Shown one piece after another: positions 1-64,000 of a stretch of DNA of 64,000 nucleotides. This stretch comes from Fusobacterium perfoetens ATCC 29250 (GTDB taxonomy: Bacteria; Fusobacteriota; Fusobacteriia; Fusobacteriales; Fusobacteriaceae), in the NCBI GenBank assembly GCA_964239055.1, contig CAXSON010000009.1, positions 1 to 64,000 on the forward strand. Reading direction: 5' to 3'. The translations under genes and the position numbers were made by a program. Position 1 is the first letter of the stretch, and every line of letters starts with the position of its first letter. Under the pieces are notes generated by a model. The model saw nothing but the letters and a program-made list of their open reading frames with translations. It had not been told where the DNA came from and ran no database searches.

Positions 1-180
1 GTGATGCAAATTTTTAAATTAACAAATTCATTTAAATTTTTTTATTTTTGACTTGACATTTAATAGTTAGTCTTTTTTTATAAAAAATAATAAAATATAT
101 TTCCCCGTTTAATCTACCTAAATTATACTAAATTTTACGAAAAAAAACCATTACTACTTAATATTTTAAAATATTTGTAA

Positions 181-209
181 TAAAAAAACACCGAATAATT
201 TTTCGGTGT
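181..209 (-). terminator. Rho-independent terminator downstream of the MORN lipoprotein gene
   Basis: Hairpin acaccgaa/ttcggtgt at 188-209, preceded on the plus strand by an A-run (T-run on the minus strand). Confidence 0.5.
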
Positions 210-425
210 CCGTAATTTGTTCAAAAATTTTTTATTTTTTAAATATTCCAAAAACTGTTTTAAAAATATTTGAAAAAATATATTTTATTCTTTTTTTATT
301 TTTCATCTCCAGATACGAAAAACTGCCAATAGAAGTTCTTCTGCTGATATTCATAAATATTCCCCCGCTCTTAACTATTTTTATAGATATAGTATATCAC
401 TAAAAACAGTTCACAGTCAAGAATT

Positions 426-1097
426 TTACTTATACCATCTTATTTTTACTACATTTCCTTTATCAGAATAAGTTATTACTTTTTCAATTTCTTTTTCTCT
501 GTTATATTCAGTCCAATCTCCCACTTTTCTATAATTTTTATAATTTCCCTCTTCTTGAATATTTCCATTTTCCCAATATGTAACATATCTTCCTGTTCCG
601 TTTATTATTTCATTCTGCTCCACAAGAAGTCCGTCTGTATTATACCACTCAACAACTCCTTCTATTTTTCCATCTTTATACGGAGTTATTGATCTTACTT
701 TTCCATTTATATGATAAGTTATCTGATCACCGTTTTTCTTTCCATCTGCATATTTTTCTCTCATTCCTACAGTTCCGTCATTTCCAAACCAAACTTTATC
801 TCCATCTAAAATTCCTTCTTTATATTCTTCAAAATATAAAAGATGCCCTGCATATCTTATTGAAAATATTCCTGTGAAAAGTTTTTCTTCTCCCTTAACA
901 TATGCTTTCTTTTCTTTATTAAGTCTTTTTTCTTCAATATTAACTTCTCTTGTTCCTGGTTTTATTTCTTTTTCTTCTATTTGAATAAATCTTTCTTCTT
1001 CATATTTAAATAATTCTTCTGGTCTTGGCTGCTGATTTGTACACCCTGCTCCTGCAATCATACATAATATTACAAATATTTTTTTTAAATTTTTCAT
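426..1097 (-). CDS. MORN-repeat lipoprotein (YwqK-like)
   Basis: Signal peptide with lipobox (IAGAGC); repeated YxDGxxEG / WYxNG MORN-like motifs; GGAG RBS. Confidence 0.6.
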   Translation of the reverse strand: MKNLKKIFVILCMIAGAGCTNQQPRPEELFKYEEERFIQIEEKEIKPGTREVNIEEKRLNKEKKAYVKGEEKLFTGIFSIRYAGHLLYFEEYKEGILDGDKVWFGNDGTVGMREKYADGKKNGDQITYHINGKVRSITPYKDGKIEGVVEWYNTDGLLVEQNEIINGTGRYVTYWENGNIQEEGNYKNYRKVGDWTEYNREKEIEKVITYSDKGNVVKIRWYK

Positions 1098-1263
1098 TTT
1101 TTTCTCCTAAAATTTATTTCTCGATAGCAATTTATTATATCATGGTCTCTTTACTGTTTCAAACAAAGAAAAAATAAAAATTCTATTTTCAAAAAACCTT
1201 TTATGGAAATTGATAAAAAAAAGTGTTAGAATATAGAAAATATTATTTTTAAGGAGGTTACTT

Positions 1264-2877
1264 ATGGAACCTATTCTTGTTTTTGGTCATAAAAATCCGG
1301 ATACAGATTCTATATGTTCAACTATTGCAACTGCATACTTAAAAAATGCCTGCGGAGAAAAAGCTGTTCCATACAGGCTGGGAAAAATAAATAAAGAAAC
1401 TGCTTTTGTTCTTCATAAATTTGGAATAAAAGAACCTAAACTTCTTACAACTGTAAGTGCTCAGATTTCTGATCTTACTCGTGTAAAAAAAGAAGTTATA
1501 AATGTAAATGATTCTATTCAGGAAGCACTTGAACTTATGACAAAAGAAAATTTCTCAAGTTTTCCTGTGGTTGATGAAAATAATCATTTAAAAAATATGA
1601 TTTATATTTCTGATATTGCTAATACTTATCTAAAAATAGATTATTCAGATCTTTTTTCAAAATACAGCACAACTTATGAAAATCTTATTGAAGTTCTTAA
1701 CGGAAAAATAATAAGCGGAATATATCCAAGCGGAGAAATTACATCAAATCTTAAAGCAATTTCTGAACTTGATACAATAGAAAAAGGCGATGTTGTAATT
1801 ACAACATCAATGGCTGACGGAATTGACAGGCTTATAAAAGCTGGAGCAAAAGTTATAATTGTTTGCTGTAAAGAAGATGATTTTATAAGCCCGAGAGTCA
1901 CTTCTGAATGTGCAATTATGATTGTAAATCATTCTCTTTTTAAAACAATATCACTTATCAGCCAGTCTATTTCTGTTGGGGCTATTCTTGAAAACAGAAA
2001 TTTCTACAGTTTTAAAAAAGATGATTTCTTATATGAAATAAAAGATATAATGAAAGATTCTAGTCAGACAAACTTCCCTGTTATTGATAATGAGGGAAAA
2101 GTTTATGGAACTATAAGAACTAAAAACTTAATTAATTTTACAAGAAAAAAAGTTATTTTAGTTGACCACAACGAATTTTCACAATCTGTAAACGGACTTA
2201 GTGATGCACAGATTTTACAAGTTATAGATCACCATAAATTTGCAAACTTCCAGACAAATGATCCTGTAAAAATTACTGCTGAAGCTGTGGGATGTTCTTC
2301 TACAATAGTTTATTCTCTTTTCAAAGAAGCCGGAGTTGTTCCTCCAAAAGAAATCGCAGGAATAATGTTAAGTGCAATAATTTCTGATACTCTTCTTTTC
2401 AGATCCCCTACATGTACTGAAAAAGATGAATTAACAGCAAAAGAACTTGGAAAAATTGCAGAAATAGATGATATTCATAAATATGGAATGGAAATGCTTA
2501 TTGCAGGAACATCATTTGACAACAATACTCCTCCTGAAATTTTAAATCTTGATAAAAAAGAATTTAATATGGGCGGAACAAGTATGGCTGTTGCTCAAGT
2601 AAACACAGTTGATGTTGAAGGGCTTTTAAAAATGAAGCCTGATTTTGAAAATGCAATAAACAGCGAGATAAAATCAAAAGGATATGATTTATTTATGTTT
2701 GTAATAACAGATATAATAAATTCAAATTCAACTATTCTTACTTATGGAGAAAAAACAAATCTTGTTGAGCTTGCATTCAATAAATCTCTTGTAAATAATG
2801 AAATGCTTCTTAAGGGAGTTGTTTCAAGAAAAAAACAAATTCTTCCTTTCCTTATGGCTGCAACACAAAGTTTATAA
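1264..2877 (+). CDS. ppaC: Mn-dependent inorganic pyrophosphatase, family II (DHH/DHHA2) with CBS-domain insert
   Basis: N-terminal VFGHKNPDTDSICS DHH motif; 537 aa, consistent with the CBS-containing long form; AGGAGG RBS. Confidence 0.8.
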   Translation: MEPILVFGHKNPDTDSICSTIATAYLKNACGEKAVPYRLGKINKETAFVLHKFGIKEPKLLTTVSAQISDLTRVKKEVINVNDSIQEALELMTKENFSSFPVVDENNHLKNMIYISDIANTYLKIDYSDLFSKYSTTYENLIEVLNGKIISGIYPSGEITSNLKAISELDTIEKGDVVITTSMADGIDRLIKAGAKVIIVCCKEDDFISPRVTSECAIMIVNHSLFKTISLISQSISVGAILENRNFYSFKKDDFLYEIKDIMKDSSQTNFPVIDNEGKVYGTIRTKNLINFTRKKVILVDHNEFSQSVNGLSDAQILQVIDHHKFANFQTNDPVKITAEAVGCSSTIVYSLFKEAGVVPPKEIAGIMLSAIISDTLLFRSPTCTEKDELTAKELGKIAEIDDIHKYGMEMLIAGTSFDNNTPPEILNLDKKEFNMGGTSMAVAQVNTVDVEGLLKMKPDFENAINSEIKSKGYDLFMFVITDIINSNSTILTYGEKTNLVELAFNKSLVNNEMLLKGVVSRKKQILPFLMAATQSL

Positions 2878-2888
2878 CTAAAATAAAA

Positions 2889-2921
2889 AGAGAAGTAGCA
2901 TATTTTCCGCTTCTCTTTTTT
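2889..2921 (+). terminator. Intrinsic terminator after ppaC
   Basis: agagaag...cttctct hairpin followed by TTTTT. Confidence 0.6.
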
Positions 2922-3009
2922 CTTTTTTTAATTTCAAAACAAACTATCTATTTTTAGGATTTTATGCTAAAATAATAATAAATTGAAAAAATCAAGTGAG
3001 GTTTTAAAA

Positions 3010-4797
3010 ATGTTTTTGCCTACAACTTCTGAAGAAGTAAAAAAATTAGGTTGGGATTCTCTTGATATAATTCTTGTTTCAGGAGACACCTATATAGATT
3101 CTTCCTATAACGGTTCTGCCCTTATTGGAAAATGGCTTTTAAAAAATGGTTTTAAAGTTGGGATTATTGCCCAGCCGGATATAAATTCTCCAGCAGATAT
3201 TACAAGACTCGGAGAGCCAAAACTTTATTGGGCTGTATCTGCAGGCTGTGTAGATTCTATGGTTGCAAATTATACAGCTACAAAAAAGAAAAGACACAAA
3301 GATGATTTTACTCCCGGGGGAGAAAATACAAAAAGACCAGACAGAGCTTCAATAGTTTATACAGGTCTTATAAAAAGATTTTTTAAAAATAGTAAAACTC
3401 CTATTGTTCTTGGAGGAATAGAAGCAAGTCTTAGAAGAATTGTCCATTATGATTACTGGTCAAATCAGCTTAGACGTTCACTTATTTTTGATGCAAAAGC
3501 AGATATTCTTTCATACGGAATGGGGGAAAAATCAATGCTTGAACTTGCTAAAAATATTCGTGATGGAAAAGACTTTAGAAATATAAGGGGGCTTGCATAT
3601 ATTTCTAAAGAGCCAAAAGAAGAATATATAACAGTACCTTCTTTTGAAGAATGCCGTGAAGATAAATTTAAATTTATAGAGATGTTTAATATTTTCTATA
3701 AAAACTGTGATTCTATAACAGCGAAAGGATTAAACCAAAAACATGGAGACAGATGGCTTATTCAAAATCCACCGTCAGAAAATTTTTCTTCAGAACTTTT
3801 AGATGAAATTTACGGAATGGATTTTGAAAGAGATGTTCACCCATATTATAAAAAAGACGGTGTAGTAAGAGCATTGGATACAATAAAGTATTCTCTCACA
3901 ACACATAGAGGGTGCTATGGAGAATGTAACTTCTGTGCAATAGCAATTCACCAAGGAAGAACTGTTACATCAAGAAGTGAAAATTCTATTATTGAAGAAA
4001 TCACAGATATTACAAAAGATAAAAAATTTAAAGGAAATATTTCAGATGTGGGCGGTCCAACTGCAAATATGTATCAGATGGAATGTTCAAAAAAATTAAA
4101 ATTAGGTGCGTGCAAAGATAAAAGATGCCTTTATCCAAAAACCTGCCCTGCTCTTAAACCAAATCACGAAAAACAGATTGACCTTTTAAAAAAACTTAGA
4201 AGTGTAGAAGGAATTAAAAAAATTTTCATTGCTTCTGGAATAAGATACGACCTTATACTTGATGACCATCAATATGGAGATAAATATCTTGAGGAAATTG
4301 TGGCACACCATGTTTCCGGTCAGATGAAAATTGCTCCTGAACACACAGAAGATAAAGTTTTATCTTTAATGGGAAAACAAGGAAAAGATTATCTGAAAGA
4401 ATTTAAAAATAGATTTTACAAATTAAATAAAAAACTTGATAAAAAACAGTTTTTGACATATTATTTAATAGCAGCACACCCAGGGTGTAATGAAAAAGAT
4501 ATGATGGATTTAAAAATCTTTGCTTCAGAAGAACTTAAAATAAGTCCTGAACAAGTGCAGATTTTTACACCGACACCATCAACTTATTCAACACTTATGT
4601 ATTATACAGAAATTAATCCTTTCACAAATAAAAAACTTTTTGTAGAAAAGGATAACGGTAAAAAAGAAAAACAAAAAAATATTATTATTCCAAAAGATTA
4701 TTCTCCTTCCAAAAATATAAAAAAAGGAATCTCTCAGGAGAAATCTTTTAAGAAAAATAATAATTCTGGAAAAAAATTTAAAAAAAGTTTTAAATAG
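3010..4797 (+). CDS. ygiQ: YgiQ-family radical SAM protein (UPF0313)
   Basis: MFLPTT..EVKKLGWD N-terminus typical of YgiQ; CNFCAIAIHQG radical-SAM cysteine motif; probable start at ATG 3010 (RBS gtgagg), not at the ORF-track start 2983; Lys-rich C-terminal tail. Confidence 0.75.
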   Translation: MFLPTTSEEVKKLGWDSLDIILVSGDTYIDSSYNGSALIGKWLLKNGFKVGIIAQPDINSPADITRLGEPKLYWAVSAGCVDSMVANYTATKKKRHKDDFTPGGENTKRPDRASIVYTGLIKRFFKNSKTPIVLGGIEASLRRIVHYDYWSNQLRRSLIFDAKADILSYGMGEKSMLELAKNIRDGKDFRNIRGLAYISKEPKEEYITVPSFEECREDKFKFIEMFNIFYKNCDSITAKGLNQKHGDRWLIQNPPSENFSSELLDEIYGMDFERDVHPYYKKDGVVRALDTIKYSLTTHRGCYGECNFCAIAIHQGRTVTSRSENSIIEEITDITKDKKFKGNISDVGGPTANMYQMECSKKLKLGACKDKRCLYPKTCPALKPNHEKQIDLLKKLRSVEGIKKIFIASGIRYDLILDDHQYGDKYLEEIVAHHVSGQMKIAPEHTEDKVLSLMGKQGKDYLKEFKNRFYKLNKKLDKKQFLTYYLIAAHPGCNEKDMMDLKIFASEELKISPEQVQIFTPTPSTYSTLMYYTEINPFTNKKLFVEKDNGKKEKQKNIIIPKDYSPSKNIKKGISQEKSFKKNNNSGKKFKKSFK

Positions 4798-4844
4798 AGA
4801 TACAAACTACCTTAGGTATTTTTATTTAATATTAAGGAGGTAAA

Positions 4845-6167
4845 ATGAAACCAATAGTTGCCATAGTTGGTAGACCAAATGTTGGAAAATCAACATTATT
4901 TAATAAATTGGTCGGAGACAGGGTTGCCATAGTTGACGACCAGCCCGGTGTTACAAGAGACAGACTTTACAGAGACACTGAGTGGAGTGGAAAAGAATTT
5001 GTCCTTGTTGATACAGGAGGACTTGAACCAAGAAATAATGATTTTATGATGTCAAAAATAAAAGAGCAAGCTGAAGTTGCTATGAATGAAGCTGATGTTA
5101 TTCTTTTTGTCGTTGACGGAAAAGCAGGGCTTAACCCTCTTGATGAAGAAATAGCTTATTATCTTAGAAAAAAACATAAGCCAATTATTCTTTGTGTAAA
5201 TAAGATTGATAACTATCAGACTCAGCAGGAAGACCTTTATGATTTCTGGGCATTGGGATTTGACAATTTAATAGGAATTTCTGCAGAACATAAAACAAAC
5301 TTAGGAGATATGCTTGACCTTGTAATTGACTTAATCGATACAGTTGAAATGCCTGAAGAGGAAGAGGGATTAAAAATTGCAATAATTGGAAAACCAAATG
5401 CAGGAAAATCTTCTCTTGTTAATAAACTTTCTGGAAAAGAGAGAGCAATTGTAAGTAATATTGCTGGAACTACAAGAGATGCTATCGATACTCCTATTGA
5501 ATATGAAGGACAAAAATATGTTCTTATTGATACTGCCGGAATAAGAAGAAAATCAAAAGTTGAAGAAGCTCTTGAATATTATTCTGTTTTAAAAGCACTT
5601 AAAGCTATAAAAAGAGCTGATGTCTGCTTCCTGTTATTTGATGGAAAAGAAGGACTATCTGAACAAGATAAAAGAATTGCAGGAATTGCCCACGAAGAAA
5701 AGAAACCTATTGTTATCGTTGTAAACAAATGGGACTTAATTGAAAAAGAAAAAAATACAATGAAAGAGATGAAAGAATATCTTCTTGGAGAACTTCCATT
5801 CCTTTCATATGCACCGATTGAATTTATCTCTGCTCTTACTGGACAAAGAACGACAAAACTTTTTGGAATAGCAGAAAAGATTTATGAAGAATATATAAGA
5901 AGAATTTCAACAGGACTTTTAAATACAGTTATAAATGAAGCTGTTATAATGAACCCTCCTCCTACAAGAAAAGGAAGAGTTACAAAAGTTAATTATGCAA
6001 CTCAGATTGCAACAGCTCCTCCAAGATTTGTTCTGTTCTGTAACTATCCAGAACTTATGCACTTCTCTTATGCAAGATACATTGAAAATAAACTTAGAGA
6101 AGCATTTGGATTTGAAGGTTCACCGATAGAAATTATTTTTGAAAAGAAAAATCAAGAAAAACAATAA
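4845..6167 (+). CDS. der: Ribosome-associated GTPase Der (EngA), two GTPase domains
   Basis: Two G1 motifs, GRPNVGKST and GKPNAGKSS; KH-like C-terminus; AGGAGG RBS. Confidence 0.9.
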   Translation: MKPIVAIVGRPNVGKSTLFNKLVGDRVAIVDDQPGVTRDRLYRDTEWSGKEFVLVDTGGLEPRNNDFMMSKIKEQAEVAMNEADVILFVVDGKAGLNPLDEEIAYYLRKKHKPIILCVNKIDNYQTQQEDLYDFWALGFDNLIGISAEHKTNLGDMLDLVIDLIDTVEMPEEEEGLKIAIIGKPNAGKSSLVNKLSGKERAIVSNIAGTTRDAIDTPIEYEGQKYVLIDTAGIRRKSKVEEALEYYSVLKALKAIKRADVCFLLFDGKEGLSEQDKRIAGIAHEEKKPIVIVVNKWDLIEKEKNTMKEMKEYLLGELPFLSYAPIEFISALTGQRTTKLFGIAEKIYEEYIRRISTGLLNTVINEAVIMNPPPTRKGRVTKVNYATQIATAPPRFVLFCNYPELMHFSYARYIENKLREAFGFEGSPIEIIFEKKNQEKQ

Positions 6168-6177
6168 GTATATAATA

Positions 6178-6214
6178 AACGGGCTTTGGAAAATAAATTC
6201 CATGCCCGTTTTAT
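6178..6214 (+). terminator. Intrinsic terminator after der
   Basis: aaacgggc...gcccgttt hairpin followed by TTTTAT. Confidence 0.6.
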
Positions 6215-6307
6215 TTATATTATAATAATTTCTCTAAAAATAAAATATTTATAAATATTTTTCCAAAAAATAAAAAAAGGCTGTCGCAAAAGGCAGTCTA
6301 AACTTTC

Positions 6308-6383
6308 TGGTGCATCATACTGGACTTGAACCGGTGACCGTACGATTAAGAGTCGTATGCTCTACCAACTGAGCTAATGATGC
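6308..6383 (-). tRNA. tRNA-Lys (anticodon CTT)
   Basis: Reverse complement GCATCATTAGCTCAGTTGGTAGAGC...TACGA-CTCTTAA-TCGTA...GGTTCAAGTCC...CACCA gives a cloverleaf with anticodon loop CTCTTAA. Confidence 0.85.
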
Positions 6384-6403
6384 AATATATTTTTATAAAA
6401 AAA

Positions 6404-6479
<76 letters not shown>

Positions 6480-6498
6480 AATCTTTATCACAGGTATG

Positions 6499-6551
6499 AT
6501 TATAGCATTATAGAAAAAAATTGTCAAATATTTTTTTCTATATTTGACAAT
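6499..6551 (-). promoter_or_regulatory. Sigma70-like promoter for the tRNA-Gly/tRNA-Lys operon, inside an 11-bp perfect palindrome that also looks like the corA terminator
   Basis: Minus strand TTGACA-17-TATAAT upstream of tRNA-Gly; palindrome TTGTCAAATAT..ATATTTGACAA at 6521-6551 followed by a T-run on the minus strand. Confidence 0.55.
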
Positions 6552-6567
6552 TTTTTTAACTTCTATT

Positions 6568-7539
6568 TTATAACATTTTATTTTTAGAAAGCAGATAAGT
6601 AATAATAATACTTAAAAGTATTGAAATTATAATTACTGCCGCAAAGCCAAAAGGATTTTCAGCAAAAGGAACTGCAACATTCATTCCCCATATTCCTGAA
6701 ATAATTGTTGGAATTGCAAGAACAACTGTGATTGAAGTAAGTCTCTTCATAACATTATTCAGGTTATTTGACATTACTGTTGAAAAAGCATCTCTTGTCC
6801 CGCTCAAAATGCTTGAATAAATACTTGCCATTTCTATCGCCTGTTTTGTATCAATAATAACGTCATCAAGAAGATCCAAATCATCTGGATATTTTTTTAC
6901 AAGCTGCATTCTCATTATTTTATCAAGAACGGCTTCATTTGATTTAAGAGAAGTTGTAAAATAAACCAAACTTTTCTCAAGTTCAAGCAAAAGCATTAGT
7001 TCTTCATTTTCCATATATTTTTTTAAACGATTTTCTACAACATCACTTACACGTCCTATTTGTCTCAGATAATACAAATAGTATGATGTATTTCTAAAAA
7101 GAAGCTGAAGTATAAATCTTGTCTTTTTGTATGTGAAAAAACCTTTTATTCTTCCTTTTACAAATTCATCAATAAGAGGAAACTTTTCTGTTGTAACTGT
7201 TATAATATTATCTTTTAAAACTATGATACCAAGAGGTATTGTAGTAAATGAACATTTGTCTTTTTCACTGTGAATAGGAACATCTATAATAATAAGGAGA
7301 ATATCCCCGTCTATTTCCAAACGAGATTTTTCTTCCTCGTCCAAAGCTGCTTTTAAATGTTCCACGGGAATATCAAAGGCCTGTTGTATCGCTGCTATAT
7401 CTTCATCAGCAGGATCTGTAAGATTAATCCATGTATTTTTTTCTCTGAATATTGACACATCTTTTACTATTTCTTCATCATCTTTGAAATAGATACTTTC
7501 CAGTTTATCCATAGGATTAGTTTTAAAAACTTGAATCAT
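6568..7539 (-). CDS. corA: Magnesium/cobalt transporter CorA
   Basis: C-terminal two-TM region with GMN motif (GIWGMNV); size and architecture of CorA. Confidence 0.85.
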   Translation of the reverse strand: MIQVFKTNPMDKLESIYFKDDEEIVKDVSIFREKNTWINLTDPADEDIAAIQQAFDIPVEHLKAALDEEEKSRLEIDGDILLIIIDVPIHSEKDKCSFTTIPLGIIVLKDNIITVTTEKFPLIDEFVKGRIKGFFTYKKTRFILQLLFRNTSYYLYYLRQIGRVSDVVENRLKKYMENEELMLLLELEKSLVYFTTSLKSNEAVLDKIMRMQLVKKYPDDLDLLDDVIIDTKQAIEMASIYSSILSGTRDAFSTVMSNNLNNVMKRLTSITVVLAIPTIISGIWGMNVAVPFAENPFGFAAVIIISILLSIIITYLLSKNKML

Positions 7540-7898
7540 TTAGTCACCTTCCATTTTAGAACTCTCTATCATGGAAAGTTGATAAAGAGCCTAGATATTT
7601 AATTTTTTAGTTTCTTTTAGTGAAATATTCCGCGGGGAATATGTGTCCATCTAAAAACCACCTCATTTTTAATTTTAATATACCTTATTATTTTACATTA
7701 TATTTCTATAATTGTAAATAAAAATAAAAAAGGAAAGGTTCTCTTATCATTTTTTAATAATAAAGTATCCTTTCTGCTCAGATTTCATAAATAAAAAATC
7801 ACCTTATAAAATTAAGCAAAAAACTTAATTTCAAAGATGATTTTATTTTTAATATTTAAAACACATTTATTAAAATAACAAAATGCGGCTAATAACAT

Positions 7899-8248
7899 TG
7901 GTGGAGCTGACGGGAATCGAACCCGTGTCCAAAACTAAAAACACCATAAGCTTCTACAAGTTTATTCTGTGATTAATCTCGTACCACCCAACTGCACAGA
8001 CACAGACAGATAATACCAGTCTTTAAAATTTCCTCAAAATATCAAGACTCTATCTTGAGTAATCCGTAAATTTGGTTATACCCCTTGGAATTCTCTTAAC
8101 GGCCTTGAGAAAACCGGAGCAGCTGACTTTATTAAGCAGCTAAAGCGTATTCGTTGTTTCCATCTAAACGATGAGTTTGACCTCTCACAGCGGTCAACCT
8201 GACCTGCTACCTATGACCTTCCAGCCCTGTCGAAACCTTTGCAGCCCC
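7899..8248 (-). ncRNA. ssrA: tmRNA (SsrA), tag peptide ending ...NNEYALAA*
   Basis: Minus strand starts GGGGCTGCAAAGGTTTCGAC and ends tRNA-like ...GGTTCGATTCCCGTCAGCTCCACCA; internal in-frame GGAAACAACGAATACGCTTTAGCTGCTTAA; lies next to smpB. Confidence 0.85.
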
Positions 8249-8273
8249 AATATTCAATTTTTTATTGCATTAT

Positions 8274-8302
8274 ATTATAGCACTTATTTTTTATTTAATC
8301 AA
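8274..8302 (-). promoter_or_regulatory. Promoter for ssrA (TTGATT-17-TATAAT), overlapping the smpB 3' end
   Basis: Hexamers read on the minus strand just upstream of the tmRNA 5' end. Confidence 0.45.
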
Positions 8303-8306
8303 TATT

Positions 8307-8747
8307 TTATCTGACTTTCAGCATTCTGTCCATATCCCTCTTCTGATCTTTTTTAGCTATACTTTCTCTCTTATCATAAGTTTTCTTTCCACGTCCAAGA
8401 GCAATATCAACTTTTACATACCCTTTTGACAGATGAACATTAAGAGGAACTATTGTATATCCTTTCTGAGTAACTTTTTCATGAAATTTTTTTATCTCTT
8501 TTTTATTAAGAAGAAGTTTTCTTACTCTTTTTTCTTCAGGATTGTACACACTTCCATACTGCCACGGAACTATTGACATTCCCATAATAAAAACTTCACC
8601 GTTTATTATTCTTACGAATGCTTCTTTTATACTTACTTTTCCTGCTTTTGCAGATTTAACCTCACTTCCTACAAGCTCAATTCCAGCTTCAATGGTATCT
8701 TCTACAAAATAATCAAAGTATGCTTTTTTATTATTTGCAAGTATCAT
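8307..8747 (-). CDS. smpB: SsrA-binding protein SmpB
   Basis: 146 aa; AYFDYF..GIELVGSEVKS motifs typical of SmpB; adjacent to ssrA. Confidence 0.9.
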   Translation of the reverse strand: MILANNKKAYFDYFVEDTIEAGIELVGSEVKSAKAGKVSIKEAFVRIINGEVFIMGMSIVPWQYGSVYNPEEKRVRKLLLNKKEIKKFHEKVTQKGYTIVPLNVHLSKGYVKVDIALGRGKKTYDKRESIAKKDQKRDMDRMLKVR

Positions 8748-8817
8748 ATTTCCTCCGCTTCATATATTTATATTAAAAAGAGTTTTTAGGACTACTTCAC
8801 TTTAATAATTTATAAAA

Positions 8818-8970
8818 ATAAAATTTTAAGAGATTGAAAATTTTTTCGTAATTTATGCAGTGAGTTAAACGCTAAAAAATGATATGTCTGAGGGCAAAGC
8901 CCGAGTTTATCATTTTTAGTGAAACGAACAAAATAAATAGAAAATAATTTTCACAGTATAAAATTTTATT
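8818..8970. repeat. MITE-like structured intergenic repeat, copy 1 (subfamily A)
   Basis: Terminal inverted repeats AAATTTTAAGAGATTGAAAAT / ATTTTCACAGTATAAAATTT; conserved core CGTAATTTATGCAGTGAGTTAAACGCTAAAAAATGATA-loop-TATCATTTTTAGTGAAACGAACAAAATAAATAG; the same core is seen at four other sites. Confidence 0.75.
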
Positions 8971-9025
8971 TTTTAAATATGTAGCAGCCCTAAAAATCAC
9001 TCCCCTGCCAAGGCTTTTTTAATCT

Positions 9026-11155
9026 CTATTTTCTAAGTCCTGTCATAAATTCTTCTGTATATGGTGCAACTTCAACTTCTAGTTCAGCCATATCAGCTCT
9101 TACAACAATAACATCAAGTTTATCTCCAAGATTATATATTTCTCCGCTGTCTTTATCTGCCATTGTATAATTTACTTCATCAAACTCATAATAATGAGGT
9201 GAATTTGTTACATCCCACATACATTCAACAAGTTCATCTGTTTCAATAAATACTTTTCTATTGGCAAAACCTGTAATAGTTCCTTTGAAAACTTCACCAA
9301 CCTTATCAAGCATATATTCTACAACTTTTATTTTTACACTTTCTTCTTCGGCTTTCATTGCATCTCTTTCTGTTTTAGAAATTGCAAGACAAATTCCTCC
9401 AAGAGTCTCTTCAAGTTTTTTAATATATTTTTCTTTTGGATAACCATGAAGAACTGAACCTAAAATTCTATGAATCATAAGGTCTGAATATCTTCTTATC
9501 GGAGAAGTAAAATGTGTGTAATAGCTTGATGCCAAGCCGAAATGTCCTACATTTTCTGGAGTATATCTTGCCTGTTTAAGGGCCATAAGAACCATCTTAT
9601 GAACTATAAGGCTAAGTCCTTTATCTTTTGAATCTTCTATTATTGTCTGGAATTTTTTAGGATGAATTCCCTCAGCTGAATGAATTCTGTAACCAAATTT
9701 TCCAAGAACATCATTAAGAGCTTCTATTCTCTCACTGTCTGGTTTTTCATGTGTTCTGTAAATACTTGGAATTTCCAGCCAGAAAAGTTTTTCTGCCACA
9801 GCTTCGTTAGCTTCAATCATAAAATCTTCAATTACTTTTTCAGCTTCTCCTCTGTCACGTCTTCTCAAATATTTTACTTTTTTATCTTCATCAAGAACAA
9901 CTTGAATTTCAGGAAGCTCGAAATCAATGCTTCCTCTTTTATGTTTAATTTCTCTTATTATTTTAGAAAGTTCAAGCATATTAAAGCACATTTCCTTTAT
10001 GCTTTCATACTGTTTTGTTATCTCTTCATCTCCGTCAAAAATTTTATTTACATTATCATATGTCATACGAAAAGCTGTTTTTATTACAGATTTATATGTA
10101 TCTGCTGAAACAACTTTTCCATCTGGAGCTATCTCCATATCACAAGTAAAAGTAAGTTTATCTTCATTTGGATTTAACGAACAAATTCCATTTGAAATTT
10201 CTTTTGGAAGCATTGGAAGAACTCTGTCCACAAGATAAACTGAATTTCCTCTTTTTAATGCCTCTTTATCAAGAGCTGTTCCTTCTTTTACATAATGACT
10301 TACATCTGCAATGCTGACTATAAGTCTATAATTTCCATTTTCAAGTTTTTCAACATAGACAGCATCATCAAGGTCTTTTGCATCTGCTCCGTCAATAGTT
10401 ATTATTGGAAGATTTCTCAAATCTTTTCTGCCCTCATATTCTTCTTTTGAAATTTCTGTTTTAATATTTCTTGCTTCACTTAAAACTTCATCAGGAAATT
10501 CTGGATTTAATCCTGTTCTTTTTATAAGAGCTTCTATCATTACATCACTGTCTAAAGGATTTCCAAGTTTTTCAACAATTTTTCCCTCTGGCTTTCTGTC
10601 TTTATCTCCCCAGAAATCAATTTTAACAAGAACAAGATCTCCGTCTTCAGCCATTTTTAAATATTTTTTCGGGATATATATATCCTGTCCGAAAGAGTGT
10701 GTAGGAACAACAAAACCAAAATCTTTTCTTTTTGATAAAATTCCAACAACAGTATCATTTTCTCTTTTTATGATTTTAACAACTTCTCCTTCTCTTTTTC
10801 CATCTTTGAAGCTGCTCTCTCTAATTCTTGCAAGAACAGTATCGCCATTTAAAGCTCCGTTAAAATCTCTTCTTGGAATAAAAAATCCCTCTTCTTCCGT
10901 ATCAACAAAAGCAAATTTATTTTTTACTACCGAAAATGTTCCTTTTACAATTCCAACATTCTCAGGCACATTGTATCTTCCTTTATTATTTTTTACAATT
11001 TCCCCTGCTTCAACCCAAGAATTTACTATTTCTCTGTTTTCTTTTTTAAATTTAGGAGACCAGCCAAGTATACTGTAAATTTCGTCAAGAGTTAAAGATT
11101 TTTTTCTCTCGTTCAAATTCTTTTTTAATTTCTGTAAATCTTTTTCTATGTTCAT
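9026..11155 (-). CDS. rnr: Ribonuclease R
   Basis: 709 aa with RNB catalytic region (IDGADAKDLDDAV) and C-terminal S1 domain. Confidence 0.85.
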   Translation of the reverse strand: MNIEKDLQKLKKNLNERKKSLTLDEIYSILGWSPKFKKENREIVNSWVEAGEIVKNNKGRYNVPENVGIVKGTFSVVKNKFAFVDTEEEGFFIPRRDFNGALNGDTVLARIRESSFKDGKREGEVVKIIKRENDTVVGILSKRKDFGFVVPTHSFGQDIYIPKKYLKMAEDGDLVLVKIDFWGDKDRKPEGKIVEKLGNPLDSDVMIEALIKRTGLNPEFPDEVLSEARNIKTEISKEEYEGRKDLRNLPIITIDGADAKDLDDAVYVEKLENGNYRLIVSIADVSHYVKEGTALDKEALKRGNSVYLVDRVLPMLPKEISNGICSLNPNEDKLTFTCDMEIAPDGKVVSADTYKSVIKTAFRMTYDNVNKIFDGDEEITKQYESIKEMCFNMLELSKIIREIKHKRGSIDFELPEIQVVLDEDKKVKYLRRRDRGEAEKVIEDFMIEANEAVAEKLFWLEIPSIYRTHEKPDSERIEALNDVLGKFGYRIHSAEGIHPKKFQTIIEDSKDKGLSLIVHKMVLMALKQARYTPENVGHFGLASSYYTHFTSPIRRYSDLMIHRILGSVLHGYPKEKYIKKLEETLGGICLAISKTERDAMKAEEESVKIKVVEYMLDKVGEVFKGTITGFANRKVFIETDELVECMWDVTNSPHYYEFDEVNYTMADKDSGEIYNLGDKLDVIVVRADMAELEVEVAPYTEEFMTGLRK

Positions 11156-11159
11156 TTTC

Positions 11160-11723
11160 TCATCTCCTTTTATTTTTTATAAGATCATCTCTCATTTTAA
11201 TTGTATCTATATGTATTATACCACCTTTTTCTTTTAAATATTCTATTTTTCTATTAACTTCCATTATTATTCCACTGTCTAAATCTTTTAATGTTTCTTT
11301 TCTTATTTCATCTACACACGGATAATTTCTTCCCATCTCTATTGCATCGCCTATATATACTATTTTTTCAAGAATAGACATATTTTCTCTTCCAATAGTA
11401 TGATATTTTATAGCATTTAAAATATCGTTGTCTTTTATTCCAAATTCTTTTTCTGCAGCCATCCCACCTGCAAAACCATGAAGAATTTCAAAAAGAGTTT
11501 CATATCCTTTTATTTCTGGAACATCTTTACACATTTCTTTTAAAATTTCTATATTTGTTTCTTTCATATAATCGTGAAGAAGAGCAGAAATTCTTGCTTT
11601 TTCTGTATCAACCCCATTCTTTTCAGCTAAAATCACACACATTTCCTCTACACCTAAAACATGTTTAAATCTTTTTGCTGAAAGTTTTTCTTTTACTTTT
11701 TCTCTTAATTTATCTATATCCAT
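11160..11723 (-). CDS. yqeK: HD-domain hydrolase YqeK (bis(5'-nucleosyl)-tetraphosphatase-like)
   Basis: HD motif (HSLGV-like HVLGV..LLHD); probable start at the internal Met with AGGAGAG RBS (11723), not at 11783. Confidence 0.65.
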   Translation of the reverse strand: MDIDKLREKVKEKLSAKRFKHVLGVEEMCVILAEKNGVDTEKARISALLHDYMKETNIEILKEMCKDVPEIKGYETLFEILHGFAGGMAAEKEFGIKDNDILNAIKYHTIGRENMSILEKIVYIGDAIEMGRNYPCVDEIRKETLKDLDSGIIMEVNRKIEYLKEKGGIIHIDTIKMRDDLIKNKRR

Positions 11724-11792
11724 TTTTTCTCTCCTTATTTCTAAAAAAAGCTGTTGTATTATAAAATAGATAAAATACAACAACTTTTATTA

Positions 11793-12416
11793 CTAGATAT
11801 CTTTTTTATATTTATAATCTTTCAATAAATTTGCATACTTAACTTTTTCTAAATCAGCATTATTTATTAAAATTCTCACACTATCTATCCCACCTGCATT
11901 AGTAAGAGAATTTACAAAAGAATAAATAATAAGAAGTTCTGATTTTGCATTTGTCACATTGTCAAAAATCTTTTCTGGAAGATCTAAATATATTTTTTTA
12001 TCTAAAATATAATAAACAATATCTTTCTTATCAATTTCAGGAACAAAATTTCCTTCTTCAAGTTTTTTCAAAGTTTCAAAAATTGTTGCTTTTAAAAACT
12101 CATCTTTAGATTTTACTTTTGGAACTACAATTTCTTCATTTGTAATGCTGTTATCTTTTGGATAAAAAACATATATTTTATCATTTTCCTCTTTTACTGT
12201 TCCATCTGTTCTTGTAAAAACAATTTCTGGAGATTTTGCTCTTGCTTCAATTCTGTGATTTACAAATCCTAAAATAACTGCAGCAATCCACATTGCCCCC
12301 ATTATCATATACATTTTTTCTTTTGTTATTTTTCTTTTTTCAGTTTTTTCTTCAGATGATTTTTCAATAACTTTTTCGCTGTTTTTAATATTTTTTTCTT
12401 TCAAATTTTTAAACAT
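11793..12416 (-). CDS. Membrane-anchored GerMN-domain protein
   Basis: N-terminal TM helix; C-terminal GerMN-like region (SLTNAGGIDSVRILINN). Confidence 0.45.
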   Translation of the reverse strand: MFKNLKEKNIKNSEKVIEKSSEEKTEKRKITKEKMYMIMGAMWIAAVILGFVNHRIEARAKSPEIVFTRTDGTVKEENDKIYVFYPKDNSITNEEIVVPKVKSKDEFLKATIFETLKKLEEGNFVPEIDKKDIVYYILDKKIYLDLPEKIFDNVTNAKSELLIIYSFVNSLTNAGGIDSVRILINNADLEKVKYANLLKDYKYKKDI

Positions 12417-12430
12417 ATTTTTCTCCCAAA

Positions 12431-13456
12431 TTAATAAAAATATTTTCTCACATGTTCTGCTATTTTCTGAGCCATTATTTTTTGATTTGTTCTGTTTGTC
12501 ATTTTTCTGTGATCTTCAGGATTTCTTATAAATCCAAGTTCAATAAGAATTCCCGGACTGCTTATCCCTCTTAAAACAGCAAAGTTTGCTCCGTGAATTC
12601 CTCTGTCTTTCATTCTCATCCTTGCAGAAAGATCTCTGTTCAGCCCCTCTGCCAGTTTAATTGATTTTTCCTGATTTTTATTATAGGCTATCTGCCCCAT
12701 TATCTGCACAATGCTGTTTGCATCTTCACCATATTTTGCACCAACACTGTTTTCAAATTCTGCTATTCTTTCAGCATAAGGAGAAGATTTTTTAGAAAAA
12801 TAAAATATTTCCATTCCGCTTAATTTTGAATTTTCAGCAGAGTTTATATGAACACTTATAAATAAATCTGCACCTATTCCGTTTGAAATCTTGCTTCTAT
12901 TAGTAAGTGTTATAAATTCATCAGAATCCCTTGTCATAACAACATTAAAGTCTTTTTTAAGTTCATCACGAAGATATTTCCCAACTGCAAGAGCTATATC
13001 TTTTTCTTTTGTTCCGCCAATTCCTATTGCTCCAGGATCTTTTCCCCCATGTCCCGGGTCAATTACAACAGTATATTGTTTATTCTGGGCATTTTTAGAA
13101 AAATCAACAACAACTCTGTTTGGATTTTTTCTTAAAGAAACTTTGTGAAATATATTTTTATTAAGTGTCACAAAATATCCGCTGGAAGTTCCATAATCTA
13201 CTCTCTGAACTTTTTCTATATATTTAGGAAGTCCGTTTCTTGTATTTTTATCTTTTGCTGAAGAATTATTTCCGATATCCAGAAAAAGAAGTCTGTTATA
13301 TTCATCATAATCTGCGGAATAAACAGGAGCATCTTCACTCAAATCAAAAACCATCTGTGGAGGATATTCATTAAATCTAACTTTTTCCACCACCGATCCA
13401 AACGAAAATATTGTTGCTGCTAAAAACAGCAATACAGCAAATATTTTTTTCTGCAT
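12431..13456 (-). CDS. N-acetylmuramoyl-L-alanine amidase (Amidase_3 family)
   Basis: VVIDPGHGGKDPGAIG zinc-amidase motif; signal peptide; start assigned to the Met preceded by an AGGAGGAAG RBS. Confidence 0.8.
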   Translation of the reverse strand: MQKKIFAVLLFLAATIFSFGSVVEKVRFNEYPPQMVFDLSEDAPVYSADYDEYNRLLFLDIGNNSSAKDKNTRNGLPKYIEKVQRVDYGTSSGYFVTLNKNIFHKVSLRKNPNRVVVDFSKNAQNKQYTVVIDPGHGGKDPGAIGIGGTKEKDIALAVGKYLRDELKKDFNVVMTRDSDEFITLTNRSKISNGIGADLFISVHINSAENSKLSGMEIFYFSKKSSPYAERIAEFENSVGAKYGEDANSIVQIMGQIAYNKNQEKSIKLAEGLNRDLSARMRMKDRGIHGANFAVLRGISSPGILIELGFIRNPEDHRKMTNRTNQKIMAQKIAEHVRKYFY

Positions 13457-13547
13457 TTTTGCTTCCTCCTGATTTATTCCATAAATTACAAAAAAGAGGA
13501 CAACATCAAATAAAACTTTCAAGCTGTCCTCTTTAATTTTTATTTAA

Positions 13548-13817
13548 CTATTTTAAAACTACTGCTACTGCTGATTTTCTTATTGTAAGGTTAACTCCTT
13601 TGTCAACTCTTACTTGGATATAGTCATCTTCTACTGATGATACAGTTCCTTTTATTCCACCAATAGTTACTATTTCATTCCCTTCTTTAAGAGAATCCAT
13701 CATATCTTTTTGTTTTTTCTGTTTCTTTTTATTTGGTAATATCATAAAGAAGTATATAATTGCAATCCAAACAGCAATCATTATGAAAGTACCATATTTA
13801 GCCATTATTTCATTCAT
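13548..13817 (-). CDS. yajC: Preprotein translocase subunit YajC
   Basis: 89 aa, single N-terminal TM helix, KKQ-rich linker, YajC-like C-terminus. Confidence 0.75.
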   Translation of the reverse strand: MNEIMAKYGTFIMIAVWIAIIYFFMILPNKKKQKKQKDMMDSLKEGNEIVTIGGIKGTVSSVEDDYIQVRVDKGVNLTIRKSAVAVVLK

Positions 13818-13910
13818 ACTTTTACTTTCCTCCCAGAAATTTTTATATTTTGCTCAATTTAAAGTATATCATAGAGAGAGTTATTTTTCAATCTCCCTTT
13901 ATTTTTAAAA

Positions 13911-15077
13911 CTATCCTCTGAAGAAATCTTTAAATCTTTCTATAAAACTTTTATTCATTTTATAATTTTTTTCTTTAAGACTTTCATCAAATTTTCTTAA
14001 AAGTTCCTGCTGATCATCAGTTAAATTTGTAGGAACTTCTATTATAATTTTTACAAGCTGGTCTCCAGGAACATATCCTCTAGGATTATTTATTCCCTCA
14101 CCTTTTAATCTAAATACTTTTCCATTTTGAGTTCCTGCTGGAATTTTTATACTTTTCTTTCCTTTTAATGTAGGAATATCAATTTCTCCACCAAGAGCAG
14201 CTTTTGCAAACGTAATAGGAATTTCACAGATAATATCATCACCATGTCTTACAAAGAAATCATGTTCTTTTACATGAATAAAGATATATAAATCTCCGTT
14301 TGGTCCTCCCTCTGTACTTGCATCTCCCATTCCAGAAAGTCTTAATCTTTGTCCGTCTTCTATACCAATAGGAATTTTAACTGTTTTCTTAACTGTTTCT
14401 CTTTCAAGTCCTGTTCCATTACAAGATTTACATTTCTTTTCAGGGATTTTTCCTTTACCTTTACATTTATCACATTCTTCAACACTTTGGAAGTTTCCAA
14501 AAACTGTTCTTTGAGTAACTTTAATTTTTCCTGTTCCATTACATTTATCACAAGTTTTTAAATTGCTTCCAGGTTCTGCACCTGTTCCGTTGCAAGTTTT
14601 ACATTTTGCTTGTCTTCTATAATTTATTTCTTTCTCAACACCTTTTGCCACTTCTTCAAGAGTAAGTGTAACATCAACTCTTAAATCAGCTCCAGGTTCT
14701 GGTCCTCTCTGTCTTCCTCCGCCGAAGCCACCAAAACCTCCGCCTCCGCCAAAGAATGATGAGAATATATCTTCAGCATTTCCAAATCCTTCAAATCCGC
14801 CGAAACCGCCAAATCCTCCAGCTCCGCCTCCGCCGTTTTCAAAAGCAGCATGACCAAATCTATCGTATTTAGCTCTCTTGTCTGCATCAGAAAGAACTTG
14901 ATAAGCTTCATTTACTTCCTTAAATTTTTCTTCAGCTTCTTTTTTTTCTTTCTCACTTGCATTACTGAATTTATCAGGGTGATATTTCATTGCCAATTTT
15001 CTATATGCTTTTTTTATGTCATTTTCACTGGCTGTTTTCTCTACCCCTAAAAGATCATAATAATCTTTTTTGCTCAT
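13911..15077 (-). CDS. dnaJ: Chaperone DnaJ
   Basis: J domain with HPD (KYHPDK); Gly/Phe-rich region; four CxxCxGxG zinc-finger repeats. Confidence 0.95.
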
Positions 15078-15107
15078 TTTTTATTCCTCCAAACTACAAA
15101 CTTATTA

Positions 15108-15986
15108 TTAAATTTCAAAAACAGTGATTTCAATAGCTCTTGTATATATTTCTTTTCCGCTTATTTTTTCTATTCCTGTTTTTTCTTCAAGTTTTCCAGA
15201 ACAGTTATCATAATCAGAAATTCCATTCCAAGGTTCAAAACATACATATTCTGCTCCTGGAACATTCCAGAAAGCTATATATCTGAATCCATCATAGTTA
15301 AATCCTAAAACTCTTTTGTCTTTTGTATTTTTTAAATATGCTGTTTTTGAATTTGTATTTTCAAATATTATTGCATCATTTATAAATCTGTCTTTTGATA
15401 ATTTCATTATATTTCCACTAAAAATATTTTCTTCTTTTCCTGCCGCAATTAAAGCTCCATTTAAAACTTTTGCATTTCCATCTTCATTTTTTTCAAATTC
15501 AATATAGTAATCAGAAAAATCCATTCCATCTTTTAGAGGTGCTGCAAATGCAGGGTGTGCTCCAAGTGAAAAATACATGTCTTCATTTCCTAAATTTTCA
15601 ACTCTGTATTCAAGTCTTAGTTTTCTTCCATCTAAAATATATTTCATATAGAAATTAAATTCAAACGGATATAATTTTTTTGTTTCTTCATTTGAGCTGA
15701 ATACAAATTCTACAAAATTATCTCCTGAAGAAGATAATTTATGTTCATAGTCTCTTGCAAAACCATGTTTTTTTGAAAATTCATAAGTTTTTCCATTGTA
15801 TGAATATCTGTTGTCTTTTATTGCTCCTACAAAAGGAAATAATACTGGAGAAGATTTAGCCCAGAATTTAGGATCTTTCTGCCAAACATATTCTTCATTT
15901 GTTTTTAAATCTTTTATGCTTGTAAGTTCTGAACCAAAACTATTTATTTTTACTTCCAAAAAATCATTCTTTAATGTATATTCCAT
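15108..15986 (-). CDS. Aldose 1-epimerase-family protein (LacX-like)
   Basis: 292 aa; mutarotase-like motifs (LFPFVG, HGFAR); inserted between dnaK and dnaJ. Confidence 0.6.
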   Translation of the reverse strand: MEYTLKNDFLEVKINSFGSELTSIKDLKTNEEYVWQKDPKFWAKSSPVLFPFVGAIKDNRYSYNGKTYEFSKKHGFARDYEHKLSSSGDNFVEFVFSSNEETKKLYPFEFNFYMKYILDGRKLRLEYRVENLGNEDMYFSLGAHPAFAAPLKDGMDFSDYYIEFEKNEDGNAKVLNGALIAAGKEENIFSGNIMKLSKDRFINDAIIFENTNSKTAYLKNTKDKRVLGFNYDGFRYIAFWNVPGAEYVCFEPWNGISDYDNCSGKLEEKTGIEKISGKEIYTRAIEITVFEI

Positions 15987-15997
15987 CTTCTATCTCC

Positions 15998-16468
15998 CTA
16001 TTTATTATTTTTTTCAAGTTCAAGCAGGTATTCTTTTATTTTTATTCCACCTTCAGAACTGAAACCTGTCATCTTTCCATTTTTTCCAATTACTCTGTGA
16101 CATGGAACAACAATTAAAATTTTATTGTCGCCATTTGCCTGCCCCACAGCCCTTGAGGATTTTGGATTTCCCAGTCTTCTTGCCTGTTCTCCATAGGTTA
16201 TAGTTTCCCCATAAGGAATTTTTAAAAGTTCATTCCATGCTTTTTTTCTAAATTCAGTTCCTCTTATATCAAGTTTCAAATCAAATTTTTTTCTTTTTCC
16301 AGAAAAATATTCCTCAAGCTGTTTCTTACATTTTTCAACTTCGGGACTTTTTTTAATTTCAATTTTAGGTTTTTCATTGCACTGCTTTATAGAACTTATT
16401 CCATTTTCCTCTTCTGTTATAATTAGATACCCTATGAAATCATTTTTTATATAGTCAATTCCTTTCAT
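15998..16468 (-). CDS. ogt: Methylated-DNA-protein-cysteine methyltransferase
   Basis: Active-site PCHRVI motif; 156 aa. Confidence 0.85.
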   Translation of the reverse strand: MKGIDYIKNDFIGYLIITEEENGISSIKQCNEKPKIEIKKSPEVEKCKKQLEEYFSGKRKKFDLKLDIRGTEFRKKAWNELLKIPYGETITYGEQARRLGNPKSSRAVGQANGDNKILIVVPCHRVIGKNGKMTGFSSEGGIKIKEYLLELEKNNK

Positions 16469-16553
16469 GGTCCTCCAAATATTTCCTCTATATAAAGTAA
16501 TTGGGAATAGAGAACTCCTCTATTCCCAACTAAATCTTATAACTTAACTGTCA

Positions 16554-18386
<1,833 letters not shown>

Positions 18387-18442
18387 CTAGCCTCCTAATG
18401 TATCCTTAAAATTAAATTTTTTATTTTTTAATTTATAATAAA

Positions 18443-19009
18443 TTATTTCTTACAAACTTTAACCATTGAAGGTCTTATTACTTTTCCCTTCATTTTATAA
18501 CCTTTTTGAAGTTCCATAATGATTTTGTTGTCATCATGTTCTGGACTTGCCTCAACCATTACAGCCATATGTTCGTGAGGATCAAATTCTGCATTTTCAG
18601 TTATTATTTCCTCAACACCTTCTGATTTCATTATATCTTTTAAGTTTCCAAGAATAATTTCAACTCCTTTTACAAGTCCGTCGAAATCTTTTGTCTGAGA
18701 TGATGAAGCTATTGCTCTTTCAAGATTATCCATTCCGTCAAGAAGTTTTGTTATAATCTTTTCTGATGCATATTTTCTAAGCTCTTCCATTTCTCTTTCT
18801 TTTCTTTTTGTAAAGTTTTGGAAATCAGCCTGTTTTCTCATATATGATTGCTTCCAGTCATCAAGTTCAGCTTTTAATTTTTCTATTTCTGCATTTTTAT
18901 CTGCTTCTCCCGCAGTTTCTTCATTTTCTTTTACATTTTCTGCTTCAGGAGTCTCCATAGTTTCCTTTTCTAATTCCTCGTTTAATATTTCTTTATCCTG
19001 TTCTGACAT
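18443..19009 (-). CDS. grpE: Nucleotide exchange factor GrpE
   Basis: Acidic N-terminus, coiled coil, GrpE C-terminal motif. Confidence 0.9.
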   Translation of the reverse strand: MSEQDKEILNEELEKETMETPEAENVKENEETAGEADKNAEIEKLKAELDDWKQSYMRKQADFQNFTKRKEREMEELRKYASEKIITKLLDGMDNLERAIASSSQTKDFDGLVKGVEIILGNLKDIMKSEGVEEIITENAEFDPHEHMAVMVEASPEHDDNKIIMELQKGYKMKGKVIRPSMVKVCKK

Positions 19010-19020
19010 TTTTCAACTCC

Positions 19021-20049
19021 TTATTTCTTTTTATTTTTATTGGTTAACAGCTTTTCGCTGTTTACTACTTTTTCAACTTCACTGCTCACATATTGAATAA
19101 GCCCCATTGTCTTTGAATAAGGCATTCTTTTTGGACCGATAACACCAATAACACCTTTGGCATCTCCCTGCTTATATATTGAATAAACAAAACTGTAATC
19201 TTCAAGTCCTTTTATTGGAAGCTCATCTCCCAAGATTACATTCACCTGTCCTTCTTCAGTATGTCTTGAATTTACCATTTCCTCAAAGATTTCTTTGACA
19301 TCTTTTTTCTTATTGAAAAGTTCTAAGACATCTAAAACATCACTTACATTTTTATCTTTAAATATGCTTGATGAGTTGTCAACAAATAATCTTCCCTCAA
19401 TATCCTGATAAATTTCTTTTTCAAGATCTGCATATTTTTGATAATTTGTTTTTATGAAGTTTTCAATCTCATAACTTTTTATACTATTAGTCTTAATTTT
19501 TTCATTTAAAGTTTGAGATAATTTTTTTAATTCTTCTTTTGTGATACTTTCTTCAAGTTTAATTTTCTTTGTAACAACACTCAAATCTTCCGTTACTATT
19601 ATTGCTAGAATAATATAATCATCTATATGTACAAGCTCGATTTTTTTAATTCTTTCTTTTCTGTAATCAGGCTCTATAACTATGGAAGCATAAGAAGTAA
19701 GTCTTGAAAGAAGAGTTGATGTCTGCTGAAGTATGTTGTCAAGTTCATTTACTTTTCTTTCATATTCAATATTTATCTTATTTTTTTCTTCCCTTGAAAG
19801 TTTTTCAATTTTTAAAAGTTCGCTCAGATAATATTTATATCCAAGGTCTGTGGGAATTCTTCCTGAAGATGAATGTGTTTTTTCTATAAATCCTCTATCC
19901 TCAAGGTCAGACATTACATTTCTTATTGTTGCTGAAGATAAATCTATATTATATCTTTTTACCAGAGTTCTGGAACCAATTGTTTCTCCAAACCTCAGAT
20001 AAAAATCTATTATTGCATTTAAAACCAATTTTTCTCTGTCTGTCAACAT
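19021..20049 (-). CDS. hrcA: Heat-inducible transcription repressor HrcA
   Basis: N-terminal winged helix (LTDREKLVLNAIIDFYL...IRNVMSDLE); 342 aa; first gene of the hrcA-grpE-dnaK operon. Confidence 0.9.
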   Translation of the reverse strand: MLTDREKLVLNAIIDFYLRFGETIGSRTLVKRYNIDLSSATIRNVMSDLEDRGFIEKTHSSSGRIPTDLGYKYYLSELLKIEKLSREEKNKINIEYERKVNELDNILQQTSTLLSRLTSYASIVIEPDYRKERIKKIELVHIDDYIILAIIVTEDLSVVTKKIKLEESITKEELKKLSQTLNEKIKTNSIKSYEIENFIKTNYQKYADLEKEIYQDIEGRLFVDNSSSIFKDKNVSDVLDVLELFNKKKDVKEIFEEMVNSRHTEEGQVNVILGDELPIKGLEDYSFVYSIYKQGDAKGVIGVIGPKRMPYSKTMGLIQYVSSEVEKVVNSEKLLTNKNKKK

Positions 20050-20066
20050 TCCTTCTCACCCTCCTG

Positions 20067-20093
20067 TTAGCACTCGTTATACAGGATTGCTAA
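20067..20093 (-). promoter_or_regulatory. CIRCE operator (HrcA binding site)
   Basis: Minus strand TTAGCAATC-N9-GAGTGCTAA, one mismatch to the TTAGCACTC-N9-GAGTGCTAA consensus, about 20 nt upstream of the hrcA start. Confidence 0.8.
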
Positions 20094-20275
20094 CCACATA
20101 CATAATGTACTATACTTTTTTTTATTTGTCAATATTTTTTTAGCCACATTTATATACACCTGCTAAAAATTGTTTATAACTTTTTATTTTTCAAAATCAT
20201 AAAACGATAGCCACCCTATAAAATTTTTTCAAAAAACAAAAAAAGGGGCTGTTGCATTTTCTAAATTGTAAAAAT

Positions 20276-20420
20276 AAAATTTTAGGAGATTGAAAATATT
20301 TTTGTGATTTATGAAGTGAGTTGAACGTTAAAAAATGACATGTTTGAACGAAGTGAGTTTGTCATTTTTAGTGAAACGAACAATATAAATAAAAAATATT
20401 TTCACGGTATAAAATTTTAT
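20276..20420. repeat. MITE-like structured intergenic repeat, copy 2 (subfamily A)
   Basis: TIRs AAATTTTAGGAGATTGAAAAT / TTTTCACGGTATAAAATTT; core hairpin has a compensatory variant AAAATGACA...TGTCATTTT. Confidence 0.75.
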
Positions 20421-20454
20421 TTTTACAGGTTTGCAACAACCCCCTTTTTATAAT

Positions 20455-21246
20455 TTAACTATGATATTCTAAAATATAAATTATATCCTGCTCGGTATTA
20501 ACAAAAGCAACCACTGTTCCTCCCCAGCAGGTAAATCTGAAACCATCAGCCCCGCATACAGCCATATTGGGCGAAAGATTATATTTGTTTTCAAGATTAT
20601 ACTCTAAATTTAAGAAGAATTCTTCTATACAGTAAGAAACATCTTCCGGCGAAAGTGAAATATCTCTTTCATCATGCCCGTAATTTTCTGTAAGTTCATT
20701 TATATGACAGAAGCTTCCTGTCTTTTCAAAATAATATTTTGTAAACTCGTAACAATAAAATGCTTCTGCAAAATACTGAGGGTCTTGTTCTTTAGTAAAT
20801 CTTGCAGTATTTTTTATCCACTCTTTATTTTTCTTATAATAATCTTTATAAGAAATCTTATTTTCAAAATATTCCTCTTTATTTTTCTGAAAATCTTTTT
20901 TCAAAGCAGAATAAAGTTCTGTAAAATTTGAGCTTCCAAAAGTTTCTGTTTTTCCAAGAAAGCGATATTTTCCATCTTCGTATTTAAACCCCCAAAAATG
21001 TCTTTCTGAATTTAAAAACACTTTCTCTGGAAATACTCCATCTGTTGAAAGAAGATGTACCGTATATTCTTTTCCCAAAATATGTTTTTTTACACTTAAA
21101 AGAGGTTTAAAATAACATTCAAGACTAGGGTCGTGAAAAACTTGAACTGCAGGGGGAAATAAAGTTATTCCTTTTAATTTTTCTTCCTCTAATTTTTTTA
21201 CTGCATTTTTTCTTATCTCTTTTTTATCTGCTTTTGTCAAATTCAT
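20455..21246 (-). CDS. Hypothetical protein
   Basis: 263-266 aa with no recognisable motifs; start probably the ATG at 21246 (GGGGTGA RBS) rather than the GTG at 21255; co-directional and 12 bp downstream of the lipoprotein gene. Confidence 0.5.
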   Translation of the reverse strand: MNLTKADKKEIRKNAVKKLEEEKLKGITLFPPAVQVFHDPSLECYFKPLLSVKKHILGKEYTVHLLSTDGVFPEKVFLNSERHFWGFKYEDGKYRFLGKTETFGSSNFTELYSALKKDFQKNKEEYFENKISYKDYYKKNKEWIKNTARFTKEQDPQYFAEAFYCYEFTKYYFEKTGSFCHINELTENYGHDERDISLSPEDVSYCIEEFFLNLEYNLENKYNLSPNMAVCGADGFRFTCWGGTVVAFVNTEQDIIYILEYHS

Positions 21247-21266
21247 AAATTTCACCCCGCATTTAT

Positions 21267-22064
21267 TTAATTTTCAGCACCCAGCAGTTTTTTTAATCCT
21301 GCTTTTGGAAGGCTCATTATTTCTAATCCTTTTGTCACGCCATACATAAAAATTTTTGTACCGTAACCTATATTTTCAGAAGTTGTTACTTCTTTTCCTT
21401 CATAAAGATTTCCATTTTCATTTGTGTAATATCTCACTCTTGAATTAGTATATCCCTCTAAATGTTTTTCTAAAAACAGAGGGCTGTTTACTGAAATTAT
21501 ATCAAGCCTCATATCCCTTATTTTTTCATCGAAATAATTTTCACGACAGTATTTAAGCTTTACATAATGAAGTGCGTCCATAACATAATAATTTTCATTT
21601 TCATTAGCTATTATATGCAAAGTTTTATTCTGCATATTCCATATAATTTCCCCAAGTGTCACAGCTTCATCACTGTATTTCATTATATCTGAATACCCGT
21701 CTTCTTTTATAAATTTCTTGTAAAACTCACTTGTCATCTTTTCATAACTTTCAAAGTTATAAACTATAAATATCTTATTTTTTCCTTCAACTGCTCTTTC
21801 ATCATAGAAGTAAATCACTTTTTCTTTATCATCTAATATAAGTTCTCTAGGAATTCTTAATTTTTTAGCAATAAGCTCTTTTTCCGAGATATCAGATATG
21901 TTTCTGTCAGGTCTGTCACTTGTCATCATAAATCCAACAAGGATTTCACCATCTTTCTGCACAGGTGTATATATCCCTTGTGTTTTACGTGGTCTTTCAA
22001 TTATTGTGTTTGTACACCCACACAAGATAAATATAAAAAAACAAAATAAAACAACCTTTTTCAT
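21267..22064 (-). CDS. Hypothetical lipoprotein
   Basis: Signal peptide with lipobox (ILCGCTN); GGGAGA RBS. Confidence 0.55.
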   Translation of the reverse strand: MKKVVLFCFFIFILCGCTNTIIERPRKTQGIYTPVQKDGEILVGFMMTSDRPDRNISDISEKELIAKKLRIPRELILDDKEKVIYFYDERAVEGKNKIFIVYNFESYEKMTSEFYKKFIKEDGYSDIMKYSDEAVTLGEIIWNMQNKTLHIIANENENYYVMDALHYVKLKYCRENYFDEKIRDMRLDIISVNSPLFLEKHLEGYTNSRVRYYTNENGNLYEGKEVTTSENIGYGTKIFMYGVTKGLEIMSLPKAGLKKLLGAEN

Positions 22065-22167
22065 AGAAAAATATCTCCCTGCAATTTCATTATCAATTTT
22101 TATACTGATTTTTACATTGATTATCTTTTAAAACAGCTAATAATTATAAAATTTATTATTACTTTAT

Positions 22168-23103
22168 CTATTCTTTAACCTCATCTTTTTTAAGCATTTC
22201 TCCAAATACAGAAGTAAGAGATGCAAGGTTTTGAAGTTCAGAAGGTATGATAATTTTTGTAGATTTGCCGTCTGCTACTTTCTCAAAAGTCTCCATTCCT
22301 TTAAGAGCAAGGACTTCTTTAGTTGCTCCAGCTTCATTTAAAGCTACAATAGCTGCTGCTTTTGCTTTTTGAATTGAAAGAATTGCTGCTGCCTGCCCCT
22401 CTGCTTCTTTTTCAAGGCTTTCTTTTTTAGCTTCAGCTCTTAATATAGCCGCTTCTTTTTCTGCCTCTGCTCTTAAAATCTGAGATTTCTTTTCTCCTTC
22501 GGCAACAAGTATTGCAGCCTCTTTCTGCCCTTCTGCTCTTCTTATAGCTTCTCTTTTTTCTCTTTCAGCTTTCATCTGTTTTTCCATAGCATCTTGAATT
22601 TCTCTCGGCGGAATAATATTTTTAAGCTCTATTCTATTTATTTTTATTCCCCAAGGGTCTGTTGCCTCATCAAGAACTGCTCTCATTTTTGTATTTATCG
22701 TATCTCTTGAGGTAAGTGTTGTATCAAGTTCCATTTCCCCTATTATATTTCTTAAAGTTGTAGCTGTAAGATTTTCTATTGCACTCATAGGGTGTTCAAC
22801 ACCATAAGTATAAAGTTTCGGATCTGTTATTTGAAAATAAACAACAGAATCTATCTGCATTGTAACATTATCTTTTGTAATAACAGGCTGAGGGGGAAAA
22901 TCTATAACCTGTTCTTTAAGTGAAACTATTTTTACTACTCTGTCTATAAAAGGCATTAAAATATTAAGACCTACCTGCCATGTTGTAAGATATGCTCCCA
23001 GTCTTTCTATTACATATGCTCTTGACTGAGATACTATTCTTACATGGAATGCAAGAAGAATTATTATTAAAAATATTAATATAAAAATAAATATAAAACT
23101 CAT
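22168..23103 (-). CDS. SPFH/band-7 (stomatin-like) membrane protein
   Basis: N-terminal TM; SPFH domain; C-terminal Ala/Glu-rich coiled coil (EAAILRAEAEKEAAIL). Confidence 0.8.
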   Translation of the reverse strand: MSFIFIFILIFLIIILLAFHVRIVSQSRAYVIERLGAYLTTWQVGLNILMPFIDRVVKIVSLKEQVIDFPPQPVITKDNVTMQIDSVVYFQITDPKLYTYGVEHPMSAIENLTATTLRNIIGEMELDTTLTSRDTINTKMRAVLDEATDPWGIKINRIELKNIIPPREIQDAMEKQMKAEREKREAIRRAEGQKEAAILVAEGEKKSQILRAEAEKEAAILRAEAKKESLEKEAEGQAAAILSIQKAKAAAIVALNEAGATKEVLALKGMETFEKVADGKSTKIIIPSELQNLASLTSVFGEMLKKDEVKE

Positions 23104-23208
23104 ATTTCCTCCTTTTGATGCTCTTTTCCTTTTAGCATATTATACTATAATTTTCTTCTCATTTATATCTTTTAATTTATTTTTTCAATTTTTATATATT
23201 TTATATAC

Positions 23209-23365
23209 ATGTTATGAAATATTTTAAAACAGTGTTATGAAATTTATTTTTTTATTTTCAAAAATTCTTTGAAAAATATATTGATTTTGAATATTTTTTG
23301 ATATATAATTACTACTGTGTTTTGTTATAAAATTATTATTTTATTTCATTACTATGTTATGAAAT
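23209..23365 (+). promoter_or_regulatory. tetR promoter region with three direct repeats of TGTTATGAAAT (plus variant TGTTATAAAAT)
   Basis: Repeats at 23210-23220, 23233-23243, 23355-23365 and the variant at 23324-23334, flanking TTGATT-17-TATAAT (23281-23309). Confidence 0.45.
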
Positions 23366-23378
23366 AAAATTTGGGGGA

Positions 23379-23948
23379 TTGATGGCAAGAAAATTAAGTT
23401 TTTCCAAAGAGGAAATTTTAAATGTAGCTTATAAAATTCTTATTGAAGAGGGAATGAAAAATATCACAGCAAGAAATGTGGCAAAGGAGCTTGGTTCTTC
23501 CACTATTTCAATATATTCAAACTTTGGCTCTATGACAAATCTTAAAAATGATCTTTCAAGAATGGCAAAAAACAAGCTTCTTGATATTACAAAAATTGAA
23601 TATACAGAGCAGAAACTTTTAAATATCGGAATAGGAATATGTATTTTTGCCAAAAAAGAAAAAGCTCTTTTTAGATCAATTTTTTTAAGAGAGGATCTTT
23701 CAAAAGATTTTATTGAAGAGATTATAACAGATTTAAAAAATCTTATCATAGCAAGTTTTAAAGCTGATGAAAGATATAAAAATCTTCCAGATGATGTTAT
23801 TGAATGGATGCTGAAAAAAGGCTGGTGGTATGTTCAAGGATATGCCTCTTTAATCTGTTCAGGATTTTATAACCCAAGTGATGAAGTTATCGAAAAAGAA
23901 CTTCGTGACATGGGATCTGTAATTGTTCATGCTGTTGAGAAAAAATAA
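23379..23948 (+). CDS. TetR/AcrR-family transcriptional regulator
   Basis: N-terminal HTH (ITARNVAKELGSSTISIYSNF); 189 aa. Confidence 0.8.
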   Translation: MMARKLSFSKEEILNVAYKILIEEGMKNITARNVAKELGSSTISIYSNFGSMTNLKNDLSRMAKNKLLDITKIEYTEQKLLNIGIGICIFAKKEKALFRSIFLREDLSKDFIEEIITDLKNLIIASFKADERYKNLPDDVIEWMLKKGWWYVQGYASLICSGFYNPSDEVIEKELRDMGSVIVHAVEKK

Positions 23949-24002
23949 AAATAACTTTGTTTAGTTTAGTAATTAAATTTTTAATATATTTTAGGGGGAC
24001 TG

Positions 24003-25394
24003 ATGAAAAAATCTTTAGTAATTTTATCTCTTTTAGCTTCTGCAAATGCTTTTGCAGGAAGTATTGACTATCTTGCACAGCAAGATGCAGAATATTTTGC
24101 ACACCCAGCTATGATTGGAAAAGTTGGAGTATCTGGAGCATACTATAACCCAGCGGGAACTGTATTTTTAGAAGACGGGCTTTATGTTCAGTTAAACTCA
24201 CAGACTTTATTTAAAACTTATGAAATGGAGACAAAAATTGCTGAAAAACTAAGCCATGAAAGTGACCATCCGTCAGCTTTTGTTCCTAGCATTCAAATTG
24301 TAAAAAAAGAGGGAGACAAATCTTACTTCTTACATGCAGGAGCTGCTGCAGGTGGAGGAGCTGTTAAATACGAAAATGGAATTTCAGCTTTTGAAGTAAT
24401 CGGGCAAGAAATTCAATTAGGAATAAGAGATATTAAATTACCTTTAGGTCCTAATGGAAGTTTAGTTTCTCATTTTTCCAATGCTGATGTTGATTATTTA
24501 GGAGGTTCTACTGTTAATGGTTCATCTTACTATATTAACACAACTTTTGGAATGGCTCAAAAAATAAATTCTAAATTCAGTGTTGCCGGTGGATTAAGAT
24601 TTATGTATGCAATGAGAGAACTTAATGGAACAGCCAGTTATAATCTTGATTTAGCTGGAAATCAAACAGATTCTGAAAGAACAGAAAATATTCGTGTTGA
24701 TATAGATTCTGAAAGAACAGGTTGGGGAGTTGGAGGAGTAATAGGTTTCCACTACCAGCCAACAGAAAAGTTAAATATCGGTTTTAAATATGAAACTGAA
24801 GTTGAATTAAATTTAGATGCTGATGGAAAATTAGATACCACTAAAACAGGAGACTTTAATGGAAGTCTAGGAAATAAAGTTGACGGCGGAATTGTAAATA
24901 ATATTGATGGAAATTTAGAAGCTCATCCTGTTATTGCTGAATGGCTTGAAGATGACAGAAGAAATCTTCCTGCTATGATGGCTCTTGGAGTTTCTTATGA
25001 ACTTACAGACAGAATTACACTTCTTACATCTGGAAACTATTATTTTATAAAAGATGCAAACAGAAATGGGTGCTATGATAACTATGACAACGGATATGAA
25101 ATTTCTGTTGGGGTAGATTATAAATTAAATGACAAATGGACTTTAATGGCAGGATACCAATACACTGACACAGGAGCAAATGAAAATACTTACAAAGATA
25201 CAGACTATGCCCTTGATGCAGATATGTATGGTGTAGGGGTTAAATATACTCCAGACGAAACAAAAGAATTTATAGTTTCTTATGCTTATGTAGACTATAA
25301 AAACGGAACTGCTGTAAATGAAAAAGGATATGAAACTACAACATTTAAGAAAGAAGTAAATGCAATAGGACTTTCTGCTACTTTCAAATTCTAA
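24003..25394 (+). CDS. FadL/TodX-family outer-membrane transporter for hydrophobic compounds
   Basis: Signal peptide; beta-barrel-like alternating pattern; terminal aromatic residue (…ATFKF); size typical of FadL. Confidence 0.6.
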   Translation: MKKSLVILSLLASANAFAGSIDYLAQQDAEYFAHPAMIGKVGVSGAYYNPAGTVFLEDGLYVQLNSQTLFKTYEMETKIAEKLSHESDHPSAFVPSIQIVKKEGDKSYFLHAGAAAGGGAVKYENGISAFEVIGQEIQLGIRDIKLPLGPNGSLVSHFSNADVDYLGGSTVNGSSYYINTTFGMAQKINSKFSVAGGLRFMYAMRELNGTASYNLDLAGNQTDSERTENIRVDIDSERTGWGVGGVIGFHYQPTEKLNIGFKYETEVELNLDADGKLDTTKTGDFNGSLGNKVDGGIVNNIDGNLEAHPVIAEWLEDDRRNLPAMMALGVSYELTDRITLLTSGNYYFIKDANRNGCYDNYDNGYEISVGVDYKLNDKWTLMAGYQYTDTGANENTYKDTDYALDADMYGVGVKYTPDETKEFIVSYAYVDYKNGTAVNEKGYETTTFKKEVNAIGLSATFKF

Positions 25395-25404
25395 TTTTAT
25401 AAAA

Positions 25405-25452
25405 AAACTCTTACATATAATTCTTTGTAATTTTATGTGAGAGTTTTTTATT
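25405..25452 (+). terminator. Intrinsic terminator after the fadL-like gene
   Basis: actcttacat...atgtgagagt hairpin followed by TTTTTTAT. Confidence 0.6.
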
Positions 25453-25474
25453 TCAAGGAAGATAAAAAGATTTC

Positions 25475-25503
25475 TTGACAGTGATAAAATATAATTATAT
25501 AAT
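25475..25503 (+). promoter_or_regulatory. Promoter of the thi operon (TTGACA-17-TATAAT)
   Basis: Consensus hexamers with 17-nt spacer just upstream of the TPP riboswitch. Confidence 0.6.
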
Positions 25504-25530
25504 TTCAAGTGGAAAACAATAAATAATATG

Positions 25531-25684
25531 AACTAGAGGAGCTTTAATCGGCTGAGAGGAGATTCGTTCTCGACTCTTATTACCTGAACCGGATAATACC
25601 GGCGTAGGAAAGTTATGAAGAAATTTTTTATATTTTTTTATAAAAATAAAACTCTAGTTTATATTAAGCTGGAGTTTTTTTATT
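25531..25684 (+). ncRNA. TPP (THI-box) riboswitch with terminator expression platform
   Basis: GGCTGAGAGG...CTGAACCGGATAATACCGGCGTAGGAA, matching the THI-element core; followed by aaactctag...ctggagttt hairpin and a T-run (25648-25684). Confidence 0.85.
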
Positions 25685-25704
25685 TTCAAAAAAAGGAGCT
25701 GAAT

Positions 25705-26382
25705 ATGGAAAATTGTAAAAAATTATCAGAGCAGTTAATTGAAAATTCAAAAGTTCATTATTACGGAGCTGTTAATCATTTATTTGTTGAAGAAATGGTA
25801 AACGGAACTTTAGATAAAGAAAAATTTAAAAAATATCTGATACAAGATTATGTCTTTATAAATAGTTTTGTTCATTTAGTAAGCTATATTTTAGCATACA
25901 GTGAAACTATGTATCAGAAATACAGATTTTCAAAATTTTTAGCTATGATTACAAGTGATGAAAATGGATATTTCATCCGTTCTTTTGAAGAGCTGGGAGT
26001 TTCAACTGAAGTTTATAGCACTGCAAAATTATCTCCTGTAATGGAAAAATTCCTAATCCTTATTAATAAAGGTATAGCTACAGGAAAAGAAGATTCTGCC
26101 CGTGGATACAGAAACTGTTTAGCTGTTTTAATGTGTGCTGAGTCTGTTTACTGTGACTGGGGTGTTAAAAATGAAAATAAATCACCTAAAGAATATTACT
26201 TCAATGAATGGATAAAATTACATAATAATGAAGATTTTAGAGAACTTGTAAAATGGCTTAAAGAAGAAGTTGATAATATTCATTTTTCAAATTCAGACGA
26301 AGAAAAAGAAATGAAAGAATTTTTTGAAGAAGCATGCAGATTAGAAATTGATTTTTTTGATGAATCATACAAAAATATTTAA
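25705..26382 (+). CDS. tenA: TenA/thiaminase-II-family protein
   Basis: About 226 aa helical protein downstream of the riboswitch; start at ATG 25705 with AAGGAG RBS (the ORF-track start 25615 lies inside the riboswitch). Confidence 0.6.
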   Translation: MENCKKLSEQLIENSKVHYYGAVNHLFVEEMVNGTLDKEKFKKYLIQDYVFINSFVHLVSYILAYSETMYQKYRFSKFLAMITSDENGYFIRSFEELGVSTEVYSTAKLSPVMEKFLILINKGIATGKEDSARGYRNCLAVLMCAESVYCDWGVKNENKSPKEYYFNEWIKLHNNEDFRELVKWLKEEVDNIHFSNSDEEKEMKEFFEEACRLEIDFFDESYKNI

Positions 26383-26400
26383 AAAGTAAGGGAGGGAAAA

Positions 26401-26613
26401 ATGGAAATCATCTTAAACGGAAAAAAAGTTCCTCTTGAAAAAGAAATGACTGTGTCAGAATTTATAGAAAATCTTGGAAAAGAAAAAAATATGAATCTTT
26501 CTGGTGCTGTTGTCCTTATCGATGATGATGTAGTTAAAAAAGCTGACTGGGACAAATCTTTTGTAAAAGCTGGAGCTGCTGTTGAAGTTCTTGCTTTTGT
26601 ATCAGGTGGATAA
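26401..26613 (+). CDS. thiS: Sulfur-carrier protein ThiS
   Basis: 70 aa ending in GG; sits in the thi operon. Confidence 0.8.
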   Translation: MEIILNGKKVPLEKEMTVSEFIENLGKEKNMNLSGAVVLIDDDVVKKADWDKSFVKAGAAVEVLAFVSGG

Positions 26614-26628
26614 AAAATATAACAAACT

Positions 26629-26815
26629 CTCGGCATTAAAATTATTTCCGTGATTTATGCAGTGAGTTGAACGCTAAAAAATGATATGTTTGAGCAAGAA
26701 CGAGTTTATCATTTTTAGTGAAACGAACAAAATAAATAGGAAAAAATTTTACCAGCCGAGCAATTTTCTTTGCATACTTTCTTTGGCTGCATAAAGAAAG
26801 TATGAAATAATTTAA
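26629..26815. repeat. MITE-like structured intergenic repeat, copy 3 (subfamily B), inside the thi operon, with appended hairpin
   Basis: TIRs CTCGGCATTAAAAT / ATTTTACCAGCCGAG; conserved core; additional hairpin catactttcttt..aaagaaagtatg at 26784-26815. Confidence 0.75.
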
Positions 26816-26830
26816 ATTTGGAGGAATAAA

Positions 26831-27607
26831 ATGGATAAATTAGTTTTAAAAGGACATGAGTTTGAAAGCAGACTACTTACTGGAACAGGTAAATTTTCTG
26901 ATAAAAATCTTATAGCTCCTATGCTTGAAGCAAGCAAATCAAATATAATCACTATGGCTCTTAGAAGAATAAATTTTGAAAACCCAAAAGAAAATATTCT
27001 TAACTACATACCAAAACATATAACTTTACTTCCAAACACTTCTGGAGCAAGAAATGCTGAAGAAGCTGTAAAAATTGCAAGAATTGCAAGAGAAGCAGGG
27101 TGTGGAGATTTTATAAAAATTGAAATTATAAACGATATGAAATATCTTATGCCTGACAATGAAGAAACAGTTAAGGCTACAAAAATTTTAGCTGATGAAG
27201 GATTTATAGTTCTTCCATACATTATGCCAGACCTTATTACTGCAAAAAAACTTGAAGAGGCCGGAGCTGCTGCAGTTATGCCTCTTGGAGCACCAATCGG
27301 ATCAAATAAAGGTCTGCTTACAAAACCATTAATCGAAATGTTAAATGATAATAAAAGACTTCCAATCATTGTTGATGCTGGAATAGGAGCACCATCTCAA
27401 GCTGCTGAAGCAATGGAAATGGGTGTTGATGCAGTTCTTGTTAACACAGCAATTTCAACTGCAGAAGATCCTGTTATGATGGGAAAAGCTTTTGCTATGG
27501 CTGTTGAGGCTGGAAGAATGGCTTATCTTGCAAAACTTGCTAAAACTTCTAAATATGCAAATGCTTCATCTCCTCTTACAGATTTTCTTTTCAGAGGTGA
27601 CAAATAA
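26831..27607 (+). CDS. thiG: Thiazole synthase ThiG
   Basis: 258 aa with ThiG (beta/alpha)8 pattern ([28 protein letters not shown]). Confidence 0.9.
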
Positions 27608-28713
27608 TGGGATTTTATGATGTCATTCAACAATGGAAAGATTTTGATTTTGAAAGATACTTTGCAGAAGTTACTGATGATGATGTCCTTGACAGTATCT
27701 ACAAAGAAAAACTTACTGAGTATGATTTATTAAATCTGCTTTCTCCAAAAGCAAAAAATCATCTTGAAAGAATGGCAAGAAGAGCTCAGGAAATCAAAAC
27801 ACAGCATTTTGGAAATATTATTTCTCTTTATATGCCTATATATATTTCAAATTTCTGTACAAACAACTGCACTTACTGTGGATTTTCTAAGAAAAATCAC
27901 ATTGTAAGAAAGCACCAAAATCTTGAAGAAATTGAAGAAGAAGCAAAAGAAATTGCAAAACAGGGTGTTGAACATATTCTTATGCTTACAGGAGAAGCTC
28001 ACGGACTTGTGACTTTAGACTATTTAAAAGATGCAGTTAAAGTTTTAAAAAAATATTTCAATTCTGTTTCAATAGAAGTTATGCCTCTTGAAGAATGGGA
28101 ATATAAAGAACTTGCTGATATAGGTGTTGATGGTCTTACTGTTTATCAAGAAACTTATGATGAAGAAATTTATGATAAAGTTCATTTATCTGGAAAGAAA
28201 AAAGATTATCACTTCCGTCTTAACACTCCTGAAAGAGGAGCAAAAGCAGGGCTTAGAACAATAGGGATAGGACCTCTTTTTGGACTTAGTGAAATTAAAA
28301 AAGAAGCATTCTTTGCAGGACTTCATTTAAAATATTTAACAGATAAATATTTAAATTCATCTTTTGCAATCTCTCTTCCAAGAATAAATCCGGCAGAGGG
28401 AGGATTCCAGCCTGATCATCCATTGGACGACATAACTTTCGTTCAATTTATGACTGCATACAGATTATTCCAAGTAAAAGCTGATATAAATATTTCTACA
28501 AGAGAAATTGCAAGTTTTAGAGACCATTTAATGCATATGGGAATTACAAAAATGTCTGTTGGATCAAAAACAGATGTTGGAGGATATACTGAACACGATC
28601 CATCTACATGCCAATTTGAAATAAGTGACAATAGAAGTGCTGAAGAAACTATTCAAGCTATAAGAGATAACGGCTTCCAGCCAATATATAAAGATTGGCA
28701 GCAAATAAAATAA
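27607..28713 (+). CDS. thiH: 2-iminoacetate synthase ThiH (radical SAM)
   Basis: CTNNCTYCGF radical-SAM motif; 368 aa; start overlaps the thiG stop. Confidence 0.85.
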   Translation: MGFYDVIQQWKDFDFERYFAEVTDDDVLDSIYKEKLTEYDLLNLLSPKAKNHLERMARRAQEIKTQHFGNIISLYMPIYISNFCTNNCTYCGFSKKNHIVRKHQNLEEIEEEAKEIAKQGVEHILMLTGEAHGLVTLDYLKDAVKVLKKYFNSVSIEVMPLEEWEYKELADIGVDGLTVYQETYDEEIYDKVHLSGKKKDYHFRLNTPERGAKAGLRTIGIGPLFGLSEIKKEAFFAGLHLKYLTDKYLNSSFAISLPRINPAEGGFQPDHPLDDITFVQFMTAYRLFQVKADINISTREIASFRDHLMHMGITKMSVGSKTDVGGYTEHDPSTCQFEISDNRSAEETIQAIRDNGFQPIYKDWQQIK

Positions 28714-28727
28714 TCTAGGAGGCTGTT

Positions 28728-29264
28728 ATGAAAATAGGAATTGCTGGATGTGGTGGAATAGGCTCAAATGTTGCCTGCCATCTTGTAAGAACAGGTATAG
28801 ATTATTTAAAATTTGGAGATTTTGATAAAATTGAAGAATCAAATTTAAACCGTCAGTTTTTTTTCAAAAATCAAATTGGGCTTTATAAAAGTAAAACACT
28901 TGCAAAAAATCTTAAAGAAATAAATCCTAATGGAATTTTTGATTTTGAAATAATAAAATTTGACAGAAACAATATAAAAGATTTCTTTTCAGATTGTGAC
29001 ATTGTTGTAGAAGCTTTTGACAAAAAAGAATTTAAAGCTATGCTTATTGAAGAACTTCTTCCAATGGGAAAAATAATAGTTTCTGCCTCTGGTATAGGAC
29101 ACTGGGACACAGAAAATATTAGAACAAAAGAAATTGGAAAAAATCTTATTATTGTAGGAGATTTTGAAAAAGATACTGATGACTATAAAACATATTCTCA
29201 TAAGGTGGGAATAGTTGCTGCCATAATGGCGGGAAAAGTTCTTGAAAAAGGAGGATATTTATGA
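28728..29264 (+). CDS. thiF: ThiF/MoeB-family E1-like adenylyltransferase (short form)
   Basis: GIAGCGGIGS nucleotide-binding motif; 178 aa; operon context. Confidence 0.7.
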   Translation: MKIGIAGCGGIGSNVACHLVRTGIDYLKFGDFDKIEESNLNRQFFFKNQIGLYKSKTLAKNLKEINPNGIFDFEIIKFDRNNIKDFFSDCDIVVEAFDKKEFKAMLIEELLPMGKIIVSASGIGHWDTENIRTKEIGKNLIIVGDFEKDTDDYKTYSHKVGIVAAIMAGKVLEKGGYL

Positions 29265-29890
29265 GAGAAAGAATAATTATCCCAGAGGGAATTTATGGAA
29301 TAACAGGAGATAATTTTGCCCACGGAAAAACAAATCTTGAATGTGTAAAAGCAATGATTAAAGGTGGAATAAAAATTATCCAATATAGAGATAAAACAAA
29401 GTCTATAAAAGAAAAAGTAAAAGAAGCAAGAGAAATAAGAGAACTTTGCAGAGAAAACAGAGTTATCTTTATTGTTAATGACCATGTTGATATTGCAATC
29501 CTTGTTGATGCTGACGGAGTTCACATCGGGCAGGATGACATGGATCCAAGTGATGTAAGAAAACTTATAGGTGATAATAAAATTATCGGGCTTTCAACTC
29601 ACTCTGAAGAACAGGGAATGAAAGCATATCTTAATCCTGATGTAGATTATATAGGAGTAGGACCAATTTTTCCTACAACTACAAAAGATACTGCTCCTGT
29701 AGGACTTGGATATTTAGAATATGCAGTTAAAAATCTTCATCTTCCTTTTACAGCCATTGGAGGAATAAAAGAACATAATCTGCATGAAATTATTTCAAGA
29801 GGGGCAAAAAATGTATGCCTTGTAAGTGACATTGTTGGAGCAGATAATATTACTGAAAAAGTTAAAGAACTTCAAAAACTTATTAAATAA
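29261..29890 (+). CDS. thiE: Thiamine-phosphate synthase ThiE
   Basis: 209 aa TIM-barrel pattern (GVHIGQDD, GVGPIFPTTTK). Confidence 0.85.
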   Translation: MRERIIIPEGIYGITGDNFAHGKTNLECVKAMIKGGIKIIQYRDKTKSIKEKVKEAREIRELCRENRVIFIVNDHVDIAILVDADGVHIGQDDMDPSDVRKLIGDNKIIGLSTHSEEQGMKAYLNPDVDYIGVGPIFPTTTKDTAPVGLGYLEYAVKNLHLPFTAIGGIKEHNLHEIISRGAKNVCLVSDIVGADNITEKVKELQKLIK

Positions 29891-29923
29891 AATTTTTACC
29901 ATCTACCCTTTTATTACAATACA

Positions 29924-29964
29924 AAAAAGTCAGATAAGAATTAATTTTCCTATCTGACTTTTTC
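29924..29964. terminator. Bidirectional intrinsic terminator between thiE and ywaF
   Basis: agtcagata...tatctgact hairpin flanked by an A-run and a T-run. Confidence 0.65.
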
Positions 29965-29966
29965 TA

Positions 29967-30647
29967 TTATATATTTGAATATTTGTAATGTTTTTTCTTA
30001 AAAGGAAGCCAGCATAAAATTCCCAGCACTACATATATTATTTCTACAATTATTATATAATGAGGCCATGGACCAAAAAAATCTAAAGGTGATGAAAAAG
30101 CAGGTTTATAATTTATATACATATAGTTTGTTCCTAAAATTTCATTTATTTTAAAAACTATTCCTGCAAAAATATTTATACATACGAAAGAACCTAAAAA
30201 TCCTTTAAATGTCGGTCTGTATTTTAAAGAAATCATCTGATAAACAACTGTAAAAAGTATAAAAAAATGTGTGATAAAAAAACTTATTCCAACAAAATTT
30301 GGAAAAGCTACTCTTGAATCTGGAAATAATATAGCCGCCACTGCTCCCAGAGACCAGAAATATATTATCTGGAAAAGATATTTTGATGGAAACATCATTG
30401 TTATTATTGCTAATATTAAAGTTACATTACAAAGATGAATAGGAATCAAATCATTTAATGTCTCTCCATATATTCCATGTCTTATAACAAGTTCAGCAAC
30501 TTTTATTATAGCCACGGAACAAGAAATTGTCATTGCAAAACTTTTTCTTGAAAAAAACTGAGATGCAAAAAGAAGAATTATGTAAAATAATATGTATCCG
30601 CCTATACTTAAAATATGTTCTGTTGAAAAAAGTTCAAAATGACCCAT
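29967..30647 (-). CDS. ywaF: YwaF-family integral membrane protein (TIGR02206)
   Basis: Multi-TM; recalled B. subtilis YwaF shares HFELFSTEHI, PIHLCNV, GTNYMYINYKP..FGPWPHYI. Confidence 0.65.
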   Translation of the reverse strand: MGHFELFSTEHILSIGGYILFYIILLFASQFFSRKSFAMTISCSVAIIKVAELVIRHGIYGETLNDLIPIHLCNVTLILAIITMMFPSKYLFQIIYFWSLGAVAAILFPDSRVAFPNFVGISFFITHFFILFTVVYQMISLKYRPTFKGFLGSFVCINIFAGIVFKINEILGTNYMYINYKPAFSSPLDFFGPWPHYIIIVEIIYVVLGILCWLPFKKKHYKYSNI

Positions 30648-30663
30648 GCTGTCCTCCTGTTTT

Positions 30664-31272
30664 TTATTTGTGAAATCCCAAATCAGCAGGATTAAAATCC
30701 CCTGATATATGATTTATTTTTCCTCCTGCAGCTTCAAAAAACTCTCTTCTTTCTTTTACTTTCATTGCAAGTTCATAAGTCTTAGGAGTTACATTATCTT
30801 TTTTTATAAATCCTTTTGACCAATATTCAATTACAAGAGAGCTGTCTCCATAAATATTAAATATTTTTTCTTTAATAGCTATTTCAAGAGCAAAAAATAT
30901 TCCTGCAAGTTCTCCAAAATTATTTGTTGCTCCTTTAGGCATAAGAAAATTTCCAAATTCATTTATTCTTTCTTGTGGAAGAATTTTGTAAAGAATAGAA
31001 TTCCCATCTTTTGAAGTAACTCTTACTTCAACTCCTATCCCTCTTCCTGTCCCCGCATCAAAATATATTCCCTCTGGAAGATTTTTTTTAACTTCATCTT
31101 TTTTTATATATTCTGCTCCCCCAAGAAGCCATTCTTCAGCTTCATTTTTTGTTTTAAAAGATTTGTAACGGGATTTTTCTCCCTGAACAATATTTTTACA
31201 TATGTCCCAGCTGTAACATATTCCTGTTTTTCCTGAAGAAACTATATAATATGCATAAAATTTTTTAGCCAT
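30664..31272 (-). CDS. rnhA: Ribonuclease H with N-terminal viroplasmin-like (Cauli_VI) hybrid-binding domain
   Basis: N-terminal KKFYAYYIV..GICYSW..YKSFKTKNEAEEWL matches the dsRNA/hybrid-binding fold; C-terminal RNase H-like carboxylates; start at the Met with GGAGG RBS (31272). Confidence 0.65.
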   Translation of the reverse strand: MAKKFYAYYIVSSGKTGICYSWDICKNIVQGEKSRYKSFKTKNEAEEWLLGGAEYIKKDEVKKNLPEGIYFDAGTGRGIGVEVRVTSKDGNSILYKILPQERINEFGNFLMPKGATNNFGELAGIFFALEIAIKEKIFNIYGDSSLVIEYWSKGFIKKDNVTPKTYELAMKVKERREFFEAAGGKINHISGDFNPADLGFHK

Positions 31273-31445
31273 AATACCTCCATTGTGTATATTTAAGATT
31301 ATAACTTTTAATCCTATATTTTTCAAGAACTATTATTTTTTCAGACTTTTCATTTATTTATGTTGTCATAATATATAAGATAGTTTATAATAACAATAGT
31401 CAAAAAATTTAAAAAATTTTATATTTATTATAGGGGAATAGGGGA

Positions 31446-32810
31446 ATGGAAAAAGTCAGTCTTGAAAAAGGAAGTGTAAAAAAGCTATTTTTTAGTTTTG
31501 CTGTACCAAGTATTGTCGGTATGCTTATTGTTTCAATGCAGATGATGATAGATGGTTTTTTTGTTGCAAATACAGTTGGAGCTCAAGGACTTGCAGCGAT
31601 AAATCTTTCAATGCCCGTTATAAGTTTTGTTATGAGTGTTTCTATGATGATATGTGCTGGAGGAGGGGTTTACTGCTCTATTGCTCTTGGAAATAATCAA
31701 AAAAGAAAAGCTAATGAAATATTTTCTTTTACTTTTGCAGTTTATCTTACAATACTTGGTAGTTTTTCTTTAATAGGATTTATTTTTATTGATGAAATTA
31801 TAAAAGTTTTAGGAGCAACTTCTTCACTTGCTGTTATGGTAAAGCCATATCTTTTAACGATGCTTCTTCTAAATATATTTTATAATTTTCCGATTTTTAC
31901 AGAAACATTTATAAAAATAGCAAACAAACCGCATTTTGTTTTTATAAGCTGTTTTACCTGTTTTACAGGAAATGTTATAGGAGACTACATTTTTATTGTT
32001 AAGCTTGGAATGGGTGTTTTTGGAGCAGCTCTTGCAACTTGTCTGGCTGATGGAATTGCAGGACTCATTCTTATGAGACAATATATAAAATCAAGAAGTG
32101 CAATCTCTCTTGTAAAACCAAAAGGAGACAGAAAACTTTTAGGCAAAATTTTATACAATGGAAGTTCTGAAATGCTTACTGTTGTTTCTAGTGCTGTTGC
32201 AACATTTATTTTTAATCTTATTCTTATGAAAAGAATCGGTGAGATAGGAGTATCTGCTCTTACTATTGTTTTTTATGTAAATGCTGTAGTCAGTATCTGT
32301 CTTTACGGACTTTCTCAAGCACTTCAGCCTATTGTTTCATATAATCTTGGAGCAAAAAGAATTGATAAGATAAAAGAAGTTTTGAGAACTGCTTTTGTAA
32401 CAGGAGCAGGAATTGGAATTTTCTTTTTTATTGTGATGAAATTAAAAAGTTCTTTTGTTGTTGAAATGTTTTCTAAAGGAAATAAGGAACTTGAACTTCT
32501 TACAAATGAAGTTTTAAATATAGTTGTATTTCAATATCTTTTTTCTTTTGTAAATATAACTGCAAGTTCTTTTCTTACTGCTGTGGAAAAACCTCTCGAA
32601 TCTGGAGTTGTAGCTTTTGCAAGATCTCTTGTTTTTACAGCAGGATTTCTTCTTACTCTTCCCCTTATTTTGGGAAATACAGGTTTATGGCTTGCTCTTC
32701 CTGTGGGAGAATTTTTCTGTATGACAGTAAGCATTCCTCTTATGGTTTTTTCTTACAAAAAAATTAAAACTAAAATTCTGAAAAGCATTGACAAAACTGT
32801 AAAAATATAA
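31446..32810 (+). CDS. MATE-family efflux transporter
   Basis: 454 aa, 12 predicted TM helices; MATE N-terminal pattern. Confidence 0.75.
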   Translation: MEKVSLEKGSVKKLFFSFAVPSIVGMLIVSMQMMIDGFFVANTVGAQGLAAINLSMPVISFVMSVSMMICAGGGVYCSIALGNNQKRKANEIFSFTFAVYLTILGSFSLIGFIFIDEIIKVLGATSSLAVMVKPYLLTMLLLNIFYNFPIFTETFIKIANKPHFVFISCFTCFTGNVIGDYIFIVKLGMGVFGAALATCLADGIAGLILMRQYIKSRSAISLVKPKGDRKLLGKILYNGSSEMLTVVSSAVATFIFNLILMKRIGEIGVSALTIVFYVNAVVSICLYGLSQALQPIVSYNLGAKRIDKIKEVLRTAFVTGAGIGIFFFIVMKLKSSFVVEMFSKGNKELELLTNEVLNIVVFQYLFSFVNITASSFLTAVEKPLESGVVAFARSLVFTAGFLLTLPLILGNTGLWLALPVGEFFCMTVSIPLMVFSYKKIKTKILKSIDKTVKI

Positions 32811-32948
32811 TACTATGAATTAAATAAAAAATAATAATTTTAATTAAATATCAAAGGGGAGTAGTTGATAATCACAGTGTCAACAATCACGTTTAATCTT
32901 TAGGGTTAATCTGGTGCTGTGAACCTAATTTCACTTAGTAGGTAACGA

Positions 32949-33004
32949 GACTTTTAATATAGTTTTTTGTATTACACAAAATCTATATTGAAAGTCTTTT
33001 TTTA
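32949..33004 (+). terminator. Strong intrinsic terminator after the MATE gene
   Basis: 14-bp stem gacttttaatatag / ctatattgaaagtc followed by TTTTTTTT. Confidence 0.7.
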
Positions 33005-33019
33005 TTAATAAAAAAATTT

Positions 33020-33260
33020 CCCTGCATTGAAAAAAATTTCGTGATTTATGCAGCGAACTGAACGCTAAAAAATGATATGTTTGAGGGCAAAGCCCGAGTT
33101 TATCATTTTTAGTGAAGTGAGCAAAATAAATAGAAAATTTTTCACCAGCAGGGCGGGTTTCTTTTCGGATATGCAGAAGACGAACAACTGATAAAAAGTT
33201 CGGCGACTAGCAGAGCCGACGAACCGAGAAATTTTATTTATTAAATTTCTTGGTTTGCTC
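33020..33260. repeat. MITE-like structured intergenic repeat, copy 4 (subfamily B), with GC-rich 3' extension
   Basis: TIRs CCCTGCATTGAAAAA / TTTTCACCAGCAGGGC (33020-33156); followed by an unusually GC-rich hairpin-forming segment gttcggcgactagcagagccgacgaac. Confidence 0.7.
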
Positions 33261-33317
33261 ATCTTTTAAAAAATAATTTATTTATAAAAAATTTAATATA
33301 TATAAAAGGAGCAAACA

Positions 33318-35930
33318 ATGAAAAAATATTTTTTTAAATCAAAAGAAGAAGTTTTGAAAGAATTTTCTGTAACTGAAAAAGGTCTTACAAAAGAGCAGGC
33401 AGAACTTTCAAAAAACCTTTATGGTGTAAATGAACTTCAAGAACACGAAAAAGAAAAAGCATGGGTTATCTTTCTTTCGCAATTTAAAGATTTCCTTGTA
33501 ATAATTCTTATTATTGCAGGAATAATTTCCATGATGACAGGAAATATTGAAAGTACTGTTGTTATTTTCTCTGTTATTATTATGAATGCAATTTTAGGAA
33601 CTGTTCAGCACTTAAAAGCTGAATCATCGCTTGAAAGTCTTAGAAATATGGCATCTCCAAAAGCAAAAGTTATGAGAGACGGAGTTAAAATGGAAATTCC
33701 TTCTAAAGATGTTGTGGCAGGAGACATTATTTTTCTGGAAGCAGGAGACATTGTTCCAGCTGACGGAAGAGTTTTAGAAAGTTTTTCACTTATGGTAAAT
33801 GAAAGTTCTCTTACAGGAGAATCTGAAAGCGTTGATAAATTTTCTGAAGCAATAGATGAAGAAAATATTCCTCTTGGAGACCAGAAAAATATGGCTTTCT
33901 CTGGAAGCCTTGTTACATATGGAAGAGGGGTTGTTGTTATAACTGCTGTTGGTATGAAAACAGAGCTTGGAAAAATTGCAAGCCTTATGAAAGAAACTAA
34001 AGACAAAGCTACACCTCTTCAAGTTTCTCTTGATAACTTTGGTAAAAAACTTTCAATATCAATACTTGTTCTTTGCGGAATTGTTTTTGCAATAAATATT
34101 TATCACGGAGTAAATATCCTTGAATCTCTTTTATTTGCTGTTGCTCTTGCTGTTGCTGCAATTCCTGAAGCACTTAGCTCAATAGTTACAATCGTTCTTG
34201 CAATAGGAACACAAAAGATGTCAAAAGAAAATGCAATAATAAAAAAATTAAAAGCTGTTGAGGGGCTTGGTTCTATATCTGTAATCTGTTCTGATAAAAC
34301 AGGAACACTTACACAAAACAAAATGACTTCTAAAAAAATATATGTAAACAATACTCTTATTAATACAGAAGACATTAATATAAATGACAAATATCAAAGA
34401 ATGCTTCTTGATTTTGGAGCCTTATGCAGTGATGCTGTAAGTGAAGGTGGAAAAGAAATCGGTGACCCTACTGAAGTTGCTCTTACAAATCTTGTAAGAA
34501 AATTTGATTTAAGCGAACTTGAAATCAGAAAAGAATATCCAAGACTTTCTGAAATTCCTTTTGACTCTGACAGAAAACTTATGAGTACACTTCATAAAAT
34601 TGATGGAAAAATTTATATGGTAACAAAAGGAGCTTTAGATATTCTTCTTAAAAGAACAAAATATATCTGTGATGAAAATGGAATAAGACCTGTTACTGAT
34701 GAAGATATTGTAAAAATTGAAAATGTAAACTATGAACTTTCAAGCAATGGTTTAAGAGTTCTTGCATTTACATTTAAAAACTTCTCTGCTGAAAAAGAGC
34801 TTACAAAAGAAGATGAAAATGATTATATCTTCTTCGGGCTTATCAGTATGATTGACCCTCCGAGAGAAGAATCAAAAGAAGCTGTTAAAAATTGTTTAAA
34901 AGCTGGAATAAAACCTGTTATGATTACAGGAGACCATAAAGTTACTGCTGTTGCAATAGCAAAAGAAATTGGAATATTTAAAGACGGAGATACTGCCCTT
35001 AATGGTGTAGAACTTAGCGGAATGACAGATGAAGAACTTCATGAAAAAATTGAAAATATTTCTGTATATGCAAGAGTTTCTCCAGAAGACAAAATAAGAA
35101 TAGTTTCAGCCTGGCAGTCAAGAGGAAAAATTTGTGCTATGACAGGAGACGGAGTTAATGATGCTCCCGCTCTTAAAAAAGCAGATATTGGAATTGCAAT
35201 GGGAATTACCGGAACTGAAGTTTCAAAAGATGCTGCTTCAATGATTCTTGCTGATGACAATTTTGCAACAATAGTTAAAGCTGTAGCAACAGGAAGAAAT
35301 ATTTATGCAAATATTAAAAACTCAATAAGATTTTTACTTTCTGGAAATATGGCAGGAATCCTTTCTGTATTCTATGCTTCAGTAGCTGGCCTTGCAATGC
35401 CTTTTGCACCTGTGCATCTTTTATTTATAAATCTTTTAACAGACAGCCTGCCTGCAATAGCAATCGGTATGGAACCCGGAAAAGATAATGTACTTGAAGA
35501 AAAACCAAGAGATATAAATGAACCTATCTTAGATAAAAACCTTTCTGTAAAAATTATGCTTGAAGGATTTTTAATTGCAGTATTTACTATGGCTGGATAT
35601 TATATCGGTCTTCAAAGTGGAAATGAAAAAGTTGCAAGCACAATGGCATTTGCAATTCTTTGTCTAGCAAGACTGTTCCACGGATTTAACTGCAGAGGTA
35701 AAAACAGTATAATAAAACTTGGACTTCTTTCAAATATTTATTCTGTTTTTGCATTTTTAGTAGGCACTTTCCTATTAAATATGATATTATTTAATCACAG
35801 CATAGGAAATCTTTTTGAAGTAGCTGTACTTTCAAAATCTCAGCTTGGATATATTTATCTTTTTGCATTTATTCCTACTGTTGTAGTTCAAATATGCAGA
35901 TTTGTAAAATATGATTTAAGAAATAAATAG
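33318..35930 (+). CDS. Cation-transporting P-type ATPase (P2, Ca2+-type)
   Basis: DKTGTLT phosphorylation motif; TGDGVNDAPALKKADIG; 870 aa with N-terminal cation-ATPase domain and 10 TM helices. Confidence 0.85.
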   Translation: MKKYFFKSKEEVLKEFSVTEKGLTKEQAELSKNLYGVNELQEHEKEKAWVIFLSQFKDFLVIILIIAGIISMMTGNIESTVVIFSVIIMNAILGTVQHLKAESSLESLRNMASPKAKVMRDGVKMEIPSKDVVAGDIIFLEAGDIVPADGRVLESFSLMVNESSLTGESESVDKFSEAIDEENIPLGDQKNMAFSGSLVTYGRGVVVITAVGMKTELGKIASLMKETKDKATPLQVSLDNFGKKLSISILVLCGIVFAINIYHGVNILESLLFAVALAVAAIPEALSSIVTIVLAIGTQKMSKENAIIKKLKAVEGLGSISVICSDKTGTLTQNKMTSKKIYVNNTLINTEDININDKYQRMLLDFGALCSDAVSEGGKEIGDPTEVALTNLVRKFDLSELEIRKEYPRLSEIPFDSDRKLMSTLHKIDGKIYMVTKGALDILLKRTKYICDENGIRPVTDEDIVKIENVNYELSSNGLRVLAFTFKNFSAEKELTKEDENDYIFFGLISMIDPPREESKEAVKNCLKAGIKPVMITGDHKVTAVAIAKEIGIFKDGDTALNGVELSGMTDEELHEKIENISVYARVSPEDKIRIVSAWQSRGKICAMTGDGVNDAPALKKADIGIAMGITGTEVSKDAASMILADDNFATIVKAVATGRNIYANIKNSIRFLLSGNMAGILSVFYASVAGLAMPFAPVHLLFINLLTDSLPAIAIGMEPGKDNVLEEKPRDINEPILDKNLSVKIMLEGFLIAVFTMAGYYIGLQSGNEKVASTMAFAILCLARLFHGFNCRGKNSIIKLGLLSNIYSVFAFLVGTFLLNMILFNHSIGNLFEVAVLSKSQLGYIYLFAFIPTVVVQICRFVKYDLRNK

Positions 35931-35961
35931 AAAAATAAAAAAGAAAAGGAGACAGAGTAAT

Positions 35962-36327
35962 ATGAATTTTAAGAAAAATATTCTATATTCCAAAAAATTT
36001 ATACTATTTTTGTTTATGATACTCTCTTATGCAGTATCATATGCAGAACCTGTTTCCTCTTCTAACATATTAAAAAAAGAAACTGAAAAAACTTATATTG
36101 TTGAGACAAGTTCACATAATTTTAGTGAGTATTATATAGGTGCAGAAAAAAATAATACCATTATTCACTATTATGAAGATAAACATGAAAGCAGTTTTGT
36201 CTCTCCAAAAATAAAAGATTTTTTTATTGAAAAAGAATGTGAAGAATATTTTAATCTTATTTTTAAAAATCCAGTTCATTCTTTTTACATCATAGCAACA
36301 GATATAACCCGCTCTATGAGAGATTAA
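35962..36327 (+). CDS. Hypothetical secreted protein
   Basis: Signal peptide; AGGAG RBS. Confidence 0.45.
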   Translation: MNFKKNILYSKKFILFLFMILSYAVSYAEPVSSSNILKKETEKTYIVETSSHNFSEYYIGAEKNNTIIHYYEDKHESSFVSPKIKDFFIEKECEEYFNLIFKNPVHSFYIIATDITRSMRD

Positions 36328-36377
36328 ATTTTGTAACTGTTTTCACAAAAATTAATCTATATTAGCGGAGGAAATAT

Positions 36378-36584
36378 ATGGAAACTATGAAAACAACTTT
36401 AACTGATGATTTAAGATATGACAGAGCAAAATATTTAAGAAACCTTGAAAGAAGCAGAAATGAAAAATATTATAAGATGGATACAGAGGCTGTAGTAAGC
36501 TCATATGCAATCTTCTTTGCATATGTTGGAATATGCCTTTTTTATCTTTATCTTTTCTGTGAATACCTTTTAACATTAGTATAG
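36378..36584 (+). CDS. Hypothetical small tail-anchored membrane protein
   Basis: 68 aa with GGAGG RBS, charged N-terminus and C-terminal TM helix. Confidence 0.4.
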   Translation: METMKTTLTDDLRYDRAKYLRNLERSRNEKYYKMDTEAVVSSYAIFFAYVGICLFYLYLFCEYLLTLV

Positions 36585-36591
36585 AAAAACA

Positions 36592-36631
36592 AAAGGATTG
36601 CTGAATATAATTTCACAGCAATCCTTTTTTT
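36592..36631 (+). terminator. Intrinsic terminator
   Basis: aaaggattgctg...cagcaatccttt hairpin followed by TTTTTTT. Confidence 0.7.
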
Positions 36632-36708
36632 ATTGTTAACTTTTCAAAATTTAAAAATTTACTTTAAAAGATTTCTATTTTAAAATAAAATCTTGGAGGT
36701 GTTTTTGT

Positions 36709-37680
36709 ATGAAATTTGATTTTAATAAATATATTGATGAAGATATTACAAAAGAAGAAGCTCTTGCTCTTGTTAATTTAAAAGGAAATGATCTTTTATA
36801 TCTTTTTGCTGCAGCTGATAAAATAAGAAATAAATACTGCGGAAATATTTTAGAAAGCTGTACAATAACAAATGCAAAATCTGGAAAATGTTCTGAAGAT
36901 TGCAAATTTTGTGCTCAGTCAGTCTGGTATAATACAAATATCAAATCTTATCCTATAAAAGATAGAGAAACTTTAAAAAAAGAATTTTATGAAGCTGAAA
37001 AAAATAAAAGTATGAGGTTTGGAATTGTGACAGCTGGGAAAAAAATGGAATCTGGAACAGAAGAATTTAATACTGTTCTTGAATTTATAAAAGAAATTAC
37101 AGATGAAAATCCCAATGCTGAAATCTGCTGTTCATTGGGGCTTTTAGGTGAAAAAGAACTTTTAGAATTAAAAAAAGCCGGAGCTGTGAGATACCACTGC
37201 AATATCCAGACTTCACCTGACACCTACTCTATTTATGCTGCTGCAACACACTCTTTTAAAGAAAGAATTGAAACTATAAAAAATGCACAAAAAGCGGGAT
37301 TTGAAATCTGCTCTGGTGGAATTATTGGAATGGGAGAAAGTTTTGAAGACAGAATTAATATGGCTTTTACCTTAAAAGAACTTGATGTTGATGGAATTCC
37401 TCTGAATATTTTAAATCCTATTAAAAATACTCAACATGGAGAAAAAGAAATTCTTTCTGCAATTGAAGTTTTAAAAACTATTGCCATTTTCAGATTAATT
37501 TTAAAAAATAAAAATATTAAAATTGCAGCTGGACGAGAAAATATTTTTAAAGATTTTATGGGTTCAGGCTTTCTTTCTGGAGCAAATGGAATGCTTGCAG
37601 GCGGATATCTTACTGTCAAAGGAAGAAGTATTGAAGAAGATATTAATTTTATAGAAAATATTAAAAAATTATGGGATTAA
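36709..37680 (+). CDS. bioB: Biotin synthase (radical SAM)
   Basis: CSEDCKFCAQS matches the BioB CxxxCxxC context; 323 aa; HydE-type maturases share the fold, so the subfamily call is tentative. Confidence 0.6.
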   Translation: MKFDFNKYIDEDITKEEALALVNLKGNDLLYLFAAADKIRNKYCGNILESCTITNAKSGKCSEDCKFCAQSVWYNTNIKSYPIKDRETLKKEFYEAEKNKSMRFGIVTAGKKMESGTEEFNTVLEFIKEITDENPNAEICCSLGLLGEKELLELKKAGAVRYHCNIQTSPDTYSIYAAATHSFKERIETIKNAQKAGFEICSGGIIGMGESFEDRINMAFTLKELDVDGIPLNILNPIKNTQHGEKEILSAIEVLKTIAIFRLILKNKNIKIAAGRENIFKDFMGSGFLSGANGMLAGGYLTVKGRSIEEDINFIENIKKLWD

Positions 37681-37767
37681 ATATACATTTATATTATTTT
37701 TATGTGAATATTTTTCTGAATATGTTATAATTTTTATGAATCAAATATATTTAAGAGGTATTTATTT

Positions 37768-39048
37768 ATGAAAATAGCTATAATCGGAGCTCCCGATTCT
37801 GTTGATAAAATCTATTCTCTTTTATCTTCATCATACAGTGAAATTGATTTTATCACACGTTCTACTGAAAAAATAGATGATATGATAAATTTTATTCAAG
37901 ATATAGAAGAAAAAGTCGATGGATTTTATCTTACCGGAATTGGAGTTTACTCTGCACTAAACGAAAAAACAAATATAACAAAACCTGTTGTTTACACGAA
38001 AAGAGGTATAACTGGAATTATAAAATCTTTTTGGGATTTTCAAAAAGATAATTATGGAATTTTAGATTTAAAAGATGTAAAAATTGGTATTGACGTTGTT
38101 GATGAAAAAGATTTTTTAGAAACTCTCAGTGAATTTAATATTGAAATAAAAAATTATGATCATCAAAAATATAATTATCAAAAATCTGAAGAAGAATATT
38201 TGGAAGAATATTTAAAAAAAATTAAATCTAAAGAAATTAACTGTGTTTTTACTGCTTTTGGATATATTTATGGTGCTTTAAAAGAAAAAAATATTCCAGT
38301 GTATAGAGTTCAGGCAACAAATGTTGAAATTAGAGAAGAGTTTACAAACCTTTTAAATAGAATTAAAATGTCAAAAGTTGAAAACAGTAAAATTGGAATA
38401 GAAGTTATTAAAATTTTAAAATCAGATGAATTTTCAAATACAGACCTTGCACAAAAAATTCAATTTGAAAAAGAACTTCTTGCTTATGCTAAAGAAGTTG
38501 ATGGTAATATTCAGGTATCTGGAAATGATGAATATCTTATTTTCTCAAATAAAGGACTTTTAAATAATCCTGAAAATATTTCAACTATTCTTTCCATAAT
38601 TAAAAATAAAATAAAAAATCTTTCAGTAGCAGTAGGAATAGGAGAGGGAAATACTTTTTTCCTTTCTGAAAAAAATGCCAGATTTGCACTTAAATTAAGT
38701 ATAAATGAGGGAAATAATAATATCTTTTTTTCAGATGGAAATAATGTTAAAGGACCTCTTATGACTGAAAAAGAAATCGATTATAAAAATATTTCAGATG
38801 AAAAGACAGATGAAATTTCAAAAATCACAGGAGTAAGCACATCATATATAAATAAAATAAAATCTATAATCAAGAAAAAAGAAAAAAATTCTTTTACGAG
38901 TACTGAACTTTCAGAACTTTTAAATATTACAGAAAGAAGTACAAATAGAATTATTAAAAAAATTATTGAAAATGGATATGCTTCTGTTGAATTTGAAAAC
39001 TCTCCAGGAGCTGGAAGACCAAGAAGAAAAACACAATTTAATTTTTAA
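37768..39048 (+). CDS. Hypothetical regulator-like protein with C-terminal HTH and AT-hook-like GRPRRK tail
   Basis: 426 aa; C-terminal ELSELLNITERSTNRIIKKIIENGY helix-turn-helix pattern; ends PGAGRPRRKTQ. Confidence 0.4.
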   Translation: MKIAIIGAPDSVDKIYSLLSSSYSEIDFITRSTEKIDDMINFIQDIEEKVDGFYLTGIGVYSALNEKTNITKPVVYTKRGITGIIKSFWDFQKDNYGILDLKDVKIGIDVVDEKDFLETLSEFNIEIKNYDHQKYNYQKSEEEYLEEYLKKIKSKEINCVFTAFGYIYGALKEKNIPVYRVQATNVEIREEFTNLLNRIKMSKVENSKIGIEVIKILKSDEFSNTDLAQKIQFEKELLAYAKEVDGNIQVSGNDEYLIFSNKGLLNNPENISTILSIIKNKIKNLSVAVGIGEGNTFFLSEKNARFALKLSINEGNNNIFFSDGNNVKGPLMTEKEIDYKNISDEKTDEISKITGVSTSYINKIKSIIKKKEKNSFTSTELSELLNITERSTNRIIKKIIENGYASVEFENSPGAGRPRRKTQFNF

Positions 39049-39189
39049 AATATTTTTACAGGCAGTACAATTTTGTGCTGTCTTTTTTATTTTACATTTA
39101 AAACATATCTGCTTACCATTTTCAGTCTATTTCAAAAAAGTATATTTTTTGTATTTTATTTATAAAAAATATTTTTTTTCAGAACACTA

Positions 39190-39218
39190 TTGACAATTTT
39201 TAAAAAATATAATATACT
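39190..39218 (+). promoter_or_regulatory. Promoter TTGACA-17-TATACT for the DUF3100-M20 operon
   Basis: Consensus hexamers with 17-nt spacer, followed by small hairpin agtcctattaaggact. Confidence 0.5.
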
Positions 39219-39277
39219 TCTATCAAATAAAAGTCCTATTAAGGACAATGACTAAAATGAGATTTAGGGAGGATAAT

Positions 39278-40096
39278 ATGAAAAATTCTTTGTTAAAAGT
39301 TGTAATAACTACTCTTATTATCGTAGTTGTTACTGAAATGATTGGTAAAATTTCCATTCCAATTTGGAAAGTCAGCATTGTTTTATTCCCAATGTTATAT
39401 GCTGTTGTAATTGGCCTTTTCATCACACCTGATTTACTTGGAAGTAAAATTACTGCACTGAAAAAAATAATCAACCAAGATGAAATTAAACTTGCTGGAG
39501 AATTTGTTGCAATGGGACTTCTTATTCTTGGAGTTAAATATGGTACTCTTGCAGGACCAAATGTTCAAAAAATATTAGCTGCCGGACCTGCTTTCCTTGC
39601 ACAAGAATGCGGACATATTTTATCACCAATAGTTGCACTTCCTTTAGCTCTTTTCCTAGGAATGAAAAGAGAAGCAATTGGAGCAACATCAAGTATAAGC
39701 AGAGAACCTTCTCTTGGAGTTATCGGAGAAAAATACGGAATAGATTCTCCTGAAGGAAGCGGAGTTTTAGGAACTTACCTTATAGGAACTGTTATAGGAA
39801 CAATAATATTCGGAATTTTAGGTTCTGTTTCAATATATTCAGGAATTCACCCTTATGCACTAGGAATGGCATGCGGAGTTGGAAGCGGAAGTATGATGAG
39901 TGCTGCATCAGCTGCTCTTGTAGAAATGGTTCCTCATGATATGCAGAGTACAGTTCTTGCCTATGCTGCAACAAGTAATATGCTTTCAGGAATAACAGGA
40001 GTAAACTTCCTTATTTTTGTAACACTGCCGCTTACAAATAAAATGTATGCTGTTTTAGAACCTATTTTAGGAAGAGGAAAAGGAGGAAAAAAATAA
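39278..40096 (+). CDS. DUF3100-family integral membrane protein
   Basis: Multi-TM; start at the ATG preceded by an AGGGAGG RBS (the ORF-track start 39248 has no RBS). Confidence 0.55.
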   Translation: MKNSLLKVVITTLIIVVVTEMIGKISIPIWKVSIVLFPMLYAVVIGLFITPDLLGSKITALKKIINQDEIKLAGEFVAMGLLILGVKYGTLAGPNVQKILAAGPAFLAQECGHILSPIVALPLALFLGMKREAIGATSSISREPSLGVIGEKYGIDSPEGSGVLGTYLIGTVIGTIIFGILGSVSIYSGIHPYALGMACGVGSGSMMSAASAALVEMVPHDMQSTVLAYAATSNMLSGITGVNFLIFVTLPLTNKMYAVLEPILGRGKGGKK

Positions 40097-40560
40097 TGAC
40101 TGTAAATATGCCAAGATTAATAAGAAACACAGGGCTTTTAGCTGTTGCAGGTATGCTTGTTTTAATTACTCAAAAAGTTGGACTTGGAATGCCTATACTA
40201 GATGCAGTTCCAGGAATGATAATTATTATTGGTGTTGCTGTTATTGCTCTTATTATAAGAGAGCTTTTTCCAAAATCAATTTTTCCTGCTTTTGGATGGG
40301 TTACAATTTTAGGTTTTCTTTTCAGTATGCCTTACAACCCTTTGTCAGTTAAATTTATGGAATATACAGACAAAATAAACTTTATGGCAATAACAACACC
40401 TCTTCTTGCTTTTGCAGGACTTTCTGTTGGAAATAAAATTGATGAACTTAAAAAAATGTCTTGGAAAATAATTTTAATTTCAATAATAGTTTTCGTAACA
40501 ATATTCTTTGCATGTGCACTTATTGCAGAAACAGTTTTAAGATTAAGAGGAGATATTTAA
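40096..40560 (+). CDS. Small integral membrane protein (partner of DUF3100)
   Basis: 154 aa, 4-5 TM helices; translationally coupled (ATAATG overlap). Confidence 0.5.
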   Translation: MTVNMPRLIRNTGLLAVAGMLVLITQKVGLGMPILDAVPGMIIIIGVAVIALIIRELFPKSIFPAFGWVTILGFLFSMPYNPLSVKFMEYTDKINFMAITTPLLAFAGLSVGNKIDELKKMSWKIILISIIVFVTIFFACALIAETVLRLRGDI

Positions 40561-40615
40561 AATCTGCAGATTATATAAAAATAAAAAGATGAAAAATCTT
40601 TAGGAGGATTTAAAA

Positions 40616-41935
40616 ATGACAAGAGAAGAATTAAAAGAAAGAGTAATAAAAGCTATCGAAGAAAATAAAGATATAATAATCGAAGCTGGAAGAAAAATAT
40701 ATAAAAACCCTGAATTTGGTTATAAAGAATTTGAAACAACAAAAACTGTAAGAGAATTCTTTAAAAATGAACTTAACGTTGAAACTGAAGATAAAATTGC
40801 TTACACTGGGTGCAGAGCAAGAGTAAACGAAGAAAAAGAAGGGCCGAAAGTTGCAATTCTTGGAGAGCTTGACGGAATATCTTGTAATGAGCACTGTGAT
40901 GCAAATGAAATAGGAGCATCTCATACTTGCGGGCATAACGTGCAGATTGCTGGTATGCTTGGAGCTGCTGTTGGTCTTATCAAATCAGGAGTATATAAAG
41001 AACTTGATGGTAAAATAGATTTCATGGCAACACCTGCTGAAGAATTTATCGAACTTGCTTACAGAAGTCAATTAAAAAAAGAAGGACATATAAAATATTT
41101 TGGCGGAAAACAAGAGCTTATCAGAAAAGGAGCTTTTGATGATGTTGATATGGCTATGATGTTCCACGTTCTTGATACAGGAGATAAAAAAGTTTTAACA
41201 GGACCTGTAAGTAACGGATTTATTGGAAAAGAAGTTAAATTTATTGGAAAAGAAGCTCATGCCGGTTCTGCTCCATATGAAGGAATAAATGCTTTAAATG
41301 CTGCTATGCTTGCAATAAATAATGTTCATGCTCAAAGAGAAACTTTCAAAGAAGCTGACAGAGTAAGATTTCATCCTATTATCACAAAAGGTGGAGATAT
41401 TGTAAACGTTGTTCCTGCAGATGTAAGAATGGAATCTTATGTAAGAGCAAGAACTATTGACAGCATGATTGATGCTAATGCTAAAGTTAACAGAGCTTTA
41501 ATGGCTGGAGCTATGGCTGTAGGAGCAAACATTGAAATTACTGAACTTCCTGGATATCTTCCAATTTTAAAACATGATGATATGGAAAAAGTTTTAAGAA
41601 AAAATTTAGAATATATCGGTCTTACAGACAATGATATAATTGAAGGTGGAGATTTCACAGGATCATTTGACTTTGGTGATGTTTCTCACATAATTCCAAC
41701 TCTTCATCCAATGTTTGGAGGAGTAAAAGGAGCATTACATACTAGAGATTATAAAATAGATGATGAAGAGTATGCTTATCTTGCTCCTGCAAAAGCAATG
41801 GCACTTACTGTTGTTGACCTTTTATTTGATGAAGCAAAAGAAGCAAAAGATATTCTTAAAAATTTCAAACCTGTAATGACAAAAGAAGAATATTTAGCAT
41901 TTATGGAATCAAATGACAAAACAATAAAAGCATAA
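40616..41935 (+). CDS. M20-family amidohydrolase/peptidase
   Basis: HTCGHN metal-binding motif; 439 aa; dimerisation-domain pattern. Confidence 0.8.
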   Translation: MTREELKERVIKAIEENKDIIIEAGRKIYKNPEFGYKEFETTKTVREFFKNELNVETEDKIAYTGCRARVNEEKEGPKVAILGELDGISCNEHCDANEIGASHTCGHNVQIAGMLGAAVGLIKSGVYKELDGKIDFMATPAEEFIELAYRSQLKKEGHIKYFGGKQELIRKGAFDDVDMAMMFHVLDTGDKKVLTGPVSNGFIGKEVKFIGKEAHAGSAPYEGINALNAAMLAINNVHAQRETFKEADRVRFHPIITKGGDIVNVVPADVRMESYVRARTIDSMIDANAKVNRALMAGAMAVGANIEITELPGYLPILKHDDMEKVLRKNLEYIGLTDNDIIEGGDFTGSFDFGDVSHIIPTLHPMFGGVKGALHTRDYKIDDEEYAYLAPAKAMALTVVDLLFDEAKEAKDILKNFKPVMTKEEYLAFMESNDKTIKA

Positions 41936-41980
41936 ATTTTAAAAATCTCATATAATTGAATAACCAAAAACCAAGTAAAC

Positions 41981-42015
41981 AAAAAAGGAAGCCTGAAAAC
42001 TTCCTTTTTGTTTTT
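41981..42015. terminator. Bidirectional intrinsic terminator
   Basis: aggaagcctgaaaacttcct hairpin with flanking A- and T-runs. Confidence 0.65.
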
Positions 42016-42019
42016 ACTT

Positions 42020-42352
42020 TTATTTTTTAAACATAAAATATACTGCACCTATCATACAAATGAAAGCATAAAGATAATTTAATTTTATCTCCTGTTTTAA
42101 ATATAAAACAGAAAAACCTGCAAAAACCACAAGAGTTATTACTTCTTGAATTATTTTCAGCTGAGCCACTGAAAAATAATTTGCTCCTATTCTGTTTGCT
42201 GGAATTGAAAAACAATATTCCAAAAATGCTATCATCCAGCTTAAAATTATTGTAAGAAAAAGATTTCTTCCTGTATGTTTAAGATGACCATACCATGCAA
42301 AAGACATAAAAATATTTGATATAAATAACATTACAACTGGTAAAAACTTCAT
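42020..42352 (-). CDS. Small DMT-superfamily membrane protein (DUF486-like, 4 TM)
   Basis: 110 aa; four hydrophobic helices; GGGGAAG RBS. Confidence 0.5.
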   Translation of the reverse strand: MKFLPVVMLFISNIFMSFAWYGHLKHTGRNLFLTIILSWMIAFLEYCFSIPANRIGANYFSVAQLKIIQEVITLVVFAGFSVLYLKQEIKLNYLYAFICMIGAVYFMFKK

Positions 42353-42451
42353 TTTTCTTCCCCTTATCCATTTTAATTTATTTTCATAACCTTAAGTTTA
42401 TAACAAAAATTAAAAATATTCAATAAGATTTAAAAAAAATTTATAAACTTA

Positions 42452-43852
42452 TTATCTCATAGAAAATAAAATTTGATCTCCAGGAAGAAGTTCTAAGGAT
42501 CCGCTCGGAGTCAGATATTCATCTCCACGCTTTACAGAAACAATATGCATTTTTGCAGAAAGGTGAAGCTCTTTTATCTGCTTGTTTGCATATTCTGAAT
42601 TTCTTGTAAGATAAAGTTTTTTAACAGCAAGTTCTTCCAGCTCATCAACCTCTACTTCAATATCGTCTGAATTTCTTTCCTCTTCAAGAAGTCCCAGCCA
42701 TTTTGCCACATGTTTAAGAGACATTCCTTGTAAAATTACAGAGAATACAACCATATAGAAAATCATATTAAACATCATCTGCGCATTATCAATATTTTCA
42801 CTTACAGCAAATATTGAAAATATAATCGGCACTGCTCCCTTAAGACCTGCCCATGAAATGAAAAATTTTTCTTTTTTATCAAGTTTAAATGGAATAAGGA
42901 CCAGATATACAACTATAAATCTTCCTACAATTATAACTAATATTGCAAGGATACTTCCTTTTACTATTACAGAAAGAAGCTGGCTTGGAAATACAAGAAG
43001 CCCCAAAATAATAAACATTGTTATCTGCATCAGCCATGAAGCTACTCTCATATTTCTCATAAAATTAATTCTATAATCAAATCTTTCATTTCCTATAAAT
43101 ATTCCCATTATATATATTGCTAAAAAACCATTTCCTTTTAATATAGTTGTAAGAGAAAAACAAATAAATAAAAACGAGATTATATGTATAATCATAAATT
43201 CTTCTCTTTTTATCTGCATAAGTCTGCTTGCAGGAATTGTAATTTTTCCAAATAAAAATCCCATTGCAAGACCTAGAATTATCTGTCTTATTAAAAATAT
43301 TATTCCTTGAAAAATATGCACATCTCCTGAAGTTGCTTTATATATTGAAAGGAAAAATAAAATAAGTGCATATGCCATTGGGTCGTTGCTTCCTGATTCA
43401 ATTTCTATTATTGTTCTTATTCTCTTTTTAAGTTTTGATTCTCCTAAGATTGACATTACTGCAGCTGCATCTGTTGAAGATACAAAAGAACCAAAAATAA
43501 GTGATTCTATAAAAGAAAAGTTTGTAAGAAAATATGTAAAAACTGCTGCTATAACTGCTGTCAGAAAAACTCCAACTGTGGCGAGCATTCCGCTTGGATA
43601 AAGTGCTGAAAGAGCATCTATTTTTTTAGTTTCCAATGCTCCAGAAAAAAGAATAAATAAAAGTGCAAAATTTCCTATGTTCTGAGCTGTTGCAAAGTCA
43701 TCAAAATATATTCCCCCTATCCCTTCTGACCCTGCTGCTATTCCTACAAAAAGGAACATTACAAGCAGAGGCACTTGTGCTGTCCTTGCAAGTCTTATTG
43801 AACACAGGCTGAAAAATAATAAAATACCGCAGATTAAAATTTTGTATTCCAT
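42452..43852 (-). CDS. nhaP2: K+/H+ (CPA1) antiporter NhaP2 with C-terminal TrkA_C domain
   Basis: N-terminal Na_H_exchanger multi-TM domain; C-terminal regulatory domain (VSVKRGDEYLTPSGSLELLPGDQILF). Confidence 0.8.
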   Translation of the reverse strand: MEYKILICGILLFFSLCSIRLARTAQVPLLVMFLFVGIAAGSEGIGGIYFDDFATAQNIGNFALLFILFSGALETKKIDALSALYPSGMLATVGVFLTAVIAAVFTYFLTNFSFIESLIFGSFVSSTDAAAVMSILGESKLKKRIRTIIEIESGSNDPMAYALILFFLSIYKATSGDVHIFQGIIFLIRQIILGLAMGFLFGKITIPASRLMQIKREEFMIIHIISFLFICFSLTTILKGNGFLAIYIMGIFIGNERFDYRINFMRNMRVASWLMQITMFIILGLLVFPSQLLSVIVKGSILAILVIIVGRFIVVYLVLIPFKLDKKEKFFISWAGLKGAVPIIFSIFAVSENIDNAQMMFNMIFYMVVFSVILQGMSLKHVAKWLGLLEEERNSDDIEVEVDELEELAVKKLYLTRNSEYANKQIKELHLSAKMHIVSVKRGDEYLTPSGSLELLPGDQILFSMR

Positions 43853-43952
43853 AGTCCCTAAATCAACTCCTCCTGTATTTTTTCCCCTCCCTTAGCCTAA
43901 TTGTACCATAATCTGTTTCTATTTTTGAACAAAAAAATATTTTTTTATTTTT

Positions 43953-43991
43953 TTGACTTATAAGTCAAAAAAAACTTGACTATATAGTCAA
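43953..43991. promoter_or_regulatory. Twin 16-bp perfect palindromes TTGACTTATAAGTCAA and TTGACTATATAGTCAA (candidate operators) overlapping the promoter
   Basis: Palindromes at 43953-43968 and 43976-43991; the second overlaps the -35/spacer of TTGACT-17-TATAAT (43976-44004); lies between divergent nhaP2 and the kinase-like gene. Confidence 0.5.
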
Positions 43992-44058
43992 TTTGATATA
44001 TAATTTTTTAATATACAAAATATTTTTATTATTTTTAGGAAGAAAAGAGGACGAAAAA

Positions 44059-44796
44059 TTGTTTAAAAAAGATATTGAAAAAATAAAAAATAAAATTTTA
44101 AATATGCTGAAAGAGAATTATAAAAATTACGAAATCAGAAAAGAGTGTCTTTCTTTACTTCATGAAGGACAGTTTGCCAATGCGGCAGTGTTCAGATATA
44201 ATGATGGAAATAATTTAGATATTACAATCAAAGATTTTTCAGGTTCTCCCTGGCTAGTTAGAAAAACTCTTGGAAGAATTTTTGTAAATATTGAAGGACA
44301 TATAATGATGAAACTTGAAAATAATCCCTCAATAACAAAAGGAGTTGTTTTCCTTTCTCCCTGCACTCTTGCTTTTAATTTTATTAAAGGAAAAGCTATA
44401 AAAGAATTTCAAGAAAAAGAAATTCCCAAAGATTTTTTTATTACATTAGAAAAAAATGTGAAAGAGATGCATAGAAGAAATATTGTCCATCTTGATTTAA
44501 GAAATCTTGGAAATGTCATAATGAGCAAAGAGGGATACCCTTATATTATAGATTTTCAATCTTGTATTTCTACAAAACATCTTCCTAAAAAATTAAGAAA
44601 AATTTTACGTGCTTCTGACTTAACTGGTGTGTATAAATGCTGGAACAGAAGATGCTCTGAACCTCTTGATGAAGAAAGAGAAGAATTTTTTAATGAATTT
44701 CAAAAAATAAGAAAACTTTGGGTGCTGAAAGGATATCCTGTTCAAAGATTTATAAGACACACAAAAGAAAAATTTTCTCAAAAAAAATCTCGGTAA
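44059..44796 (+). CDS. Kinase-fold protein (Kdo/WaaP/RIO-like)
   Basis: Catalytic-loop-like NIVHLDLRNLGNVI and DFQSC (DFG-like); VAIK-like TIKDF; likely TTG start at 44059 with RBS AGGAAGAAAAGAGG (the ORF-track start 43993 lies in the promoter). Confidence 0.5.
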   Translation: MFKKDIEKIKNKILNMLKENYKNYEIRKECLSLLHEGQFANAAVFRYNDGNNLDITIKDFSGSPWLVRKTLGRIFVNIEGHIMMKLENNPSITKGVVFLSPCTLAFNFIKGKAIKEFQEKEIPKDFFITLEKNVKEMHRRNIVHLDLRNLGNVIMSKEGYPYIIDFQSCISTKHLPKKLRKILRASDLTGVYKCWNRRCSEPLDEEREEFFNEFQKIRKLWVLKGYPVQRFIRHTKEKFSQKKSR

Positions 44797-44822
44797 TAAA
44801 AATTTTATACCGAGATTTTTTA
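44787..44822 (+). terminator. Intrinsic terminator after the kinase-like gene
   Basis: atctcggta...taccgagat hairpin followed by TTTTTT. Confidence 0.7.
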
Positions 44823-44844
44823 TTAATTATAAAATTTCCTTTAT

Positions 44845-45017
44845 CCCTGCATTGAAAAATATTTCGTAATTAATACTGTGAGCTGAACGCTCAAAAACGA
44901 CATGTTTGAACAAAGTGAGTTTGTCGTTTTTAGTGAAGCAAACAAAATTAATAGAAAAATTTTTCACCAGCAGAGCAATTTTCTTTTGGTTCGTTTTCTT
45001 TGTTTGTACAAAGAAAA
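44845..45017. repeat. MITE-like structured intergenic repeat, copy 5 (subfamily B), with appended hairpin
   Basis: TIRs CCCTGCATTGAAAAA / TTTTCACCAGCAGAGC; core hairpin has a compensatory variant AAAAACGACA...TGTCGTTTTT; extra hairpin ttctttgtttgtacaaagaaaa. Confidence 0.75.
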
Positions 45018-45024
45018 TGAACAC

Positions 45025-48000
45025 TTAATTTTCACTTTCTTCTATATGAAATACTACAGAATAAACCACAGGGAATATAAATAGTGTAAGTATTGTTGAT
45101 ACAAAAAGACCAAATACTATTGTTGCAGCCATATCTCCATAAAGAGGATCTCTCATAAGAGGAAGCATTCCAAAAATAGTAGTTACTGCTGCAAGGCTTA
45201 CTGCCCTTATCCTGCTTACAGCTGAATCAATAAGAGCTGTAAATTTATCTTTTTTCAAAATATTTATTTCATATTTAATCTCGTCAACAAGAACAATCAT
45301 ATTTTTTATCATCATTCCAGAAAGTGAAATTACACCAACTGTTGACATAAATCCAAAACTTTTTCCTGTTATAAAAAGCCCCGGCACAATTCCTATCATA
45401 CATAAAGGGAGCATTGAAAATATAAGTGTTGGTATTTTTACACTGGCAAAAAGAAATACACATATAAGGAACATAAATATTACAGGAACAGGAACTGCTT
45501 CTATAAGAGAGATTACATTTTTTTTCTGCTCGCTGTATTCTCCGTGCCATTCCATAGTATAACCTTTTGGAAGTTCTATACTTTCTATTTCATCTTTAAA
45601 TTTATCTCTCACATCAGAAGCACTTGCCCCAACAGGTATATCTCCCTGAACAGTCATTGTTCTTACTCTGTTTCTTCTCCAAACCTGCCCCTCTTCAAAT
45701 TTAATATTTCCATTTTTAATAAGGGTAGAAAGAGGCTGTGATTCAAGAGTCACTCCCCAGATAGGAGCCTGTTCCAAATCACTTATATCATTTTTATCTT
45801 CATCTCTATGTTCTTTTAAAATTACAGAAACAAGTTTATCGTCTTTTTTTATGCTTCCTATTGGCATTCCCTCTGTTGTTCTCATAATTGAAGTAGCTAA
45901 ATCAACAGAAGTAAGTCCGGCTCTTTTTACATCAGCTTCAGAATAATTTCCTTCCCAAGCAAAAATTTTATTTCTCCAGTCTGTTCTCAAATTAAGAACC
46001 TCTGGATATTTTTTCATAATATCTGCTGCCTTATCAGAAAGTTTTCTAAGAACCTGTGGATCTGGTCCTGAAAATGCAACTTCGATAGGACATGATACAG
46101 GAATTCCATTTGGATATTTTTTTATACTTACTGTTATTCCAGGAAGATTTTTATTTGCATATTCAAATGCCTTTTCACCAATTTTTTCTACATCTTTAAC
46201 TTTTTTTACATTTAAAATAAGTTCTCCGAAAGCAGGATTCGGCATTTCAGGAGTTGTACATACATAATATCTTGCAGGAGATGATCCTATTGTAGTGGTA
46301 ATATTTACAACTCTTTCATCTTCTCTTAAATATTTTTCAAGTTTCTTAGCAGCTTCATCAATAACTTCTATTCTGCTTCCCTCTGCTGCCCACATATTTA
46401 TTGTAAATCCTTTTTTATCTGAATCAGGGAAAAATATTTTAGGAATTGATAAGAATAAAATCATTGAAAATAAAAATGCTCCTAAAACTGCTGTAAGAAC
46501 AATTTTTCTTTTTTTCATAAGATTATATAAAATTTTTCTGCATTTATCATAAAATTTCTTTTCTCTTTCACTGGCCTCTTTCAATGGTTCACTTGTAAGA
46601 TAAAGTTTACAGTAAACAGGAGTCTGAGTAAGACATAAAACCCAGCTAAGCATCAAAGAAATTCCTATTACCCAGAAAGATGACCCTACATATTCACCAA
46701 CATATGTAGGCATTAAATATGCAGGAAGAAAAGCAAGAGCTGCTATTGTTGTTGCTCCCAAAAGCGGAAGAGCAGGTTTTTGAGCAGCTTCATAAAGAGC
46801 TTTTTCGTTTTCCATTCCATTGTTTCTATTTACAAGAACATTATCGACTACAACTATTGAATTATCAACAAGCATTCCCATTGCAATTATAAATGAACCA
46901 AGAGAAACTCTCTGTAGATCAATTTTCATAGGAAGCATTAAAATTAAAGTTCCAAGAATTGAATAAACCAAAGCACTTCCTATTATAAGTCCGCTTCTCA
47001 TTCCCATCGTAACTAAAAGAACTCCCACAACTGTTATTACAGAAAGAATAAGATTTATAACAAAATTATTTATTGCTGAGGTAACAAGCTCAGGCTGATA
47101 ATAAATTTTTTCTATATTTATTCCTACGGGAAGTTTTTCTTTAAGCTCGATTATTTTTTTATCAATAACTTTTCCAACTTCAACAACATTTGCTCCACCT
47201 TCTGGAGAAAGAGAAATTCCCATTGCCATTTTCCCATCAAAATACATTTTTTGTGACACAGGTTCTTTGTATCCTTCTCTTAATTCTGCTATATCTCCAA
47301 GTCTTATTATTTCATTTGTGCCGTCTGGAAGTTTTTTAGAAAAAATAACAACATTTTTTAAATCTTCTATATTTTTTATTTCATTATTAAGATTTATATT
47401 TACACGAAGATTTCCGTAATCTGCCGTTCCCCCTCCCGAAATAAGATTTTCGGCAATAAATGATGAGGCTATAAATTTTGTGCTTATTCCAAGAGAATTT
47501 ATTTTTTCTCTGTCAATTATAACTTCCACTGCATCAGCCTGCCTGCCAAACATTGCTGTCTGTGCAATTCCATTTATAGAATTAAATTCTTTTAAAATAT
47601 AGTCTGAATATTTTGAAAGTTCAGAATAGCTGTATCCATCACTTGTAACAGCAAGAAATATTCCATAAACAGCTCCATAGTCATCAAAAACTATTGATGG
47701 AATTGTTCCTAAAGGCATATTTATCTGTGCATCTGTTATTTTTTTTCTTACATTATCCCAATACTGATCTAGTTCTCTGCTTGGTACAGACTCTTTCAAT
47801 TTTATTTTTACTTGAGAATAATTAGGTTTTGAAACACTCTGAAGATAATCTATGTTTGGAATTTTTTGAAGTGCTTCTTCTATTTTATTTGTAACCTGAA
47901 GCTCAACAGTATGAGCATCCTGCCCAGGATACATTGTAACAACTATTGCTTCCTTTATTTTAAATTCAGGATCTTCAAGTTTTCCTAATTTAAAATATGA

Positions 48001-48081
48001 AAATATTCCTCCCAAAACAAGAAGAAGAACTAAAAATCTTACTACAACTGTATTTTTTATTGAGTAATTTATAAATTTCAT
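45025..48081 (-). CDS. RND efflux transporter permease (AcrB/HAE1 family)
   Basis: 1018 aa, 12 TM helices with two large periplasmic loops. Confidence 0.9.
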   Translation of the reverse strand: MKFINYSIKNTVVVRFLVLLLVLGGIFSYFKLGKLEDPEFKIKEAIVVTMYPGQDAHTVELQVTNKIEEALQKIPNIDYLQSVSKPNYSQVKIKLKESVPSRELDQYWDNVRKKITDAQINMPLGTIPSIVFDDYGAVYGIFLAVTSDGYSYSELSKYSDYILKEFNSINGIAQTAMFGRQADAVEVIIDREKINSLGISTKFIASSFIAENLISGGGTADYGNLRVNINLNNEIKNIEDLKNVVIFSKKLPDGTNEIIRLGDIAELREGYKEPVSQKMYFDGKMAMGISLSPEGGANVVEVGKVIDKKIIELKEKLPVGINIEKIYYQPELVTSAINNFVINLILSVITVVGVLLVTMGMRSGLIIGSALVYSILGTLILMLPMKIDLQRVSLGSFIIAMGMLVDNSIVVVDNVLVNRNNGMENEKALYEAAQKPALPLLGATTIAALAFLPAYLMPTYVGEYVGSSFWVIGISLMLSWVLCLTQTPVYCKLYLTSEPLKEASEREKKFYDKCRKILYNLMKKRKIVLTAVLGAFLFSMILFLSIPKIFFPDSDKKGFTINMWAAEGSRIEVIDEAAKKLEKYLREDERVVNITTTIGSSPARYYVCTTPEMPNPAFGELILNVKKVKDVEKIGEKAFEYANKNLPGITVSIKKYPNGIPVSCPIEVAFSGPDPQVLRKLSDKAADIMKKYPEVLNLRTDWRNKIFAWEGNYSEADVKRAGLTSVDLATSIMRTTEGMPIGSIKKDDKLVSVILKEHRDEDKNDISDLEQAPIWGVTLESQPLSTLIKNGNIKFEEGQVWRRNRVRTMTVQGDIPVGASASDVRDKFKDEIESIELPKGYTMEWHGEYSEQKKNVISLIEAVPVPVIFMFLICVFLFASVKIPTLIFSMLPLCMIGIVPGLFITGKSFGFMSTVGVISLSGMMIKNMIVLVDEIKYEINILKKDKFTALIDSAVSRIRAVSLAAVTTIFGMLPLMRDPLYGDMAATIVFGLFVSTILTLFIFPVVYSVVFHIEESEN

Positions 48082-48093
48082 CTTAAACCACCC

Positions 48094-49218
48094 CTATAAA
48101 ATGTCTCCGACATTTGTTTCTGAAAACGGCTCAAGAAGATTTACTTTCTGTCCCTCTGTAAGCTCATGAACTCCCTTTGTCACAATTTTTTCACCTGCAT
48201 TAATTCCTGTAACAATAATCATTCCATCAGAATATGGTTTTATTATATTTATTTTTTTTGAATTTACTTGATTTTCATTATAAACCCAGACCATTATCTC
48301 TCCGTTTTTTTCAAAAAGACTTTCTGCAGGAATTAAAATTTCTTTATTCTGTAAATCTGTTTTAAAAGAAATTTTTACAATTCCATTTGTATCTACTGGA
48401 ATATTATCTGCTTTTTCTTCAAAAGAAAAAGTTACAGGATAAGCAAGCTTTATTGTTCCTTTTACTTTTCCTACATCAATAAGGTTTAATTTATAATCTT
48501 TTCCATTAAAATAAAAACTTGCTGATGAAATCTTTTCCATTTTTTCAACATCATTTTCAGAAACACTTATTCTCACTCTGCTGTTTCCTAAAGATGAAAT
48601 TGAAACAACAGGAATTCCTGCTCCTGCAACTGCACCAACTCCTAAAAATTTCTTACTGATATATCCATCATATGGTGCTTTTAACATTGTATCGCTAAGC
48701 TGATTTTTACTGTTTATTTCTCCCTCTTGTGCTGCCTGATAAACTGCAAGATTTGCAAGTTCTGAAGCTGCTGCTGCTTTTACACCTGCAAGAGCCTCGT
48801 CATATGTTTTCTTTGGAAGAGCTTTTTCTCTGTAAAGAGTTTCAACTCTTCTAAACTGTTCTCTTGCATTTTCTGCAACAGCCTTTGCTGCTTCGTAAGC
48901 ATTTTTGGCAGCAATAGTTTTTTCATGAAAAGCTCTCTGCTGAACTTCATAATCTCTTTTATCCATTTCAGCAATTATATCTCCCTCTTTTACATAACTT
49001 CCAACTTCTACATTCATATTTTTTATAGGCCCTGACACTCTGAAAGCAAGAGGAGCCTCTTTTTCTGCTGTAACAACAGCAGGATATTCATAAACAAGAC
49101 TTTGCGGAACAAAAACAGCTTCTTTTGTTTCCACAGGTCTTATAACAGGTTCATATTTTTTTTCACAACCAATAAATGAAAGTAATATAATTATTCCTGC
49201 AATAAACTTTAATTTCAT
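48094..49218 (-). CDS. RND efflux periplasmic adaptor (membrane fusion protein) lipoprotein
   Basis: Lipobox LSFIGC; biotinyl/lipoyl-like and beta-barrel MFP domains. Confidence 0.85.
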   Translation of the reverse strand: MKLKFIAGIIILLSFIGCEKKYEPVIRPVETKEAVFVPQSLVYEYPAVVTAEKEAPLAFRVSGPIKNMNVEVGSYVKEGDIIAEMDKRDYEVQQRAFHEKTIAAKNAYEAAKAVAENAREQFRRVETLYREKALPKKTYDEALAGVKAAAASELANLAVYQAAQEGEINSKNQLSDTMLKAPYDGYISKKFLGVGAVAGAGIPVVSISSLGNSRVRISVSENDVEKMEKISSASFYFNGKDYKLNLIDVGKVKGTIKLAYPVTFSFEEKADNIPVDTNGIVKISFKTDLQNKEILIPAESLFEKNGEIMVWVYNENQVNSKKINIIKPYSDGMIIVTGINAGEKIVTKGVHELTEGQKVNLLEPFSETNVGDIL

Positions 49219-49220
49219 TT

Positions 49221-50648
49221 TTATTTTCCCTCCTTAAAAGGATCTTTTCCCATTGCAATTTTTAAACTTCCAAGTGCCATTGCATATTGAAAATCTGCTT
49301 TCTTTTTCATAGCAAAAGCTGCTTCATAAGATGAAACGGCTCTAAAGTATTCTTCATCTCCTATCATATCAACTTTTCTCTCTGCTCTTTTTTGATGAAG
49401 ACGTCCTTTTTCTCCTTTAAAATTAAGATTTGCTATTTCTCTCATTTCCTGTGCTTTTTCAAGATTTCTATATGCTTTTGCTGTTTCAACAACAACTGTC
49501 ATAAATTCTTTTTCAAGTTTTAATTCTCCTATTTTTTCTCTTCTCACTGCTTTTTTATATTCATTAATATTTTTAAATCCGTTAAATATACTTAAAACTC
49601 CTGTTACATTTCCATAAAGAAAATCTGGGTCAGATAAAATTTCATTGCTGTTATTTATATATCCCCCTCCAAGAATAATTTTCGGAAGAAAATTTGTCAC
49701 TGCTATTTTTTTCATATCATTTGTTATATCTTTTCCTGTTTCTGCAATTTTTAAAATTTCATTCCCTGAAACTGCACTGTATATACAATCTTCCATTGAT
49801 GGAATTTCTTCTGGAAAAATAATTTCATCTTCAAGCTCTATATCTTCCAGAGGATTTAAATTTAAAGTTCTCATAAATCTCATTTTTGCATTTTTTAAAT
49901 CTCTTTCATTTTCATTAAGGGAATATTCTTTCATTTTTACAAAAGCCTGAGCTTTTTCATATTCCCATGGAAGAACAGCCTCAACTTTTAAAGAAATTTT
50001 TACTTTATTTTCCAGTTCTCTAGCTGATTTAAGTTCATTTTCAAGGGCAGCACGTTCTGACTGAAGTGCAAGAATATAATAATATTCTCCCATAACTTGA
50101 AGCTCCAGCATTTTTTCAGCAAATTCCTCTACAAGCCCGCTTATTTTCTCTCCCTTTTTTCTGGCACTGTAAAGATACCAAGTTGACGGAACAAAAACAG
50201 GAACTTGTGCTGACACACCAAAAGTATAAAAAGATTTATCTACAAATCTTGAATTCATTGATGATGGAATTGCAATTCCATATTTTCCAAGTAAACCGCC
50301 TATCTGCGGTGGAACTGCATTTGATAAAGAACTTGTATCCACATCTAAATCTATATTATCATCTAATTTTGTATACCCGCCCATAACATTAATTGATGGA
50401 AGAAAATTTCCAAAAGCAATTTTTCTGTCAAGAGATGATATTTCTCTTTCAAGAGATTTTACTTTTAAATCAAGATTTCTCTCTTTTGCAATTTCAACTG
50501 CTTCATCAATAGAAATTGTTTTCCCGTATTTTTCAAGATACTCTCTTCCTGCAAGAGCTGCCGCTCTTTCTTCTGGCTCTTTGGGCTTTATATTTGAACA
50601 CCCTGCAAGTACCATCAGACAGAAAATTATTAAAAATTTTTTTCTCAT
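49221..50648 (-). CDS. Outer-membrane efflux protein (TolC-like) lipoprotein
   Basis: Lipobox VLAGCS; 475 aa with duplicated OEP repeats. Confidence 0.8.
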   Translation of the reverse strand: MRKKFLIIFCLMVLAGCSNIKPKEPEERAAALAGREYLEKYGKTISIDEAVEIAKERNLDLKVKSLEREISSLDRKIAFGNFLPSINVMGGYTKLDDNIDLDVDTSSLSNAVPPQIGGLLGKYGIAIPSSMNSRFVDKSFYTFGVSAQVPVFVPSTWYLYSARKKGEKISGLVEEFAEKMLELQVMGEYYYILALQSERAALENELKSARELENKVKISLKVEAVLPWEYEKAQAFVKMKEYSLNENERDLKNAKMRFMRTLNLNPLEDIELEDEIIFPEEIPSMEDCIYSAVSGNEILKIAETGKDITNDMKKIAVTNFLPKIILGGGYINNSNEILSDPDFLYGNVTGVLSIFNGFKNINEYKKAVRREKIGELKLEKEFMTVVVETAKAYRNLEKAQEMREIANLNFKGEKGRLHQKRAERKVDMIGDEEYFRAVSSYEAAFAMKKKADFQYAMALGSLKIAMGKDPFKEGK

Positions 50649-50973
50649 AATTGGTCTCCTTTATGTTTTTTATTCTGCCTGTAAAGATAAAATAAAAATT
50701 ATAAAAATATAAATTTTATAATAGTTTACTATGCCTCATTATACCACTTTTATTTTTAATTAATCAAATCATGGTGTAATTTTATTATTGATTTTATCAT
50801 TCTCTATCTATTTTAAGACTTTTAATTTTTATATGAACAAAAGAATATATTTTACCTTTTCTTTATGGTATAATTTTATATATATTTAAATACGGATTAT
50901 TATAAATTTGTCACTAACAGACAGGTCAATGTACAATTTTATATATGAGCAAAATTAAAATTGGAGGAATAAT

Positions 50974-51468
50974 ATGGAAAAGAAAATTATTTTTCTTGGA
51001 GACAGCATAACAGCTTGGAATTCAGAATTAAAAAATATTGAAAATAGTGAAAATTTTGGAGTTCCTGGATTTATTTCAAGAGATATTGTGTGGCAGCTGC
51101 AGGGAGATGATGAAGAAACAATTTCTGGTCATACAGCCTGTCTCATGGTTGGAGTAAATGATATTATGATGGGAATTTCCATTGAAAAAACTCTTTCAAA
51201 TATAAAAGAAATAATTGAAATGCTGAAAAAAAGATTTGAAAAAATTATTTTTATTTCTATTCTTCCTATTGATAATGTTAATATGAATAAAAATATACAA
51301 AAACTTAATGAAAATATAAAAAACATTGACGAAATTAAATTTTTAGATGTTCACAATTATTTTTTGAATGAACACGAAATAATGGATTATAAATTTACAA
51401 CTGACGGAGCTCATTTGAGCAATTACGGTTATGAAATTTTAAATAAAGAAATTTTTAAAATAATTTAA
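50974..51468 (+). CDS. SGNH/GDSL-family hydrolase
   Basis: N-terminal IIFLGDSIT block and DGxH catalytic motif (TDGAHLS). Confidence 0.75.
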   Translation: MEKKIIFLGDSITAWNSELKNIENSENFGVPGFISRDIVWQLQGDDEETISGHTACLMVGVNDIMMGISIEKTLSNIKEIIEMLKKRFEKIIFISILPIDNVNMNKNIQKLNENIKNIDEIKFLDVHNYFLNEHEIMDYKFTTDGAHLSNYGYEILNKEIFKII

Positions 51469-51483
51469 GGGGTTTTAATAAAA

Positions 51484-52311
51484 ATGATAATTTGTCCAAT
51501 CTGCAAAGAAAAATTAATAAAAGAAAATAGAAGTTATAAATGTAAAAACAACCACACTTTTGATATTTCAAAATGGGGGCATATAAATCTTCTTCTTGAT
51601 AATCAAAAACATAGTAAAACACCAGGAGACGATAAAGATATGGTGCTTTCAAGAAAATATTTTCTTGAAAAAGATTATTACAAAGGTATTTCAGATAAAT
51701 TAAACGAAACAGTTTTAAAAAATATTAAAAATACAGATAAAAAAATAAATATTCTTGATATCGGGTGCGGTGAGGGATATTACACAGGAAATCTTAAAAA
51801 TTTTCTTAATGAAAAAAATATTCCAAATGAAATAATTGGGATTGATATTTCAAAAGAGGCTGTAATCTCTGGTGCAAAATCTCACAAAGGAATAAATTGG
51901 ATTGTTGCCAGTGCTACAAATATTCCTGTTGCTGACAACTCTCTTGATTTTATAATATGTATGTTTGCAAAAATAATTCCTGAAGAAAAAATGAGAACAC
52001 TAAAGAAAGGCGGAAAACTTATAATTGTTTCTACAGGAGAAAATCATCTTCTTCAAATGAAAGAAGTTGTTTATGAAAATGTAAGAAAAGATTTTTATTC
52101 TCCAATAGAAGATTTAAAAATTTTTAAATATATTGAAACAATAAACTGCACATACAAAACTTTTATAAAAGAAAACGAGAGCATAAAAAATCTTTTCAAT
52201 ATGACACCTTACAGATGGAGAAGCCCGAGAGAGGGAATTGAAAAACTTTTTTCTCTTTCTGAACTTGAAACACTTATCGATGTAAACTTTGATATTTTTG
52301 AAAAAAATTAA
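51484..52311 (+). CDS. rlmA: 23S rRNA (guanine-N1)-methyltransferase RlmA-like
   Basis: N-terminal zinc ribbon (CPICKEKL...YKCKNNH); class I SAM MTase motif (ILDIGCGEGYY). Confidence 0.75.
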   Translation: MIICPICKEKLIKENRSYKCKNNHTFDISKWGHINLLLDNQKHSKTPGDDKDMVLSRKYFLEKDYYKGISDKLNETVLKNIKNTDKKINILDIGCGEGYYTGNLKNFLNEKNIPNEIIGIDISKEAVISGAKSHKGINWIVASATNIPVADNSLDFIICMFAKIIPEEKMRTLKKGGKLIIVSTGENHLLQMKEVVYENVRKDFYSPIEDLKIFKYIETINCTYKTFIKENESIKNLFNMTPYRWRSPREGIEKLFSLSELETLIDVNFDIFEKN

Positions 52312-52333
52312 TTATGTCAATCTGATTTTTTCT

Positions 52334-52545
52334 TTGACAGAATGCAAAAAATATAATATAATCAAAAGGTTGAAAAATAAAAAAGAGGTTAGTCTGTTAT
52401 TACAAAAGGAGCCTAAGGCTGATGGCTATGATACTTGTAAAAAAACGGATTAAATATTACGAAGCTGCCATAGTAATATGCTTATTTGATGAGTTCTCAG
52501 GGCATACTTTCACGTATGCCTTTTTTATTTGGCAATGATAATAAT
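52334..52545 (+). promoter_or_regulatory. Promoter plus about 190-nt structured leader with embedded 38-codon uORF and intrinsic terminator, upstream of the YjiH-family transporter
   Basis: TTGACA-17-TATAAT (52334-52362); uORF 52422-52538 (RBS AAGGAG) reads through terminator hairpin ggcatac..gtatgcc (52501-52520) plus T-run; alternative pairing gtaatatgc / gcatac. Confidence 0.5.
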
Positions 52546-52562
52546 TTATTTGGAGGTTTAAA

Positions 52563-53885
52563 ATGGCTATCATTAAATTTTTGTTTTATTCTATTCTTGG
52601 AATAATAGCATTTTTAGCACCTGTTACCATTGGAGGAGAATCATCAATTCTTATGGGGCATATTAAATCAATTGTTATTGACGGGTATTCTGAAAGTATA
52701 AAGTATCTTATTGTTTTTGTTTCTTTAATAACTATAACAGGAACAGTTATAGGAAAAATTAAAAAACAATTTAAAAATCCTGTTCTTCAAGAACTTTTTA
52801 TCTGCGGGCCGATTAATGGTGCTGTAAGAATCGGAGGAAGTATATTTTTCCTTATGGTTCATTTCGGTGTAGGGCCAAAAGCTGTTCTTGATCCAAATAC
52901 AGGAGGAATGATGGCAGGAGATTTACTGCCGTCTCTTATGGTAACTTTCTGTGTGGGAGTTATTCTTATGCCGCTTCTTACATCTTTTGGATTGGTTGAA
53001 TTTGTAGGAGTTCTTATTGCTCCATTTATGAGAAAAGTTTTTAAAGTTCCTGGTTATGCTGCTGTTGATGCTATCGCTTCTTTCTTAGGAGACGGAACAA
53101 TAGGAATTGTTGTTACAGACCAGCAGTATCAAAAAGGATACTATACCCAAAGAGAAGCTGTTATCATTGCAACTTCATTTTCTATTGTTGGTATATCTTT
53201 TGCTGCTGTTGTTGCTGATTTTTTAAAATTTTCTTCAATATTTATTATTTTTTACAGCACAATAGCAATTTCTACTGTTGTTGCAGGAGTTATCATTGCA
53301 AGACTTCCTCTTAAAAAATTTAAAAATGAATATTATGTTCCAGGAAAAGTTGAAGAAAAAGATATAATTTCTTTTTCACTGGCTCTTAGAAAAGCTGCTG
53401 CTGTTGCTGAAAAAGCAAAAGAACTTGAAATTATGATTGATTCTGTAAAAAAAGTTGCAGTTTTATATATAACTTTTATTCCTGTAATTATGTTTATGGG
53501 AACTGCAGGTCTTATTGTTGCTGAATATACAAATATTTTCAGTATAATTTCAATGCCTTTAATTCCATTTTTACAGCTTCTTGGATTTTCAAAAGAAGTT
53601 GCAGAAAGTATGGCACCTTCAATGATAGTTGGTTTTTCAGATATGTATCTGCCATCTCTTCTTATTGAAAGTGTAAAAAGCGACATGGCAAGATTTGTTA
53701 TAGGAACTCTTTCATTTGCACAGCTTATATTTTTAAGTGAAACAGGAATGATTTTAGTTGCTTCAAAAATTGGATTTACTTTCTGGGACGCACTTAAGTT
53801 TTTTGTCTTAAGAACTATCATCACTTTCCCTGTTATTTATGGAATTGCAAGAATTCTTTTATCAATGGGAATACTTCAAAATTAA
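52563..53885 (+). CDS. YjiH-family membrane protein (nucleoside-recognition/Gate domain transporter)
   Basis: 440 aa multi-TM; GGAGG RBS. Confidence 0.55.
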   Translation: MAIIKFLFYSILGIIAFLAPVTIGGESSILMGHIKSIVIDGYSESIKYLIVFVSLITITGTVIGKIKKQFKNPVLQELFICGPINGAVRIGGSIFFLMVHFGVGPKAVLDPNTGGMMAGDLLPSLMVTFCVGVILMPLLTSFGLVEFVGVLIAPFMRKVFKVPGYAAVDAIASFLGDGTIGIVVTDQQYQKGYYTQREAVIIATSFSIVGISFAAVVADFLKFSSIFIIFYSTIAISTVVAGVIIARLPLKKFKNEYYVPGKVEEKDIISFSLALRKAAAVAEKAKELEIMIDSVKKVAVLYITFIPVIMFMGTAGLIVAEYTNIFSIISMPLIPFLQLLGFSKEVAESMAPSMIVGFSDMYLPSLLIESVKSDMARFVIGTLSFAQLIFLSETGMILVASKIGFTFWDALKFFVLRTIITFPVIYGIARILLSMGILQN

Positions 53886-54101
53886 AAATTTTTAAACTTT
53901 TTTTCACGGGAAAGAGTCTTAAAATTAAAGTAATAAAAATCTCCCCCAATGAATTATAAAATAAAAACAGAGTTGTCTTATACAGATCAATTCTGTTTTT
54001 ATTTTTAAATTTTTTTAATTTTCTGGATTTTTTTATTTATTTGATATAAAATACATTGTAAATTTTTTAATATTTATTATTTTTTTAGGGGAGGGATTAA
54101 A

Positions 54102-55424
54102 ATTAAAGAAAAATCATTTTTAGCACTGGCATTTCCAATTTTCTTGGAACTTCTGCTTGTAAACGTAGTGGGTAACGTTGACACATATATGCTTGGAAAA
54201 TTTAGTGACGATGCTGTTGGAGCTGTTGGAGGAATAAGCCAGGTTCTTCTTATTCAAAACTCTGTTTTTGGTTTTATTTGTCTTGGAACAAGCATTCTTA
54301 CAGCACAATTTATCGGAGCGAAAAAAAGTCTTAAAATAAAAGAGGTAATTGCAACCTCTCTTCTTATGAATCTTATTTTCGGTCTTATAATTGGAGCAGG
54401 TTATGTTATTTTTTCTGAATCAATAATGAAAGGAATACATCTTCCTGAAAAACTTATGGACATTGGAAGAACTTATTTCAAACTTGTGGGAGGAATGTGT
54501 GTATTTCAAGCTCTTACTCTTACATGTGGAGCTGTAATGAAAAGTTTTGGAAATACAAAACAAAATCTTTTTATAAATGTTGGAATAAATATTTTAAATG
54601 TTATTGGAAACGGTATGTTTATTTTCGGCTGGTTCGGTGCTCCAATTTTAGGAGCTACAGGAGTTGGAATTTCAACTGTATTTTCAAGATTTATCGGATG
54701 TATTGTTGCAGTTCTTGTTATGAAACATTACTGCAAATTTAAATTTGATATAAGACTTTACAAACCTATCCGTTTTAAAATTATAAAAAATATTTTAGGG
54801 ATAGGAATTCCAACAGCAGGAGAAAATGTTGCTTGGAATATCGGTCAGCTTCTTGTTATGTCTATGGTAAATACAATGGGAATTGCAAGTATTACTGCAA
54901 GAACATATCTTATGCTTATCTCAACTCTTATTATGACTTTTTCAATTGCTGCAGGACATGGTTCTGCAATTCTTGTGGGACGTCATGTTGGAGCTCATGA
55001 ATATAAAGAAGCATACGATACAGCTGTGAGCAGTCTTAAAATTTCACTTATTCTTGTAGGATTTGTTGCTCTTATAATTACACTTTTCAGAGTTCCTGTA
55101 ATGAGATTTTTTACAGTCAATCCTGATGTTCTGGCTGTTTCTATGAAAATTTTCAGATGTATTCTTATTCTTGAAGTTGGAAGAACTTTTAATATTGTAA
55201 TTATAAACAGTCTTCATGCAGCAGGAGACATAAAATTCCCTATGATTGCAGGAGTTGGTTCTATATTTTGTGTAGCAGTTTTCCTTTCGTGGCTTCTTGG
55301 AATAAAACTTGGCTACGGACTTCTTGGAGTATGGATTGCAAATGCTGCTGACGAATGGACAAGAGGACTTATTATGATGTGGAGATGGAAAAGCAGAAAA
55401 TGGCAGAATAAAGGTTTTGTATAA
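54102..55424 (+). CDS. MATE-family efflux transporter (start uncertain; possible non-ATG start)
   Basis: MATE N-terminus (FLALAFPIFLELLLVNVVGNVDTYMLGK) continues in frame upstream of the ORF-track start; GGGGAGGG RBS at 54088-54095 with no in-frame ATG until far downstream; ATT at 54102 or TTG at 54144 are the candidate starts. Confidence 0.65.
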   Translation: MKEKSFLALAFPIFLELLLVNVVGNVDTYMLGKFSDDAVGAVGGISQVLLIQNSVFGFICLGTSILTAQFIGAKKSLKIKEVIATSLLMNLIFGLIIGAGYVIFSESIMKGIHLPEKLMDIGRTYFKLVGGMCVFQALTLTCGAVMKSFGNTKQNLFINVGINILNVIGNGMFIFGWFGAPILGATGVGISTVFSRFIGCIVAVLVMKHYCKFKFDIRLYKPIRFKIIKNILGIGIPTAGENVAWNIGQLLVMSMVNTMGIASITARTYLMLISTLIMTFSIAAGHGSAILVGRHVGAHEYKEAYDTAVSSLKISLILVGFVALIITLFRVPVMRFFTVNPDVLAVSMKIFRCILILEVGRTFNIVIINSLHAAGDIKFPMIAGVGSIFCVAVFLSWLLGIKLGYGLLGVWIANAADEWTRGLIMMWRWKSRKWQNKGFV

Positions 55425-55441
55425 AATATATTTTTTCAGAG

Positions 55442-55918
55442 GTGAAAATTATGAAAGTCAAAAAATATCTTTTTAAATTTTTAACACTTATTTTTATTTT
55501 TTCTTTTTCATTAACTTCATTTTCTTCTGTTATTAAAGAAAAAAATGAAATAATTAAAATGGTTAATTCAGTAAGAGCCGAAAATAATCTTTCTCCTCTT
55601 ATAAGCGACAAAAGATTAAATGTTCTGGCTGATAAGAAAGCTAAAATTATGGCAGATGAAAATAATCTGAGCCACACTGCAGGGGGATATAAATCTTTTT
55701 CTGATATTATAAAAGAAGGAGGAATTGAATATCTTGCTGTGGGAGAAAATATTGCAAGAAATTGGAAAACTCCTGAAGAAGTTATGAAAGCATGGCTTTC
55801 TTCAAAAGGACACAGAGCAAATATTTTAAGTAAAAAATTTACAAATATTGGAGTTGGAAAAGCAATAAGTAAAAACGGAGATATTTACTGGGTCCAGCTT
55901 TTTATAAAAGAAAAATAA
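55442..55918 (+). CDS. CAP/SCP-domain secreted protein (YkwD-like)
   Basis: Signal peptide; GHRANIL and HTAGGY CAP motifs. Confidence 0.7.
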   Translation: MKIMKVKKYLFKFLTLIFIFSFSLTSFSSVIKEKNEIIKMVNSVRAENNLSPLISDKRLNVLADKKAKIMADENNLSHTAGGYKSFSDIIKEGGIEYLAVGENIARNWKTPEEVMKAWLSSKGHRANILSKKFTNIGVGKAISKNGDIYWVQLFIKEK

Positions 55919-55944
55919 TTATCAAAAATAAAATAAATTCATAG

Positions 55945-55975
55945 AAAAAAGCGGCTAACAATCAAGCCGCTTTTA
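55945..55975. terminator. Bidirectional intrinsic terminator
   Basis: gcggctaacaatcaagccgc hairpin flanked by an A-run and a T-run. Confidence 0.7.
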
Positions 55976-55982
55976 TTTCAAA

Positions 55983-58919
55983 TTATTTTATTTTTACAAG
56001 TTCAAACTCAACAGGCATTGCATATTTTGTTGTTACTTTTACAACAGTTTCATTTCCGTTTACTTGAACAGAAACATTTTCTGCCGGTGATTTTAAAGCA
56101 TATTTTCCTTTTAAGACTAAAACTGATGTGTGAGGAATAGAATCATTTCCATTCCATTTTCTTGAATAAATGTTTACAGGAATCATTTTTCCATGTTTTC
56201 CATATTGTGTAATATCTATTCCTTCATAAAGTCTTAAATCAGGATCAACAAAACTTAATTTTAATTTATTTTCACTTGGTGCAGTAAGAACCATTGATGG
56301 AGTATCCACAGATTTTATATATTTGTCATCTTTAAGTTCTCCGCTTTCAAAAAGAGCATATCCTCTCATTCCAGAAATTTTATCTTCAACTATATGAGCA
56401 TTATAATCTTTTTGAAGGACTTTATATCCTGCATCTTTTTTAAAGTTTTCCTGTTCTTTTGCTGTTGCTTTTATAAGAACAGCATATTCATATCCTTTAT
56501 CTTTAGGATTTGTTCCGTGATTTATATAAGCAAGTTCATAATTATTTTGTGTAGGCTTGCAAGTTTTATGATTATGAGATTTTTGTAATCCTTTTCTATA
56601 AACTGCTTCACCTTTTACTATTTTATATAAATTTTTCTGACTGTCTAAAATAAAGCTGTTTCCTCCAAAATGTTTTTCACTTGAAGTTATTTTATTTTTT
56701 CCAAGAGCATTTTGGAATAAAGTTGTATGTGTTTCATGTTCTTTATCATTATTTTCTATATTGCTTCCTAAAAGAACAGCTCTGTTGTCAAAGAAGAATA
56801 CAGATTTTCTTGCTCTATGACTTCCATTATATTTTTCATTTTCATGAAGCTTCATTGCAAACATACCATTATTATTTAAAGAGTTTCCTCCTGAATATGT
56901 TTCATCAGAAATAAGCATTTCTTCAACACCGCTCTGAGTATCTATTTGAGAAATAGCTGATATTAATTTTTCATCAGGAAGAGCAATAGCAGTTGTTCCT
57001 GGATAATGAGCCCAGCTCCATCCTTCTGATTCAAATCCACTCTCTTTAAGAGATTTTTCTAATATTTGGAATGTTCCGTAACTCATATATCTTCCATATA
57101 AGTTATTTTTAATATATGTCTCGTTTCCAACAAGGTATCTGCTGAATCCTTTTACTCCTGCAAGCCATTCATTTCTTCTTTGAAGCTGAAGTGATCCCAT
57201 ATTCATTGTCCAAGAACCATTTGGAGCTTCTTCTGGTTTAAATCCAAGTTTTTTAAATTCTTCAGCATATTTTCCTGTTGGTGTAAGTCTTAAATATGCT
57301 TCAGCAAGATCTTTATCAACTCCTGTTTCTTTTCCAAAAGCTGCATATCTGAATACTTCATCTGAAATTTTAAAAGTATTTTCAGGATGTCTTCCGCTAA
57401 GAGTTAAAAGCCAGTTATTTTTATTTGAATATACTCTTGTCATAAGTATAGCTTTTTTTACAATATTATATGCATTTTCATCTAAAGCAAATGGTGTATT
57501 TCCTAAATAATATATAATCGGAGTAAGCCCTTGGTATGCTCCTTTTGCATAAGCAGGATAGTTCTGCATATGGTGGAACATACTTCCGTCCTCTTTAAAT
57601 CCTCCAAGAAGTCCTGGAGCATAATTAATAGAATTTTTTAAATATCTGTTAAGCTGTTTTAATTCTTGTGCTGCTGTTCCATCTTTTTCTAATAACATTG
57701 CTGTTACCATTCCTGGAAGCATTGTATTTAAAATATCCGCATTTACACCTTTTATTTCTTCTTCTGGAGTATAGATTATTCCAAGAGCACTGTACCATTT
57801 TACCATCTCTCTTGTCTTATCATTTATTTCAGAATTTATAATCGGCTCTCTCATAAGCAGTACTGCTTCATAAACTTCTCTCATCTGGTATCCCAAATGG
57901 TGAATTGTTCCCTGACCGCTTCCTTTTGTCCATCCTTGATCAAAGAAATATTTCATTCCTTCTTGGAAAATATCAAAAATTTCCTGTTTTTCTTGAGGAT
58001 TTTCTGTTGAGTTATACATATATGCAAGATCTCTCAGCCATCTTCCATACTCTAACACATGCACATCATTTATTCTTGATTTTTCCTTATCTGTAAAATC
58101 TCTGTAAATAACTATTGTCTGAGGTGTTGCTATTGACTTTGTTTTATATTCAGCTAATTTATCTTTATTTTCTTTTATTATTTTTGGAGTAACTTTAACT
58201 GTCTTTAAAGAATCTTCTCTAAATCTTTTTTCAATACTTAAAATTCCTGCTTTTTCTGCTTTAGATGCACTTTTTCTGCTGCTGTTTTCTTCTAAAATAT
58301 TATAGTTTTTATAAAGAGCCATCCAGTGAGCATTAACTGCTGTATCAGCATCTATATTTACAAAATTAACCTGATCATCTCTTGTATTATGTCTTGGATC
58401 TACAAGAACACTTGTTAATACTTGATCAATTAAAACTTCCCCGTCTTTATTTGGAGCATGAAGAACTATTTCATTCATTCCTTCAACTGGAGTTCCTGTC
58501 ATATCTCTGTCATACTGAACCCACATTGTTCTCCATCCTTCAAAATTCATATTAAGTTTGAAAGAACATTTAACTTGTCCATCTTTTTTAAATTCTATAA
58601 GCATTTCATCTTTTATTGGCTTTTTGTTATAAATCCACATTGCATAGCTTGATCTTGCTTTTTCCTGTGCTCCTCTTTGGAAAACTTTATAACCTGTATC
58701 GCCAGAAATTGTCAAAGTATCTTTTCCTTTGAAATTCCATTTTAAAGAATGCTTTCCGTCTTTATATTTTTCTTGTGTTATTGCAATTTGTGAACCTTTT
58801 CCTGCTTTTATGCTTTCAGGCATTCCCTCTTCAAACTGATATACAGCTCCATACATATTAACTGTATTCAAAAAAGAGGCAAGTAATAATAATCTTTTAA
58901 ATAGAGATTTCTTTTCCAT
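55983..58919 (-). CDS. Chondroitin sulfate ABC lyase (chondroitinase ABC, PL8 superfamily)
   Basis: Several blocks align to recalled Proteus vulgaris chondroitinase ABC I: LKWNFKG/WIYNKKPIKD..FEGWR, HHLGY..Y, AGRHP, YGRY..EGW.W, TTLFQ, PKDxxYEY; signal peptide; 978 aa. Confidence 0.8.
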   Translation of the reverse strand: MEKKSLFKRLLLLASFLNTVNMYGAVYQFEEGMPESIKAGKGSQIAITQEKYKDGKHSLKWNFKGKDTLTISGDTGYKVFQRGAQEKARSSYAMWIYNKKPIKDEMLIEFKKDGQVKCSFKLNMNFEGWRTMWVQYDRDMTGTPVEGMNEIVLHAPNKDGEVLIDQVLTSVLVDPRHNTRDDQVNFVNIDADTAVNAHWMALYKNYNILEENSSRKSASKAEKAGILSIEKRFREDSLKTVKVTPKIIKENKDKLAEYKTKSIATPQTIVIYRDFTDKEKSRINDVHVLEYGRWLRDLAYMYNSTENPQEKQEIFDIFQEGMKYFFDQGWTKGSGQGTIHHLGYQMREVYEAVLLMREPIINSEINDKTREMVKWYSALGIIYTPEEEIKGVNADILNTMLPGMVTAMLLEKDGTAAQELKQLNRYLKNSINYAPGLLGGFKEDGSMFHHMQNYPAYAKGAYQGLTPIIYYLGNTPFALDENAYNIVKKAILMTRVYSNKNNWLLTLSGRHPENTFKISDEVFRYAAFGKETGVDKDLAEAYLRLTPTGKYAEEFKKLGFKPEEAPNGSWTMNMGSLQLQRRNEWLAGVKGFSRYLVGNETYIKNNLYGRYMSYGTFQILEKSLKESGFESEGWSWAHYPGTTAIALPDEKLISAISQIDTQSGVEEMLISDETYSGGNSLNNNGMFAMKLHENEKYNGSHRARKSVFFFDNRAVLLGSNIENNDKEHETHTTLFQNALGKNKITSSEKHFGGNSFILDSQKNLYKIVKGEAVYRKGLQKSHNHKTCKPTQNNYELAYINHGTNPKDKGYEYAVLIKATAKEQENFKKDAGYKVLQKDYNAHIVEDKISGMRGYALFESGELKDDKYIKSVDTPSMVLTAPSENKLKLSFVDPDLRLYEGIDITQYGKHGKMIPVNIYSRKWNGNDSIPHTSVLVLKGKYALKSPAENVSVQVNGNETVVKVTTKYAMPVEFELVKIK

Positions 58920-59033
58920 TAATCTGCTCCTTTTTTATCTTTAATGTCTTTTTTAAGTATAGATTAAAAAGAAATAAAAGTAAATCATCTATTTTCTATC
59001 ATCATTTTTCCAATAAATTATATATATAAGCAA

Positions 59034-59072
59034 ATAAAAAAGAAAGAAACAAAAATTTTTCTGCTTCTTTCT
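59034..59072 (-). terminator. Intrinsic terminator after the AraC-type regulator
   Basis: agaaagaa...ttctttct hairpin with a T-run on the minus strand. Confidence 0.45.
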
Positions 59073-59094
59073 CTGATTTTTCTATTTTTAAAAA

Positions 59095-61284
59095 CTATTC
59101 CACTATTCCAAAATATTTTCCAGGAGAAATTCCCTCATATTTTCTGAATATTCTGATAAAAGTATTCGAACTGTTATATCCTACAAGTTCTGCAAGGTCT
59201 TTTATTCTCAATCCTTCATTTTCCTGCATAAGTTCTTTGGCTTTTTCTATTCTATAGATACTTAAGTAGTTTTTAAAATTATCTCCCATAACTTTTTTGA
59301 AAAGAACACTTGTATATTTGAAAGAATGTCCTAAATAATCTGCAAGGTTTTCCAATGAAATATCTATCATATAGTTTTCATCAAGATATCTTTCAATTTT
59401 TATTTTTACACTTTCAATATCATTTTCTTCTTCTATTTTTGTTAACTTACATATTTCTAATATTTTAGATTGAAATACTTCTTTCAATAATGACGCATCA
59501 TTTATTGCAAGAATTTCATTTATATTGTAATCTTTTACATTAATATTTTCATTTATTTCTTCCAGCTGAATAAATATTCTGTTTAAAGTATTATAAAGTA
59601 ATACTCCAAATTCTTTAATGTATTTTTTATCCATAGAGCTACTGTTTTTCTCATTAAACATTTCATCAATTATTCTTTTTACACTTATTTCATTTGAACT
59701 TAAAGTTCTTAAAATAAGTTTTGATTCAAGCTCTATTGGATAATAATATTTATTAAAGCTGTTTTCTTTTATTCTATCTTGGAAAATAACTCTTTCCTGT
59801 TTGAAAATATATTTATAATCTAATATTTTCTTAGCGGTTCTGTAAGCCTTCGGCATCTGCATTACATCATCATAGACATTAGTTGCCACAACTGTAAATT
59901 TAAGATTAAAATTTCTGTCTATATGACGTACCAGACATTTTAAAACCTCTTCTAAATCTTCTTTCGGCAGAAGTTCTTCAATTACAAAAGCAATGCTTTT
60001 ATAGTCTATATCTACAACTTCACACACAACTTCCTCTGCAAAATATTTTAAAATAAGTTCTTTTGACATATTAAATTTATCAAAAATATTTTCCACTGAT
60101 TCAAGGTCATAAATCTCCATTATCATAACCCTGTAGCTTTTAACTTTAAAAATATCCGACTCATCTTTTAAATGAGAAATGTCGCTATGCTCTGATATTC
60201 CAATTAAATAATCTTTAATTCTTTTCTTTCTCTGATAGCTTCTCAAAGATGAAAGCCTTGTCTGAAGAGTTTTATTCATTGTTTCTATTTCTTCAATTTT
60301 ATGTTCTATATACTCAAGCTCTTTTTCATCTTTATTTTTTATATATCCCATTCTTTCTGCAAGCTGTTTCATTGGTTTTACAACAAATGAAATAAGAATC
60401 ATCACTGCTGTATATAAAATTCCCAGAATAAAAAATACTTTTCCTCCTTCATATGCTATTATCTTTGGAATATTTGTCAAAGGCTGCATATAAATCAGAG
60501 AAAAATCAAAAGAAGAATCATGGAAAATATAAGCTTTTCTTCCTAAAATTCTTGTTTCAAATTCTTCATCATTTGAAATTTTATATTTATTTTCTCCTAA
60601 AATTTTAATTATCTGTTTTTTTATTTCACCTATTTTTTTATTATAGTTTCCTAAATTAATAAGTTTCCCTCTGCTGAAAGCATACCAGTTTTCTTTTTCG
60701 GGGATAAGTTCAGAGAAAAATGCTTCTTTATCAAGAGAAATTATATAAGTCATAATTTCATGGTTCAACGTCTCGTCATCACTGAAATATATATTAATAT
60801 TTCCATTGTGATAGTTCATAAGCTTCTTTCTGCTTTCAATATCCTCAGGGAAGTTCATTTCTTTATAGAAAATTTTTTTGTCAACAGTTCCACGAGGTGT
60901 TATCACTGAACTTGATTTATTATCTGTTACATTTAAATAATATCCCACTTTTCCATAAATTGTATTTCTTTTCTGCAGGTCTTTAAAAAGTCTCAATCTA
61001 TTATAAGCTGTTTCAAAGTTGTCTGAAAGACTCATAACATAATTTGAAAACTCATTACTGGATTTAAGATCGTACAAAGTCATATTTACCATTTCAGATT
61101 TTTTTCTTATATTTTCATAAAGTTTTCTTGTTTTTACTTTTGTATCCATATTTATTTTTTCAATTCTGTTATAAGAATTTACTGCAATAATTACAAAAGA
61201 AAAGAAAAGCACTGCCAAAAACATCATTTTTTTTGTTTTATTTTTTAATTTTTTTCTGATTGATTGGTTTATATCTTTTAACAT
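59095..61284 (-). CDS. Membrane-anchored one-component regulator with extracytoplasmic sensor region and C-terminal AraC-type HTH
   Basis: N-terminal TM (FLAVLFFSFVIIAV); second TM around residue 280; C-terminal AraC signature (…YLSIYRIEKAKELM…FIRIFRKYEGISPGKY). Confidence 0.75.
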   Translation of the reverse strand: MLKDINQSIRKKLKNKTKKMMFLAVLFFSFVIIAVNSYNRIEKINMDTKVKTRKLYENIRKKSEMVNMTLYDLKSSNEFSNYVMSLSDNFETAYNRLRLFKDLQKRNTIYGKVGYYLNVTDNKSSSVITPRGTVDKKIFYKEMNFPEDIESRKKLMNYHNGNINIYFSDDETLNHEIMTYIISLDKEAFFSELIPEKENWYAFSRGKLINLGNYNKKIGEIKKQIIKILGENKYKISNDEEFETRILGRKAYIFHDSSFDFSLIYMQPLTNIPKIIAYEGGKVFFILGILYTAVMILISFVVKPMKQLAERMGYIKNKDEKELEYIEHKIEEIETMNKTLQTRLSSLRSYQRKKRIKDYLIGISEHSDISHLKDESDIFKVKSYRVMIMEIYDLESVENIFDKFNMSKELILKYFAEEVVCEVVDIDYKSIAFVIEELLPKEDLEEVLKCLVRHIDRNFNLKFTVVATNVYDDVMQMPKAYRTAKKILDYKYIFKQERVIFQDRIKENSFNKYYYPIELESKLILRTLSSNEISVKRIIDEMFNEKNSSSMDKKYIKEFGVLLYNTLNRIFIQLEEINENINVKDYNINEILAINDASLLKEVFQSKILEICKLTKIEEENDIESVKIKIERYLDENYMIDISLENLADYLGHSFKYTSVLFKKVMGDNFKNYLSIYRIEKAKELMQENEGLRIKDLAELVGYNSSNTFIRIFRKYEGISPGKYFGIVE

Positions 61285-61428
61285 ATGCCGTCCCCTGTAA
61301 AATTAATCTTAAAATTCAGCTAATATTAATATATTATACCATTTTTCACTTTATTTTTACAGTTTTTTACAAATATAAAAACGGTTTTCCAATATAAAAT
61401 ATTTTTTATACTGAAAAACCGAAATTTT

Positions 61429-62004
61429 TTAAAGCCCTGTATTTTCAACAGACATTACGACAGATATTCTCTTTTCAAATTTTTTTCCATTTTCAATTAC
61501 ACCTATGCTGAACCCTTCATTTAAATTATGAAGTTTTTTAGCTCTCATTTTGTAATATCTTTCATTTTCTTTTATCTTATCAAATCCTGCACTTATATCT
61601 TTTACTATTTTATTTTCTGAAACAAGAACAATAAGATTTTCTGCTCCAAATAAAGCAGAACTTGTATTATAATCCCCTACTACTAATATCTGACCTTTTT
61701 CTGTTATGTATTCCCCTTCAATTACAGCTATATTTGCTGTAAGAGAATTTCTTTTAATTTCTTCTCCATTTTCTTTAAATCTGTCAAAGAAATTATATTC
61801 TCTCAATTTATTTATAAAATCTTTTCCCGTCAATTCCCAAGAATCTCCAAGAGCTGTCGTTTTATTTTTATCCAGTAAAGAAAGAATTTTTTCCTGTGCA
61901 TCTTTCACAGTAAAAACTCTATGGATAAGATATCCTTTATCAAGAAGAACACTGCTAAGTCTGTCCAGTTTCTTCTCTTTATACCATTTTAAATTTTCTT
62001 CCAT
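61429..62004 (-). CDS. LUD-domain (DUF162, LutC/YkgG-like) protein
   Basis: 191 aa; LUD-like core. Confidence 0.5.
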   Translation of the reverse strand: MEENLKWYKEKKLDRLSSVLLDKGYLIHRVFTVKDAQEKILSLLDKNKTTALGDSWELTGKDFINKLREYNFFDRFKENGEEIKRNSLTANIAVIEGEYITEKGQILVVGDYNTSSALFGAENLIVLVSENKIVKDISAGFDKIKENERYYKMRAKKLHNLNEGFSIGVIENGKKFEKRISVVMSVENTGL

Positions 62005-62015
62005 ACTTCTACCAC

Positions 62016-62654
62016 CTAGTACCCTAAATTATCATTAATAAATATGATATATGTTTTTCCAAAAGGTCTGTTTCCGCTTTTTACTGCAGAAACAAGGTTG
62101 CACATTCTCATACCTGTTGTACAGTCTTCACATTTTCCTGTAAAGTTACAAGGTGTTTTATGATTAAGTCTTTTGGAATTTAAAGGTCCTGCATAGTAAA
62201 GTCTTTCATACCCTTCATGAATATCTTTTACTATTTTGTTAACACCTGTTATTACTATAACATTTTTTGGTCCGTATGCCATTCCTGCAACACGGTTTCC
62301 TCCAGAATCAATCTGCATAAGGAAGCCGTCTTCGGTAACAGCATTTGTTCCTGTTACCAAAAAATCACTTAAAAGTGATTCTCTCATGACTTTGACAGTG
62401 GCTTCCCATGTAGGTTGATTAAATCTTTCAAAAAACTTATACTTGTCAGTTCTAAATTTTTTAAGAAGTTCTGTCATATTTAAAGTGACAGAACCTCCCA
62501 TACTTATAGAACTTCCTTCAGGTATAAGATTAATTGCAGCTTTTTCCGCTTCCGCAGGAGTATCTACTACTTCCACTTCAAATCCGTTTTCTTTTAAACT
62601 TTTTATTGTTCTCTCTAATTTATCTTTAATAAACAAAGATTTTATCTCTTCCAT
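62016..62654 (-). CDS. LUD-domain protein with C-terminal cysteine cluster
   Basis: 212 aa; C-terminal CNFTGKCEDCTTGMRMCN. Confidence 0.5.
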   Translation of the reverse strand: MEEIKSLFIKDKLERTIKSLKENGFEVEVVDTPAEAEKAAINLIPEGSSISMGGSVTLNMTELLKKFRTDKYKFFERFNQPTWEATVKVMRESLLSDFLVTGTNAVTEDGFLMQIDSGGNRVAGMAYGPKNVIVITGVNKIVKDIHEGYERLYYAGPLNSKRLNHKTPCNFTGKCEDCTTGMRMCNLVSAVKSGNRPFGKTYIIFINDNLGY

Positions 62655-62678
62655 AACTTCCTCCGGAAATTTAAGCTC

Positions 62679-64000
62679 TTATTTTGCTTCTGCTTCTTTT
62701 TCTTTAGCTTCTCTTCTTAATCTTAAAGTTTCAGCATTAGCATCAACTCTTTTCTTAGAAAGAGGGTAAACAAGCATAAACATTATTACAACAAGTGTAA
62801 ATAAAGTTGCTGGTGCAACAGTTGCAAGTCTATAGATTCCATCTAAAACTTCTTGAGTTTGTTCTTTAACTCCTGATTGGAATCCAATTATTGCAAGTGC
62901 ATATCCAACTAAACTGCTTCCTAGAGCCTGTCCTACTTTTCTTGAGAATGAATATATTGCATAAAGTGTTCCGTCTTCTCTTTTTCCTGTTTTTATTTCA
63001 GCATCGTCGATAACGTCAATGATTGCTCCCCAAATTACATATCCGAAGAATGTTACTCCAGAGAATCCAACTGATGCAATTCCAACATAAACCCAAGGAT
63101 TTTTAATATGTAAGAAACTTAATGCAGCGAATACAACAGCAGCAAATCCAACTGCTATACTTATTGCTTCTCTTTTTCCTAATTTTTTAACTATTAAAGT
63201 TACAACTGTTGCCATACTTAAAGCTATTCCAAGTTTTATTGCATTGTATGTTGAAAGAGCTGCAGGCATTTTGAAATAATAAGCATATAGGTAAGCATTT
63301 ACTCCACCTGTTAAAAGGTTACCGAATATTAAGCAAACTGTACCTCCTAAAATACCTATCATAGCACGGTTGCTAACTATCATTTTAACTGATTTGAAGA
63401 ATGAAATTCCTTCTCCTTTTGGTAAAGGCGGAACTTTTATACGTTCAGTTGTACAAGTGTAGCATACATAATAGCATATTAATGCAACTATTGAAATTCC
63501 TCCTGCCATAACAGGGAAAATATTACCATTGTTTCTGATGAAAACTTGAGTAACACCATTGTTCATTACACGTTCGTAAATGATGATTGGTCCAAAGAAT
63601 CCTACCATAAATTCACCAACATAAGCTCCGATAGCTCTGAATGTAATAAGTGATTGTCTTTCATCTGGTTTGTCTGTAATTGCAGATGCCATTGCTCCGT
63701 ATGGAATATTTACTCCTGTAAAACAAATACTTCCATATAATAAATAAGTAATGTACATATAAATTATTTTAAATGCCATTGGCTGATCTCTTAATGCTGA
63801 TTGATACATTAAGAAACTTGCTATTGTAACTGGAAGAGCCATTATTCTGATCCATTTTTTGAATTTTCCGTCTCTACCTTGAGGTGTAACGTCAATAATT
63901 CTTCCCATTGTAACGTCTGTAAAAGCATCTATAAGTCTTGCTACAAGGAACATTGTTCCTACTACTGTTGGTTTCATTCCCCATACTTGAGTATAGAAAA
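62679..64000 (-). CDS. GPH-family (glycoside-pentoside-hexuronide):cation symporter, 5'-partial (N-terminus beyond window end)
   Basis: MFS/GPH pattern; the reading frame stays open upstream of the ORF-track Met through ...FYTQVWGM, matching the conserved GPH FFYTDV motif, so the true start lies beyond 64000. Confidence 0.7.
   Translation of the reverse strand, partial: FYTQVWGMKPTVVGTMFLVARLIDAFTDVTMGRIIDVTPQGRDGKFKKWIRIMALPVTIASFLMYQSALRDQPMAFKIIYMYITYLLYGSICFTGVNIPYGAMASAITDKPDERQSLITFRAIGAYVGEFMVGFFGPIIIYERVMNNGVTQVFIRNNGNIFPVMAGGISIVALICYYVCYTCTTERIKVPPLPKGEGISFFKSVKMIVSNRAMIGILGGTVCLIFGNLLTGGVNAYLYAYYFKMPAALSTYNAIKLGIALSMATVVTLIVKKLGKREAISIAVGFAAVVFAALSFLHIKNPWVYVGIASVGFSGVTFFGYVIWGAIIDVIDDAEIKTGKREDGTLYAIYSFSRKVGQALGSSLVGYALAIIGFQSGVKEQTQEVLDGIYRLATVAPATLFTLVVIMFMLVYPLSKKRVDANAETLRLRREAKEKEAEAK

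Follow-up and report, generated by a model that had tools for sequence, protein, structure and literature searches.

A strand-specific hairpin repeat family in Fusobacterium, probably non-autonomous and of REPIN/MITE kind

We identified a family of non-coding repeats of 130-215 bp that lie between genes in Fusobacterium, each copy of which is a single long imperfect rod. The rod-like hairpin is strongly supported by the pairing data presented below. On balance, we favor the reading that this is a new strand-specific, non-autonomous hairpin repeat family of the REPIN/MITE kind, with a putative partner enzyme. No Rfam family matched the repeat and the searchable literature does not describe it, in agreement with the preliminary description, which recognized no named family; it is most likely a previously undescribed repeat family within the known class of small selfish bacterial hairpin repeats.

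Results

Five copies of the repeat lie on one strand of the window

We scanned the window, that is, the whole 64-kb stretch of DNA that was analyzed, with a covariance model built from 47 copies. We observed exactly five matches, all on the + strand and scoring 156-167 bits; the next-best scores came from the reverse strands of the same five sites (25-37 bits), and the rest was noise (≤24 bits). A core 18-mer with up to three mismatches gave five matches versus 0.17 expected, and a core 30-mer gave four versus 0.00 expected. The sequence, the covariance model, and the k-mer counts thus all bear out the five intergenic, + strand sites that had first been noticed from the letters alone. The copies and their associated stems are:

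8808..8986, + strand: copy 1, subfamily A (158.7 bits; rod 8818-8970)
8788-8795 with 8982-8992: outer imperfect stem of copy 1, AGGACTAC with GTAGCAGCCCT
20264..20437, + strand: copy 2, subfamily A (159 bits; rod 20276-20420)
20245-20256 with 20432-20444: outer, terminator-like stem of copy 2, GGGGCTGTTGCA with TGCAACAACCCC, with an A-run and a T-run on its flanks
26611..26804, + strand: copy 3, a subfamily B variant (model match 26611-26785; 167.4 bits)
26629-26634 with 26755-26760: basal stem of copy 3, CTCGGC with GCCGAG, then AATTTTCTTT
26773-26804: second (3') hairpin of copy 3
33002..33178, + strand: copy 4, subfamily B (164.3 bits)
33020-33025 with 33148-33153: basal stem of copy 4, CCCTGC with GCAGGG
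44825..45022, + strand: copy 5, subfamily B (model match 44825-45000; 156.3 bits)
44845-44850 with 44970-44975: basal stem of copy 5, CCCTGC with GCAGAG, then AATTTTCTTTTG
44989-45022: second (3') hairpin of copy 5

Copies 1 and 2 are each nested within a further outer stem (about 8783-8997 and about 20238-20450, respectively). The RNA fold of copy 1 has an energy of -34.9 kcal/mol (z -4.95), and copy 4 folds with -41.9 kcal/mol (z -4.7). The mini-hairpin GGGCAAAGCCC reported at the apex of copies 1 and 4 was confirmed. Two subfamilies had been proposed from the ends of the copies; the basal stems do differ, but copy 3 has CTCGGC/GCCGAG where copies 4 and 5 have CCCTGC/GCAGGG. No conserved open reading frame runs through the copies: with apical loops of 12, 13, and 16 nt, they differ in reading frame.

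All five copies lie on the same strand irrespective of local gene direction. Copy 1 is located between RNase R and SmpB and is antisense to them because both genes are on the - strand; copy 2, upstream of hrcA, is also antisense to the adjoining - strand genes. Copies 3 and 4 are in sense orientation, the former in the interior of the thi operon between thiS and thiG, the latter flanked by genes for a MatE protein and a P-type ATPase, and copy 5 lies between convergent genes. A second repeat, unrelated to the family, comes after copy 4.

Pairing is preserved along the entire rod, while the ends vary

In the alignment of 47 copies, 98.7% of the cells in 35 pairs were paired (89.6% in shuffled alignments and 41-53% in slid registers), and both sides had changed in 17 of the 35 pairs. 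The alignment of 117 hits was paired in 97.5% of cells, with compensation in 28 of 35 pairs. Many of the compensatory differences separate subfamilies and hence amount to few independent events. None of 500 shuffles matched the pairing and compensation values of the alignments. The compensatory changes from which a preserved hairpin was originally proposed (ATGATA/TATCAT, ATGACA/TGTCAT, and ACGACA/TGTCGT in the central stem) are correct, and they turned out to be a small fraction of a far larger pattern along the rod, seen in both alignments. In two divergent cores (L162:3552-3728 and L171:1950-2135), the central stem was fully re-paired and the apex unchanged.

The most conserved region is an inner core of ~75 nt with the pattern TTGAACGCTAAAAAAYGAYA-TGTYTGA-(small variable C-R-N-A-G loop or mini-hairpin)-GAGTTTRTCRTTTTTAGTGAAAYRAAC, and this same core is common to four unrelated outer rods (subfamilies A-D). 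In subfamily B, the 6-bp base is G+C-rich and AAUUUUCUUUU comes after it on the folded strand; the long A forms have an A-run, a GC stem, and a T-run at their borders. The apical loops on the folded strand are of the C-R-N-A-G type (GCGAAGC, GCGAAAGC, and GCGTAGC), which forms unusually stable mini-hairpins in DNA. The stem variants GAGTT/AACGAAC, GAACT/AGTGAGC, and GAATT/AATGAGC are distributed as a mosaic across subfamilies.

What had been read as terminal inverted repeats are basal stems belonging to a single continuous rod, of which they are the least conserved part; a conserved centre with variable ends is the opposite of an element whose terminal inverted repeats are recognized by a transposase. 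We therefore consider it very unlikely that the family is a classic MITE, an internally deleted insertion-sequence derivative whose terminal repeats are bound by a DDE transposase and whose hairpin is a mere by-product. Small size, multiple copies, lack of open reading frames, inverted ends, subfamilies, and strain polymorphism would all suit such an element, as would two clean indels flanked by short direct repeats (7 nt and 11-12 nt). However, subfamilies A-D have wholly different termini around a nearly invariant centre, compensatory pairing along the entire rod is not predicted by terminal-repeat recognition, and the strand asymmetry described below is unexpected under a double-stranded mechanism. 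Moreover, the direct repeats are always one sequence, derived from the palindrome AAAATTTT, and subfamily B has none. Of the initial classification as a non-autonomous MITE-like element, the dispersed and ORF-free character stands, but not the ends.

The repeat is strand-specific and unevenly oriented with respect to replication

The folded strand, defined by conserved unpaired or G·A positions together with wobble pairs, is the + strand of the window. On this strand we counted 209 G·U pairs versus 26 A·C mismatches (81 versus 24 without two fixed columns), and the excess was the same whichever chromosome strand, G-rich or C-rich, carried the folded strand (38:13, 24:8, and 19:3). Four of the five window copies folded 6-9 kcal/mol better on the + strand.

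On chromosome 1 of SB021, the folded strand was on the lagging strand in 16 of 18 copies, including all 12 of the A type, and orientation followed the replichore and not local gene direction; where the two were discordant, four copies followed the replichore and one followed the gene. The bias is uneven: it is about 70:30 overall by proxy measures, subfamilies B and C show it weakly, and one MAG shows the reverse. A DNA-level chromosomal signal read single-stranded, such as a priming or initiation hairpin or a replication-oriented signal, would explain polarity along replichores, and the C-R-N-A-G loops on the folded strand would suit it. We nevertheless regard this as the least probable of the readings weighed here: the folded strand is on the leading-strand template, whereas it is the lagging-strand template that becomes exposed as single-stranded DNA; other genomes and subfamilies show weak polarity or none; and copies are dispensable between strains. 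Polarity can also come from loss, since asymmetric palindromes are lost faster by slippage when the better-folding strand is the lagging-strand template.

Copies favor gene ends, and the folded strand is more often antisense

Among copies with both neighbors called (n = 42), 10 lay between convergent genes and one between divergent genes. Most copies were 0-60 nt from a stop codon. Many copies occupy the apex of copy-specific terminator-like hairpins: 18% of 79 A/C copies lay within a perfect copy-specific outer stem of ≥7 bp with G·C pairs, versus 2% when the same criterion was applied to mismatched flanks. Between co-oriented genes, antisense placement of the folded strand outnumbered sense placement (19:12 in the first set; 32:13 for A-type copies in a larger set). 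The strand on which pairing is selected is therefore, in most cases, not that of the mRNA.

These positions bear on an alternative in which the repeat is a host-useful RNA module: the transcribed rod would be, or would extend, an intrinsic terminator or 3'-end stabilizer, or the copies would be sibling small RNAs, with the core as a protein-binding or RNase-resistant motif selected at each locus. Strong covariation, conserved non-Watson-Crick positions, strand-specific wobble pairs, placement directly after stop codons, near absence from divergent promoter regions, the G+C-rich base of subfamily B, and the bounded long A forms are in keeping with this idea. So is copy 3, which is kept at one site in three species, with compensatory differences in its orthologues in SB021 (L017) and UMGS734 (L025); this retention across species would also fit a host function. 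We still judge a host RNA unlikely, given the antisense excess, a repeat unit without a conserved promoter, sites that are dispensable within the species, the lack of an Rfam match, and the location of copy 3 in the thi operon, in which strong termination would do harm.

Presence, type, and orientation of copies vary among closely related strains

Presence/absence polymorphism between strains was observed at three of the five window sites, which are empty or differently filled elsewhere. The copy 1 site is filled in the window and in L049, L050, and L054, and is ~146 nt shorter in seven other strains. At the copy 2 site, ten other strains have a short terminator alone, and L065 reads AAAAGAACTGTTACA-GATATATAAAA-TGTAACAGTTTTTTT. 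Elsewhere, the copy 3 site is either an empty spacer with the palindrome AAAAATAAAATTTTATTTTT or holds a reversed A-type copy. All four loci retrieved with the MatE protein had the copy 4 site filled, and the copy 5 spacer in L151 and L099 contains a reversed divergent B-type copy and a forward A-type copy.

We found no convincing target-site duplication. The two clean indels have direct repeats (TATAAAA, 7 nt, and ATAAAATTTTAT, 11-12 nt) that are generated by the palindromic arm AAAATTTT and that agree with slippage deletion no less than with insertion; other remnants and deletion scars have different junctions. None of the polymorphic sites compared showed a de novo insertion whose target duplications were clean and variable.

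Part of the turnover could stem from homologous replacement of entire spacers instead of transposition, since spacers are wholly exchanged between strains with identical coding flanks. Taken further, the copies would be non-mobile, elaborate terminator hairpins spread and homogenized, from strain to strain and from locus to locus, by homologous recombination or gene conversion, with shorter forms as internal deletions. The mosaic stem variants and a graded series from outer stem only, through outer stem with arms, to full rod are compatible with this proposal, which we find highly improbable all the same: near-identical 215-nt units occur at non-syntenic loci with unrelated flanks (copy 2 of the window and L042 of SB021), two replicons carry at least 21 dispersed copies, and gene conversion requires flanking homology, which is absent here.

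Discussion

Our preferred reading remains a selfish element that would be moved in trans by a putative enzyme recognizing the folded core on one strand, perhaps via a single-stranded DNA or RNA intermediate. We infer a likeness to REPIN/RAYT or another structure-recognizing system, rather than to a DDE transposase reading terminal inverted repeats. Copies would persist where a hairpin is harmless, namely in terminator loops and in spacers between convergent genes, and may disappear when replication slips between short direct repeats made by their palindromic arms. We found no matching transposase: a Y1-transposase probe was negative, and no recurrent open reading frames occurred near copies over about 565 kb. 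The one insertion-sequence terminal repeat readable in the fetched loci was unrelated to the repeat.

REPINs are inverted REP doublets mobilized by RAYT, a domesticated Y1/HUH transposase. Like them, the Fusobacterium repeat is a non-coding, intergenic long hairpin in which structure and not terminal sequence is conserved, with copy numbers in the tens-to-hundreds class and prolonged vertical persistence accompanied by some turnover; strand-specific recognition would be expected in both. It differs in that no RAYT gene was found in the sequence examined around it, in its length (130-215 nt), ~75-nt conserved apical core, and layered outer stems, in its unrelated sequence, and in its host, a member of the Fusobacteriota, whereas REPINs occur in Proteobacteria.

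PATEs, non-autonomous IS200/IS605 derivatives, are also hairpin-dependent, strand-specific, devoid of open reading frames, and biased in orientation relative to replication. However, PATEs have two separate subterminal hairpins, at the left and right ends, on the same strand, whereas the halves of our repeat pair together in a single rod; no TnpA was found for it, and its orientation bias is of opposite sign to that reported for IS200/IS605 elements. Integron attC sites share a recombination-site-like logic and an imperfect hairpin, with unpaired conserved bases marking one strand, a variable terminal loop, and pairing kept under sequence drift. Our repeat lacks the RYYYAAC/GTTRRRY pair (only GTTGAAC is present, on one arm), an integrase, and cassette arrays, and its copies lie between housekeeping genes.

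Correia elements of Neisseria and ERIC/IRU of Enterobacteria, MITE-like palindromic repeats co-transcribed with neighboring genes, resemble it as imperfect palindromes of about 100-160 bp without open reading frames, intergenic and often in 3' regions, with subfamilies carrying internal indels and no known cognate transposase. Terminal repeats of 26 bp are conserved in Correia elements, which also have a TA duplication; our repeat has variable ends, and no such duplication was seen. Similarly, bcr1 and its relatives in the Bacillus cereus group and RUP and BOX in Streptococcus pneumoniae are dispersed repeats of roughly 100-160 bp in A+T-rich genomes, with predicted stable secondary structure and strain-variable presence. 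The target duplication is TTTAT for bcr1 and TA for RUP, which matches an IS630-type element; neither a defined target duplication nor an insertion-sequence match was seen for the Fusobacterium repeat.

A dispersed family without open reading frames, as originally proposed, is real, judging from the covariance model, k-mers, and copies in other genomes. Of the tens to hundreds of copies predicted genome-wide, tens were found, but not hundreds: the complete SB021 genome (2.27 Mb) holds at least 21, counting strict-pattern copies. About 120 related copies occur in metagenome contigs, and the plasmids and phages searched gave no match. As far as seen, the family is confined to a small clade of Fusobacterium among the places searched; a Sulfurimonadaceae MAG gave one match, to the core only.

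Five copies of one hairpin family

The preliminary description had placed five repeats in the window, and the sequence confirmed each of them at its site, all on the plus strand:

8808-8986, plus strand: copy 1, subfamily A, between the genes for RNase R and SmpB
20264-20437, plus strand: copy 2, subfamily A, upstream of hrcA
26611-26804, plus strand: copy 3, variant of subfamily B, between thiS and thiG
33002-33178, plus strand: copy 4, subfamily B, by a MatE gene
44825-45022, plus strand: copy 5, subfamily B, in the convergent spacer at 44.8 kb

One core oligomer occurs five times in the window where 0.17 matches are expected, and another four times where 0.00 are. We trained a covariance model, R1, on 47 copies and searched the 64 kb window with filters off; it returned exactly five copies at 156-167 bits, the opposite strands of these sites scored 25-37 bits, and the remainder of the window stayed at noise level. 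Rfam reported only one tmRNA, two tRNAs and one TPP riboswitch in the window, and no Rfam family at the repeats, either at gathering thresholds in the window or at E-values up to 10 in three related loci. The claim that the repeats carry no ORF also held, as no ORF was conserved across elements of 130-215 nt. We rejected coding potential: short frames vary among copies because their loop lengths differ, and substitutions are pairwise compensatory.

Among the other RNA features listed for the window, the TPP riboswitch lies 5' of the thi operon that holds copy 3:

7899-8248, minus strand: tmRNA (tag peptide GNNEYALAA) adjoining smpB, with tRNA-Lys and tRNA-Gly close by
6308-6479, minus strand, and 25525-25627, plus strand: further features listed with the tmRNA, tRNA-Lys, tRNA-Gly and TPP riboswitch

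Every copy forms one long imperfect hairpin, or rod. The apex is a small variable loop or mini-hairpin of C-R-N-A-G form (CGAAG, CGTAG, CAAAG, CATAG, GGGCAAAGCCC or GGACAAAGTCC), and conserved TGTYTGA and GAGTTT bracket the apical loop. Next outward is a 10-bp central stem (AAAAAYGAYA/TRTCRTTTTT), followed by a mid section. Its internal loops are conserved; among them are a tandem G·A/A·G mismatch, formed by GUGAGUU and AACGAAC, and a 3-by-1 loop of GAA against A. Outward of the mid section are the stems ATTTAT/ATAAAT and then GAAAA/TTTTC. The central columns are the most conserved and the terminal ones the least, and the termini differ among subfamilies A-D, which are assigned by their basal stems.

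Basal stems of the four subfamilies
Subfamily A: AAAATTTTAGGAG...CACGGTATAAAATTTT
Subfamily B: CCCTGC...GCAGGG (CTCGGC...GCCGAG in copy 3), then AATTTTCTTTTG and a second hairpin, GTTCGTTTTCTTTG-loop-CAAAGAAAATGAAC
Subfamily C: AAAATTCTCGATATT...TTCTTAGAGAATTTT
Subfamily D: the same core inside an unrelated outer rod

Within the second hairpin of copy 3 is a promoter-like site at 26783-26811, a consensus match only (TTGGCT, 17 nt, TG, AATAAT), directly 5' of the thiG ribosome-binding site; it could allow transcription to restart past the rod within the thi operon.

The rod is maintained by compensatory change and folds on one strand

The preliminary description had proposed that compensatory changes preserve the hairpin, and the larger set of copies supported this: 17-28 of the 35 supported pairs were compensated and 97.5-98.7% of cells were paired. 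Independent events are fewer than the cell counts below imply, because many differences separate subfamilies.

Pairing and compensation over 35 supported pairs
MAFFT alignment of 47 copies: 98.7% of cells paired (controls: 89.6% shuffled, 41-53% slid registers); 17/35 pairs changed on both sides, in 186 cells versus ~50 expected, reached by 0/500 shuffles
Model-fitted alignment of 117 hits, whose fitting to the model biases it toward the structure: 97.5% of cells paired (controls: 87.3% shuffled, 43-59% slid registers); 28/35 pairs changed on both sides, in 394 cells versus ~107 expected, reached by 0/500 shuffles

Individual loci, fetched from other genomes and metagenome contigs and given L-numbers, nevertheless show some clearly independent compensations. 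In L162:3552-3728 the central stem pairs anew as GCATAA/TTATGC, and in L171:1950-2135 as TTCATA/TATGAA, the apex being unaltered in both. At thiS-thiG, the window copy and its orthologue in UMGS734, a human-gut metagenome-assembled genome (MAG), differ by three compensated pairs.

We also observed that the two strands are not equivalent. On the strand corresponding to the plus strand of the window, wobble pairs outnumbered A·C mismatches by 209:26, or 81:24 without two fixed columns, and the two mid-stem C-G pairs showed U·G 13 times and C·A 0 times, in several subfamilies. A mutational bias of the replication strand might have produced such an excess; we rejected this artefact because the excess was the same whichever chromosome strand carried the folded strand (38:13 when C-rich, 24:8 when G-rich and 19:3 when neutral). 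The plus strand folded better by 6-9 kcal/mol in 4/5 window copies, and the purine-rich apical loops and G·A tandems exist on this strand only.

Distribution across genomes

An exact-pattern scan of one genome per species gave 44 loci, from SB021 (a complete Fusobacterium genome with two chromosomes; replicons CP055997 and CP055999), two human-gut MAG species (HRGM_Genome_3524 and UMGS734) and MAG071. SB021 carries at least 21 copies, 18 on chromosome 1 and 3 on chromosome 2. A metagenome scan added 101 loci, with 117 covariance-model hits. The repeat was absent from the viral contigs, plasmids and phages searched. At thiS-thiG, the surroundings in the window are 96.9% identical to those in SB021 and inverted relative to them.

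The pattern scan also gave three matches in other phyla, in Balneola, Bacillus and Sulfurimonadaceae. The Balneola and Bacillus hits, together with three metagenome contigs, had no covariance-model match and were set aside as chance. The third, a single occurrence in a Sulfurimonadaceae (Campylobacterota) MAG contig (L037:1480-1700, minus strand; JBFEJN010000075.1), comprises the inner core only, at 41.9 bits (E ~3e-5) and ~85% identity over ~60 nt, mounted on a G+C-rich, otherwise unrelated terminator-like hairpin. This core may have been transferred horizontally, may lie on a chimeric contig or may belong to a far wider family; a scan of metagenomes made for this variant gave 0 matches.

Copies vary between strains

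The repeats mark strain-variable sites. The RNase R-SmpB spacer holds a copy in the window and in three other contigs, and in seven it is ~146 nt shorter; the outer stem of one filled allele is entirely different. Upstream of hrcA, only the window has the element, and ten other strains have a short terminator, of two kinds. At the 44.8 kb convergent spacer, other strains carry a reversed, divergent B-type copy together with a forward A-type copy. The site of copy 4 was filled in 4/4 places returned for the flanking MatE protein. The thiS-thiG spacer has three alleles among strains.

Alleles of the thiS-thiG spacer
Allele 1: B-type copy, in the window, SB021 and UMGS734
Allele 2: empty spacer with the perfect palindrome AAAAATAAAATTTTATTTTT
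Allele 3: A-type copy in reverse orientation, exactly inside the palindrome AAAAATAAAATTTTATTTTT

At two clean indels there are flanking direct repeats (7 nt and 11-12 nt), always taken from the palindromic arm ATAAAATTTTAT; subfamily B flanks showed no direct repeats. Because the direct repeats belong to this arm, slippage deletion and insertion give the same product. We considered whether the 20-26 bp palindrome AAAAATAAAATTTTATTTTT might have been present beforehand as a specific target, of which 11-12 nt were duplicated. This is unlikely, since the arms, which form inverted, co-varying stems in subfamilies C and A, change together (AAAATTTTGC/GCAAAATTTT and AAAATTCTC/GAGAATTTT), and scars with other junctions exist (L109:2954 and L091:1509). 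For the same reasons, the shorter or empty alleles at the clean indels are more likely internal deletions. The hrcA and 44.8 kb sites, in turn, we treat as evidence of gain or replacement.

Unsplit perfect palindromes of 16-26 bp (AAATAAAATTTTATTT) also occur at L075:1095, L042:3315, L154:2997 and L167:1191, ~4 independent sites in 1.36 Mb against ~0.07 expected by composition; each is either a scar left by a deleted copy or a preferred site. In some strains (L049:3827-6441 and L053:3828-6297), transposase or recombinase genes (rve, DDE_Tnp_1, serine recombinase) lie 3' of smpB/tmRNA, where the window has corA, as would be expected if the tmRNA locus were a hot spot of integration.

Genomic position and a possible host RNA role

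The main rival to a mobile element is a host RNA role, in which the rod extends a terminator or stabilises 3' ends. Most of the 42 copies with both neighbours called lie 0-60 nt from a stop codon. Many A and C copies sit within an outer G+C-containing stem that is copy-specific and self-complementary, in most cases preceded by an A-run and followed by a T-run; by a strict criterion, such nesting was found for 18% of 79 copies versus 2% of mismatched flank pairs. Short terminator hairpins with similar stems (GGGGCTGTTGCA...TGCAACAGCCCC) and ordinary loops occur at other loci. Terminator-like features were also present in the subfamily B base (CCCUGC/GCAGGG, then AAUUUUCUUUU) and in long A forms (A-run, GC stem, T-run). 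A consensus terminator scan reported no terminator at the repeats because the loop far exceeds 8 nt, and consensus promoter scans found nothing conserved within the repeat unit. The host RNA role is weakened by two observations: the folded strand is more often antisense to neighbouring genes (19 antisense and 12 sense copies between co-oriented genes, with 10 between convergent and 1 between divergent genes among the same 42), and copies are dispensable between strains.

Orientation relative to replication

GC skew and ORF strand placed the origin of SB021 chromosome 1 near coordinate 0 and the terminus at 0.66-0.98 Mb. All seven copies at 32-656 kb (7/7) lie on the minus strand and 9/11 at 984-1584 kb on the plus strand, so that the folded strand is the lagging strand in 16/18 copies and in 12/12 A-type copies. 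The window's five copies share a strand, two lying among minus-strand genes, two among plus-strand genes and one between convergent genes. Copies for which replichore and local gene direction conflicted followed the replichore in four cases and the gene in one. In a larger set, which relied on proxies and partly non-independent copies, the bias was ~70:30 and significant only for A-type copies, with one MAG reversed. We therefore rejected a universal replichore polarity: strong on chromosome 1 of SB021, it does not carry over to the other genomes or subfamilies. It is established that an asymmetric palindrome is lost by deletion more rapidly if its better-folding strand serves as lagging-strand template, and differential loss could thus be a simple source of the bias.

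Relation to known mobile repeats

In bacteria, intergenic regions are shaped by small hairpin repeats, which also break up assemblies from short reads and can change termination and the stability of mRNA. The present repeat is a real family, previously undescribed in the literature searched, where nothing relevant on MITEs or on hairpin repeats between genes came up for Fusobacterium. We do not regard it as categorically new and place it among the non-autonomous hairpin repeats of bacteria (REPIN, Correia, ERIC, bcr1 and others like them); its conservation pattern is unusual and its functional strand clear.

Like a classic MITE, the repeat is small, non-coding, multi-copy and polymorphic for presence. 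The preliminary description stood in so far as it saw a small multi-copy element: the copies are multiple and non-coding, and 3/5 window sites are polymorphic between strains. Its reading of terminal inverted repeats as MITE ends was not supported as worded, as the termini are the least conserved part and no transposase adjoins the copies in the fetched loci. A DDE-mobilised MITE should have conserved terminal repeats matching those of an autonomous insertion sequence in the genomes that carry it, whereas here the ends vary among A-D and the centre is conserved. A target duplication of fixed length and variable sequence is a further MITE feature; the 7 and 11-12 nt repeats are always palindromic-arm sequence and fit slippage as well as insertion.

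The conserved centre, variable ends, rod-wide compensation and strand specificity instead argue for recognition of a folded single strand, as in REPIN/RAYT-type systems, rather than a DDE transposase acting on terminal repeats. The repeat shares with REPINs a structurally conserved hairpin of two inverted halves; on the RAYT side, the feature is a cognate single-copy Y1 (HUH) transposase gene, typically repeat-flanked. A tblastn search with an IS200 TnpA query found no Y1 transposase in 565 kb of window and loci, and all-against-all clustering of ORFs around the copies found no recurrent neighbour; the one small cluster of ORFs proved to be a spurious reading frame running across B-type copies. 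In other strains an insertion sequence lies near SmpB; its ends, the sole terminal repeat readable in the fetched loci, are unrelated, and it was rejected as a partner. IS200/IS605 PATEs have two distinct subterminal hairpins, for the left and the right end, on the same strand, and their active strand lies on the lagging-strand template, whereas the repeat is a single continuous rod with its folded strand mostly on the other strand (SB021). Integron attC sites (R''/R' core sites, RYYYAAC...GTTRRRY) adjoin an integrase and cassette arrays; the repeat fits only by GTTGAAC on the 5' arm, without a complementary core, and its neighbours are housekeeping genes.

We propose, as a speculation to which we assign a low probability, that the ~75-nt core is the recognition module of a putative structure- and strand-specific system of mobilisation that passes through an intermediate of single-stranded DNA or of RNA, or else a new protein-binding RNA motif transported on a mobile hairpin. 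As a module, the core would be graftable onto unrelated outer hairpins, as in subfamilies A-D, and would lodge preferentially at the apex of terminator hairpins; its mobilisation would leave a replichore-polarised distribution. The single core-only match in the Sulfurimonadaceae MAG would place the system outside Fusobacteriota as well.

The family is unusually informative, since its dense covariation, clear functional strand and conserved centre with variable ends point to folded single-strand recognition and not to terminal repeats. Many polished metagenome contigs of 1.6-1.7 Mb from the same species could resolve gain, loss and orientation relative to replication, and phylogenetic co-occurrence in them offers a way to seek the partner enzyme.

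Neighbouring repeats

Some copies occur as adjacent pairs, either head-to-head (reversed B-type and forward A-type) or in tandem (two D-type), at L171:1950-2322, L099:3354-3718, L151:5473-5825 and L162:3552-3898. Many terminator-like hairpins in these genomes share the stem (G)GGRCTGTTRCA...TGYAACAGYCC(C) with ordinary short loops (L065:1278, L032:897, L120:3317, L143:6908, L053:4685 and others), and 20245-20256 with 20432-20444, around copy 2, is a stem of the same type. These stems vary between strains and loci by compensated transitions and may constitute a separate terminator or repeat family.

A second, unrelated repeat family lies directly 3' of copy 4 (33160-33265, core match 33216-33253), with sequence ...CGGCGACTAGCAGAGCCGACGAACCGAGAAATTTTATTTATTAAATTTCTTGGTTTGCTC and hairpin CCGAGAAATTT/AAATTTCTTGG. 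It recurs at L124:5735-5756, at L175:7539-7762 and at L070 and L071:3272-3293. In L175, its sequence stands in for the core inside an A-type copy, an arrangement that suggests a nested insertion.
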